Assembly (NCBI RefSeq): GCF_004010195.1
Contig: NC_057735.1
Span: 33,398,064 to 33,462,063 of the forward strand
DNA from: Chiloscyllium plagiosum
Lineage: Eukaryota
Length of the DNA: 64,000 bases
Direction: 5' to 3'
Both the position numbers and the translations under genes were made by a program. Shown piece by piece: positions 1-64,000 of the stretch (positions within the stretch are counted from its first letter, which is position 1; each line of letters begins with the position of its first letter). The notes below the pieces were generated by a model. The model made no database searches. It worked only from the letters and a program-made list of their open reading frames with translations, and was not told the DNA's origin.

Positions 1-900
1 TGCTGATCAGATTTGTTCTATTTACATGAGATCAGCATGTTTGAAAGAATATAAACAGAAAATTTGTGTGAGGAGAAAGAAACAGATTTAACATTTTGGG
101 TTTTAGATCCATGAGGGAGTGCAGAGGTCTGTGATTGGGTGGAAGACAGCAAAGATGAAATGACAAAAGAGATGATGATGCAATCCAAAAAATGATAATT
201 GGATAAGCAAAGGAACAAAAATGGAACTGGACAAAATTAAGGTGGGAACTCTTGAAGTTATATTAGACTTCAGTAGGAGGAGAAAGTGGGAATGGAGCAG
301 ATAAATAAAGTAACAAGAGACTGAGAGCTCAAAGGCACTGTTTTGTTGAATAGAGGTGAACTGCAGAACGATCATCTAATTTGTGGTTGGCCTCTGAGAA
401 AACCAGGAGATTACAGTATGGTCAGCAAATACAATACACTAAATGGAAAGAAGTGCTATTACACCATGTTATTACCTGGAAGGAGTGTCTGGGGCAAAGA
501 GAGCCTGATGGGGTTTGGAGGTGTAAAGGGATTAGATGTCCAAAGTGAAAATTAAATGGTTAGAGCCTTGAAACAGGAAGCTGTGACTGGTGGTAATGGT
601 TCTTCTAATGATGTATGTGGGAAGAGACTAAAGAGAGGGAGATTCATGTAGTTGAGATAGATAGAAATTAATACAATGCAGCAAGATTAAACTGAAATGA
701 TAGTTGTATCAGAATGGTTATAATTGTAGATCTTAGAATGGAGGTAGAGTTGGGCTTTGAAATCTGTTCTCTATAATCTCGGAGGGGATAAGGTCAATGG
801 TAATCTTTGAAATGATGCCCAGATGTTCACTGGTGGATTGATGATCCTGGGGAATGAGAACTGATGGCATGACATTTATGGTCTATACTTCTCTGCTCCT
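1..900 (-). mobile_element. Highly decayed LINE remnant, probably L2-like
   Basis: Strong G/A skew on + strand typical of antisense old L2; no intact ORF; compositional call only. Confidence 0.3.
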
Positions 901-3021
901 GTCACTAAGTCTAACTTCCAACTCTCTGAAATTCAGGAAAATTTAAGATACCTGGCATTTTAGCAATTCTTAGTCAAGGAATTAGTTTTGTGTAGCATTT
1001 GCAATAATGATAGCAAAATCAATTTCACAGAGGTCAAGTCTTTAGTGCTGTTAACAATACATCATAGATCCATCAGATATGTCATCATCTGAATTGCTAT
1101 TAATGTTTTTCATCCTAGCAGGATAATTAGCAGCAACTTGTTTTTTTTGTAAAGAAGTGTCCTTCTGGGTCCTTGTTTTCTGGACTTTTAATTATTCCAG
1201 CTTGACTCAATTCTGTCAGAGCAGCTGTTGGTGCTAAAGAATCTCATGCACCAGCTACACACGCACAATCCTCACTCAGTTTTTTTCAATTGTTTTCAAA
1301 TTTTGCCACATTAGGTGCGTGCTATACAAATCATTCTGCATCCATGGTTCCCATGGATTGTCATGGGAAGTTTAAAAACATATTTTCTCTGATATTTCAC
1401 AGCTGGAAGGAGTTAGTTCAACTCATTAGCCTTCTCACTGGCATTGTGTTTGTTCATGGTTACGGTTTTCAGTGTGCCCTATTTTACAGCTTGTATGGAA
1501 ATTCTTATTGACTATTTTTGGTGGTACCAAGCCTCATCCGATTGCCTCTATTTTTATTGCACTACACATGTAGTGATGATTAGGAATCTGTTAAATTTCA
1601 ACACGTGAAAATCTATGTTCCTTAACATAACAGCATATGGCACCATGTTAAACCCAAGTTATTCTATGTTCATTAGCTTTCTAGGTTGGAGTTCATAGAT
1701 GGAACTAGAAATTATCATTGTTAGGGGACTATTCACTTTGTCTCTGTCTGACAGTAACATTTTAATATGCACAGCTTGGTAACAGTGATAGTTGGATTTT
1801 TTGTCCAGCATGTAGTCAGGTTCGTAGAAAACTGAATGATAGGAACAGAGGAACAAAGAAAGCTAGTGTTGGTTATTTACAATAATGTGTGAATCAGTGC
1901 ATGGTCATTTGTCATAGAACCTGGCTCCTGACTCCACTTTTGAAAGTTCCATTTTATGTGCAGAGCTAATAGGAACCATATGTATATTTTGGATGACATT
2001 TTCTATGCTGATTTTTTTTTACTGAAAACTCAAAAGTTGACACGAATTATGTATTTCCTCTCAAAGTCAGGTCGCACTGTTCACGTTATCTATGCATTGA
2101 AAAGGCCTACGCCAAATTATTTATTTCCTTGCTTTTCATGGGCCTGTTTATTGAATTGCTGTGAACATTGGTTGCTAAGCAACTGCTTTTCCAATTCAGA
2201 CAATTTAGTATTTGGGTCTTGACAGTTGACATGCCTTCAAGACAATTGACTATGTTTTTTCTCCAGTCGAAGGCACTAGACTTCAACTGTGTGCCTGCAT
2301 CTTTGTTGGCTTCTGCTGAGGTGTTAAGTATTTTAGTAACTTGAATAATTTAGCTTGACACCTATAGTAAATACATTTTTTAAAAAGATAGGAGAACTTT
2401 AATTGATAAAATAATGCAAGAAGAAGTCTATTGATGCATTTGGAACTTTGAATGTTCTTGTATCTTTATCAGTGTTGATACACAGGATAATAGCAGATTG
2501 AAGTTGATTGTAATCATGCCATTTCATCAGAAGCAGGCAGGTAATTAAAATCATGCATGGGATTCACTCAGTGACTCTCCATCCATTGATCCCACATGCC
2601 ACAGTTTAATGAGAAGCAAGAGTATAACTTCAGCAAATCAAAGGGTCCTTCTTTAAAAATGCAGATCAAAACTGGCATTTTGACCAAACCATCCATTATA
2701 AACCCAATTCCGTGAAAGGAAGAAGAAATCTTCTGAGTCTTATTTTGGTTTCTTTTGTTGTGGATCGTGAAATAGCAGTGTTGCTTCGCCAGGCTGATGG
2801 ATAAAGCCTTGGCCTCTTCTGTTCCCCAGCCCCTCTGGGCCCACTTGCAAGTCCTTCCATTATTGCAAACAGCACTTTTTAAATCAAACTAGCAAATTTC
2901 TGCAATGGCCTGAGCAACACTTATTCCATCAACCAGCACCAGTAAATAATAGAACCAAAAATACTATGGATGCATGAAATATGAAATTAAAAGAAAAACA
3001 GATATTGCTGCTGCTATGCCC

Positions 3022-4030
3022 TGTAATGTTGTGTCCTTTTCATAACTATAAAATTGGACTGTGTTGAGGACAGAATTTTCTGAAAATGGCTTTCTGTTCT
3101 GATAATGAACATTTAAAGGTTCGATGGCTGTTGAGAGCAAAGTGACTTGCCTTTCTGCACTGACTACCTCAAGACTTCAGAAAGTTTATAGTTGATTGAC
3201 CAGTGGTTGAGTGTGTTCCTATGAACGGTCATACCTTGACAAATCACACCCTGTAAAACTCACACTTTCTATTGTTTTTGGACTTCACCCAATAGTGAAC
3301 AGAAGAGAGCTGCAGAAACCGGTAGGTGTGAATGATCCACCATCATTGCCCCTCTGTATAACAAAGACTTTGAACTTCAAACCATTCTGGTTGGATAATA
3401 GGAGTATTGACCATGTGACCCAAACTGGCTACAGATAATAAACCTTTTTGCCCTCAGAAACAGGGGAAAACCATTCCCTCAGTGGCCACAGCTGCAGAGA
3501 CATAAATAGAAAAAGATGACAGCACAAATGTCTTTAAAACTAGACATTATTGAACCTCTGCAGCCATTTCTTTTTAAGTCCACCAGTTCTGAAACATCAA
3601 CCTCTCGGTAATAAGATTACAAACAACTAAGTTTCTGATCTGTTGGAAAATCATCTATCTCAGGGAATCCTGCAGAACCCCTAATGTATGGCTACAGTTA
3701 TTGACTCCTCCTAGACTATGCATCAGAAGTGAAGTATGTTCTATGCTGGATTTGCAAGGCTTGTTTTTATTTTCTTATGTAAACCAATATGTGAATTGTG
3801 AACTATTTTTTGTTTGCAACATGCAACAGTGCACTTAATTTGTTTCTCAAGTCTCTGTGGTGTTTGAGTATCTATGTATTTCTGAACCATTCAAACTTCA
3901 AGGTGAATGCGTGAATAAATAATCATCTCTGTTTAAACAAAAGCTTGCTCTTAGTTATCAAATTTGCCAGAGTGGAATTTAGAAACAATGACATCTTCCT
4001 TTACAAAGGATACACAAATTATTGAGAGCA
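3022..4030 (+). mobile_element. Possible old solo LTR
   Basis: Starts TGTAATG, AATAAA near 3915, LTR-like composition; 3' end and TSD not resolved. Confidence 0.25.
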
Positions 4031-4306
4031 AAATGGAATGGACTTGGGCTTCAGTTCTCTGTCATCTCTGGATAACTCAGCAGTACAGGCAGATGTATGG
4101 AACAATGGAGTACTGAGAATAGAAAACACATTTTCTTTCTTCTTTAAAAAGGCATAAAAGTTGTTTGGATGGACTTGGGTAAAACTGTACAAGTTACAAA
4201 GAAATTTAGCATGTGGGTACAGCAGGCAATCTTTTACGACTAGCTAGCTTACCCTCATATTTCATCTTCTCCTCCCTTATTGCTTTTTCATTTATCCTAT
4301 GGAATA

Positions 4307-4650
4307 GGGACAGCACAGTGGCTCAGTGGTGAGCACTACTACCTTACAGTGCCAGGGACCTGGGTTCAATTCCAGCCTTAGGCGACTATCTCTGTGGAGT
4401 TTGCACATTCTCCCTGTTTGTGTGAGAGTATCCTTCGGGTGCTCTGGTTTCCTTCCATAGTCCAAAAATGTGCAGGTTAGCTGGATTAGCCGTGCTAAGT
4501 TGCTCACAGTGTCCAGGGATGTGCAGGCTAGGTGAATTAGCCATGGGAAATGCGGGGCTATGGGGACAGGGTGGGGGAATGCTCTTCACAGTTCGGTGTT
4601 GCACTTTTGGGCTGAATGGTCTGCTTCCATACTGTACGGATTTTATGATC
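4307..4650 (+). mobile_element. HE1 SINE (tRNA-derived)
   Basis: A-box TGGCTCAGTGG, B-box GGTTCAATTCC, HE1 body GGAGTTTGCACATTCTCCC, CR1-like 3' tail. Confidence 0.9.
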
Positions 4651-4984
4651 CTCTCCTAGTTATTAAAGACTTCCCAATCCTCTGGCTTTCCACAAATCTC
4701 CACCACATTCCCTACTCCTGCACTGATTGTTTTTTAATGTTAACTGTGTGAATTCATTATCACCATTTGAACTCAATAAGTGTTGATACATTTAATGCTT
4801 AATACAGGCAATAAACTGTTCTTACAAAAGATCACTAACCCGAAAAATTAGTTCTATTTCTCTTTTCACAAAATACTGCCTGGCCTGCTGTGTATCAAAA
4901 ATGAATTAGTGATCACTTTGTCATTTATCTAATTTGTCCCATGGAGTCCATGCAGAAAATCCGACAGCACAATACAAAGCCAGG

Positions 4985-5105
4985 CTAGATTGTTTTCCTG
5001 AGATCCTAGGAAATATTCACGCATTCAACTAACATTGTGAGAGAGATTATTTATCTCACTGCTACTTGTGAATCTTGGCACAAGCTGTCTGCCAAATTGC
5101 CTGAC
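4985..5105 (+). mobile_element. Decayed Deu-domain SINE (SacSINE1/AmnSINE1-like)
   Basis: Resembles the Deu core: ...aactaacatt...agattattt-atctcactgctacttgtgaatcttg...aaattgcc. Confidence 0.4.
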
Positions 5106-5995
5106 CTTGCTTAGTTCCAGGTATTTTTGTATCCAAACACATATTTGATATTGGCTTCCTGTCTTAGGCGAGGATAGTGTCATCTATTATCTGGGAAAAG
5201 AAAGAAAATGTAAATCAACAAGGGTGTGCACACAATGCCAGGAAGAATTGGAGCTGTCAGTTGGTAAGCCATGGAACAAGGTGGGGCATGTGCCAGGTGT
5301 CAGTGGGGGAATGAATGGCCCAATTTAGATCCATTATTCTTTTGTATGTGACTAGTGCCTGCTATTTAATCTGTAATGAGTACTTGTCGCAGCAGCAGCA
5401 TTTTACGTGAATGGTTTTTACTCATAATTGCAAACAAGCTTAAAATATAGTTTTGCTTTCCAATGTTACTATGTTCATGTACAAGAATTTAAATTTGAAC
5501 TAAATCCACTCAGTTCTGCAAGACAACTGCTCGTTTTTGTTGCAGCTGTGATGGACGGCATTATTTTACTTCCCTTATTTGAAGTTCAGTGACATCAGTG
5601 TGACAATTAACTGCAACTACACAGCAAGGGGGCAATCATTGGAAAGAACTTGCAGGCAATTTTGGTCGAGCAATGACCAAGAGATACGACATACGCTGTC
5701 ATTTTCAGAGCTGTTTTACACTTTATTGTCTGTTGGATGCTGTGAAATTCACATTGTGGCATGACACCTAATGTGGCAGATTTTAAAGGAATTTGGTTTA
5801 AAAATTAAGGTCACAATCAATTGTTAATTAGGTTTTTGATCATTGAAAAATATCATTCCTTAGCAATTATCCTCATTGACTGAATCAGTAGTCTAAACTG
5901 GAATAGGCTATTGATACAATTAGCTGCAAAAAACATTATTTTTACTGCATCTGAAACATTGGAAAAAAAATTCTGTTTAAAATATGTTAGCATCA

Positions 5996-6370
5996 GAGAA
6001 TCACATAATTCCTACAGTGCAGAAAGAGGCGATTCAGCCCATCAAGTCTGCACTGACCCTCCAAAAAGCAATCCACCCAGACCCAGCCTCCCTACTCTAT
6101 ACCTGTGTCTCTGTATTTACCATGGCTAATCTACCTAGCCTGCACATTCCAGGACACCACAGGGCAATTTAACATCGTCAATTCACTGAACTTGTCAGCA
6201 GCATTGCTGACTGGTAGAACACTGGACTTTGGAAGAAGGCAGGAGTACCTAGCAATGCAGACACTGGGAACGTACAGACTCCATATAGCTAACCACCTGA
6301 GGCTGGAATCAAACCCAAGTCCTTGGTGTTGTGAGACAGCATGGCTAACTACTGAGCCTCCATAATACCC
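5996..6370 (-). mobile_element. HE1 SINE (older copy)
   Basis: Reverse complement of HE1 head, body and tail. Confidence 0.85.
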
Positions 6371-6783
6371 TGTTATAGTTTGTCGTCATTACATAATAGA
6401 TAAACAAATGCTTGTAGATTAGTACATTACACAAGGGTAAAATTATTCTTCATTTAACCTGTGAAGTTTGACTTGTAGGAAAAAAATCTTTAAGATTTGT
6501 TAGATGCAATTTATTTATTGTTAATTTCAGAATATTCTTGATGGATCACTGTTCTTTTATGTATTTGATGAAGCACTTTTTGAATAGCTATTGGGATAAA
6601 ATTCATTGATGTTTCAAAGAACAAATTTTTTATGTGTCAGCCAGGCTCCAGCCTCTACGAAATTCTGAGAAAGAAAAGAAATCTTGTAGTTACACACTTT
6701 TCAGTATTGCAGGACATCTCAGTCGAGAGTGTGTTGCTGGAAAAGCACAGCAGGTCAGGCAGCATCCGAGGAGCAGGAAAATC

Positions 6784-6811
6784 GATGTTTCGGGCCGGAG
6801 TCCTTCATCAG
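6784..6811 (-). ncRNA. Minimal type-I hammerhead ribozyme motif (family A) in PLE terminus
   Basis: Minus strand reads CUGAUGA-A-GGAC-UCCG-GCCC-GAAAC-AUC; one stem II mismatch. Confidence 0.7.
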
Positions 6812-6900
6812 TAATGAGGCTGAGAGCCTCAGGGGTGGAGAGATAATTGGGAGGAGAGGTGGGACTGCGGAGAAGGTAGTTAAGAGTGCAATAGGTGGAT

Positions 6901-7792
6901 GGAGATGGGGTTAAAGGTGATAGGTCAGAGGAGAGGGTGGAGCGGATAGGTGGGAAGAGAAATTGTCAGGTGGGACAGATCATGAGAACAGTGCTGAGCT
7001 GGAAGGTTGGAACTGGGATAAGGTGGGGGAAGGGGAAATGAGGAAACTGGTGAAGTCCACTTTGATGCCTTGGGGTTGAAGTGTCCAGAGGTGAAAGATA
7101 AGGCGTTCTTCCTCCAGGTATTGGGTGGTGAGGCAGTGGTGATGGACGAGGCCCAGGACCTGCTTGTCCTTGGCAAAGTGGAAGGAGGAGTTGAAATGTT
7201 CGGCCACAGGGCATTGGGGTTGATTGACGCGTGTCTCCCGGAGATGTTCTCTATGGCTTTCTGTGAGGAGGCATCTAATCTCCCCAATGTAGAGGAGACT
7301 GCATTTGGAGCAATGGATACAATAAATCACATATGGAAGTGCAGGTGGAGGTGGGGTTAAAGGTGATAGGTCAGAGGAGAGGGTGGAGCGGATAGGTGGG
7401 AAGGGAAATTGTCAGGTGGGACAGATCATGAGGACGGTGCTGAGCTGGAAGGTTGGAACTGGGATAAGGTGGGGGGAGGGGAAATGAGGAAACTGGTGGA
7501 GTCCACTTTGATGCCTTGGGGTTGAAGTGTCCAGAGGTGAAAGATAAGGCGTTCTTCCTCCAGGTATTGGGTGGTGAGGCAGTGGCGATGGACGAGGCCC
7601 AGGACCTGCTTGTCCTTGGCAAAGTGGGAGGAGGAGTTGAAATGTTCGGCCACAGGGCATTGGGGTTGATTGACACGTGTGTCCCGGAGATGTTCTCTAT
7701 GGCTTTCTGTGAGGAGGCATCTAATCTCCCCAATGTTGAGGAGACTGCATTTGGAGCAATGGATACAATAAATCACATATGGAAGTGCAGGT
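6901..7792. repeat. 446-bp direct tandem duplication inside the PLE (6901-7346 / 7347-7792)
   Basis: Duplicate ORF sets offset by exactly 446 nt; about 11 substitutions counted by eye. Confidence 0.95.
7426..7776 (-). pseudogene. PLE GIY-YIG endonuclease fragment (second copy at 6980-7330)
   Basis: IYCIHCSKC..LNIGE..R..EH; VAEHFNS; EERLIFHLWTLQPQGI. Confidence 0.88.
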
Positions 7793-8232
7793 GAAACTTT
7801 GATGGATGTGGAAGGCTCCTTTGGGGCCTTGGATGGAGGTGAGGGGGGAGGTATGGGCGCAGGTTTTTCAATTCCTGTGATGGCAGGGGAAGGTGCCAGG
7901 ATGGGAGGGTGGCTTGTTAGGCGGCGTGGACCTGACTAGGAAGTCGCCGAGAGGATGGTCTTTGCAGAAAGTGGATAGAGAAGGGGAGGGAAATGTATCC
8001 CTGTAGGTGGTGGAACTGTTGACGGATGATGCGCTTTATGCGGATGTTGGTGGGGTGGAAGGTGAGGACCAAGGGGGTTCTGTCCTTGTTGCAGTGGAGG
8101 GGTGAGATTCAAGAGCGGAGATGCATTGGAGGGCATCTTCAACCACGTGGGAGGGGAAATTTTGATCTTTAAAGAAGGGGGCCATCTGTGGTGGAACTGG
8201 TCCTAGGAGCAGATGCGGCGGAGGAGGAGCAG

Positions 8233-8649
8233 TTAGGAATAGGGTGGGTGGAAGGTGGTGTAATCCAGGTAAATGTGAGAGTCGGTGGGTTTGTAAAAAA
8301 TGTCAGTGTTGAGTTGGTCCTCGTGGATGGAGAGGTCGAGGAAGGAGAGGGAGGTGTCAAAGGTGGTCCAGATGAATTTGAGGTTGGGGTGGAAGGTGTT
8401 TGTGAAATTGATGAACTGTTTGACATCCTTGTGGGAGCACGAGGTGGCGCCGATGCAGTCATCAACGTAGCGGAGGAAGAGGTGGGGAGTGGTGCCGGTG
8501 TTACTCCAAAAGATGCGCTGTCCTATGTAGCCAACAAAGAGACAGGCACAGCTGGGGCCCATGTGGTTGCCCGTGGCTACCCCTTTCATTTGGACGAAGG
8601 GCGATGATTCGAAGGAGAAATTGTTAAGGGTGAGGACCAGTTCAGCCAA
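8233..8649 (-). pseudogene. PLE reverse transcriptase fragment
   Basis: LTLNNFSF..Q.KGVATG..MGPS.A.LF...RYVDD...SFLDL; frameshifts on both sides. Confidence 0.92.
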
Positions 8650-9144
8650 ACAAATAAGAGTGTCAGTGGAAGGGTACTGGTGGGGACGTTGGGAGAGGAA
8701 GAAATGAAGGGCTTGGAGGCCCTGGTCATGGTGGATGGAGGTTTAAAGGGACTGGATGTCCATGGTGAAGATGAGACATTGGAGGCCGGAGAAATGGAAG
8801 TCTTGGAGAGGAGGTGGAGGGCGTGGGTGGTGTCCTGAACATATGTGGGGAGTTCCTGGACTGGGGGGATAGGACAGTATCGAGGTAGGTGGAGATGAGT
8901 CCAGTGGGGCAGGAGCAGGCTGAGATGATAGGTCGGCCAGGATGGTCAGGCTTGTGGATCTTGGATAGAAGCTCACTTTCTCCCTGCAAGACATCTCATA
9001 CAACTTTGGAACCAACGAAGTAATTTTTGAAGTGGACTCTTGGTTGTATGTATGAAACTGTACTGCCAACCTGCAAGCCACAAACTCTCTCAAACAGCAA
9101 TGTGATAATTTCAGATAATCTGCTTTTTTCACTTGAATAAAGAT

Positions 9145-9280
9145 AAAATGCTGCAGATGCTGAAAATCTGAAACAAACCCAGAGAATACCAGAATGACTC
9201 AGTAGGACTGGCAGCATCTGTGGAGAGAGCAACAGAGTTGTTTTAAGTTGTTTTGAATCCAGTACAACTGTTTTTCAGCA
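9145..9280 (-). mobile_element. Decayed PLE terminal fragment (family C type)
   Basis: gcagatgctgaaaatctgaaac...ggcagcatctgtggagagag matches the termini of the 25574-27838 element. Confidence 0.6.
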
Positions 9281-9392
9281 TCTGTTTTGGTGACGTTGGT
9301 TTAGGGACAAATATCTGTTGAGTTTAACTCTGCTGTTCCCCTTTTGAAATAACGCAGACTCCACTGGGAGGTAGAATAATAGTCTATCCTCA

Positions 9393-9545
9393 TCAGCTGA
9401 GAGCAAACTTACTGTCACAAGTCACCATTTTGAATTCCATTTTCCGTCTCCCTATCCTATCTGTCAGCCTGTTTATATCATCCTGTATTTTGCTGCAGTC
9501 CTTTACCATCATAGCTCTACATTCAGTTGTTGTCACCTTCAAATT
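9393..9545 (-). mobile_element. CR1 LINE RT fragment, inverted relative to the adjacent 3' piece
   Basis: DCSKIQDDINRLTDRIGRRKMEF resembles CR1 RT LQ.DLD.L..WA..WQM.FN. Confidence 0.7.
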
Positions 9546-9559
9546 GAAACAACCAAATT

Positions 9560-9971
9560 TACGACAGTTTGAGGAACAAGTGGAGAAGATGAGAGTGAAG
9601 AAGGAAGGAATTGGAGATTTGATTAAGGTTTTTAAGTCAAGGGGAGTCCAGACAGAGTGGAGAAAAACTGTTCTTGCTCTTAAAATGATTGAAAACCAGA
9701 CACATTTTTTAAACTGTTTTGCAAAAGAAACTAAACATGAGGCAAGAGAAAGCATCTTCACACAGCAAATGGCTCATGCTTTGAATGCACTGCCTAAGGG
9801 TGTGGTAGATGCAGATTCAATATGGCTTTCAAGAGGGCATCAGATGACTTAGGCAGAAATGGTGCAAAGTGAAAAGGCAGCTGATTGGCACTAAGTTCAA
9901 ATGCTCAGAGAGGTGGTACAGGCATGATGGAATGAATGGCCTCCTGTACCTTTTCAATTCTGTGATTCTGT
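9560..9971 (+). mobile_element. CR1 LINE 3' end
   Basis: GDLIKVFK, IFTQQMAHALNALPKGVVDADSI; 3' tail gaatggcctcctg...ttctgtgattctgt. Confidence 0.8.
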
Positions 9972-10078
9972 AAACGTTCAATAATTGACATGATTTGGAG
10001 ATGCTGGTGTTGGACTGGGGTGTACAAAGTTAAAAATCACACAACACCAGGTTATAGTCCAACAGGTTTAATTGGAAG

Positions 10079-10113
10079 CACTAGCTTTCGAAGCGTCACA
10101 CCTTCATCAGGTG
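10079..10113 (-). ncRNA. Minimal hammerhead ribozyme motif (family B)
   Basis: CAC-CUGAUGA-A-GGUGU-GAC-GCUUC-GAAA-GCUA-GUG; stem I CAC/GUG intact, stem II decayed. Confidence 0.7.
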
Positions 10114-10128
10114 GTTGTGTCCTTCAAC

Positions 10129-10163
10129 CAACTGATGAAGGAGCGGCGCTCCGAAAGCTCGTG
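10129..10163 (+). ncRNA. Minimal hammerhead ribozyme motif (family B)
   Basis: CUGAUGA-A-GGAGC-GGC-GCUCC-GAAA-GCUC-GUG; perfect 5-bp stem II; palindromic AGCU stem III. Confidence 0.8.
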
Positions 10164-10254
10164 TGCTTCCAATTAAATCTGTTGGACTTTAAACTGGTGT
10201 TGGGTGATTTTTAACTTCAATAATTGAGACCTGCATTTTTGGATTTTAAACAAA

Positions 10255-10780
10255 AAGTATAACAACATTTTATACTTGTATAATGTCTTTAACACAACAA
10301 AGTAACAAAGTAACACAACAAAGCTTCACAGTAATAACAAATAAATTTGAATACTGAGCTACAAAAAAGTGAGATGAGGACATAAAGCAAAACCTTGTGC
10401 ATGACCTGAATTTGACAGAGCATCTTAAAAGAAGGCACAAAAGGCTACAAAAAAATACATAGGAAGTGAATTCCAGAGTTGAAAACTTGACCGCCTGGTA
10501 AGGAGCAATGATAATCAGAATTGCACAAGAGACTTGAATTAAAGAAAAGCAGTCCTCTCAAATGACTATAATGTTGGAAGAGATTACAGAAATAAGGTCA
10601 TGGGTACGTTTGTAAACAAAGATGAGAACTGTTAAATGGAAATATTTCCAGACCAGGAACGTATGAAAACCAGCAACCATAACACAAATCTGTGAATTTA
10701 GTGCGAATTGGGATGCAGGCAGGTTTTTGGATGGATTGAATTTTACAGGGAGTGTTACTTGGAATAGATTGAACATTTAA
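10255..10780 (-). mobile_element. Old L2 LINE 3' region
   Basis: aacaacattttatacttgtataatgtctttaacac...gcttcacag resembles an antisense L2 3' end. Confidence 0.45.
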
Positions 10781-11719
10781 ACAGCCAGATTAATGTAATT
10801 CTTTTAATTAATCCACTATTAATTTCGACTCCCTTTCAAAGGTGCTGACCATGAGCTGATAGAGGAACTGTGCAACTGAATTCTAAAGCCTATTGTTGCT
10901 GTATAAGCTTTGTAGATTTATCTTGAATGGCAAATCACTTTTTAAAAAGCGAATACAGAATTTAGTAATTCTCATTAGTGGTTGTTTAAAAATAGTCAGT
11001 TTGGATTGCAGCAGCAGGGCAGCTGTTGTACAACAAAATTTAATTATATAATGCTTTTTGGAATCACTTGCTATTTTATGTTAAATCAGTTGAGTTTCAG
11101 TGAAAGCCAGTTGTTCTGCCATATCTGTATGGTGCTGATCCTTCATTAAAACTTTCTATTCTAGTCCCATTTCACATCCTTTCAAAGAATATATGTATTA
11201 TTTCCCTTCAAGTATTTAAATTTCTCTCAAATGACATGATTGATGAGCTTCAATGCCCATTTTCATTTCATATCCAACATGGTGTGTGAAACTATTAGAT
11301 GGTCCTCACCATTTAAGCACTTGGGAAAATTGACTGATATAAATCCACCAAAGCATTTAATATTTAGTTTTCAAAATATTCTCTTGTATCACCTTTCCGA
11401 TCATCTTGAATATAATTGTAGCTTTCAATTTTCATAACCATATCAACTGATTCCTGGTATTATTCCAATGAATAAATATTGCACCTCTTCTATCTGTAGG
11501 AAAAAAATGTTGGAGCTATAGATGTTAATTCTGCATACCGAATGTCATTCACAGATTCATCAAGCCTGTAGTTTTATTGTCTCCATTTATCAAGGATTAG
11601 GGATAGGTTAAGGGACAGTCGATGATTAAATTAAGGGAATGGGATTCTTAAAGTTTGTGCAGTGTCTCTTCATTGTTTGTAGTGATGAATTTGGGATGGA
11701 TTGGGACCAAAATACAGAG

Positions 11720-11851
11720 GGCGAAAGTGGGTACTGCAGATCCTGGAGATTTGAGTCAAGATTAGAGTAGTGCTGGAAAAGCACAGCAGGCCAGGCAGCA
11801 TCTGAGGAGCAGGAAAATTGATGTTCCGGGCCAAAGCCCTTCATCAGGAAT
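11720..11851 (-). mobile_element. Solo PLE terminus (family A) with TSD
   Basis: TSD caaaatRcagag at 11708-11719 and 11852-11863; hammerhead CUGAUGA-A-GGGC-UUUG-GCCC-GGAA (core mutated). Confidence 0.88.
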
Positions 11852-13138
11852 CAAAATGCAGAGACTCCAATAAATCAATTTTAACTACCAGTCACACCAT
11901 TACCATTTCCCAGTATTATTCATACAAATGAGCAACTAAAATAGAGAGATGGACATTCCAACCATGTCTGACTGATCGCAATTTTAATCTTCAGGAAGCA
12001 AGGACATCTGCCTAAGGATTACTTCGTTCATTTTAATGATTTGTTATTGCTGAAGGAAGAGAGAGTTAGCTTCATGTGGAGCACAGAGCATAAATTGAAT
12101 TTTTATTTTAAGCAGTGACTTAAGCTTCTTTACCACAATACACTTGTTTTTTTTCCACCAAAAGGCAAGGTACATGTGAGAGCAAAATCATTGAGGTACT
12201 TACTTTTCCCAAGGAACTCATTAGGAAACCAACAGAGCTGAATCTGAGCGATGCTTTAGAATTCTTGTGCATTGTCCCCAGTCATTTTATCTGTCTGGCC
12301 ACACTGGCGGAGTAATAAAAATTAATCAATTGAAGCAAGTAAGAGAGAGGATTTCAAGCTTATTTATGAATATGCAAAGCATTTTAGACATTGATAATGA
12401 TAAAAGAGGTATCTCTCATGTTTCCATCTCTTAAAATGTCAGGGAAGCAATTGTAATTGTTTTGCACTGAACACACAAGTCCACTTGATATTTATATGTA
12501 TTCCTTCCAACACCGATGGGAGCAGGTTTTGGTATATTGTTTGATCTTGAACTGAATATTTTAGGGTAAAAGGCAACAGAAGAAAGATAATCTAATTCTA
12601 ATGATGTCCAAAAGATAACTATCAAACAAATGATGTGTAACAGAAGCCTAAAAATTGCTTTTTGATACAAAGGCAATTTATCAGAATCCTCAGTGGTTCC
12701 AACAATCTTATCTCAGGCCTGTCCAACAAGAAGATAAAAACAACAGTCCAAATGATTAAACTGCTTCTGAAGACTGAATAGATTTTAGTCAGTCAGGTTT
12801 GTGAAAGCCTCCCAAGTGAATGAAGTTGAGAATTCCAATCACTAGATACTTAGTTGGTGTCCAGTGATTTACCTGCCTCTCATTTACATGTTTTTTGGAA
12901 GTCCATGTAGCCTGGATAAGCAGATGATCAAAGCTTTGGCCTTTGAACGCGGAGTTGACACTCACCTCTGATCATAGTGAAGTGTTGGTTCCCTCACGGA
13001 TCCTTCTGATAGCCATTTGGGAGTCAGGCTAACAATCTGTCCCCATAAAAAAGGTCCTTTTTTTGAGAAATAGAGAATAATCTGCTGGATGTAAAAGCAC
13101 TGGTTTCCAAGTGCTGCAAGGCATGGATGAGAAAGAAG

Positions 13139-13712
13139 GTAAAAACAAGGAATGCAGATGCTGGAAACCAGATTCTGCATTAGAGTGGTGCTGAAAAAGC
13201 ACAGCAGTTCAGGCAGCATCCGAGGAGCAGGAAAATCAACATTTTGGGCAAAAGCCCTTCATCTGGAATAGAGGCAGAGTGCCTGAAGGGTGGAGAGATA
13301 AATGAGAGGGGGGGGGGGGGGGGGAGAAAGTAGCATAGAGTACAGTAGGTGAGTGGGGGTGAGGATGAAGTTGATAGGTCAGGGAGGAAGCAAAGAGTAC
13401 AATGGGGTGGGATGAAGGTGATAGGTCAGAGAGGAGGGTGGAGTGGATAGGTAGAAAGGAAGATAGGTAGGTAGGACAAGTCATGGGGACAGTGCTGAGC
13501 TGGAAGTTTGGAACAGGGGTGAGGTGGGGGAAAGGGAAATGAGGAAACTGGTGAAGTCCACACTGATGCCCTGGGGTTGAAGTGTTCTGAGGCGGAAGAT
13601 GAGGCGTTCTTCCAGGCGTCTGGTGGTGAGGGAGTGGCGGTGAAGGAGGCCCAGGACCTCCATGTCCTCGGCTGAGTGGGAAGGGGAGTTGAAATGTTTG
13701 GCCACAGGGCAG
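13139..13712 (-). mobile_element. Penelope-like element 3' fragment
   Basis: AKHFNSPSHSAEDMEVLGL...EERLIFRLRTLQPQGI; 15-bp TSD tggatgagaaagaag at 13124-13138 and 13713-13727. Confidence 0.93.
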
Positions 13713-14307
13713 TGGATGAGAAAGAAGAAGCTCTGTGAAAGCTGCCCTTGTCCTCCCCGCTCTTCGCCCCTCTTCCCCCATCACTGAAAATCTATCGGAA
13801 CTGGACTTATGTACACATTCTCCCTTTTTTCCCCTATCTGTCTGCTTTTGATATCCTGTAGCTGCCAACATCTAATCTTTCAACGTCTGTGAACTATGTG
13901 ACTCAGTCATCAAACATTCCGTGCTGAACTGACTAGTGAGATACTTCATTTTAAATTCCCATCATCTTGTTTTAACTTTTCAGCGCATCTAGAGGTCAGC
14001 AGTTTATATACTGATGCAGACTCTGCTGTGTAATACTTGGGCAAAATCACACTTATTCAAGCATATGCATGGGTGACTCTTCCATGAATCGAATAGTGAT
14101 TTAATCAGCATTCAAAGAAGTTAATGGTTAGTAATGATGTGGGTGAGCTTTAAAGAGCCTCTGAATGTGAACGACACCGTTTTCATTAAAACATTTTTTC
14201 AGTGTTTCAAGATTTTGTGGAGCCTTAATATTTTAGATCCAGAATATTCCTGTGTAAGTTTTCAATTATTGGCGAAAATTGGCTGTGCCAGTACATTGCT
14301 GATGAAG

Positions 14308-14432
14308 TTCCTGATGAAGGGTTTTTGCCTGAAACATATAATTTTCCTGCTCCTCGGATGCTGCCTGACCTGCTGTGCTTTTCCAGCACCCATTCTAATC
14401 TTGACTCTAATCTGCAGTCCTCACTTTCATCC
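14308..14432 (+). mobile_element. Solo PLE terminus (family A) with intact hammerhead core
   Basis: CUGAUGA-A-GGGU-UUUU-GCCU-GAAAC-AUA at 14311-14338, then cctgctcctcggatgctgcctgacctg...ctcactttc. Confidence 0.85.
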
Positions 14433-14581
14433 AGTGAATTGCTATGCCATTTCCATGTTTTGAATGACATGCCAAATCTGTTCGCTACGAGCCAACTCGG
14501 TTTTAAGTGAATGTGGTAGCATTTGAATTTTGAGAAAGGGTAAGAATTACAATTCCTCTTGGCAGGGAGGAAAGACCATTA

Positions 14582-17500
14582 TATATAGGAGCAGAATTAG
14601 GCCATTCGGCCCACCGAGCCTGTTCTGCCATTCGATCATTGCTGATATGTTTCTCAACCTTATTTTCCTGCCTCCTCTCCATTTCTCACAACTCAGATCC
14701 CCTTAATAATCAACAAAATATTTATCTTTGTTTTAATTACACTTAATGACTTGGCCTCCACAGCCCTCTGCAGCAATGAGTTTCATAGATTAACCACCCT
14801 CAGGCTGTATAAATTCCTTTCCATCTCAGTTTTAAAGTCCTCAGGTCACAGTCTCTCCTACTGGTGCAAATATCTTCTCCATGTCAACTCTGTCCAAGCT
14901 TTCCAGTATTCTGTAAGTTTCAATCTGATTTTCCCCCTCATCCTTCTAAACTTCATTGAGTACAGACCCAGAGTCCACAACCATTCCTCAAATGACAAAC
15001 CATTCATCCCTGGGATCATTCTTATAAACTTCCCCTGAACCCCCTCCAATGCTAGCACATTCTTCCTAAGATATGGGGCCCTGAACTGCTTAACTATTGC
15101 AAATGTGGTCTGACCAGAGCCTTATATGGTCTCAGCAGTATATCTCTGCTCTTGTATTCTAATGCTGACATTGCATTTGCCTTCCTAACTGCCAACTGAA
15201 CCTGCATTTTTACCTTAGGAAAGTCCTGAACTAAGACCTCCAAGTCCCCTTTGTGCTTTAGATTTTGGAAGCGTTTCCCGTTTTGAAAATAGTCAATGCC
15301 TGTATTCTTCCTATCAAAGTGCATAACCTCAAACTTTCCTACATTATATTCCATCTGCCAATTCTTTGCCCACTCTCCTGGTCTGTCCGAGTCCTCCTGC
15401 AGCCTCCCTGCTTCCTTAACACCATCTGCCCCACCACATGCTTTTGTTTCATTTGTAATTTAGCAAAAGTGGCCTCGGTTCCTTCATTCAGATTGTTTAT
15501 GTGTAACATGAATCGTGTGGTCCCAACATAGACCCCTGCGGAACTCCACTAGTCAATTGCTGTCATCCTGAAAAAGACTCCTTTATCCTTATTATCTAAC
15601 TTCTGCCAGTTAGCCAATTCTATATCCATACCAGTACCTTGCCCCTAGGACCATGGGCTCTTATTTTAGCAGCCTATTAGATACTCAAATAAATAATTTC
15701 TATTAGCTGTCCTTTATCTAACTTGCTCATTAACTCCTCAAAGAATTCTGATAGATTTGTTAGACATGACTACCCCTTGATGAAGCCATTCTGACTATTT
15801 CGTGAAACACTTCCAAGTGCTCTTCAATTTCATCCTTAATATCTTCCCAATTGCTGAGGTCAGGCTAACCAGCCTATAATTTCTTGCTGTCTTCTGTCTC
15901 CCTACCTTCTTAAATAGGGGTGTTACATTAGCCATTTTCAGTCTTCTCGCATCCTTCTTGCCTCCAGTGATTTGTGAAAGACCACCACCAATATCTGCAC
16001 AGTCTCTTCAGCTATGTCCTTCAGAACTCAGGGCTGTGGTCCATTTGGTGTGGGGAACCCATTTATCTTCAAACCTTTAGGTTTCTTCAGCACCTTCACC
16101 TTAGTGATGGCCACTACTCTCACCTGTTCTCTGACTCTGTTGAAGTTCTGGTAGCTGTTAGTTTCTTCCACCGTGAAAACTGATTTAAAATACATGTGCA
16201 GTACCTCTGTCATTTCTTTGGTCCCCATTATTACTTATCCAGTGGTCCGATGTCCAACCTTTACTCTCTCTTACATTTTTGATATCTCAGAAAAACTCTT
16301 GCAGTCTTCTATTATACTACTCGTTAGCTTCTTCTGATATTTCATCTTCTGCCTGCTTATTGTTTTTTTCAGTTTTCCTCTGCAGTTTTTTAACGGTTTT
16401 CCAATCATCAGGCTTCCCAATGATCTTCGCTACATTGTATGCTTTTCATTTTGAAGTAGTGCTGTCTCTGACTTCAGCTACAGTTGCTTTATCCTCCCAT
16501 CAGTTTATTTCATCCTCCTTGGGTTGAATTTCTGCTGTGCCTCCTAGAATACCACCAGAAATTTTTGCCATTGCTGCTTCACCATCTTCCCTGCTATGCT
16601 CCCCTTCCAATCAGTTCTGGCCAGTTCCTTCCTCATATCTTTGTATTTACCTTTACTTCATTTGTTTTAATGTTATATTTGATTCCAGTTTTTCCATTTC
16701 AAACTGCAGGATGAATTCTGTCATATTGGGGTTCCTTCACCTTCAGCTCCTAACCAAGTCAGCCTCATCATGCATCACCAAATCAGAATTGCCTGTTCCA
16801 TAATGGACTCTCCCACAGGCTGCTACAAAAAAAAATCTTATAGACATTCCACTAATTCCTCCTTTTGAGATCTGCTGCCAACCTAATTTTCCCAGTCCAC
16901 CTGCATATGAAGTCCTCCATGATTATTGTAGTAGTGCCTTTCTTACATGCCTTTTCTATCTCATCTGATTTATTCTCTTCCCCACATCCTGGCTCTTGCT
17001 AGGTGGCCTGTACACCACTTCTATTAGGTCCTTTTCTACTTTGCAGTTTCCCAACACTACCCACACAGATTCTATGCTTTCTGACGATATATCATTTCTT
17101 GCATTTCATACTAGCAAGGCAACCCTGAGCCCTTCTGCCCATCTTCCTATCCTTTCAATAAGATGCTTATGGCTAGATATTTAGTTCCCAACCCTGACCA
17201 TCTTCCAGCCATATCTCCATCATACCACAGCATCATACGTTCCAATTTCAATCTGCACTACAAGCTCATTCACCTTGTTTGCATGCATTTATGCACAACA
17301 CTGTCAGTCCTGGGAGTGACTGCTCTCCTCCTCATAATTGACTTCTTATCTGCTGTGCCTGAAATCAGATTCCTGATCCTTTCCATACTCTCTGTCCTGT
17401 TACCTGTTCTGGAAACTTTTGTATCCCTTTGCAGAGCTTCGCCTCCCCATTTTAACTTTTTCCATAATTTTTCATGCAACGGGACCCACCTCCCCACTAT
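14582..17500 (-). mobile_element. CR1 LINE, near-complete decayed ORF2
   Basis: MEYNVGKFEVMHF, YKALVRPHL, ALEGVQGKFIRMIPGM; endonuclease-like N-terminus near 17300; CR1 3' tail near 14585. Confidence 0.92.
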
Positions 17501-20500
17501 TTAAAACCAATGGTCTGAGATCTTTTGTTAAATTGATCACGAGATGCGGTTCAGAATTTGTGTTGTTTGTGGTTCCTTTTTTTTTACTCCTGCAATAACC
17601 AGTTGATATCAGACCTGTTAATTATTTGGAAGTTGAAAGAGTCTGTTTTCAGTGGCATCATTGCTTCTATTAATGGTACTCTAATCATTTGCCAAAAAAT
17701 TGTGTATGTATAATGGGGTCTTGTGCTGTAGCACCACCTTCTATAGCACTGTGGTGCCAATAATATCAACTAATTTTGATATATTTTAATATACTAAAGG
17801 AGGGAAGTATAAGAAATGAGTAACTGTTTGTACTCTTTTATATGGTTATGGTCCTTAAGGCATTAATTTAGAGGCATTGATTCTTGTCAGTCAGTATTCT
17901 TTAAGAAATGAAAAGATAAAGTGAGAATTACTGAGATGATCACTGTCATTATAAGAAGTAAGTATATTGTGAATTACAAGTTTGCCAAAAGAAGTGCTGT
18001 ACTACTTATCATCTAAGAAAAAGGCCATAATTACATATGTTTAATTCTTAATATATTAATTCAGTATGTTAACAAAGTATGCTTTGATGGAAAGAAAATA
18101 GGCCCTTTGATTTAAAAATATACCATGGGTTCCAGTTGAAAGGAAATGAAGAAATAGCCTTAGATAATATGTAAGGCACAGGAAAGGAAGGTCACATGAA
18201 GAGATGATGTGGAGTGCTCATATAGAAACAGACATCCTGAAAGGTTGCCCACTGGGCTATGCTGAATTCAAATCATTTCCATCATATCCTGTGGGAGAAA
18301 CCTTCATTTAAACAACAAAACTATTGGATCCTTAAGAAATTCTTCCTTAAATGGCAATATGTGACATCACTCACCTATGATACTCTCCAAGCGACCTGTA
18401 ACTATAGATGACTTATCCAGCAGTGGGTAATTTAACCTGATTCATTTTTCTCTGCTTTTCCAGTCATTTCCTGATTTTAACTCTTTATTTATTCACCTTT
18501 CATCACTAATGTTAACATTAACTGATTGAGTTTTAATTGTGAGAAAAATTGTATACCATATTTTGTCTGTTTTTCTTGCAGAGGTAGTATGATCTTTATC
18601 TTAGCTTTTTTTTTCCTGAATGTTCTTGATATTTGGGGTGAATATAAGTGATTATGACTTCTCTTTGACATTGATTCAGCAGTAAACTTTACCCAATATT
18701 AGATAACAATAATAGATTAACTACTCAAATATGTTTGAATTCAATAGTAAGAAGCAAAACATTGTTAAATATTCAAAAAATCTCCCTTATTTAGTTTTAA
18801 GTATTGATATCACAATCTGGGAAATCAGTGGTGCAATTTAGGACAATTAATCATTATATTTTCCCGAAAAACATCTGTTTTGTATTAAGTAATACTTTCG
18901 ATGATATTTCTAGTCTAAGTGTTTCAGACTTGTTTTATTTTTGAAAGTTCCTGTCTTCCTCTGCAGCATTTAATCAATTATGTAGCAATAAAATACCAGG
19001 TACCAATAATGTTGTGAAACAGAAAATTCTAGATTTGAATCTCAGTTGTCAAATGTTTGCTTTAGATTACATCTGTTTGTGAAATGTATTAACAAGATCA
19101 GAATCTGAGAAGTGTTTAACGCCAAATACTTTGTTTATTTTTGAGAATTGATAGAAGATAATTGAAATTACTGGGACAAAATGAATAGACACACCCAGTT
19201 TCAGATACATACTAAGTTACATAACAACAATTTCTAGCATATTGTTTTAGGATTTCCGTCCAAAAGTTATTATTTGTGATGTAGCCCATATGTATTTTGG
19301 TGCATAATACTTTATTTACAGAGTGAACACTACTCTATCAACAGTGAATTACTATGAACAAAAGGGAGACAAGTTGTCTTTGACTGTAATATCAAAGCCC
19401 TTAGCTGGAAATATATTATCACAGATAAGAATAAAAAAAGTGGATCATTGTCAGTTAAGGGCGTATTAACTTCTCATCACGGTTCAGGTACAGTTTGTTT
19501 GCTATATTGATTGTCAGTGGGTGTGACTGTTCTCAAAGGCTTCATATTTTCTCATGGGACTGCAAGCACAGAGAGTAGTGTTTCTGATGCGAACATTTGA
19601 AATAGGTCTATGATTTTAAAAAACAAAACCAAAATGAAAGAATTCATGTGAATTTACAAAATTAATGAAAGGCCAGCAATTTTCCTATTCAAGCATACAG
19701 TTTAACATGATGAGGAAGACATTGTATCTACATTGTGCTTTGTGGTGGAGGCCTTTTGCTATAACATTCCACATTCCACATTCTTTATCTGATGACAAAA
19801 ATAAATCAGCAAAGTGATGTTACCAGTAACATTCATATGATAAGATTAATCTACAGTAGATTCACTGGTCAGCTATTACTATAGATGTGCATCTTTTGAA
19901 AGGAGTTGGAATAAATTGTAAAGATTCTGCAGTGAGATGCATCTGCCCAAGAAAATTGATGTGTTGCATATTAAACACAAGATATATGTTAAACCTACAT
20001 AATGTGCTTTAGGAAAGCTATTTATTTTTTGTAGATTAGCTGCTATGAGGTGAAATAAATACTCTATCTCTGACTATAAAATCATTATGCATAAAATACT
20101 CTACGCTGTACATGCAACACCATGAATCTGTTGCTTGCTATATAATCCTTCTTTCAGATCTTAAGAAGTAGAAAGACTGTCAGTTGTGTTGTTTTAGTGA
20201 TAAGCGATTCTTGAGGTTTTGGACCGTTGGATGATGCTTTGTGATTATTTTTCCATTTTTTAAAGTAGGAAAATGCATTTAATAATGTCTATAAGGACAA
20301 AACCATGTCACTTTCATTGGGATGTTTGATATAATTGACAGATATTTTATTGAATTGACATTCAGGTGCTAGCCCAGTTCTTGCAATGATTACTTTATAA
20401 TCCTCTCACATTATATGATCTATTGTGTAACAACTAAGGGATAGGTGAGAGCTAAGGGACCGAACAGCTACATGGGATACTGTGCCAATATTTCATTAAA

Positions 20501-20949
20501 TGGAACCAGTTCTTCTAACCTGTCAGTCTCGACATTCCCATGCATCTTTTTCCACCTCAGACCTGCTGGTACTTTAGCACTTCTTCAACTGTGGGGATTC
20601 AAAATTACAGTTGCATGGGTTCACTTTCAGAAGTTGGGTACATGATGTCAGCACATAGATTAAAATAGGGGTTGACCTTGCCCTGTGAGTCTGCAGTATC
20701 AGGTATAGATAATTGCTGATGACAGCAGAGAATTGCCAAGGTGGTCGGAAGTTCACTGACAGAACGATTTGATTTCCTTCAGCAAGACCAATGGGCAACA
20801 ACTGTACATCAGGGCCAGTAGTCCCCAAACTCAATCAATTTTTTATCACAGAATTTCTAACAAGCTAGTTCTTCAAAGGACTGCCTCTTTGATGTTTGCA
20901 GATGTGTAAAAGAACCGCCAACTATATCATTCAACTGAATCAACAGTAT

Positions 20950-21320
20950 TATTATTATGTAGCATCTTGAAGGAACTCCCATGAGTCCAGGGTACATTCA
21001 TTATACCAATGTTGCCATTTGTACTTCTCTTCTCCCTTGTATAGTCTGACTGAATTTAAAATGATGGCTACTTGAGCAATATTAGCCAAAAACAGCATTT
21101 TTGCCATGCATTCCAAAAACCCGTTTTGATTATAATAACTGAAAACAGGGAAGTCTCGGTACGATCCAAAACCATTTTACTGAATGGAATATTTTTCCCA
21201 ATTCAAGTCTTCGAACTCTGTTGCTTTGCAGAAAAAAAAGCTTTTCTATATTGTAGTTGAGTTTTCCAGGTTGTTGTACTTCTGCAAGAATTTATCGTTC
21301 CAGTGACTTAGAATGATGCA
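20950..21320 (-). mobile_element. Possible decayed RTE-clade LINE C-terminus
   Basis: KGEEKYKWQHWYNECTLDSWEFLQDAT loosely resembles RTE GR.R..W.D.I.EWT..S...L..A. Confidence 0.3.
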
Positions 21321-21412
21321 AAATAGAATGATGCAATTCTGTAGTATCTTATATTTGATCATTATAAATGAGTCTTGCATTTATGCATTGTCTGTAGATG
21401 TTCGTGGAATCC

Positions 21413-21515
21413 ATAGAATCATAGAATCCCTACAGTGTGGAAACAGGCCTTCATCTCAACAAGGCCACACTGGCCTTCCGAAGAGTATCCCACCCAAACC
21501 CATTCCCCTACTCTA
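21413..21515 (-). mobile_element. HE1/HER1 3' tail fragment
   Basis: atagaatcatagaatccctacagtgtggaaacaggcc. Confidence 0.8.
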
Positions 21516-22409
21516 TGTTGTAGTTATAGTCCCAGCTGATGTTAATTACTCCAGTTAGATACCAGAATGAAACCTGGCATGATAGATCATTTGTTTAATT
21601 TTTACAATTGGGGGTTTGTCATTGAACTTTTATCTATAAGGCTGCAAGTGTTCTTTAACAGCAGAGCCCTCATTTATTATGTGAAAGAAGAAAAAGAAAC
21701 AAACCAAATATAGAGAACAGCTTAAAAAGATTTTAACAAAAAGAAGAAAACAAAATCTCGGCCTGTTTCCTAACACTATCCTTGACAGTGATGAAAACCC
21801 AGAGAAATATTATTCCTGTCACAACTGTCATTTCTCTACTAACTGACTCTTTTCTCCTTCTTATCATTGGAGTGGAGAGAGTTTGACAATTTGTTTCCAA
21901 GTCGGATACAATGAATCTGGATTTAATTCTAATGGCTTAAACCTCTTTTCAGTTTGGATTTTTGTAAAACTGTATACCTTTTCACAATCTGGATGTTTCA
22001 CAAACAAAAACCATCTCTACAAAAGTGACTGATTCTTCCCTGAAATCCTGACCTTCTGTTCTGAAGTCAGACCAAAACTAGCAGCACTGATTTGTTTTCA
22101 CTGCGTATCATATAGTCAACAGTGTAAACATTTTGTCCATTAAAATCACTGATACCCAGCCCAGCACTTAACCAAAGTCTTGTAAATGGTGCAGTTGCAT
22201 TCTGGAGAATATATTTAGGTCTCTGTTTCAACCAACTTTCTGACCTTTAAAAAGGATACCTTCACAGAATTAACCACAATTCATATACTTCTTTTTAAAA
22301 TCTAAACCTAAAATGATGATATATCTTGGATACTACTTACCATGTTAGTTAATGATGTGTATTTTGAGTGTAGTTATTTTTGTAAAATGGAAAATACTAG
22401 CCACTGTTG

Positions 22410-22600
22410 TACATTGCGGGACTTGCTGTTCAATGTGACGTTGCGTCGATAATCTGTTTTGGCAATCTTATTTCAGGGATTAATATTTGCCTGGACCTTT
22501 GGGAGAACTCCCTTCCTCTTTTTAGAATTGTGCCAGTGGATCTTTCATGTCCACCTGAGAGGTCAAACTGAAAATCAGTTCAACATTTCGTTTGAAAGAT
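22410..22600 (-). mobile_element. Deu-domain SINE (SacSINE1-like)
   Basis: ggagaactccct..ctct..ttagaattgtgcc..tggatctttcatgtccacctgagag. Confidence 0.55.
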
Positions 22601-22779
22601 GTATAACAGAGACAAATAGTCTACGTGCAGGAGGAAACGGTATACTGCTACAAGTACAGTAGCTTTTTGTTCAGGACAAGTTCTTCTTTAGTTGATAAAA
22701 GACGGTATCATGCCTGTTGACTGCATTAAAAATAACTAACTGTAAGAGTACTGTCTGCAGTCGGTCATCTGCTAGTCAT

Positions 22780-23030
22780 ATGAGTTGTATTGGGAGGAAT
22801 GGGAACAAGAGCGGGAAAGGAAGATATTGTTCCAACGTGTTTACACTTTTTTTAATGTGTCATTCCTGTTTATTCTTCAACCAATCAACCACCTTTTACC
22901 TTTAAATTTTGCACAAATTGAAACCACATGTACAGGAGAAGCACCAAGGATTATGCATTATAAATCACTTGATACACGTAATGTTGAATCCCAGAAGCTT
23001 CTTTTTGATGTGGGAGGAGATGCATAGTAA
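22780..23030 (+). pseudogene. Possible decayed Harbinger transposase N-terminal remnant
   Basis: Across frameshifts WEEWEQERERK and TTFYL-ILHKLKPHVQEK resemble Harbinger W....RE..G and TF..LL..I.P.I.K. Confidence 0.3.
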
Positions 23031-23501
23031 AATGAAGGGAAAAAAGATGATATGTGCAAAATTAGATCTCAGTTTTCTGTATCTTCTAAAGGCAAAGCTG
23101 TCTTATTCAGTCATCGATGAATTTTACCAAAATATTATTTTATTGCTTGCTCAGAATTTCTTTGTCAAATTGATGGCAACCTAGGAAGAAACAGGATATA
23201 GAAAAGACAACTCAAGGAATACAGAAAATTGTGAATCCCTGTTTTATATATAGTTAATGGTACATGTCAGCATTTCTTTCATCTAGCTACATTCATTAAT
23301 ATAGAGAATGTCAAATGCAATAGAGCTAACAAATGAACGTTACATAGTAAACCAGTGAACTTTATTTTTGAGATTTTTTTCTGGCCATGACATTGAAAAT
23401 CCTCATTAATTAAATACAGGCAATTGTAAGTTTTCTACATATGATCCAGTTTGGATGAAAAAACAATGGTGTCTGAGCAATCTATATCAATTTTTCATCA
23501 A

Positions 23502-23818
23502 GGTGGCACAGTGGCTCAGCGGTTAGCCTCACAGCGCCAGGGACCTGAGTTCAATTCCAACCTCTGGCGACTGTTTGGAGTTTGCATGTTCATCCCATGT
23601 CTCTGTTAGGTCCTCCCTTGGTCCAAAGATGTGCAGATTAGGTGGATTAGTCATGCTACATTGCTCATATTATCCAGGCCTGCGTAGGTTAGGTGTGTTA
23701 GCCATGGGAAATGCAGGGTTACAAGAATAGAGTAAGTGAGTGGGATGCTCTTCAGGGGATCGGTGTGGACTTGGTGAGCCAATTGGCCTGCTTCTACACT
23801 GTTGGGATTCTCTGAATC
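23502..23818 (+). mobile_element. HE1 SINE
   Basis: ggtggcacagtggctcagcgg, B-box, HE1 body, gggattc tail. Confidence 0.88.
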
Positions 23819-24229
23819 TAGAGATCGAGAATCTGCACTGGTCATAAACAACCACCTGACTATTATAATCCGATTTTCAGGACTTGGCCCATAGCATTGT
23901 AGGCCTTGGTATTGTAAGTGTACATCTAAATACTATATAAACGTTATGTTGGTTTCACCTCTAGCACCTTTACAGGCAATATGTTTCAAATTTCCACCAT
24001 CTTTTGGGTGGAAAAATGGTTTGCTCACATCCCTTCTGCCCCTTATCAAAAATTTGTGCTCCCTTGGTTATTGATCCCTGTCTATGCCCACCATGATTCA
24101 TACTTTACAGTCATGTATCCCCTCACCTCACCACCACCACCGCGCCCCCTCCCCCTCCGCCCCCCATTCTCCTGTTTGCCCTGTTCGTTTCTGGTGCCTA
24201 GATTGATGCCAGGAGTGATCTGTTTGGCT

Positions 24230-24480
24230 TTACAACTGAGTGGCTTGTTAAGTCATTTCAGGGGGCAGTTAGGAGTCAATCATGTTGCTGTAACCAGCTG
24301 AGAAGATTACTGAGCCAGATGGGTTTTATGATAAGGGACAGTGGTTAACTGGCTGCCATTAGGTTGTTTTTTTTAAACTTCAGATATTATTGCATTCAAA
24401 TTTCACCATCTGCATGACCCAATAAAGTAAGTCTGGGACTTTGAATTATGAGTGCAGAAACATTAACAAGTTACCACAAT
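24230..24480 (-). mobile_element. Decayed shark SINE (non-HE1)
   Basis: ggggcagttaggagtcaatcatgttgctg and ttcaaatttcaccatctgc motifs recalled from a common shark SINE. Confidence 0.45.
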
Positions 24481-25635
24481 TCCAACTCCACCATCTTTCC
24501 CCCCCCCCCCCCCCCCCCACCCCAATACATATTTCTTTGTTATCTCCTTTTAAGTCTTCATCCTTTAAATGAAAATTTGGGATTATGTGTACCTACTTTA
24601 TGTATAAATGGAACTTGATTGTTTGCTTCTGTTGTTATGTGGTTGTAAATCCTGAAAATCTTGTCCAAACTATGGAATTGAGTCACAATTTTTAAATTAT
24701 TTCCCATTTACCAAGCTGGTTTTGACTTCAGTTACTATTTCTGTGAAGGTGCTCTTAAATTTTCATTGAATCCATATTAATAATTGAAAAAAAAACCTTA
24801 ATACATCTTGGAGCAAAATGATTTTGAAACTCTCATGAACAGGATTCCTAAATTGTTCACCATTTGATCAATGGCATCCTTCAGCCTTAACATTTTTCAA
24901 GTTCCAAGTCCAGATTAGAAGGAACATTTGGTTTGCCTGGTTTCCGTCAAGACATACAAATTGTGAAACAGCAGATTCTTGATCTTTTAGCTTCAAAGTT
25001 GTGGTTCAAGCTGGTACAATGGAACATTTCTCTTTGTCCTGAAGGTAAACACGAGAGATGAGTGACAGTTGCTGGCTTTATCAGACATGCTGCAACCTGT
25101 GAACAAGTATAAAAATGTTAAACGTGTTAAAATTGTTTTTCAGATAATTTGATTGAACAATGTAATGGGTACTTACATTGTGACATAGGGAAATGATGGA
25201 AACATTGGTGCTTCAGTGACCAGGAAGTATAACCTGAACACCAGTTGAATACAACTTTTAGTTGTTCAGGCAAACCAAGAGGACTCCACATTTGTTCAAT
25301 TAGCTTTTTACTTTCCTGGAAAACTTTACAAACGTGAGTCAATGAACAATGTTTTCTTTCAAGCAGTAAACACAAAACACGTTCTGTATTAGAAATGAAT
25401 GATTAATGAGTTTCTTTTCACATTGCCATTTTTTTAAAGGCAGGTCTGTAAATGTTTTTATTTTGTCCTTGTTTTCTGTCGTATTTTGACTTGAGATGGG
25501 ATCAGTGGGGGTCCTGAAAGGGAATGCAGCATTCAAATCCATCAGGAATTTAAGTGCAGCAGTTACACAGAAACAAAAACAGAAACTGTTGGAAAAACTC
25601 AGCAGGTTTGGCAGCATCTGTGAAGAGAAATCAGA

Positions 25636-25671
25636 GTTAACGTGTTGAGTCTAATGACCCTTCTTCAGAAC
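25636..25671 (-). ncRNA. Minimal hammerhead motif (family C), GAAA box mutated
   Basis: GUU-CUGAAGA-A-GGGUC-AUUA-GACUC-AACAC-GUU-AAC; stem I GUU/AAC. Confidence 0.6.
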
Positions 25672-26059
25672 TGATGGGAGCTAGGGATGTGTTGGTTTTA
25701 ATGCAGGAGATAGAGGGAGGGAAGGGGTAAAAATTAAACAATAGGTGGAGATAGAGTCCATATGGAGAGAAAAGCAGATGGACAGATAAATATCAGATAA
25801 CAATCAGCCTCGTAGAATGAATAGCGGCTAATGGGGACTCTTAGTGGCTGACAATGTGTATAATAGCAGACCCTGTGGTAACAAGGTGTAATGAGTGGGT
25901 GTGGGGGAAAGCATGGGGAAGGTGCTTAAGGCTCAAAATTGTTGAACTTGATATTGAATTCAGAAAGCTGTAGAGTTCCAAAGCAGAAAATTAGGTGCTG
26001 TTCTTTCAGGTTGCACTGAGCTTCACTGGACCACTACAGCAAGCCTGATGCAGAGATGT

Positions 26060-27325
26060 TATAGAACATAGAGAAGAGATAACATAGAGAAAAATACAGC
26101 GCAGTACAGGCCCTTTGGCCCTCGATGTTGCACCGATCCAAGCCCACCTAACCTACACTAGCCCACTATCCTCCATATGCCTATCCAATGCCCGTTTAAA
26201 TGCCCATAAAGATGGAGAGTCCACCACTGCTACTGGCAGGGCATTCCATGAACTCACGACTCGCCGAGTAAAGAACCTACCCCTAACATCTGTCCTATAC
26301 CTACCACCCCTTAATTTAAAGCTATGCCCCCTCGTAATAGCTGACTCCATACATGGAAAAAGGTTCTCATGGTCAACCCTATCTAAACCCCTAATCATCA
26401 AGTCACCCCTAAACCTTCTTTTCTCCAATGAAAACAAAACCCAAATGCCTCAGCCTTTCCTCATACAATCTTCCTACCATACCAGGCAACATCCCGGTAA
26501 ACCTCCTCTGCACCCGTTCCAGTGCCTCCACATCCTTCCTATAATATGGCGACCAAAACTNNNNNNNNNNNNNNNNNNNNNNNNNNNNNNNNNNNNNNNN
26601 NNNNNNNNNNNNNNNNNNNNNNNNNNNNNNNNNNNNNNNNNNNNNNNNNNNNNNNNNNNNNNNNNNNNNNNNNNNNNNNNNNNNNNNNNNNNNNNNNNNN
26701 NNNNNNNNNNNNNNNNNNNNNNNNNNNNNNNNNNNNNNNNNNNNNNNNNNNNNNNNNNNNNNNNNNNNNNNNNNNNNNNNNNNNNNNNNNNNNNNNNNNN
26801 NNNNNNNNNNNNNNNNNNNNNNNNNNNNNNNNNNNNNNNNNNNNNNNNNNNNNNNNNNNNNNNNNNNNNNNNNNNNNNNNNNNNNNNNNNNNNNNNNNNN
26901 NNNNNNNNNNNNNNNNNNNNNNNNNNNNNNNNNNNNNNNNNNNGTCCACCTCCTTAGTCACCTTCTCCAAGAATTCAATAAGGTTTGTGAGGCATGACTT
27001 GCCCTTCACAAAACCATGCTGACTATCCTTGAACACATTATTCCTTTCCAGATGTTCATAAATCCTATCCCTTACAATTCTCTCTCAGATTTTGCCCACA
27101 ACAGAAGTGAGACTCACCGGCCTATAGTTACTAGGGTTATCCCTACTCCCCTTCTTGAACAAGGGAACCACATTTGCTATCCTCCAGTCTTCTGGCACTA
27201 TTCCTGTAGACAACGAGGACATAAAAATCAAGGCCAATGGCTCTGCAATCTCCTCCCTTGCTTCCCAGGGAATCCTAGGATAAATGCCATCAGGCCCAGG
27301 GGACTTATCTATTTTCACCCTTTCC
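26060..27325 (-). mobile_element. Young CR1/HER1 LINE fragment spanning the assembly gap
   Basis: KSPGPDGIYPR, VPEDWRIANVVPLFKKG..NYRPVSLTSVVGK, QHGFVKGKSCLTNLIEF, FSLEKRRFRGDL. Confidence 0.95.
26561..26943. other. Assembly gap (383 N)
   Basis: Run of N. Confidence 1.
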
Positions 27326-28077
27326 AGAAACAGGGAGACAGGGTATCCAGAGAAACAGGGTGGTGTGTCAAAGTGGCAGGCAATGAGAAGTTCAGGCTCC
27401 TTTTTTGCGGGCAGAGTGTAAGTATTCTGCAAAGTAGTCACCCAGTCTACACTTCATTTCCGCAGTGTAGAGGAGACGACATTGTGAGTAGTAAATGCAG
27501 TAGGCTAGATTGAGTGAAGTGCAGGTAAAGTGCTGCTTCAACTGGAAGGTGTGTTTGGGGCCTTAGATACTGAGGAGGGAAGAAGTAAAGTACCCTACTG
27601 CATTTTTCTCTCTGTTTGGGCTTGATCTCCACCTATTGTTTTCTCCTTACTCTCTCCCCCCAACCTTCTCTTCTGCATAAAACCCAACAATTTCCTCGTT
27701 TCCATTAATTTCGAAGTAGGGTCACTAGACTTAAAACATTGACTCTGATTTGTCTCCACAGATGCTGCCAGACCTTCTGAGATTTTCCAGCAATTTCTGT
27801 TTTTTTTTTTCTGATTTCCAATATCTGCAGTTCTTATGTAATTGCACAGAAATCCTATTTTAAAATATTCTCAATTTTTGAATTGGCTTTTTCATCATCC
27901 TTGATCCTAACAGCACCTGATAAATTCTGTTCTAAATGCTTCCACTGTTTTTTATTCAGTTTATAAATGGAGCTCAATTAAATGTAAGATGATGTTTTCC
28001 AAAGCAAACTGCAAAATTATCCCAGTCCATACATTGTTAAGGCCTAATAATTGCAGCTTGAGTCTTCTGTAGACTTG

Positions 28078-28206
28078 GCCAAAATGAGGACTGCTGATGC
28101 TGGAGATCAGAGTCAAGATTGGAGTGGTGCTGGAAAAGCACAGCAGGTCAGGCAGCATCCTGAATGAGCATTCCTGATGAAGGGCTTTTGCCCGAAACAT
28201 CAATAT
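28078..28206. mobile_element. Short inverted PLE-terminus insertion (family A)
   Basis: Perfect 13-bp TSD ttctgtagacttg at 28065-28077 and 28207-28219; left part is the antisense terminus, right part a sense hammerhead. Confidence 0.9.
28170..28205 (+). ncRNA. Minimal type-I hammerhead ribozyme motif (family A)
   Basis: AUUC-CUGAUGA-A-GGGC-UUUU-GCCC-GAAAC-AUC; intact core boxes, perfect stem II. Confidence 0.8.
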
Positions 28207-29287
28207 TTCTGTAGACTTGCTTTACATCGTGACTAGTTTGAAATACAGGAGATTCTAGTTCTATTGACTGCTTCTCTGATTTTATCATGAATAAATTAGC
28301 AATGTCAAAATTGAAATTAATGTGTTTGGGAAAATGTACTCAAAGATGATGGAGATTTAAAGGATCATTTGCAGTGCGCATTGGAATATCAGAAAATCGT
28401 GTTTGACAAATGTGAGAAAAATAGACCCAATCCTTTGCTTATATTCCCTCCCTGATTAGCACTGGACTTGGGTTTTTTCTATGACTTTCCTAGTATTTGC
28501 AGTTGATTGTGTTTGATGGCAGTGTAACCAGGTAGCTACATGCAAATAAACCGCAAAGTTCTTTGCACCAGGATTTCTTCTTGCAATAGAAGACCACTGT
28601 CAGACCACATCCATAAAAACTTGGTAGTGCTGCTAACACGTTATCAGAAGTTAACAAGTGTGCTAGGTCTTTAGTTTTTTGATTGAAAATGGATATATCT
28701 GTTTCAGTGGTTGTTGTTGAATGATGCTAGTTTACACACTGGCTAGTTAATACCGTACCAAGTCATTATGATGGACCACATTTGGAGGCAGACAGTGGTA
28801 AGAACCCAAAAGCTCCCTTTATGGCTATCTCGAGTTCTCCCGAGCCACTGACAACTGTTTCCCTGCCACAGCAAATGAACCACCCACCCTCATTCTCCAC
28901 ATCCTGACAACATTCAAGAGAATCCTCACAGTCAATACAACAGCTTGCAATCGTCCAAACCATAATTATTTATGCTGACACACAGTTTCTTCGCTCCTCC
29001 ACCTATTGCTTAGTTTTGTGGTGTTCAGTGAGACTGATTATACTTTCTGCCCAACTTGGCTGACAGCGAATTCTATCTAAAGGCCTTGTGGAAACTCTGT
29101 CTTTTATAGTTGAGCCGTAACCCAAATGTAAGTATGCAGTTCAGGATTTGAACCTCTTTGGACAACAGTTAAACAGTTTTCAATGATAATGCCTTTTTTA
29201 TTTGCTTGTGGATTTTTCTCTTTGTTGCACTCTTCAATAATGGACCTAGTGATCTTCAGAAAAGGGAAGATCTTAAAAGTAAAAGCG

Positions 29288-29510
29288 AGGTCGCCACAGT
29301 TTTACTAGGCCATAGGGCTGTGTCTGATTTCAGAGACAGAGAGAGAGAGAGAGAGAGGACTGATGGTAGTTTAACCTGACAGTCAGTCCGTTTCAAGCAA
29401 GGGGAGGGGTTGAGAAGGAGAGTTCTTCATGATAACCAAAGGCAGTATGGAAATTGAACCCATGCTGTTGACATCATTCTGTACAGTTAGCCAAATGTAA
29501 GACCAACTGA
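29288..29510 (-). mobile_element. tRNA-derived SINE with internal (GA)n
   Basis: Antisense B-box ggaaattgaaccc near 29450; (GA)n at ~29333-29357. Confidence 0.55.
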
Positions 29511-29894
29511 TACCCCAGTAATATATGTTTGGCAAGATTATTATACTGTATACCATGGGTTAAATGAGTGAAGAATTTTCAACAAGAATCACGCCATTCA
29601 CAGTTTTAACCTTCATATGTTTCAGACTTTGAGTTATCTGCAATGGAAATATACTGTTTTTGTTAGTCTTGATTCACTAAGAATGGATTAGTCCACATTT
29701 CCGTTTGCAGATAAACTTAGTTTGTTCTTCGTCAGGCTGAGAGGAGCAACACTGATCTAGAAATAACTAATTCTGCGAATGTGTGAGTAAAAGGATGCAG
29801 CTGGTTCTTGGAGCAGCATTGGTGTCAGATACAGTAAAGTAGACCACAGACCACAGGCTTTTAAACTGGCTGGTGGAGTGTGGATCAGAGCCAA

Positions 29895-29930
29895 ATGGCT
29901 GGGAAGAAGGACAGAAATGCAATCAAAAAT
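29895..29930 (+). CDS. Candidate first coding exon (MAGKKDRNAIKN), unverified
   Basis: ATG in ccaaATGG context, upstream in-frame stop, GTAAGG donor in phase 0. Confidence 0.15.
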
Positions 29931-30172
29931 GTAAGGACTGTCATTATATCAAATTTGTTATTTTCAACATTGGTGGAACAGCCTGAAGTGTCAATAAGAA
30001 TGATTCATTGCTGAGTAGGTGAGTAGCAGTTATGGCTTTATACTCCGATGAATAAGAAACATTTGACACTTCAGTCTCATAAAATTGATATACACAGATT
30101 TATGCTGCTTTCTTTCACGGACTACAGCTGTGACTACTTTGGCAGAGCACCAGTGCTTATTGCATTTTACAG

Positions 30173-30274
30173 AACCTGAGGGAAAAGAATTTAGCCAGTA
30201 CTGAAGCAGGTGCAGCTGCTACTGTCCAATTCCCGAAGAAAAATAGGGAACTTTGCGAGAAAACTGAAAGAATG
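30173..30274 (+). CDS. Candidate 102-nt phase 0/0 exon (NLREKNLASTEAGAAATVQFPKKNRELCEKTERM), unverified
   Basis: ttgcattttacAG acceptor, open frame, GTAAAC donor, in phase with the upstream candidate. Confidence 0.18.
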
Positions 30275-31779
30275 GTAAACATAAATAACGGAGCAAATCA
30301 TAAAACATGATATAAAATGACTTGAGTTTCAACTATGGATATGTACATATAGTGGTTCAACAAATAATCTAATCTCAGTTTAAATGCATTCAAATAAAAT
30401 AACAATGCTAAGCAGATGGAATAGTGACTGAATCAATATCAATACTTTATGGATTACAATGTATTCATTTTGATGGTAAAACGGATTGAAAACAGAATTC
30501 TATGCAGTGAATATATTGTTATGTATATGATTGTGATGCTTATGACTTCTTTCCATGGTAAAAATAATCTGAAAAAGAACCTTTATTCAACAATGAACAG
30601 TTGCTTTAGTTTCCCAAATGTTTATTTTTAAATGTATTTGTAAATACATTTGTTTGATATATTTATCAAGATTTCAGTAACAGAGTTGTTTCAGTTGTTC
30701 AGTAAAGATATATTTGGGCATAAAAGAAGTCTTCAAATTTTAAAACTATAGCCAAATCAGGTATTAAATTTCACTTAATTCATTAAAAAAAACAGATGTT
30801 ACAGATAGAGGAGGGATGATGGGGTGGTTCCCCCTTTTTTCCCACTTTGTGACTGAGTGAAGATGGATGTACTTTAAAAGTAGATGTTTTAATCCCCTCA
30901 ACAGACACATGATTGCAAGTATCCTCATAAGTTTTAAAAAGAAAGATAAATATTTCTCATTCAACACTGAAATGTATTCATAGCCACACCCACTCGTACA
31001 TTCATTGATATACTCATACAAACATACACAGACTGAAGAAAAGATTGTGATTACACAAAGGTACATGCAATTGGGTCTTAGAAATTCAGATATTTTCTAT
31101 CATATTTGGTCTTCCTGAACTGAAGTCTTGAAACCATTGCAGGTCTCTAATTCCTTTTAGGTCCACTAAAGAATAGAATCTTTGGGTATAGGGAGGACAA
31201 ATTTGCTGTGATTTATTGCTTGTAGCACTGGAGTTACAATTGTAAACCTGTAGTGAAACCCTGGTATTGTTCCTTGAATGTAGGAGTCAATAGCTACCTC
31301 ATATCTCTGGATACAGACTGCTCTTAGGCAAGGTGTTAGCCTTCATTGGTTTGGATCTTATTCCTTTTATGTTCCAAAACGTGCCTTTATCAAATGTCCT
31401 TATCAGACAACTCGATTCTGTTCTGTGACCGGAGTGTTTCTGTCTATTGTTCTTACAAATGGGGTCCAGGTTTCACCCATTCACACAACACTGTGGTGGA
31501 ACAAGGCCTTGTTCACAACCATTCTCTAGATTTCATCTCTGAAGTGAAAAGGTCTGCAAGCAATATTGTGAAAAAAGTGTATTTCATAATTTGGAGAGCA
31601 ACAGCCATTGACCAGAAGAAAAGTCTATCACATTTTACTTACTTCTCAATAATATGCACTGAAAGTTCATTCGCATTTTAATGACCTTAAGATTACTTTA
31701 GGAATCTGTGTAATGACAGGAAAGAAAAGGTCACTTGAGTTCTTGATTCCACTCTATTTTAAAGTATTATCCATTCTCC

Positions 31780-32345
31780 ATTTTATTTACTGTGAGCATG
31801 TTACAGATTTTGTGAGCGTGTCACAGGTTTACATTAGTGACTAATGGACCTACTCAATAATTGGATCGTGTCAAATAAAATGTCCCTTCGGCCATTGGCA
31901 ATAGCAAAGTACTGGCCATACACACGCAGTACATGCAAAACTCAGAACAGACATTAGACGCGTTTCCGTGTTTGAACAATTCTAACTGTACTAAGAAGTT
32001 TACGAATAACTATTTTAAGATTATTAGACAAGCTCGCAATGTGGCTCAATTATACTTGTGAGTAGCTACATATACTCAAAAACAAGAGCCTGACCTCATC
32101 AAGAAAAAATGGTTCATATACAGACATTGCATTTTTTTTAAATTAAGCAAAAGCTTAGAGTATAATTGTTGCATGGCGCATTCTCCATGACAATATCTCA
32201 TCCATTTGGAGTTGCTCTGTCACAGGATCAGCACCCCCTTCTCAATATAAACCATTGCTTCCTTCGAACCAGGGCATTCTTGCATCACCCTGATGAGCAC
32301 AGGACAGAAATCTTTGACAGCATGTTTCATTTTTCAGCAACACTT
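31780..32345 (+). mobile_element. Old Penelope-like element 3' end (family D) with hammerhead relic
   Basis: LDRVK*NVPSAIG and LNNSNCTKKFTNNYFKIIRQARNVAQLYL*VATYTQKQEPDL match a PLE GIY-YIG C-terminus; CUGAUGA...GAAA at 32290-32310. Confidence 0.7.
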
Positions 32346-32409
32346 ATTTGTTTATATTTTATATTTATACTGTATTTGTGATGAATATTGTTAGTTATTA
32401 AATTCAGAC

Positions 32410-32680
32410 AATGAGAAGTCATGGATAGATTTAAACTGATTTTCAAAAAGAGCATATATAAAAGCCTTTTAACGCAGTGAGTATTTAGGGTAAGATTAAT
32501 GAAGGCAAGTTCAATTGAAACATTCAAGGGAGCATTCAGTAATTATTTGGAAAGAAATAATATGCAAGGATTTTGAGAACTGTTCACAGATTGGCACTAA
32601 GCGATGATGTTTACTTGATGAGTTAGTACAGACACAGTGGGCCAAATGGCCTCCTTCTGTGCTGTAACAGTTTTGTGATA
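32410..32680 (+). mobile_element. CR1 LINE 3' end
   Basis: ttttaacgcagtgagt, cattcaagggagcatt, gggccaaatggcctccttctgtgctgtaa. Confidence 0.7.
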
Positions 32681-33205
32681 ATGGGGACATTTTCCAAGCT
32701 GTCTAGAGGTGCACTTGGAAGAGGGAAGGTTGGGAAATTCTTTTTAGGAAGCATACTCTGTGGCATGTTTCTGTCTTCTCCTGCTTTTCAAACGGTAGAT
32801 TGCTTGTCCACTGTGTAGCAATGGGGAGCTAATTGAAGCCATTTAAAGTAGCAATTAAGACTCATTTTCCAAAGACAGTAGTATTTTGCTCGAGGTGCAC
32901 AGGTATCCGACTGTGTCTGTAGCTCATATCCTCACTGCAGGGGACAGCACAGCTGGAGATCGAAGCATCAGGCAATGGATACAAACTGATCTTTAAACGA
33001 GGAAAGACCTTAGTTTTTTTTAGCACTTCTGCAGGCAAATACTTTCAAATGAAAGCATTTCACTTTGAAGACCAAACTAGCTGATAGTCCTGGATGTAGC
33101 ATTAAGATGTCAGTTTCACTGTTTGTAGCATGCCTCCATTTTTACTGTCACCATTGACCTGAGTAGTGTCCATAAGTCACATTGGGGTCATTGAGTGGCC
33201 TTTTT

Positions 33206-33556
33206 AGAATCATAGAATCCCTACAGTGTGGAAACAGGCCCTTCGGCCCAACAAGTCCACACTGTTCCTCCGAAGAGCAACCCAATCAGAACCATTCGCC
33301 TACCCTATTATCCTATAATTACCCCTGACAAATGCATCTAGCCTACACAATCTGAACACTATGGGCAATTTAGAACAGCCAGTTCACCTAACCTGCACAT
33401 CTTTGGACTGTCAAAGGAAACTGAATCACCCAAACGATACCCACGTAGACACAGGGAGAATGTGCAAACTCCACATAGGCAGTCACCCGAGGCTGGAATC
33501 TAACCTGGGTCCCTGGTGCTGTGAAGCAGCAGTGCTAACCACTGAGCCACCGGGCC
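33206..33556 (-). mobile_element. HE1 SINE
   Basis: Full antisense HE1 with tagaatca-repeat tail. Confidence 0.92.
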
Positions 33557-33689
33557 ACTCTGCTCCCTTCTCCCCAGCCCGACTAATTTACCCTCCCCAG
33601 TCCATGAGCTTGTAATGCTAATTAAATGGCAAATATGTAAATTTGAGTTGGCGAGACCACAGCTTGTAGATATTTTTAATCAATCAGTT

Positions 33690-33775
33690 ATGACACTCCT
33701 GTTGAGCAAGTGGGACATGAACTCACATCTTTTGGCTCAGAGGTAAGGACATTCCCACTCTGCCTCAAGAGCCCT
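33690..33775 (-). mobile_element. Short tRNA-derived SINE (same family as 50612-50717)
   Basis: Antisense tRNA-like head similar to the 50612 copy. Confidence 0.55.
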
Positions 33776-34079
33776 CAGGCCACTACTTGTGGACCTTGAA
33801 AAGTCAGGTTGCTGATGCCCACAACTAAATTCAGCCATTTGAGTCCAGAAACAAAATAAAATTGAAGAAGCTCACAAATGAAAGTGCAGGAATGACAAGG
33901 AGAATAAAGGATAAGAAAATACAAGAAAGGGAGTTAGTGAGTCAAAGAGGGTTGAAAAGGAGGGAATATAAAAATGAAAATCAAAAAGACAGTTCAGTTT
34001 TGTACGTGTAGCAGTGAAAAAAGAATCGTTCCAAGTGAGGGGACCCTTTACTGGAGAGAATATTAACCCAGTGGAGTGT

Positions 34080-35680
34080 AAGACCATTAGAAGTAGGAAC
34101 AGGAGTAGACCATCTTGTCTCTAGAGTCTGCTCCACCATTCCACAGGAACATGCCTGAACCAACATTCTTCATGTTCACATAATACCATTTCCCCCATTA
34201 TCCTTGATTCCCCTACTGATCAGGAATCTAGTTCAGCCTTAAATATACACAAGGACTATGCTCCCACAGCTCTCTATGGCAAAGAGTTCAAAAAGTTCAC
34301 AGCCCTCTTAAAACATTTTCTCCTCATCTCAATCTTAAATTAGTGCTCTTTTTGTTCTGAGACTGTACCCTCTGATCCTAGACTGTCCCATAAGGGGAAA
34401 CATGCTCTCAGCATTTACCATGTCAGACCACTTAAGAAGCCTGGAGAAAGTGAGGACTGCAGATGCTGGAGATCAGAGTCGAGAGAGTGGTGATGGAAAA
34501 GCACAGCAGGTCAGGCAGCATCCGAGGAGCAGGAGAATTGATGTTTTGGGCATAAGCCCCTCATCACGATTCTCCTGCCCCTTAAGAAGCTGATATGCTT
34601 CAATGAGATTTCCTCTCATCCTTCTGAACTCCAGTGAGTCGCGTTCTAACCTGTTTAATCTTTGCTCTTCAAATGATCCCTCCATACCAGCAATCATCCC
34701 ACTGTCTCCAATGAAATAATATCATTCTTCAAATAAGTGGACCAAACTGCTCTCAATATTTCAGATGTGGTCTCACCAGCACCTTGTATAGTTGCAGTAA
34801 GGCTTTCCTATTCTTATACTCTAAGCTCCTTGAAATAAGAGCCAATATTCCATTAGCCTTCCTGATTACCTGCTAGCTTTCTGTGATTTGTGCACAAGTT
34901 CCCTTTATACTCCATTTGCCAACTTTTTGCCCACTTACTTAATCTGTAATTACCTCTTTGTAAAATGTTTATATTCTTCTTGTTCCTTTCCTTTCCTAAT
35001 TTTGTGTCATCTGCATCTTTGGATACAGTATACTCCCTTCCTTCTTTTGAGTTATTTACATATATTGTAAATAGCTACTGATCCATGTGAAACTCCACTG
35101 TTTATAGGTCGCTCACCTCAAAATGAACCCCCAATCTCCATTCACTTTTCCTGCCCATCATTCTCTATTCATGACAATATATCACCTCCCACACCATGAG
35201 TTCTCATCTTATGACTTAATTTTTTGCAACGTACCTTGTCGAATGCATTCTGGAACACCAAATACAACACACCCACTGGTGTTCCCTCTCTCCTGTCTGG
35301 TTGAGACTCACTCAAAAACTCAAATTAGTCAGATATGATTTCCCTTTCATGAAGCCATGCTGACTCTGCTTCACTGGATTATGATTTTCCAAATGTGCTG
35401 CTATTACTTATTTAAGGAAAAATAGATCTTTGGTTAATTAGCTTATTGTTACCCATGTTTTGCCTTCCTTTTTGAAAAGGGATGTCACATTAGGAGTTTT
35501 CCAGTCCTCTGGCACTTGCTCCAGAATTCAAATTTTTTTTTGGAAAGTGACAACCAATGCATCCACTATCGCTGTAGCTATTTCTTTAATAATCCTAGGA
35601 TTCAAGTCATCAGGACCAGTGGACATATCTGCCATTAGCACCATTAGTTTGTCTAATTCTACTTCTCTAGTGATGGTGAT
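34080..35680 (-). mobile_element. CR1 LINE RT and 3' fragment
   Basis: MIAGMEGSFEEQRLNRL..SLEFRRMRGNLIE; CR1 tail near 34085. Confidence 0.88.
34441..34580 (-). mobile_element. PLE-terminus insertion (family A) within the CR1
   Basis: TSD cttaagaagc at 34431-34440 and 34581-34590. Confidence 0.88.
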
Positions 35681-37238
35681 AGCACTTAAATGGAGGTTTG
35701 CTTCATAAATGGGAACACTTAATGGGTACTTTTGGTCTATTCCTATAAAAGAAGCTCAAATCAGGTTCAGGGCCAGATGATGCCAAAGTAACTTTTTATT
35801 TCTTTTTCAAAAATGTTTTCTTATGGACACGAGTAATAAGTATTGCCAGGGGACCCACAAAAATCCACTGGCTATCTTTCTCCCTCATCTCCGGTCATCT
35901 CAGGGTCTTTCCTGAGATTAAACAACTGTTTTCTTCATTTAACTATCAGAAATTTTCCTGTTCCTCCCCACCAACATCTGGCTTTGGCTGGGTAACCTCT
36001 TCGAAGTTTTATGTAAGGTCCTGAAGTTAAAATCTCTTGACTCTCACCGTGGGTGACCAGACAGATCAGCATTCACATGGATCACTGTACACCACATTTC
36101 TGCTACAAGGTATAATTTAGATGAAAAGGTCACTGTTTTATGAGGAGTGAATATATACTGGAGGAGTAGAATATAATAACAGTTTTCAAAGCAGGAGACA
36201 GAGCTAACCCAGGTTATTACAGGCAAGTTAAGTTAACATCTGTGATTAGAAAATGTTGGCGTCTTTAATTAAAGATGAATTCACTAAACATCTTACCGAA
36301 AAGAAATTAATTAGAAGCAGTCAATATAGCTTTCAGATAGGAAGACAGTACCTTGACAAACCCAACCGGGTTGTTTGAGGAGAAGACATATGGTGGATGG
36401 GGATAAGGCATTGGAAGTAATACATAGGGACCTTACAATATATGATAGCATCACAAGGAGAGACATTCAGTTTACAGAGTGGGTCAGGCTACCAACAAAC
36501 TCCCTTGCTCTCTCAATGCATACTCACCTTGTACCTGCTGTAAGCACACAGCATGCTGTGCTCTGCTGTGCCTTGAACTGAAATTTGGGGCAGTTCCACA
36601 GCCAGACAGATGGTTAAGCTGTGTAGCACTGCTCAGGTGAGGGCACCTACAGCTTCTTATACATCAGTGAGTGGTGTCAGGCTATTCCCATCCCCCCCCA
36701 CCAATACCACATGGCAGCAGCTATCACGCCAAACTCATGCATTTGCACCAAGCAGTGAGACACATGTGAAAACTTTCAGGGAGTAGTCCAGACCCAATTC
36801 CATTGGTGTACCAATCTGTCAGGGGTCCAGAGTGGTTGGTCGATGGCATCCTCCCATACCTATCCTGGGTAGTAGCCACAAACAATCGTTCAGTCAGTGG
36901 GCCTTTGCACAGCGGTTCTATGGCTATATCCTTAGGGTCACAGTTGGTCCTTTGTATCTGTAGGGGAAGTTCCCATTGAAGGGGCCGAGTTGGGCTGGGG
37001 GGCAGTACTGACACAGTCGGGACATGTGTGGCAAGTGTTAATGGGAGTGGCTAGTGAAGTCACCTGAGATGGTTGCTCATGGCTTGCGCAACACCACAGT
37101 TAACAGGGACAAGGGGTGTGGTGATTAAGGAAAGGGATGGGAGGTAGGGGTAGGTATATTTAACCAGTTTGGATGATGACCTGAGGGAATGTGAAGCTGC
37201 AGCTTTGATAAGAATGTGTATCTGGCAATGAGAGGGTG

Positions 37239-37565
37239 ATTAGTTTAGATTAGATTCCCTACAGTATGGAAACAGGCCCTTTGGCCCAACAAGTCCACAC
37301 CGACCCTCCAAAGAGTAACCCACCCAGACCCATTCCCCTACCCTATATTTACCTCAGCAGCTAACACTATGGGAAATTTAGCATGGCCAATTCACCTGAC
37401 CTGCACATCTTTGGATTGTGGGAGGAAACCGGAGCACCTGGAGGGGATCCACGCAGACACAGGGAGAATGTGCAAACTCCACACAGACAGTCGCCCGAGG
37501 TGGGAATCGAACCCGGGTCCCTGTTGCTGTGAGGCAGCAGTGCTACCCACTGAGCCACCGTGCCA
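37239..37565 (-). mobile_element. HE1 SINE (young)
   Basis: Full antisense copy, (tagat)n tail. Confidence 0.93.
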
Positions 37566-38353
37566 CTGTGATGTAGAAAGTTACAGTGACATGTTAAAGC
37601 TGAGGCTGACCCCTACCTTAGTGCATCTTTTCTGGTCGGCATGGACAGGCTGGACCGAAGGGTCTGTTTCCATGCTGTACATCTCTATGACTCTATGCCA
37701 CAGGGCATAGTAAAGCATCTGAGCCCTACAACAGAGACATAGACAATAACATAAATGTTTAACATAGACTCCAGCTACTTACATAACTGTCAGCTGTGAG
37801 CCCCATGTGTTCTCACAAAAAAAACTTTATTTTCCTTCCCCTCCTGCAGTGCCTCACAGGCCTCCTCTGCTATGCAGATGGCGTATTGGAACCCAAAGGT
37901 CTTGAAGATTTTGTGAGGTGACCCTGGGGTCTTTTTTTGTTCAGATGAACCAGATATGTCAAGGATCTTTTTGCCTGACCCTTCCCAATGGAATTTACAA
38001 GGTTTGGACGAGGTGTGGGGGAGGGGGAGGGGGGGAGGAGGGGAGGGGTTCAGGGATGCAGGCAGGGTGAAGGTGGAAGATACAGCCACATCTGTAGCCT
38101 CTTTAATTTGTCCTGCTGAGGAACCCATATGTGTTTCCTCCTCTGAGTGAGTGTCTTCCTGGCACCACCCTCTCCCTCTCTTCGAGTGAGGAATGGGGCA
38201 TTTGCGTCACAAACAAGGCTCCCTGCTACCCCCTCACCTTGGCTTCAGTCCTGGTGACCAATGCCTGAGGCACTGATGTGAAGCTGTGTGTGTGGCTTTT
38301 GGTTCAATTATGTATCTGCCTTGAATATCTGATTTTAGAATCTTTATCATACT

Positions 38354-38672
38354 CACGATGCTCAGTGGTTAGCATTGCTGCCTCACAGTGCCAGGGACCT
38401 GGGTTCAATTCCCGCCTCAGGCAACTGTCTGTGCAGAGTTTGCACATTCTCCTCGTATCTGCGTGTGTTTCCTCCCGGTGCTCCGGTTTCCTCCCACAGT
38501 CCAAAGATGTGAAGGGTAGGTGAATTGGCCATGCTCAAATTGCCCCTAGTGTTAAGTGCATTAAGGGGTGAATGTAGGAGAATGGGTCTGGGTGGGTTGC
38601 TCTTCAGAGGATCGGTGTGGACTTGTTGGGCCGAAGGGCCTGTTTCCCCACTGTAGGGAATCTAATCTAATC
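38354..38672 (+). mobile_element. HE1 SINE
   Basis: A/B boxes, HE1 body, (atcta)n tail. Confidence 0.93.
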
Positions 38673-39589
38673 AAAGTTTATTGAATTGTCCTTCTCTTCA
38701 AAGAACTTTATTGTACCTAGTGACATTAAGCTTGATTTCCTCATTAAGGTTTCATGTGACTTCTTAACAATGACATTTCATACAATGATATTTGGATAAA
38801 AGCTTTATCAGCAGTATTTTTATGCAGCAGTTTACTGAGAAACCTACTTCAGTTGACTGAATTCACGTCTAGTTGCTTCCTGTTATTTCTCAGTGAATTG
38901 TTGCTCCTGATTTTGTGGTCAGCACTGAATGGGCAGTGCTCACAGTACACTGAGCTGCACATGGACTTCCTTTGAGCAGTGATGAGGATATTTCAGGTCC
39001 TTCCTCAATCCAGTAGCCTCAAGAGTCAGTACCCAGGGCAAGAGACAGATTCCAGGGGTTGGGTTTTTGAAGTCCAATGGCGTTGGATCCAGAGGTGGGT
39101 AGGAAGGAGAATTGTTGTAGTTAAACCGTTTGCTCAATCGCAGCCTCTTTACACCTCTGCAACATTGAGAAAGAGGCTGCAAAGGGCAGATCCCTCTTCC
39201 ACACTGGTTGGAATTTTCCAGTAGACAGATGGATCCTGGCCCTGCAGTATTGGGCACTGAGAAAAGGTGTCTGACTCCCAGTGGCACACCTGGGTAAGGG
39301 AAGGAAGGGGAGTTCAATTCGTACCCTTTTTAAACATTCACTCCCACTCACAGCTGACTTCCAAATGACAATAGCTGATTCTCTGCAATGGCACGTGGCA
39401 GTTATGACTTAATTTTAACTTCGACAATGTTAAAACTGCTAATAAAGAATATCAATCGCTCTATTACTGACAGCTGTAGATTACAGTTGTCTCAATGCTA
39501 GAGACCCTTTTAGTTAGGTTTTGGGGCCCCTGTCCTCTTATTAATTATTTGTCTAGATGCTGGTATACAGAGCAGTTTGTGCGTGAAGC

Positions 39590-40440
39590 ATTGTAAATTC
39601 TGAGGAGGATCATGTAAACCCTACAAAAGGACACTTACAAGTTGGTGGAATGGGCAGGTAAGTGGTAAGCAAACTCCAATGCAGAGAAGTGTGGCATGAT
39701 AATGTTTCAGTGAAAAGAACATGGATGCAGCACAAAATAAAGGATGCGATCCTAAAGGGTGTGCTGGATCTGTATGTGCAGAAGTCTCTACACGTGGTAA
39801 TTCATGGTAGAGTGAACAGATAATAAAGCATATAGTATCCTAGACTTTATTAGTAGGAGAACATGGGACAAGAGCAAGTAGTTGGTACTGAACTTATATA
39901 AGAAGGGGCGGCACGATGGCACAGTGGTTAGCACTGCTGCCTCACAGCGCCAGAGACCTGGGTTCAATTCCCGCTTCAGGCAACTGTCTGTGTGGAATTT
40001 GCACATTCTCCCCGTGTCTGCGTGGGTTTCCTCCAGGATGGTCCGGTTTCCTCCCACAGTCCAAAAGTGTGCAGGTTAGGTGAACTGGCCATGCTAAATT
40101 ACCCGTAATGTTAGGTGAAGGGGTAAATGTAAGGGAATGAGTCTGGGTGGATTGCACTTCGGCAGGTCGGTGTAGACTTGTTGGGCCGAAGGGCCTGTTT
40201 CCACACTAAGTAATCTAAGATACTAATTCATCCTCATCTGTAGTATTGTGTACAGTGCTTAACACCACACATTAGGAAAGATGTGAATGCATGGAGAGAG
40301 TGCAGAAGAGGTTTGTGAGAATTAATCCAGGGGGAGGAGGAGAGGATCTAATAGAAATTTTCAAAAGCTTGAGGCACTGGGCCAGAGTAGATAGGGAGAA
40401 ACTGTTCCCACTCGTAACAGGATTGAGAATGAGTGGGAGC
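39590..40440 (+). mobile_element. CR1 LINE fragment interrupted by HE1
   Basis: aagttggtggaatgggcag..aatgcagagaagtgtg; MERVQKRFVR..DLIEIFK..RVDREKLFPL. Confidence 0.8.
39905..40218 (+). mobile_element. HE1 SINE (young)
   Basis: ggggcggcacgatggcacagtggttagc through taatcta. Confidence 0.93.
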
Positions 40441-40877
40441 GAGAGTCAAGTAACTGTCCCTGCCATGATGTGGGGTCAGGACCTGCATTTGAGTCCAGCA
40501 TCAGGGTCTAAATCCTAATGGAAAAGTGCAGCCCCATTATATATAAATAGTATAAATTAAGGTTATGCCAGTTAATTTAAAATCATGCAGTGAAAGACTT
40601 CACTTACACCTGAATGCACCAGTTCTAACTTTTTCTCGTATACCTAAAGGTTAAGTACTGCAACCTCATACTCTGACATGGATTTCAATGGCACATCTTT
40701 CAATAATGTAGCTACTTTGTGTAGCTTTTGGATTCAGCAGGCCCAATCAGACAATAACTTCCAAATGTTTGTGGTTAGTTGCATGTATGATACCAAGAGT
40801 TGATGTCTGATTTGCTGTTTTATCATGATAAATGCTGATATCTTCATCCTCATGTTTGTCATAGAATTCTTGTGTCT

Positions 40878-43020
40878 TTATTCACTCATGGGATGTGAGT
40901 GTCGGTGCCTGGCCAGCATTTATTCCCCATCCATTGTTGTCATTAAGAAGTTGGGGGTGGGCTGCCTTCTTGCAGCTGCTGTCTGTGTGCTGTAGGATGA
41001 CCCAGAAGGGCCTTAACGAGGAGGTTCCAGGATTTTGTCCAGCAACAGTGAAGGAGTGATGATATATTTCCAAATCAGGATGGTGAGTTGTTTCCAGGTG
41101 GTGGTGTTCCAAGTGGTGGTGTCAGCTGCCCTTGCCCTTCTAGATGGAAGTGTTCATGGGTTTAGAAGGTGCTGTCTGAGGATCTTTGGCCAATTTCTAC
41201 AGTGCATCTTGCAGGTAGTACACATTGTTGCTACTGAGGATTGTTGGTGAAGGGAGTAGATAGTTTTGAATGTGGTGCCCTCAGTTAGGCTGCTTTGTCT
41301 ATGATGGTGTCAGACATCTTGAGCATTGTTGGAGCTGCACGCATCCAGGCAAGTGGGTAGTGTTCCATCACACTCCTGACTTGTGCCTTAAAGGTGCTGG
41401 ACAGGATGTGGGGAGTCAGGATGTGAGATACGCACCGCATTATTCATAACCTCTGATCTGTTCTTATAGCCAATGTGTTTATATAACAGGTCCATTTGAG
41501 TTTCTGGTTAACGGTAGCCTCAAGGGTGTTAATAGTTGGAAAATCAGTGATGATAGCACCATTGAATATCAAGGTGCAGTGTTTAGATTGTCTTGGAGAT
41601 GGTACTGCCTGGCATTTGTTGTGATGCAAATATTACTTGCCACTTATTAACCCAAGCTTGGATATTGATTATATCTTGCTACATTTGAATATAGACTGCT
41701 TCAGTATCTGAGGAATCACGAATAGTGCTGAGCATTCTGCAATCATAAGTAATTATCCCCACTTCTGATCTTATGATGGAGGGGAGATCATTGATGAAAC
41801 AACTGAAGTTGATTGGCCCTAGAACACACCCTGATGAACTCCTGCAGAGATGGAGCTGGGGTGACTGCCCTCAAACAACACAACTATCTTCTTAAGTGCC
41901 ACTTATGACTCCAATCAGTACAGAGTTTGCCCCCGATATCCATTGACTCCAGTTTTGTTAGAACTCCTTAATGCAACACTCTGTGAAATACAACCGTGAT
42001 GTCACTCTCACCTCACCTCTGGAATTCAGTTCTTTTTTCCATGCTTGAACTAAGGCTGCAATGAGATCAGGAGCTGGGTGGCTCTGGCACAACCCAAACT
42101 GGGCATCACTGAGCAGGTTACTGACACCTTCCATCACTTTACTGATGATTGGGAGTAGACTGATGGGACGATAATTGGCCAAGTTGGATTTGTCCTGCTT
42201 TTTGCATACAGGCCTTACCTGGACTATTTTTGGAAAGATGCCAGTGTTCTAACCGCACTGGAAGAACTTGGCTAGGAGGCCGGAAAGTTCTGGAGCACAA
42301 GTCTTCAGTACTGTTGCCGGAATATTGTTAGAGCCCATAGACTTTGCAGTATTCAGTGCCTTAATATTACTTGGATTGAACTGAATTGACTGAAAACTGA
42401 TATCTGTGATTCTGGGAGCCATTGGAGGAGACTGAAATGAATCATCTAATCAGCACTTCTGGCTGAAGATTGCTGCGAATGCAATGACGTGTTGGGCTGT
42501 TTGGCCAGCATTAAGGATGGGGATATTTGTAGAGCCTACTCCTCCTCCATTGAGTTTGATTAGATTAGATTCCCTACAGTGTGGAAACAGGTCCTTCAGC
42601 CCAACTAGTCCACACCGACCCTCTGAAGAGTAACCCACCCAGACCCATTCCCCCTAACTAATGCACCTAACTCTACGGGCAATTTAGCATGACCAATTCA
42701 CCTCACCTGCACGTCTTTGGACTGTGGGAGGAAACTGGAGCACCCGGAAGAAACCCACGCAGACACTGGGAGAATGTGCAAACTCCACACAGACTGTGGC
42801 TGGAATTGAACCCGGGTCACTGGTGCTGTGAGGCAGCACTGCTAACCACTGAGCCACCGTGCCGCCCCAGTTGTTTAGTTGTATACCACTGTTCACAATT
42901 AGTGGCAGGACTGCAAAGCTTCGACCTGATCGGTTAGTTGTGAGATTGCTTAGCTTTATCTATCACTTGCTGATTATGCTGTTTGACTTGCAAGTAGTCC
43001 TCCTCGGTAGCTTCAGCAGA
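40878..43020 (-). mobile_element. CR1-clade LINE (second family) fragment
   Basis: ANYRPISLLPIISKVMEG..LLSDAQFG..HPAPDL; 3' end cacatcccatgagtgaataaa. Confidence 0.88.
42558..42868 (-). mobile_element. HE1 SINE nested in the LINE
   Basis: Full antisense HE1. Confidence 0.93.
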
Positions 43021-43449
43021 TTCATCTCATTTATCTTGTGGTCGGTCAGTAGCACAATCTGCCTGCTGATAGATAACTTAAAAAAAAACCACAATTTTCT
43101 CAACAACTGACAGAATTACAGAACAATATTTCACATTTGGGTCTTTTACTGTCACAAACTAAATGCACCACAGAATAACCATTACTTATCAGGCAACTAA
43201 TACATTAACATGGAAAGAACTTCCCCAATAACTATCAAATATGACCAAAATTCTTCTTCACCCACTTGAACATTTTGCCATGCAATCTACAGATGTATAA
43301 CCTTATGTATTCAAATTGAACACCTCCCAGACTTTCTAATCGGCTCCCTTCTCCATGCTACATCAAGACAGGTCACCTGTGGCTTCTGAAAACCCCTTCG
43401 TTCAATCCTGTGAATGTCCTTGAATGGAATTCCAGTTGCAAGGTTTAGT

Positions 43450-44130
43450 CGTGTGACTCTTTGACTAGTAAAAATCCAAATGTACTGTCCTCTTTTAGAA
43501 CAGAAAACTTGATCTTGAAATAATTCTTCTCTCTCAGCAGTCACATCTCTGCTTCCTCAATATTCAGGTCTCAGGGTTTCAGAATCTGTGTCCAGAGAGA
43601 TGAGTTGCTCCTCTTTTTTATAATAAGGTGAGAATGCTAACATTTCACTTTCCTCTGATTGGATTTCCTGTTATTCGCTTCTCGTCCACTTTCTTCAGGG
43701 TTCGACTCTTGCATCCATAGATTGCAACATTCAATACTCATGACAATACTGGACATTTTTCAGTCTCATCCTGATGCTTTTGGACTCTCAGACAGTACTT
43801 ACATCGCGAGTCATGCCTTTTGTCAAGGCTAACGTAAGAGAAAGTGAGGACTGCAGATGCTGGAGACCAGAGTTGAAAAATGTGGTGCTGGAAAAACACA
43901 GCAGGCCAGGCAGCATCCCAGGCGCAGGAGAATCGACGTTCCGGGCAGATTCCTGAAGAAGGGCTTATGCCCAAAATGTCGATTCTCCTGCTCCTCAGAT
44001 GCTGCCTGGCCTGCTGTGTTTTCCAGCACCACATTTTTCATCTCAAGGCTAATGTAATCTGGATTCATTCGTGGATGCACAACAGCTATTATCAACTAAA
44101 GAGGTTTTCTTTTTATCCTTCTAATACTGA
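43450..44130 (-). mobile_element. RTE-clade LINE RT C-terminal remnant
   Basis: After removing the 43838-44042 insertion: IQITLALTKGMTRDVSTV*ESKSIRMRLK and VAIYGCKSRTLKKVDEKRI, matching RTE YGCESWTLKK.D.RRI. Confidence 0.7.
43838..44042. mobile_element. Inverted-repeat mini-PLE (family A)
   Basis: Inverted arms plus one-sided tail; 15-bp TSD tcaaggctaaYgtaa at 43823-43837 and 44043-44057; CUGAAGA-A-GGGC-UUAU-GCCC at 43953. Confidence 0.92.
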
Positions 44131-45801
44131 ATGACTCATCTAAATATAAATAGTAGGTTACTACTTTATAAATCTGCAAAAAAAATCAAATTTCATTCCA
44201 TTTTTAAATATAGTGAATTATTTGGGGGAATTATTATGTAGCTATACTCTCCATTTATTTTGGACAAAGTATTCATCTGAATCATTCATCTAAAAAATTA
44301 ATCTTGAAAAGAGGGTTCCATAATGTATTTGCTAACATGTAGGTAGATGATGGGCTCTGTGGGCTCGAGGCAAACAGAAATTACTCGTGACAAGTGAGCA
44401 GTTACTTGTATGAAAACATGAATAAAATAAAGAAAGGAGTTACGTATTGAATAACATATATTGCTGAGAGTTTTATGTACAATATAATTGCTAAATGGCA
44501 CACAGCAAAACAACTGAAATATTGTGATGAACTGTTGAGTGAAGCAGCTTTTGAACCTTCTTAAAGCTCTCTTGATCTTGTTACTACCTTTAAATCTTTT
44601 CAGTTTTGCTTCTGTCAAATTGAGCACCCTATATCACCTCCAACATTTGAAAGACTGACTTTATGAATTTGTCCTCCAAGGTAAGGTTCTTATCTGGTCT
44701 GGTGACACCTGTGTAGAGGAGTAGGAGTTCGGATTTCAGATTGATGAGTTTTAAAGATTACCAACCTGAAATGTTGACACTGTTTCTCTTCAGCATTTTC
44801 TGTTTTTATTTCAGATTTCTCAATTCCACAGTATTTTGGTTTTCTATTATCATTGTCAGATTTCAAATTGGATAGTCTATGAGTTAGAATATATTTTAAT
44901 CAAACAGGATCTATGTTGTAATTAAGGTCATTAATAATGGGTACAATTTTTTGTTACCTGGAAATGGCTAGGAAGGTTGCAAGAAGCCAAGTAATTGGGC
45001 GAGTTTCATCTACATAGATACTCAGTCCCTTTTTGCCTCCTCATCAATCATATGCTGGTCAAGAAGGTCCACTGGGGACCTTCTTGACTCATCAGCAATT
45101 AAGAACCTTAAATGTTCAATTAACAGCTACTTAAGACTTTGACTCACCACTGGTCAGATTATCTGTCACCCTAGCAAATAAGAAAAGTGGCTGACTCTGG
45201 GAAACTTCAGTGACCTGTCGGCCAACTTTATGGTGGGATACCATTTACCCCAAATTGGGATCATTCAGGTGAAGGAATGAGGATCCAATGGAGTTGCCAC
45301 TGAAAATGACCCTGATGCTGTCACCTTCAACCCCTCAATCCTCCTGTACCCCAGCCCTGACTGTGCATGACCCCAAAGAGAGAAGTCTTATCATTGATTG
45401 CCTTGAAGATTAGTCCTCTCATGACAATCTTAAGGACCCAGAAACTGCTGCCCTCTGATTTGCCAGTAGCTCTGACGAAACGGGTCTTCCAATGTTGAGC
45501 CCTATGATTCACAATGAAATTTGTCAGATATCATTTTGTGTAATTCTTAAGGGTTGTCATTATGGTGTTCCTTTAGGTGTTTGACACTTCTGTCTATAGT
45601 GAGAAAAACTCCCCATGCTTTAGTTGCAAAATAACACTTCTTTATGTTGTCCCATCCACTAAGCCAATCTTTCATACCCAGTTAGTATTTCAGTGGGACT
45701 TTACTATGTCATACTTAGTTCTTGGGTACATCTGCATCTGTTAGCATCCTACTCAACCGTTGCTATGTAAAATTCCCGCCATACCTGGTCTATCTCAGGG
45801 A

Positions 45802-46015
45802 GGAGAAAGTGAGGTCTGCAGATGCTGGAGATCAAAGTTGAAACTTTATTGCTGGAACAGCACAGCAGGTCAGGCAGCATCCAGGGAACAGGAGATTCGA
45901 CGTTTCGGGCACAGGCCCTTCTTCCTGGAAGAAGGGCCTGTGCCCGAAACGTCGAATCTCCTGTTCCCTGGATGCTGCCTGACCTGCTGTGCTGTTCCAG
46001 CAATAAAGTTTCAAC
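45802..46015. mobile_element. Perfect palindromic mini-PLE (family A)
   Basis: Arms 45837-45925 and 45927-46015 (89 nt, no mismatch seen, 1-nt loop); 35-nt tail; 12-bp TSD ctatctcaggga at 45790-45801 and 46016-46027. Confidence 0.96.
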
Positions 46016-48464
46016 CTATCTCAGGGATAAGTGTTTTCATTAATCTGATGGCATTGTTTGAACTATTATTACCATGATCTTACACTTGAAGTTAAAGCCT
46101 AGGTGGAATGCCTAATCTATTAAATTAGGAATTTTGTCAGATTTGACGTTAACTTACTTTAGTTCCAACATCCACAGTGCCACCCTGCCCTCCCAAAATC
46201 CCTTCGCAAATTCCATCAATCCCACACAAATAACACAGCTATAATTATGTTATCCTAGTAAACTCTTGATGTAAGGTTAATCACTTTATAATACAGCACT
46301 TCCTTGGCAAATCATAGGTAATTCACATAGTGTTATGCAGACATTAAAAATTGTGTTAGAAGTGGCATGTCAGTGGGTGTGGTTTTACACTTTAGCAATG
46401 TCAGTGCAAATTATCTTACCAGGGTCTAATATTAACACCTTTGTGTTGCTCGTGGAACAAGAGATTTGTCACAACAAGAACTTTAAACAAATTTAAATCT
46501 ACTTTGAATAACATTTTCTACCTTCATTTATAAGTGGATCAGAATTGTCGCTTTGTCCATATACCATTGAAGATTACTACTGCTTGATTTTATGTTAATG
46601 CCATAGAAAGATAAAGAAAGATATTAGCAGATAAAATAGATGTATACATATACTCCTCGACATACAGAATGCAGGTTGAGATAAAACTTGTAGATGGAGC
46701 TTTGAAATATAGATTTTTTTTTCAAAATATGAATTACGTTGAGCAAAGGCAAAATGCTGTGGACATTGGAAATCTGAAATTGTGGAAAATCTTACCCGGT
46801 AGCATCTGTAGAGAAAGAAATAGAATGAATATTTTAGATCTGTGACCTTTCAATATTTTATTTTTCACTTTCTATAGTTTAAATTTTAATCCAATGTACA
46901 TATGCTTAACTTTCACTGAGCAAGTAATTCAGATTCCCCTTAAACTTTAAACTTTAAACCAAAGAAAGCCAAAACAAGACTGTAATTCCATGGTAGCAAA
47001 ACTAAAGGACTTTACTTTCTCTTTCTTTCACTGTAATGTTGATATGTTCTCCTCGGGTTCGTTGCTGAAAGGCAGATCTAGCCCATGTTGCTTCAACCTT
47101 CGTAATGGGTGGGAAAGAAGGCAGATCCTGAATCCAACCAAACACAAATAGGAATCGAAGCACATGTTGTCAGCAACGTGATCCATGCTGGCCATCCAGT
47201 GGCCTCCCACCGAATCTGTTTTGTTGTAGGAACAAACATTTTTTCATGCACACTGTAGCTTGGAGCTATGGATAGTGATGGCAAAGGCTTTAATGTCTTT
47301 CCATCATATAGCTGACCAGGACTTTTTCTGTTCCTTGCCGCCTGCCATTGGCATATATTCAAATATTGGAAGAAGCAGTCTTTTTGGCTGCATGATGAAA
47401 GTACCTAAATTGGCCATGGATTTCTGGAGTGGGACTTGGAGCCTGAACTTCTTGTTCTACCCACTCCACCGTAAGATTTCCAAGATGTCAGATAATTAAT
47501 TGTGAAATAGATGCAAAAGCCTTTGCCTTAAAGCCTTCAGTTAGCTGTAGAAAGTTAATAAATTGTGTAAACATTTTCAGCCCATTTAAGAGCCTTTAAA
47601 TCCGAAAACTCTCTTTGCAGCATCAGCAAACATTTTCCTTTAGATTTATTCAACCATCAATGCAATATTAAGTTCATTATAAGCTCAAATTACAAGGGCA
47701 ATCACTACAGCACTTTTAAAAATACATTGTGTAAGTACTTGCATCCTTGTACTGAAGTGACAATGTATATTCTACAGGTAATGAAACACAATTCATGACT
47801 TTACCTGATTATTTATTTGCCGTTTGCAATAAATTATCTGATCCAGATATTCAAAGCTAGTTGTAGTCCTGAGGATTGATTCTGAAAAGCCTTAATAATT
47901 AAATACTACAGAAGTCATTACATTGCAATACAATCTAATCTAATGCAATCATTCTGTAAAAAAGACTTCTTGTAATAAGTTATTTCAGAAAATATAATAG
48001 GTTCAATCAACATGAACTTGAATTGCATCTTCTTTATTAATAGCATATTTCCCTTGTCAAAGCCACTTTATAGTGGAAAATGGATTTGAGGAAATCAGTG
48101 AGGAAATCTCTTAAAAAAAAGCAAAGGAGTTTTATATCTTTTGTGAGTCAATTTTATCCAGTTTTCTCCTGTGGTTACAATTATTAATGGAATTGGGCCA
48201 GAGTGAATCTTTAGCTTCTCAAGAGCTTGTTAAAGGTTGATTTTGCCTGGCAATAACCATTGGCCTAAGTCTTCTGAGGAACAGCAGTCACTGTTGGATT
48301 GCTACCTTGACCCTGCATTTTTGTGTCTTAGCCAATCTCCACATGTTTGTCTTACACTGTCAGCATCTTCAAAAATGTGGAGTATATCTGAAATCAGGCT
48401 GCTTCTATGTAGCACTGGTTTGTGAGGAGAAGTGCGATGGCAAAGTCCTACTTTGGAAATAGAA

Positions 48465-48835
48465 CCAGTCTAAGTCAAGCTTGGAATACAGACAGACTCT
48501 AACCTCACACCTTTAATGCATTGTCTGAACTGAGATTCACCATTTTTTTATAAAACTTTAAGTTATCTTAGGAATGTGACTTGAAAGAAGTTCTGGGATT
48601 TATATATTAATGAATTGAAACCTGCAATTTATTCTAAAAGATGAAAGACTTAACAGCAATCTAGGTTTGTTCAATATATCATTTCAGTTGCATGACACAA
48701 TGATCTTGTGCTATAAGTTCTGTGTCGTATGATCTTGCCCCACTAGCTACCTGACAAAGGAGCAGTGCTCCAAAAGTTAGTACTTCCAAATAAACCTGTT
48801 GGACCATAACCTGGCATGTGATTTTTAACTTTGTC
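48465..48835 (+). mobile_element. PLE 3' terminal fragment (family B), decayed hammerhead
   Basis: UAC-CUGACAA-A-GGAGC-AGU-GCUCC-AAAA-GUUA-GUA, then cttccaaataaacctgttggac as in the 9989-10217 element. Confidence 0.8.
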
Positions 48836-49568
48836 AAGAGAAGACAAGCCATGCCTGTATTTTACAGCATTAACTGTTGCATTTTGATAGATTTTAGTGT
48901 GTTAGTGAACACCGATGTGAAATTTAAGCTGTTTTTCTGGGTGCTAGTGAATGAGCGATTGGGTGGATTCGGTGGATGGTATTTGAGGTTGACAATCAGA
49001 TTGAGATGAGCTGTCAGGTCAGTGATAGTCAGGTTGGGTCAAGTAGGCAAGTTGGGCAGCCATGTTTGGAGGAGGCTTGGGTGGGGGAGGAGGGGCTACT
49101 GAAGGAGGGGAATGGGAGTCTGGGAGATCAGTTGTATAGTTATGCAGGAGTCAGGCTAGAACTTTTCCATCTGATCAGTAACTATCCAGGTGTGAGTTAG
49201 AACTGTCCAGTCTCTAGATGGCCCAGGGAGTAAGGGAGTTGCTTATTTCTAAGCCAATTTCCAAGGGGTAAAAATGTCTCTTTGGATTTAGTCCCATATC
49301 TTGAGTCATATGTCCAGTCCCTAACTATCCCATAGACTGGAAGAACTAAACTTGTCTGTCAACATCAGTTACAGAAGGAAGCAAAGTATTTTCCAGTGGT
49401 GAAGATGAAGTGACACCTCTTATGTTTTGCAAATTTATCAAGTTTTGGTCCAGTTATTAAGTAATGTCACACTAAGGATTGACTTAATAGAGACTGAATA
49501 CCTAATGTGTATTGAATGAAGATAATGCTTTTATTAAATATGTGAAGAAGTCTTGTTTAAAAAATATA

Positions 49569-50388
49569 GGGCTGGATATTCACGGCTTTCACAAGGTAGA
49601 CACCAGTTAGGAGCTCCCCGTCTGACACACTCACCTTAAGAAAACATGCCACAGATGGTATGATCTTTCTCTCAGTGGGAGGGGTTAGTAACCGGGATGT
49701 GGTATACATGGATGTGGGATGGAATTCAGTCTGTCATCTCCTCTGACACAGATTGGAAATAGTTACAGGCTTTTTTCGGGGATTTTATCTCAGTTTGACA
49801 AATATTAGGCCATCTATCCTTTATACCTCATCCTTCACATCTCCCACACATTACCCACCCACTTGCTAGGCCTAATCTATACAACCCAACCCACTTCCCA
49901 TGGCCCTTCTAACCTATATCTCAGCTCACACCAATGCCCTTAACAGCACATCTTGCAACTTAGTGACAGCTCATCACGATTCAAGTTCCCCAACACATCC
50001 TTTGCCCTTACATCCTCCATGCCAACTCACCAGTTCACATCATAGTAAAACATCAACAACCATCACAGAGTTCACTGGGTTAATAAGTCTTATTCATAAA
50101 AGTCCATTCAATACATTTCAGCCTCTTCAAGTGCTTAAGTGTTTATGTCAACAAATATGTGTGTTCATGACACCGAATGGTTTTACAATCTCTTTTGTGC
50201 TTGTTTTGTCTATTGAGTTTAATTTGCTCAAATTATCATAATTCACTTTTGCAGTTTATACAATGCTCACTTTCCCCTGCTGGCAAAATGGAAATCTGCC
50301 AGAACTGAGAGTAGGATTCTGTATCCTGGTCCTCTTCTTCATTTCTGGTGGTCCTCAAAGTCTCCACAGCTCCATGAAAATCTAGCCT
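49569..50388. mobile_element. Non-autonomous DNA transposon (Harbinger-like MITE)
   Basis: Imperfect TIR gggctggatattcacgg / ccatgaaaatctagcct, flanked by ata on both sides. Confidence 0.5.
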
Positions 50389-50530
50389 ATAGTTTAGATT
50401 AAAGCTCAGGCCCCTCACTTTTCAGACTTGGGTTAACTTCCAGCTCCTCAGCCAAAAGCTTATTGTGATCCTCTGTACAAAATACATGCAAGGCACTTTA
50501 TTAATATAAAATATTTTTGAATTAGGAGTC

Positions 50531-50853
50531 TGTAGTGAATGGAACTTGTTTCCTATGAGACCCCTGATTGGGGTGGTTAACCTGGGCTAATCAAGAAAGC
50601 AGTCTCTGACCAAGCCCTCTTGTGGTACAGTGGTAATGTCCCTACCTCTGGACTGGAAGGCCCAAGTTCAAGTCCTACCTGCTCCAGAGGTGTGTAAATC
50701 AGGTTGATCTGAGAAATAAATATAACCAGGAGATTAGATTCTCCTTAGTTTAGGCAACTGACCCCAAGCTGGCTGGCCACAGCCAGTGTACTGTGCACAA
50801 CTAAATAAAGGGTGACTTAATGACAGGATCTAGGCCTCTGTGCAGTTATTTCA
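50531..50853 (+). mobile_element. Solo LTR (Gypsy-like)
   Basis: TGTAGT...TTTCA ends, AATAAA near 50804, near-TSD gagtc/gggtc. Confidence 0.65.
50612..50717 (+). mobile_element. Short tRNA-derived SINE inserted in the LTR
   Basis: A-box tggtacagtgg, B-box agttcaagtcc. Confidence 0.65.
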
Positions 50854-50855
50854 GG

Positions 50856-51281
50856 GTCAGGAAATTTGGTATGTCAATAAAGCCCCTCACCAATTTCTAT
50901 AGATGCACAATTGAAAGCACGCTGTCCGCGTGGAAAACGGCCTGGAATGGCAACTATTGTGCCCAGGATTGTAGGAAACTACAGAGGGTGGTGTGCGCAG
51001 CCCAGGCCATCCCAGGAGCCAACCTTCCATCCGTGGAATCTAATTCCACGGCTCACTGCCCTGCCCGGCTGTTACTAGACTGATGAATAGACTCTTCAGC
51101 CTCAAATAATGCTGACCTTGCTAACATTGATTTCTCATGTATGCCCTGTAAAATGTTACCTATCTGCCTCTGTCTAAATCTTTTGTTCTGTACATCCTTG
51201 CTTACTATGATCTGCCTGTACTGCTCATAAACAAAGCTTTTCATTGTACTTTGGTACACGTGACAATAAGTAAATCAATCA
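50856..51281 (+). mobile_element. Rex1/Babar-type LINE 3' fragment
   Basis: RKFGMSIKPLTNFYRCTIESTLS....AW.GN....D.RKLQRVV..AQ. Confidence 0.85.
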
Positions 51282-51839
51282 GTGTGAGATTGGAGTGTCT
51301 TAGTATTTTTTGATTAAAGCTCTATAAAAATGCTTACATTAAAGGGGCTACTTAAATGCAAATAATCTACTATAAACGAATGGGTTGTGTGTGTGAGAGA
51401 GTGAGACATGTTTTTGTGCAACCCTACTGGAGTTTTTTGACATGGAATGTGATGCATAAAAATGATCATGATGACCTCCTGAGTTAGGGTCATAACGATT
51501 CAACCTCCATAACCCCCTGAATAAAGGGACAGTTTAAAAAAAAGCATTTTGATAAGGGAGTACAGGGTCTTGCTGGGGGTTTCCAAAGGAGAATGTGATC
51601 CAGCGTACTGATTGCTATGAGTTTTGACATTGGTTAAAACAATGAAAATTTTAGTTGCTATAATCCCAGATTAAAAAGGATTTTCTTTGCATCTATTTCT
51701 TAGCACTGCATTAGATATTTCTATACTGCACACAGTGGCAAGTACAGGAATGATGTAGGGGAGCAAAAAACCAAACCATTTTGAAATTCATGAAGTGCAG
51801 AAAGCTGGGAAAGGAGTGAATCATTTGCTTTTCTCAATT

Positions 51840-52050
51840 GAGGGCTCTTTCCAATCAACAGTTTTTAAAAATTGGAGCATACTCGAAGTCTTCTTCCAGA
51901 TGGCCATGGAGAAAATTAAGAAGGTGGAGGAATATCTGTGACAACCACCTGCGACTGTGCAGTACTGCCACTGCTTCTGCTGCAAAAGTCCTGATCCTCC
52001 TGTCACCAGTGAGGATCATTTGGCATTTTGTAACTGCACTGTTGCCATCA
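51840..52050 (-). pseudogene. Decayed Harbinger (PIF) transposase-like N-terminus
   Basis: Across frameshifts PHW*QEDQDF, QKQWQYC and LSQIFLHLLNFLHGHLEED resemble Harbinger S.WWE...F.D..W..NFRMS..TF..L...L..HL. Confidence 0.45.
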
Positions 52051-52140
52051 TGAGAGCAGCTTTCAGTGGAGCATCACTGGATACTGATCCCATTAAATGG
52101 TGATCCTACTAAGTGACCCCTGATATCCATCTGATCAACA

Positions 52141-53124
52141 GTTTGGAAAGATTTTACAGGCAATAGATGCCAAGTGGAAGTGCAGATTATATATTTCTTG
52201 CAAATATTAAAATTATCTACTTCATTTCTCAATTGAACAATGAAATTATTTTTAAAATGTGTAATGCTTTGATTTTGTACTTACGTTAACTTCTTGTTTA
52301 TTCAAGCAGGAGGCCTCTCCACAGTTTGCTAATGAATGATTAGTTCTGAAGACAATACCTTTTTCCAGTACATAGCGGCCATTAATGATGACCAATAATG
52401 TGAGACAACCTCAGTTAACTGTGTTGAGAGCAGCAAGGGGCAACAACTTGAAATGTCAGTGACTAGCAGTCTTTAGGAACAAAGTTGATCATTTCCTGTG
52501 CATGTTTCTGTTCAAAGGGTAATGGTGAGGGAATAGCTAATAGCTCTCAGTCTTTATAAAAACCCACACCACAACATTGATTCAAAAGGCCAACTAGTCG
52601 TAATAATTATCAAGCATTTCCAAAACATTTTTTTCTTCTTGCCTTTACCTACAACCACACAAGTTGCCTTATCAACTGCAGTTCTGCTTAAACTGATTGA
52701 TGTACCCTGCTGCTGCTGGTCTTCCCTCACCATGCAGCCTTTGAACAGAAACATTCACAGAAAACGATCAACTTTGTACCTAATGACTGCTAGTCACTGA
52801 CATTTCAAGTTGCTACCCTTGGTGCTCTCAACACAGTTAACTGAGGTTGTCTCACATTATTAGGTAAGACAAAGCCATTCATGCTGCCTAAGTGCTAGAA
52901 AGCAAGTTGGCTTCAGAACTAGTCATTCATTAGCAAACTGTAGTGAGGCCTCCTGTTTTGAATAAGCAGGAAGTTAGTATAGATATAAAATCAAAACATT
53001 ACACAAATTTAAATTATTACATTAAACTGTTCAATTGAAAGATAAAGTAGATAATTTTAAATGTGCAAGATATATATAACGAGCACTTCCAGTGGCATCT
53101 AATTCCTGCAAAATCTTTCCAAAC
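52141..53124. repeat. Long imperfect inverted repeat (~400-nt arms, 188-nt spacer)
   Basis: 52141-52533 is the reverse complement of 52722-53124; the inner part includes a 38-nt perfect match ataatgtgagacaacctcagttaactgtgttgagagca. Confidence 0.97.
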
Positions 53125-55964
53125 ACAATCCATTGATTGTTTTGTCTGAAACAGCAGCAAGTCACGGCTGAGTATGCAGGAAGTGTGCAAATTAGAAGTG
53201 AGGAAAATGGCTGTAGAACTGACAATGACAAACTATTATACTGGGGCAGAAACCAATTCTTCTCTCAAGGGAAAAGTGGTTAGGCACACAAAGACAAATC
53301 AAAAATTGAACTTAAGAGACGTACAAGGCTGTGGGCTTAATTTTAGATTGCTTTAATGGAGGATTAGTTCTGACATAATGGACCAAATGGCCTTCATTAT
53401 GCTGTTAACTTTTATGTTTCCAAGGACATGAAAATAACCAGTTCCGAATGACCAGTCAGGCAAACCTATCAATAGGACACAGGAGAAGGTGATAGTCAGC
53501 AGCTAGGAGCCGTTAGGTTTCCCTGGGGCTCCTTTGCTTTGCCTGCAGTTTGTCAGCTTTATATTAATAAAGGACAATGCTCATAATCGATTGAGCTTCC
53601 CATTGCCATAATGGGGCATCTGATTGAAAACTGTACGGAAGAAAAATTTAAGTCTTAATCTTGCTCCCTTTGAAGTTGTACAGAAGCAAAGGTTAGTGCT
53701 GTTTTTTAATTTATTCACAGGTTACGGGCGATGCTGGTAAAACTGCATTTAGTGCTAATCTCTATTTACCCGAAGGGAGTGGCTGTGGGTCTTTCCTTGA
53801 ACCATTGCATCGTTGTGCAGATGGATTTCCAATTTAAATTGGAAAGCTATTTGTTTCTCTGGCTGATTTATTGTGAAATATTAAAAGTGAATATTACTGC
53901 ATGCAGTTTACGTTTTATGGCACTTAGCCTTTCTTTAGTTGACCATGAAAAAAGCAAATAAAGATAGTTATTCAGAATGTTTTATATTTCAGAAATGAAG
54001 TCAAATTGCCTATCAGTTTGGATTTTACTTAATGCAAATTCATCTTCAAGCCAGTTGATTAGACTCCCTCTGATTGACTCTTGCCCATGTCAATTACATT
54101 AAGCTCTCCTGTTCTTTAGTTTCAAATTCATCTAAAATATATTTTCTGTTTGGGACTTGCCAAGTTAGATGTACATTCAGAAAGTGTAAATAAGCAGCCC
54201 ATGACCATACGAAACATTTCTTATTTATACATTGTAAATGTTTTGAGTTAAGTTTTAAAAGTAGTTTACTAGACTCAATGGGTTTCCCTGTAGCCTGTCA
54301 TTCTAACGTTACTGAGTCCCAGCCTTCAAAGTAGAATGAGTGTCCATGGTTATTAAAGGTATCTATCAGTGCTAAAATATAGTTACTAGATACAGTTAAT
54401 CCCTTTTCACAAAATTACAACTTTTCAAAACACAGAGCTAGAGATCCAGCTGATTAACACAATCTTTTTGGCATCAGTGACATACACTGGCAATAATACT
54501 GAATCATACCTTGTCATATTAGTACAGTTGTTTGTCTACTGAATCCATGTAGAAAAGGCAGATTATTATTCCAATCAGTATTAACTTAGCATCTGCCTGC
54601 CATTTTGAGATTCAGTAGCATCGCCAGTGCCCCTTCTAATTCATACTATTGAACACATGCATCGACAAAAGGAAAACTCCACTATCTGATTTAAAGCAAT
54701 TCTCAGTTCTTTACAGGTTTATTAGTAGCTGATTCTTCTTGCTATGATTCTTAAAAATGCTTTGTCTTTTCCATGTTGTTTCAAGTTGAAAACTTTTATA
54801 GGAATGATGTGACAAATGCTAAAGGACTTTCTTTTTGTTGACTGTCAGGCTTATGTATAAACCAGTTTCTTCAAAATATGGGTGGATCTGCAGCAATGCT
54901 TTAAAATCAAAACATAACTGGGTGAATAAGCTAGAAACTTCACAGAGCAGGGCAAGCTGCTGGAAGGAGTAGGAGTAAAGATGAAAGGTCTTTCAAAAGG
55001 AGAGCATATCCACCCAGGATGTTCATCAACTGTTCACTCACCTGAATGTTAACAAAGAACTGTGATTTCTGTGCTGCTGTAAAGGCATTTCCATTAAAAT
55101 TGCCATCAGTCAATCACAACTAAAATACCAAAGCAAACCAAAGATTATTGCATCGGGTTATGAAGGTGACTGTGACAATGAACTTTTATGTAACTGACTG
55201 TTTTTAAAATTATTTGAAATATTTGCAGCAATTCACAGATTTTTATTCATTGTTATGTTAGGGAGGTCATTGAGGCTCCCAACTTGATGAGAAGAAACTA
55301 TATTTTATTCTCTCTTGCGAGGGAACAGAAGAAAGACTGAGCACATGCATTTCAGCTCGTGAATCAGGAGAGAGTATTGGATAGGGGTAATGAGTCCTGA
55401 GAAGGAGGAGGATTAAGTCTGTGGATACTATTATTAGTGCTTTCAAGCTCTGTTGCTGGTCATGTCCTAATGCTTCAGTGGGATGAGTCATGGAGGTGTG
55501 CCCTCACTTCCTGCTTGTGTGTCACTTCTGTCATGCAGTAGAGAGAGTAGTGCATCAGTAAGTTCCATATAATCTGTTAGGCTAATATCCCTGTCATTAG
55601 TGAACTGCTGGGAGATGTGGGGTGGTGCTATGTAAGCAGATCCAATTTATTAGACTAAGTGACAGTATTTGAAATCTGGAGTGGTCACTCCTCTGCAAGG
55701 ATTATGATGGGGAACCCATTCAGTTCATGAACCTCTTTTGTAACAAGATCTGAAATATTGCATTTTGTGTTGTAAACTTTAACAAAGTAATCATTTCATA
55801 ATAACTGTTCATTATGTATCAACCCATTCTTTATGAGGTTAAGTTCAGTTGTGGAAGGCCTGTTTTTCAGACTCAACAAAATGATGAATAAAAGTGTTTG
55901 AACAGTAGCTGGGGTGAGTGGTGCTGTTGCTACTGTATTACATATGGAGACATCATCTGCCAGC

Positions 55965-56185
55965 TGAAACCACTTGTGGGAACTCATTGTAACCTCTGTC
56001 ACCCTGATCCTCAGGGCTTTGTGCCTAATGCTGACCTCCATGGCTATCTGATCCCATGGACATCTGTGTAAGAGTCTGCATGTACATGCACCCCTGAGGG
56101 TACACAGCATCCTTTCTTCCTTTCTATTTATTTCACCAAACCTTCCAGCACAGCACCTGGAAACTTTGGAACATGTTCTCTCTCC
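55965..56185 (-). pseudogene. Decayed Harbinger Myb/SANT-like ORF
   Basis: REHVPKFPGAVLEGLVK*IERK, DAVYPQG and PWDQIAMEVS....LR resemble R.PRFS...LE.LV.EV..RR.VL.P...W..IA.EV.....R. Confidence 0.6.
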
Positions 56186-59100
56186 AGTTGTGTCATTCCT
56201 CCCTCATGGCCAGGCCCCATTCTCTTCAGCCACAATGTCCAGCAGCTGATGCAGTCACAATGTAACTTCCCTTTTGAGACTGGCAGTTTAAGCATATGCT
56301 GCATGAGGATTATAAAACAAGGATTCTTTATTTCACTGGAATAGCCATTAATAGAAAAGTCTAACTAAAAGGAATGAACCATCTGCAATAAATATTTACG
56401 GAGTGTTCGAGATCCATTGGGATACCGTTGTTGAGTGTAGTTCTGATCCCTAATCAGCCTAACCAGTTTAGTTGATGGAACGTCAAACCTCCTATGACTA
56501 AGAGATGAAGATTACCTTGTCTCTAGATACAAAGAGCAACTCCACCTCCTCACAGCCTATCACTCTGATTTTGCCTAGATGGTCCATCTAGGTCACCTGC
56601 AGCCAGTTGACCTCTGCACTAGCACGTCCTAGTTCACAGCCACCTTCAATGCCATTTGTCTGTGCTATTTATGACCCTGGCAATTCTGGACAGACTGGAA
56701 CAGTGCTCTCAATCCTGGTTGCTTCTCCCTCTCTGTGTCTCTCACTGTGTCTCTGTATAAGGCTTCTCTGGCTCAGGGGTGCGGACTATTGAACTCATTA
56801 GTTGTCTAGCAGCTTCATGCACCCACCGTGGGAGATTTCCAACTCACATGTTCTGGGCATCTGCTCTATGTTTTGTCTTTTGCCTCCTGGTATCTGGCTC
56901 AGCCCCTCAGCTCGTCAGAGGCTGTACCACATCCTATGGGAAGGTGTGCAGAGGGATAGATTAATTCACAGTGCACACTAGCTTTAAGTTCTGCTAGCTA
57001 CTTGTGGTCCTGAATTTATTCTATGTGGCATTGCGCTCCCTTTCAGTCTCCAATCCTTTCTGGGCCAGTGCCAGTCCAAGACTGGCTGCTCTTTATGTGC
57101 TGGCCATGCCGAGAGGAACAAAGGGCACTACCTCTACTGCAGTCAGACAGTCAGGAGCACTTCAATGAACTGGAACTTTGAGTATTTGTGGGCTGGCAAG
57201 TGGTTTGGAGAACATAGTTTGAGAAGGGGATTGGAAACCTGTGAGGGTGTTACATCCAATGGCCCTGAGGGCTAGTTAAATAGAGGCTAATCTACCACCC
57301 TCCCCAGCCTTGCCCACCACTAGCCAACACAATCATGGGATGAGGCCTGGGAGTGGGCAGACACTGGTGGGTTGTCAGGCACGTTGCTGGTATAACTGAT
57401 AGAGGCAGGGGTGGGGAGTTAGCTGCTTTCCAGGTTGTCTCCTGGATTTACTATGCAGCTCTTCCCTGCCTTCAAGCCCATCAGCCCATGATAATGATAC
57501 TGAACTGGTGCACACGGCCAATAGTTAGCATGGTCCAGGAGCAAATTCATTCTAACGAACAAGATGCGTAAAATTGTCAGCTGCCAGGCTTTGCATTTAT
57601 CAATAGATCTAGCGTTGCAGTGTCAGCACCTGTATTTTGGGGCTTATCCAATTTGATCCAAAATGACTTTGCAAGGATGTTTAATGTTTGATCGAAACAT
57701 CAAATATATTAATGTATCGTAAGGTATAATTGCACTGAAGGTGCCTGAATGATAAATTGGTCTTTCTCATTTTCAAATAAATAAGGGATTCCTCACTGAT
57801 TTTTTTTCATGAAGTGTCTGTTAAATGAAATTAAAAATCTTCATCTGGTGAAAGAATACAACTTTCAAACTAACGCTAATTTAAAGAACTGAATATGTTC
57901 CATTCTCAAGGCACTTGGTGTTCTTGGGTATTTTAATGTTCTCTAATTTCAAGCGTAGATGTGCAGGTTGGAATATTTATATACTCGATTATTGTTGGCC
58001 AAGTAAAGTTTTGACTTACATAGCAGTAATAAATATAAAACATAGTTTTTGAAAATAGATAATTTATTTATTGAATTACAGAATAATTCTGCATCCTATT
58101 TTAAAATCCTTAATAATAGAAGTGTAAGCATGTTATACAAAATTGAATCCCAGTCAACACAGAACTAAATATCGCACATGTGGTGAATGAAATTGATCCT
58201 CACCCAGCATATGAGCTCCTTGTTTGCAAATTTCACAAAATTCATGGAGAATGTTTATACAAGTGTTTCTGTCTTCAACATTAAGAGTTTTGCAGAGTTC
58301 TGTTCCATTTCTTTGAAGGTCCATTTTGAGATAATATACTAAGGACTGCCTTATGCTTTACTTGGCTTTTGCATGCTTTGTAGGGGGTGGTTTCAAGAAT
58401 TTCATTTAGCTTATTCTTTGGTTCTTTTATTACATTATAGGCAAAGTTCCAGTGCAGTATGATTGTCTACTATGAGGTGGGGAAGTGTAATATTGAATTA
58501 GATTAGTGAGGAACAGACTTATATTGCAAAACATACATCAACTTTAATGCACTATACCAGAATGGAAACCATGCGCACAATTACTAAATTGCTTCTTTTA
58601 AATATATTAATGGAAAATTCAGTATCATATTCAGTAACTTGATGTAGGTCACACATTTCTTGCAGGAAATGTTATAATTATATGGTTAATAAAATTATTA
58701 TGTTTTAGGATTGGGTTTTTAATTTTAAGGTAAAATGAAATGGGTCATTGACCTGTTATGAGTCAGCCTAGTTTAATTGCTTGCAATAAAAAGGGGGTTG
58801 TTGCAATCTGATAAGAAGAGGTCAAATGGCTCCCCTTTGCTCCCTCTCCTCATTTGACTGCAGTAGGTTGTTTTGTTTGAAAAGGATTACTTGTCAATTC
58901 AATGAGTACTTAACTATTTATGCATTGTGATCATGAAAGAACCAATAACCAATTTTAAAACCAGATTTTCTTGACTAGAACAAAGAATGAAGCTTACTTT
59001 ATTGGCCTGGAGTTTCCAAAGGCCATATAATTGTTTTTGCAGTAAGCTGGGAGTTGCATATCAGAACACTGGGAATCGAGGATGTAGCAGACTCTGAGAC

Positions 59101-60551
59101 AATTTGAAGATTTTGAAGGACAATTCCGCAGGAAACTACTGAAAGTATACATTTAAATTGAAGAATTCAAAAGGTTCCATTTAATAGTTAACTGTGGCTC
59201 AGCCATTACTTACACACACACACACAAACAATTGCCACATGTGTCCAAGCACATTTTCAATGGACTCCTCACAGTCCCAGACTCTGACCCAATACCTCTC
59301 CCCAGTTGCCTGGAACTGACTTCCCCTCAACTCCTGGAACTTGATACCAGCCCGTGTAATCTGACACCCCTCTCCCCTGCCCTGACTGCCCTTCCGACTG
59401 GGACTCAAAACCACACCACCCACACATCCTTATTGGACTCAAAATCTCTTTCCCCACTGAACTTAATGGCCACCAACCATCCCTACTAACGCTGAATACT
59501 CAATCACTCACTGGCACCCTCTCTACTGGCTCCCTGGCATGCTACTGATCTGGCACTCTAACTCACTTCCCTAAAATACATAGCCTTTCACAGAAGCTGT
59601 CAAAGCATCTATCTGTGCTACTGTACATTTAAATCACAGAATACAGCAACTGCTGCCATGAGAAAAGACATGTAGTTTCCCTCTGTCCTGACCTGCATTA
59701 CAAGGACACAGTTGTATTTAAGGTGTACACTGAATTTCTGCAAGAACCGTGATTGGAATCCCCTGCCAGTAATGGGAAGCTCTTTCTTAATGTAGAAAAA
59801 TAGGAGTGTAATGATAATCTGACAGATTGTCAGTTCCTGGGAAAGCTAGTCAGTTAAACTTTGATTGATCTCAGTGAAATTATCGAATATGAAATTGACT
59901 CTCTCTCTCTTTTCCCCTTTCTCACACTCTCTCTCTCTCTAAGTTCAAATGTACATAAATACATACACACACCTGCACACAGTCACTCACTCACCCACTC
60001 CTAAAGTTCACATGTACTTAAATACAAATTACAGAGTAGGGATATATTGGCCAAATCATAATGTGTTTAAAAAAAATGAGTTTGCTGTTTGCAGACAATG
60101 ACTTCAGTAACATGGTGAATTCAAGCTAAATTTTGGAGTCTCTGTTCTTCAGATTTCTAGATGTAGACAAAAAAGTTGATTGTTTTTTAGAGACGATAAT
60201 ATCAGATTGGATTCTTTTAAGAAATAACAGTCAACCAATATCTGACCCAGAGTATTCTCTGTCAATAAATAAGGCTCAAAGCTTATCAGGTAGAAGACTA
60301 GGAGAAATAGGAGGGACTCTTCTCTCAGCTGCTTGCTCTCAATTACTGAGAAAACATGTACTTAAAACATATGAAGAGTCGGCTTGTCATGTGACCTGCT
60401 TTCTCCAACTGTCTAAAATTTGGGAAAAGCTATTGCCAATGTATTCCAAACTTAATTAGATTTGCTCATATTTGTAAGTCATCCTCGCCAAAACCTCATT
60501 GTCTAAACAATGAACCTTAAAGTCTCATCTGGAGTTGAACTCATGTGGAGT

Positions 60552-60640
60552 TGAAATGCCCATCAGCCATGATTGAATGGCGGAGTGGACTCGATGGGCT
60601 GAATGGCCTTACTTCCACTCCTATGTCTTATGGTCTTATC
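60552..60640 (+). mobile_element. CR1 LINE extreme 3' end
   Basis: atcagccatgattgaatggcggagtggactcgatgggctgaatggcc..cctatgtcttatggtcttat. Confidence 0.85.
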
Positions 60641-61133
60641 TCCAATTGTGAAATGTCTCAACTAATTGCTCCATGTTTACTTTGCTAATGAGATGGAAGA
60701 TGCCAGTCCTTGACAATCCCTTGAAATTATAGTCTTTGCATTTTGCAGGCTGTCTCGGATCACAATGGGGTTTGGAATCTGAAATGTGCAGAAGTGCAAA
60801 TTCTATCATCACCTTAGCTGTGATTTCAAATTATTGTAACGTATTGTAAAAGAGTCTCTTTGTAAAAATCCAATTCATAGTCCACTCAGTGAACTAAAAT
60901 CATTATTGCTCTTAAGCACATCTTCATCGGAGGGACAAAACTGTGTTCCTTAAAAAAAAATGCAACGCGTTTATGATTGGAAACAGCATACTGTATAATA
61001 AGTGGAAGTCTCCAATGTTCCTGAAAACATATTGGGGATATTAGGTTGTAAACTCTTATGCTTAAAAATGTTCATTTATTCCAAGATGAAAAACAGAGAT
61101 GGGTTCACAGGGGAAATTAGCACTTTTATATGG

Positions 61134-61254
61134 GATGAGAGTGTGGTGCTGGAAAAACACAGCAGGTCAGGCATCATCCTGCTCCTTGGATGTTATTTTC
61201 CAGCACCACACACTTGACTCTGATCTCCAGCATCTGCAGTCCTTACTTTCTCTT
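61134..61254. mobile_element. Internally deleted inverted mini-PLE (family A, hammerhead absent)
   Basis: gtgtggtgctggaaaa / ttttccagcaccacac arms, tail on the right, TSD ttttatatgg at 61124-61133 and 61255-61264. Confidence 0.85.
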
Positions 61255-62949
61255 TTTTATATGGATATAAGGCCCATGTGATTCACAATGCTGTTGAAAT
61301 GATTTTTGAGAGGGGAAGGATACTTGAGGTATCCCTGATAACTCCTGTACACAGTTTGTCAGCCAAATGCTGAATATTTCTGTGGTTCACCATGGAAAAC
61401 TGCACATACTGAGATGTCATAATGAGGTTCGAAGATTTGCCTGGTGATAACAAGTGGAAGAAATCTGGAAAATTTCCATCATGAAAGAAAGCGCTAGAGT
61501 TTAAAAAAAAAAATCAAGCTGGGAAAGGAAATGATCATATTTAATCCCTGGAGTACTAAGAATCATTTTGGACTGATTCTGGGAAAATTGAAAATCAACT
61601 TCAAGGAAAATATAAAGCATACCTTCAAGATTTTTTTTTGATCTGTTGAAATTAAGAAGGGAAAAGTTCTGTTCTGTGGTTTGATGTAAAGCAGCCTTCA
61701 AAAATAATGTTTAATCAATAGTTCGTTCAGTTTGGTGTTACAGTAAAATCTTTGAAACATAAAACTTTGTTGTGTTGTCCTTTCAACCATGAACTGGAAA
61801 TTCATGATTCATTCTTTTTAAAAGCATTCAATCTCTATGAGGATGGTCACAATCAAGAAATCTTTTGTGCTTAACAAGATCAGAAAGCAATTTCAGAACT
61901 AAGGCAATCACAAGGATGATTGAAATTGCTCAGACATTTGCATTGTTCCACCAATTTAAGTGCATTACTTTCAGGTTGATGGAAATTGGGTGCTGAAAGA
62001 ACAGCAGTTAGGTGCTGAAAGTATAGTTGATATAAGTTGACATGAGGAATGTCTGACAAGAGCATAATTACAAATTCACTATCTATTTAAAAATGCAGCC
62101 ATATGTTCCTGCTCACTTACTGGATATCAGCATTATTGTCCAATTCGGAGTGTGACAAATAGTATTGAGAATATATTGTGCAGGTTTGATATTGGGCTGT
62201 GCTGAATAGTGTTGTCTAACAAACAAATAGTAATTAATAAGTTGCTTGACTGATTAAGTCAGTGTGCATTGCATGTGAAACTCATTTTACAGATGCATAA
62301 TATGTAGACAAATTGTAGTTACACTCTTTAAATACTGTCCTTTGGATCAACACCAAAGAACACTGATCATTGTTTTTATAAACAAGGATTAGGTTGTTAA
62401 TTCATTCGTGGGATGTGAGCATCATTGACAAGGCCAGCATTTGTAGTCTTTTCCTACTAATTGATGAGAAGTGGTCATGAGCTGCTTACTTGAACTACTG
62501 CAGTCCTTGTGATATAAGCATATTCACAATGTTGATAGTGCTGGGAGTTCAAGGATTTAGTCTCAGAAGCAATAAAGGAGTAGCAATGTATTTCCAAGCC
62601 AGGACGGTGTGTTAGGCATGAATATTTAAAAAAATCAATTTCACAAAAGAATATTCTTTAATGTTCTGTCATTTGGTACAATATTGCTTGATACTAGTTG
62701 AGTTCAGTGAATATTGTAACCTAGAAAACACCAAGCACTTACAGCATAATTGATTACATTAGTATGTGTTTTTAGTCCAAAATATCAGTATTGGGAATAT
62801 TCTTGAAATATTTGGGTGGTACGGTGGCTCAGAGCGCCAGAGACCCGGATTCAATTCCAGTCTCTGGCAACTGTCTAGGTGGAGTTTGCACGTTATCCCC
62901 ATGTCAGCATGGATTTCCTTCAGGTGCTCCAATTGCCTCCCACAGTCCA

Positions 62950-63687
62950 GAGTCAGGAGTGTAGTGCTGGAAAAGCATAGCAGGTTAGGCAGCATCCAAG
63001 GAGCAGGAGAATCAATGTTTCAAGCATAAACCCTTCATCAGGAATGAGGCTTGTGAACTGGGGTGCTGAGAGATAAGTGGGACGTGGGTGCGGTTGGGGG
63101 GGGCAGGTAGCTGAGAATGTGATAGGTGGATGAAGGTGAGGGAGAAGGTGATAGGTCGGAGAGAAAGGTGGAGTCAACGGACAGGTCAGGAGGGTGCGGC
63201 TGAGTTGAAGACTTGGGACTGGGATACTGTGGGGGGAGGGGAAATGAGAAAATTGGTGAAATCCACATTGATCCCATGTGGTTGCAGGGTCCCAACACAG
63301 AATATGAGGCGTTCTTCCTCCAGGCATCTGATGATAATGGTTTGGCGATGGAGAAATGAGATTACTTACTTACAGTGTGGAAACAGGCCCTTCGGCCCAA
63401 CAAGTCCACACCGACACTCCGAAGAGCAACACACCCAGACCCATTCCTCTACATTTACCCCTGCACCTAACACTACGGGCAATTTAGCATGGCCAATTCA
63501 CCTAATCTGCACATTTTTGGACTGTGGGAGGAAACCAGAGCACCGGGAGGAAACCCACGCAGACACGGGGAGAGTGTGCAAACTCTACACAGTCAGTCGC
63601 CTGAGGCGGGAATTGAACCCAGGTCTCTGGCTCTGTGAGGCAGCAGTGCTAACCACTGTGCTACCGTGCCAAGAAGGCTCATTTTAT
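62950..63687 (-). mobile_element. PLE 3' fragment (family A) nested in HE1
   Basis: Homologous to 6722-7150; hammerhead CUGAUGA-A-GGGU-UUAU-GCUU-GAAAC at 63014-63041. Confidence 0.88.
63357..63670 (-). mobile_element. HE1 SINE nested in the PLE
   Basis: Full antisense HE1. Confidence 0.93.
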
Positions 63688-64000
63688 CCAGGGATATGTA
63701 GGCTAAGTGGATTAGCCCTGGGAAATTCAGAGTTTCAGGACAGTGTTGGGGGATGGGTCTGGGTGGGATGTTCTTTGGAGGGTTAATATGGACTCAGTGG
63801 GTCAAATAGCCTGCTTCCATACCATAGGGATTCTATAATTCTATGATTTAGAACTGAAATGGCAGAAGTTACTAATTTCGGCAACAGTGCAGAATTAAAT
63901 GGCAGCCAGTGACGAGTGGTGTTCCCTAAGACTGTGTTGGGACCACAACTTTTCAATTTCTCATGTTTCATTTTCTCAGCAGTTTATTTGGGAATTTAGC

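What the first reader, a model, noticed from the sequence alone, without database searches (positions are those of the whole stretch)
6784..63041. At least four families of minimal hammerhead-ribozyme motifs, about 15 copies in 64 kb
Seen in sequence: recurring CUGANGA-[stem II]-GAAA-[short palindrome]-UH motifs. Family A has a GGGC-N4-GCCC stem and GAAACGUC consensus (6784, 11820, 13238, 14311, 28174, 34538, 43953, 45925, 63014). Family B has GGAGC-N3-GCUCC, GAAAGCUA/C and stem I CAC/GUG (10079, 10132, 48751). Family C has GGGUC-N4-GACUC and stem I GUU/AAC (25636, relic 27710). Family D is a relic (32290). Stem I, II and III sequences differ between families A-C but stay complementary, the stem II loop varies freely, and A-C carry an extra A after CUGANGA. 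Established: PLE termini carry minimal type-I hammerheads whose palindromic stem III (ACGU/AGCU) favours cleavage as dimers. Inference: sharks carry a large, diversified and poorly annotated ribozyme complement that could cleave host transcripts.
Basis: partly seen in the sequence, partly recalled or inferred. Interest (0 to 1): 0.72.

Follow-up and report, generated by a model that had tools for sequence, protein, structure and literature searches.

The report
Shark Penelope hammerhead stubs, mostly decayed
The self-cutting-RNA motifs are real but are the already described end-signature of Penelope-type jumping genes, most copies here are broken, and the short ones are likely copies of the capped front end of the jumping gene's RNA rather than a host RNA-cutting system.

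Summary
All 15 sites are real repeat copies, but 0 of the 14 family A-C copies keeps every hammerhead feature; 6 keep both core boxes. Families A and B (C on thinner evidence) are the 3' pseudo-LTR ends of Neptune-type Penelope-like elements (PLEs), the minimal hammerheads of Cervera and De la Pena 2014. Exact cores: 21,180 (A), 12,186 (B), 829 (C) genome-wide. After insertion the core decays as fast as the flanking tail (3.8% vs 3.6% per non-CpG site) and catalytic G12 is lost like any CpG, so there is no sign of host selection. Short copies start 4-8 nt before the core, about 30 nt below a TATA-like box, in family B with an extra G (64 of 78): likely reverse transcripts of the uncleaved, capped 5' end of PLE RNA. 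Family D is not a mere relic: it is an old repeat whose consensus fits a hammerhead with a 1-2-bp stem II braced by a predicted 7-bp pseudoknot; its PLE link is not shown. No cleavage was shown. This scan reported the same readings before on other DNA of this and other genomes.

The parts
6687..8962 (-). Decayed Neptune-type PLE (family A): RT 8962-8200, Cys linker 7993-7781, GIY-YIG 7815-7510 duplicated at 7330-7064 by a 446-bp tandem duplication, 3' UTR, hammerhead, tail
   Evidence: tblastn with P0014 (RVT_1 + GIY-YIG); tandem repeat; blastn
6784..6811 (-). Family A hammerhead at the PLE 3' end; core boxes kept, stem II, palindrome and stem I damaged
9166..9248 (-).
   Evidence: nhmmer
9977..10229 (.). 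Family B head-to-head insertion, cores at 10110(-) and 10132(+), flanked by a 12-14-bp target-site duplication; 10132 is the most intact core in the window
11716..11854 (-). Short family A copy starting 4-5 nt before the core (11847); A13 mutated
13161..13715 (-). 5'-truncated family A PLE: GIY-YIG remnant 13708-13562, UTR, broken core at 13265, tail
14308..14428 (+). Short family A copy starting just before the core (14311); palindrome and stem I broken
25566..25760 (-). Family C PLE 3' end (UTR, broken core at 25668, tail)
27395..27813 (.). GIY-YIG remnant 27589-27395(-) and inverted family C arm 27600-27813(+) with relic core at 27710; with 25566-25760 likely one PLE insertion with an inverted 5' arm, interrupted by LINE-like sequence
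   Evidence: (I9)
28064..28219 (.). Family A inverted insertion (tail arm -, core 28174 +) with 13-14-bp target-site duplication
32185..32345 (+). Family D repeat: CCAAT-box region, TATA at 32246, leader at 32276, core at 32290; consensus fits a hammerhead with 1-2-bp stem II and predicted leader-loop II pseudoknot; this copy is decayed
34428..34590 (-). Short family A copy, broken core, 10-13-bp target-site duplication
43823..44057 (.). Family A head-to-head insertion (core 43953 +, G12 lost) with 15-bp target-site duplication
45789..46027 (.). Family A head-to-head insertion, 89-nt perfect inverted arms that meet inside the first core box (both cores truncated), 12-13-bp target-site duplication
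   Evidence: (I19)
48660..48840 (+). Family B 3' end with TATA at 48712 and broken core at 48751 (G8 and G12 lost)
61124..61264 (.).
62945..63383 (-). 5'-truncated family A PLE: GIY-YIG remnant 63383-63198, UTR, core at 63041 (boxes kept, weak stem II, palindrome broken), tail

Best explanation
Families A-C are minimal type I hammerhead motifs in the pseudo-LTRs of Neptune-type Penelope-like retrotransposons, and the many short copies are likely dead-on-arrival reverse transcripts of the uncleaved, capped 5' end of the element's RNA that then decay neutrally. Shown: linkage of A and B to RT/GIY-YIG, two tail end points about 35-40 nt apart, target-site duplications, frequent inverted arms, a sharp 5' boundary just before the core, a TATA-like box about 30 nt above it, an extra G at the family B boundary, and CpG-driven decay. 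Inferred: transcription starts 4-8 nt before the core; the PLE protein starts reverse transcription inside the tail and, on the 5'-most repeat, runs off the capped end after 90-135 nt, often switching strand to give a head-to-head pair; the ribozyme serves the element (slow, dimer- or protein-assisted removal of the capped first 32-37 nt), not the host. Family D is likely an older element of the same kind with a pseudoknot-braced hammerhead.
For: Family A core lies downstream on the same strand in 16 of 20 loci picked by RT (one is the window itself, several have N gaps); family B in 19 of 20 loci picked by GIY-YIG, 596-1259 nt downstream; family C in 1 of 20 C loci plus the window. CX4CxxC linker before GIY-YIG in A relatives and B copies, the Neptune/Nematis mark in PMC8557442. 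Bimodal 3' ends: A 81 at +45-59 and 100 at +80-99 of 213; B 23 and 24 of 58, as the PLE tail of PMC11167929. Tail-anchored 5' ends in 1.42 Mb (140 loci fixed without regard to repeats, plus the window): 104 of 201 A and 33 of 56 B copies end at -15..+4 from C3, only 4 and 1 at -16..-59; only 3 of 43 non-inverted A cases share upstream sequence with another copy, so this is not a missing-subfamily artefact. TATAAA at -35..-40 in 37 of 47 long B copies; TTATCT at -34..-37 in 66 of 73 long A copies. G before the B boundary in 64 of 78 truncated junctions (7 A, 7 T), counted by eye in the first 100 of 2,995 matches. Non-CpG core 3.8% vs tail 3.6% deviation (Fisher p=0.90), CpG sites 17%, G12 not protected (14 of 106, p=0.26). 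The same -4 boundary appears as loose ends in reads and contigs of related species.
Against: No transcription start was mapped: the RNA run showed no place where many molecules begin or end. The extra G is not seen in family A (G at -5 in 9 of 63 solo copies, A in 10), and in B many G's can also be read as the last base of the inverted arm. D. virilis Penelope is reported to have a TATA-less internal promoter with an intron after the start (PMC2377424), so the upstream-TATA model differs from the best-studied PLE. PMC3846280 explains head-to-head junctions by self-priming on an antisense template. No RT or GIY-YIG was found beside family D in 20 loci of +-1.5 kb. Cleavage was not tested.
Confidence: 0.8

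Rival explanations
1. The copies form a host-used ribozyme complement that cuts shark transcripts in a regulated way.
For: About a fifth of A and B copies keep all five features (47 of 212, 10 of 56), roughly 140,000 by extrapolation; copies are transcribed passively on both strands in a related species.
Against: Core decays like the tail and G12 like other CpGs; 0 of 14 window copies intact; reads span the cut site with no pile-up of ends; head-to-head arms put the two cores on opposite strands, so one transcript carries a hairpin and a single core, not a dimer; published activity of such motifs is low or needs the PLE protein (PMC4209133, PMC11167929).
Confidence: 0.05
2. The short copies are self-propagating non-autonomous elements (SINE- or retrozyme-like) with their own internal promoter, mobilised by PLE proteins.
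For: Very high copy number, fixed ends and own target-site duplications; internal promoter reported for D. virilis Penelope; non-autonomous PLE derivatives are described in vertebrates (bioRxiv 2026.07.22.740005). Family D copies often keep their TATA region.
Against: Short A and B copies lack the upstream TATA region; inverted junctions differ from copy to copy; no tandem arrays of the short unit in the window.
Confidence: 0.1
3. The fixed 5' boundary reflects reverse-transcriptase stalling or strand switching at the hammerhead hairpin, or self-priming on an antisense template, not a transcription start.
For: 61 of 104 A and 23 of 33 B boundary copies have an inverted arm directly upstream; a shoulder of ends reaches +12 inside the core; PMC3846280 proposes antisense self-priming.
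Against: Stalling on a sense template would leave ends at the 3' side of the hairpin, not 4-8 nt beyond its 5' side; it does not explain the TATA spacing in B, C and D or the extra G in non-inverted B copies.
Confidence: 0.12

Closest known systems
Minimal hammerheads (min-HHR) in pseudo-LTRs of metazoan PLEs (Cervera and De la Pena 2014, PMC4209133; read parts 1-2 of 4, one supplement searched, one not readable)
   Same: Type I, extra nucleotide between 9 and 10.1, G10.1-C11.1 pair, palindromic 15.2-16.2, short stem I, several consensus families per genome, mostly single truncated copies, some opposite-strand pairs
   Different: No shark in the text or the readable supplement; they count about 4,000-9,000 in coelacanth and Xenopus against at least 34,000 exact cores here; stem II is 4-5 bp here; no start-site or cap analysis in the parts read
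Neptune clade of EN+ PLEs (Craig et al. 2021, PMC8557442; passages)
   Same: RT followed by CX2-5CxxC linker and C-terminal GIY-YIG, 5' truncation, inverted 5' copies, optional 30-40-bp tail
   Different: No tree was built; Nematis shares the linker; no insertion bias to microsatellites was tested
PAc Poseidon element of Anolis (Frangieh et al. 2024, PMC11167929; read parts 1-2 of 4)
   Same: Two reverse-transcription start sites giving the tail; uncleaved RNA is the main template; no RNA-seq ends at the cut site
   Different: Poseidon clade; ORF starts inside the ribozyme; the run-off at the capped end is my inference, not shown there
Pseudoknot-braced hammerheads with 1-2-bp stem II (Perreault et al. 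2011, PMC3088659; passages) - for family D
   Same: Very short stem II whose partner helix ties it to stem I
   Different: Their one-pair example is a metagenomic type II; D is a type I in a vertebrate repeat with a palindromic stem III; activity and covariation not shown here. Lunse et al. 2017 (PMC5785218) could not be read and may hold similar forms
Non-LTR retrozymes (Cervera and De la Pena 2020, PMC7229834, passages; Li et al. bioRxiv 10.64898/2026.07.22.740005, part 1 of 5 and passages, supplements closed)
   Same: Type I hammerheads in non-coding PLE-related repeats; one chondrichthyan genome is positive in the preprint
   Different: Retrozymes are head-to-tail tandem arrays; the copies here are dispersed singles or head-to-head pairs

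Membership tests
PLE minimal type I hammerhead (min-HHR), families A-C | CUGANGA and GAAA..UH boxes around stem II in the family consensus | tested here: met
   21,180, 12,186 and 829 exact cores, controls 0; window copies mostly broken
PLE minimal type I hammerhead (min-HHR), families A-C | Extra nucleotide between 9 and 10.1, G10.1-C11.1, palindromic 15.2-16.2 | tested here: met
   A in 103 of 106 A and 33 of 34 B copies; ACGU and AGCU palindromes
PLE minimal type I hammerhead (min-HHR), families A-C | Location in the pseudo-LTR of an RT + GIY-YIG element | tested here: met
   A 16 of 20, B 19 of 20 loci; C 1 of 20 loci plus window
PLE minimal type I hammerhead (min-HHR), families A-C | Self-cleavage as dimer or with protein help | not testable with these tools
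   Cofolding of three intact genomic copies did not give the catalytic dimer as minimum-energy structure; RNA reads show no ends at the site
Neptune clade EN+ PLE | CX2-5CxxC linker between RT and C-terminal GIY-YIG | tested here: met
   CHGGRCKTC in B copies; CHHRN-KTC with a stop in the window A copy and CKRTRCKTC in relative P0014
Neptune clade EN+ PLE | RT phylogeny with reference Neptune sequences | not tested
   No named reference set was fetched
EN+ PLE | Optional 30-40-bp tail, inverted 5' copies, target-site duplications | tested here: met
Non-LTR retrozyme | Head-to-tail tandem array of hammerhead-bearing units | tested here: not met
   No such array in the window; 96 of 201 A and 34 of 56 B copies have an inverted arm instead
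Rfam hammerhead families | Covariance-model match | tested here: not met
   No hammerhead family at E<=1 in the window or at E<=10 in 20 loci
PLE hammerhead, family D | Linkage to RT or GIY-YIG | tested here: inconclusive
   None in cis in 20 loci of +-1.5 kb; one hit belongs to a family A element on the other strand
Pseudoknot-braced hammerhead, family D | Leader-loop II helix supported by compensatory changes | tested here: inconclusive
   Consensus leader and loop are complementary over 7 nt although both were free in the pattern; mean 6.1 of 7 pairs vs 4.6 at a control register in 10 of 20 loci scored; no clear compensatory subfamily seen

The most novel reading that the evidence does not exclude
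In shark Neptune-type PLEs the hammerhead is the very first structure of a TATA-driven capped RNA, so the ribozyme is a self-decapping switch; hundreds of thousands of genomic stubs are strong-stop-like copies of that uncut leader and map both the transcription start and the reverse-transcription start sites, and family D is a vertebrate hammerhead whose stem II is reduced to one pair and braced by a 7-bp pseudoknot with the RNA's first nucleotides.
Probability: 0.5. Interest if true: 0.52.

Novelty: new member of a known kind. Interest (0 to 1): 0.3.

Why it matters
The ribozyme class and its place in PLEs are published. What adds value is scale (an estimated 0.7-0.8 million A-C ends in 3.56 Gb, invisible to Rfam) and the fossil record in the short copies: if their 5' edge is the capped start, the open question of what PLE hammerheads do becomes testable, since cleavage would remove the cap and the first 32-37 nt and would decide between translation and use as template. 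It would also offer an origin for PLE head-to-head inversions. Family D offers a natural compact hammerhead variant to assay.

Tried and rejected
Rfam scans: no hammerhead hit. Pfam on window PLE fragments: 0 of 9 hit; identity came from intact relatives. Host exons: 0 of 150 non-repeat ORFs (of 341 of at least 45 aa) hit Pfam, so whether the window is intronic is unknown. Genomic footprint of cleavage in family A: only 8 of 201 tail-anchored copies start within 2 nt of the cut. Genome-wide junction counts were 587 at the cut, 98 at -2 and 712 at +2, but by eye about 60 of the first 100 at the cut are microhomology deletions, inverted-arm joins or single-base insertions, and about half at +2 are T-run slippage: inconclusive. 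Cap G in family A: not enriched. No RNA holder listed for the query stretch; run X22 laid 0 reads. A splice-acceptor reading of the A/C tail (branch-point-like motif and pyrimidine run before CAG) got no support from listed read joints. Target-site duplications were not found for 6 of 12 window insertions searched. Lunse et al. 2017 is not held. 'Not in print' rests on searches only; subscription papers, Repbase and Dfam were not searchable.
Full report
Observation. All 15 coordinates hold family-related sequence. A relaxed type I descriptor finds 6 sites against a mean of 0.15 in 100 resampled windows. In the 3.56-Gb genome, exact core patterns match 21,180 times for A, 12,186 for B, 829 for C and 194 or 329 for two D patterns; reversed controls give 0. 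The window copies are decayed: 6 of 14 A-C copies keep both core boxes and none keeps boxes, stem II, palindrome and stem I together. In 140 loci fixed without regard to repeats plus the window (1.42 Mb), tail-anchored search gave 213 A, 58 B and 52 C hits (some C hits are A copies), about 0.7-0.8 million by extrapolation; 47 of 212 A, 10 of 56 B and 0 of 52 C keep all five features. Rfam sees none of them.

What the motifs belong to. The window holds a broken element at 6687-8962 on the minus strand with RT, a Cys linker and GIY-YIG, ending in the 6811 core. Its RT fragment has 48,819 first-look candidates in the genome. Longer copies hit Pfam RVT_1, and the closest named proteins are from Chiloscyllium punctatum (90-93%), Stegostoma and Mobula, which supports a shark host. 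A family A core follows the RT on the same strand in 16 of 20 loci. A family B core follows a different GIY-YIG in 19 of 20 loci. Family C follows a third GIY-YIG in 1 of 20 loci and in the window, and shares its tail with A. The CX4CxxC linker points to the Neptune clade (PMC8557442, passages); no tree was made. The 3' ends fall at two points 35-40 nt apart, the PLE tail that PMC11167929 (parts 1-2 of 4) ties to two internal reverse-transcription starts. Six of 12 window insertions searched have 10-15-bp target-site duplications.

Selection. Among 106 A copies that span the core, non-CpG core positions deviate at 3.8% and invariant tail positions at 3.6% (p=0.90); CpG positions deviate at 17%, and G12, which sits in a CpG, is lost in 14 of 106, like the other CpGs. 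In B, G12 is lost in 7 of 34. Differences between subfamilies fall at N7, loop II and the tail, which fits selection on active elements and none after insertion.

How the short copies likely arise. 5' ends pile up at -15..+4 from C3 in 104 of 201 A and 33 of 56 B copies, with 4 and 1 at -16..-59 and no peak at the cut site (11 A copies bounded by N were dropped). Of these, 61 A and 23 B have an inverted arm directly upstream; only 3 of the 43 other A copies share upstream sequence with another copy. Long copies carry TATAAA at -35..-40 in 37 of 47 B and TTATCT at -34..-37 in 66 of 73 A; two C copies show a TATA-like box at the same distance. That is about 30 nt above the boundary, which in A and C sits on an initiator-like motif (consensus recalled, not from a call). 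At the B boundary a G stands where the element has C in 64 of 78 truncated junctions, counted by eye among the first 100 of 2,995 matches after removing 22 that continue into the UTR; this is the expected mark of copying a cap (recalled knowledge), though many of these G's also fit the inverted arm, and family A does not show it. I infer that transcription starts 4-8 nt before the core, that reverse transcription begun in the tail of the 5'-most repeat runs off the capped end, and that the template was uncleaved, as in PMC11167929. TATA plus initiator-like motifs in pseudo-LTRs were noted in rotifer PLEs (PMC3846280, passages), while D. virilis Penelope has an internal TATA-less promoter (PMC2377424, passages).

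RNA. No indexed holder is on record as RNA. One raw single-cell run of a related species (X21) gave 1,680 reads on an A end and 2,296 on a B end; depth jumps at the -4 boundary, A reads lie on both strands, depth does not drop at the cut site, and no place collects many starts or ends. The library type makes this a weak test. B reads are biased to one strand over UTR and core, which may reflect element transcription.

Family D. It is a real old repeat: 29 BLAST matches at 73-90% including itself, 13 profile hits in 1.42 Mb. Copies show CCAAT boxes, a TATA box 27-31 nt above a leader in 15 of 17 scorable cases, a 5-bp stem I, one G-C pair (possibly two) as stem II, a 7-nt loop complementary to the leader, and a six-base palindrome at stem III. 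The C11.1-G12 CpG is intact in 1 of the first 100 matches. No compensatory subfamily was evident, and no RT or endonuclease lay in cis in 20 loci. Short stems II braced by pseudoknots are known and active elsewhere (PMC3088659, passages).

Rivals. Host-used ribozymes (0.05), self-propagating short elements (0.10) and stalling or antisense self-priming as cause of the boundary (0.12) are weighed above. A genomic footprint of cleavage, reported by earlier notes for other genomes, was not cleanly reproduced for family A here.

Novelty. Hammerheads in PLEs are published; sharks were not found with them in searches except one chondrichthyan in the retrozyme preprint (supplements closed), and Lunse et al. 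2017 and one supplement of PMC4209133 could not be read. This scan holds 527 earlier findings with these words in at least 27 genomes, including the capped-leader and pseudoknot readings on other pieces of this genome; these are unchecked notes and not independent support. Verdict: new member of a known kind, interest 0.30.

Noticed in passing
window 6900-7793: 446-bp tandem duplication (97% identical) of the GIY-YIG and 3' UTR part inside the decayed PLE
   Followed up: partly
window 4313-4652, 33202-33557, 37240-37695, 38360-38684, 39910-40207, 42546-42871, 62825-62952, 63351-63842: Abundant 200-300-nt repeat family in both orientations (D1, D7, D8, D10), likely a tRNA-derived SINE of sharks (name HE1 recalled, not tested)
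   Followed up: no
window 15094-15459, 26088-27453: LINE-like RT fragments (CR1-like by recalled motifs; no Pfam hit), one with a 383-nt N gap, lying between the two family C arms
   Followed up: no
window 508-672 (-): Another weak PLE RT remnant
   Followed up: no
family A and C tails, e.g. window 43990-44030: Branch-point-like motif followed about 20 nt later by a pyrimidine run and CAG; a similar pyrimidine-CAGCA motif ends the family D tail. Could be a splice acceptor or a shared protein-binding site
   Followed up: partly
family D upstream region, window 32180-32250 and L281-L300: RFX-box-like motif (recalled consensus), two CCAAT boxes and TATA: looks like a germ-line Pol II promoter; unlike A-C, most D copies keep it
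   Followed up: partly
G000 matches: 20 of the first 100 listed are family A copies with the whole ribozyme core deleted between two GAT microhomologies
   Followed up: partly
L165:931 region: 124 reads carry poly(A) joined inside the family B tail: polyadenylation or oligo-dT priming there
   Followed up: no
L048, L050, L055: Three family C copies with identical flanks at different places of contig C1: part of a larger duplicated or repeated unit
   Followed up: no
L119, L186, L248: A further C-related subfamily whose first box reads UUGACAA and that forms head-to-head pairs: possibly a core variant or an inactive lineage that still spread
   Followed up: no
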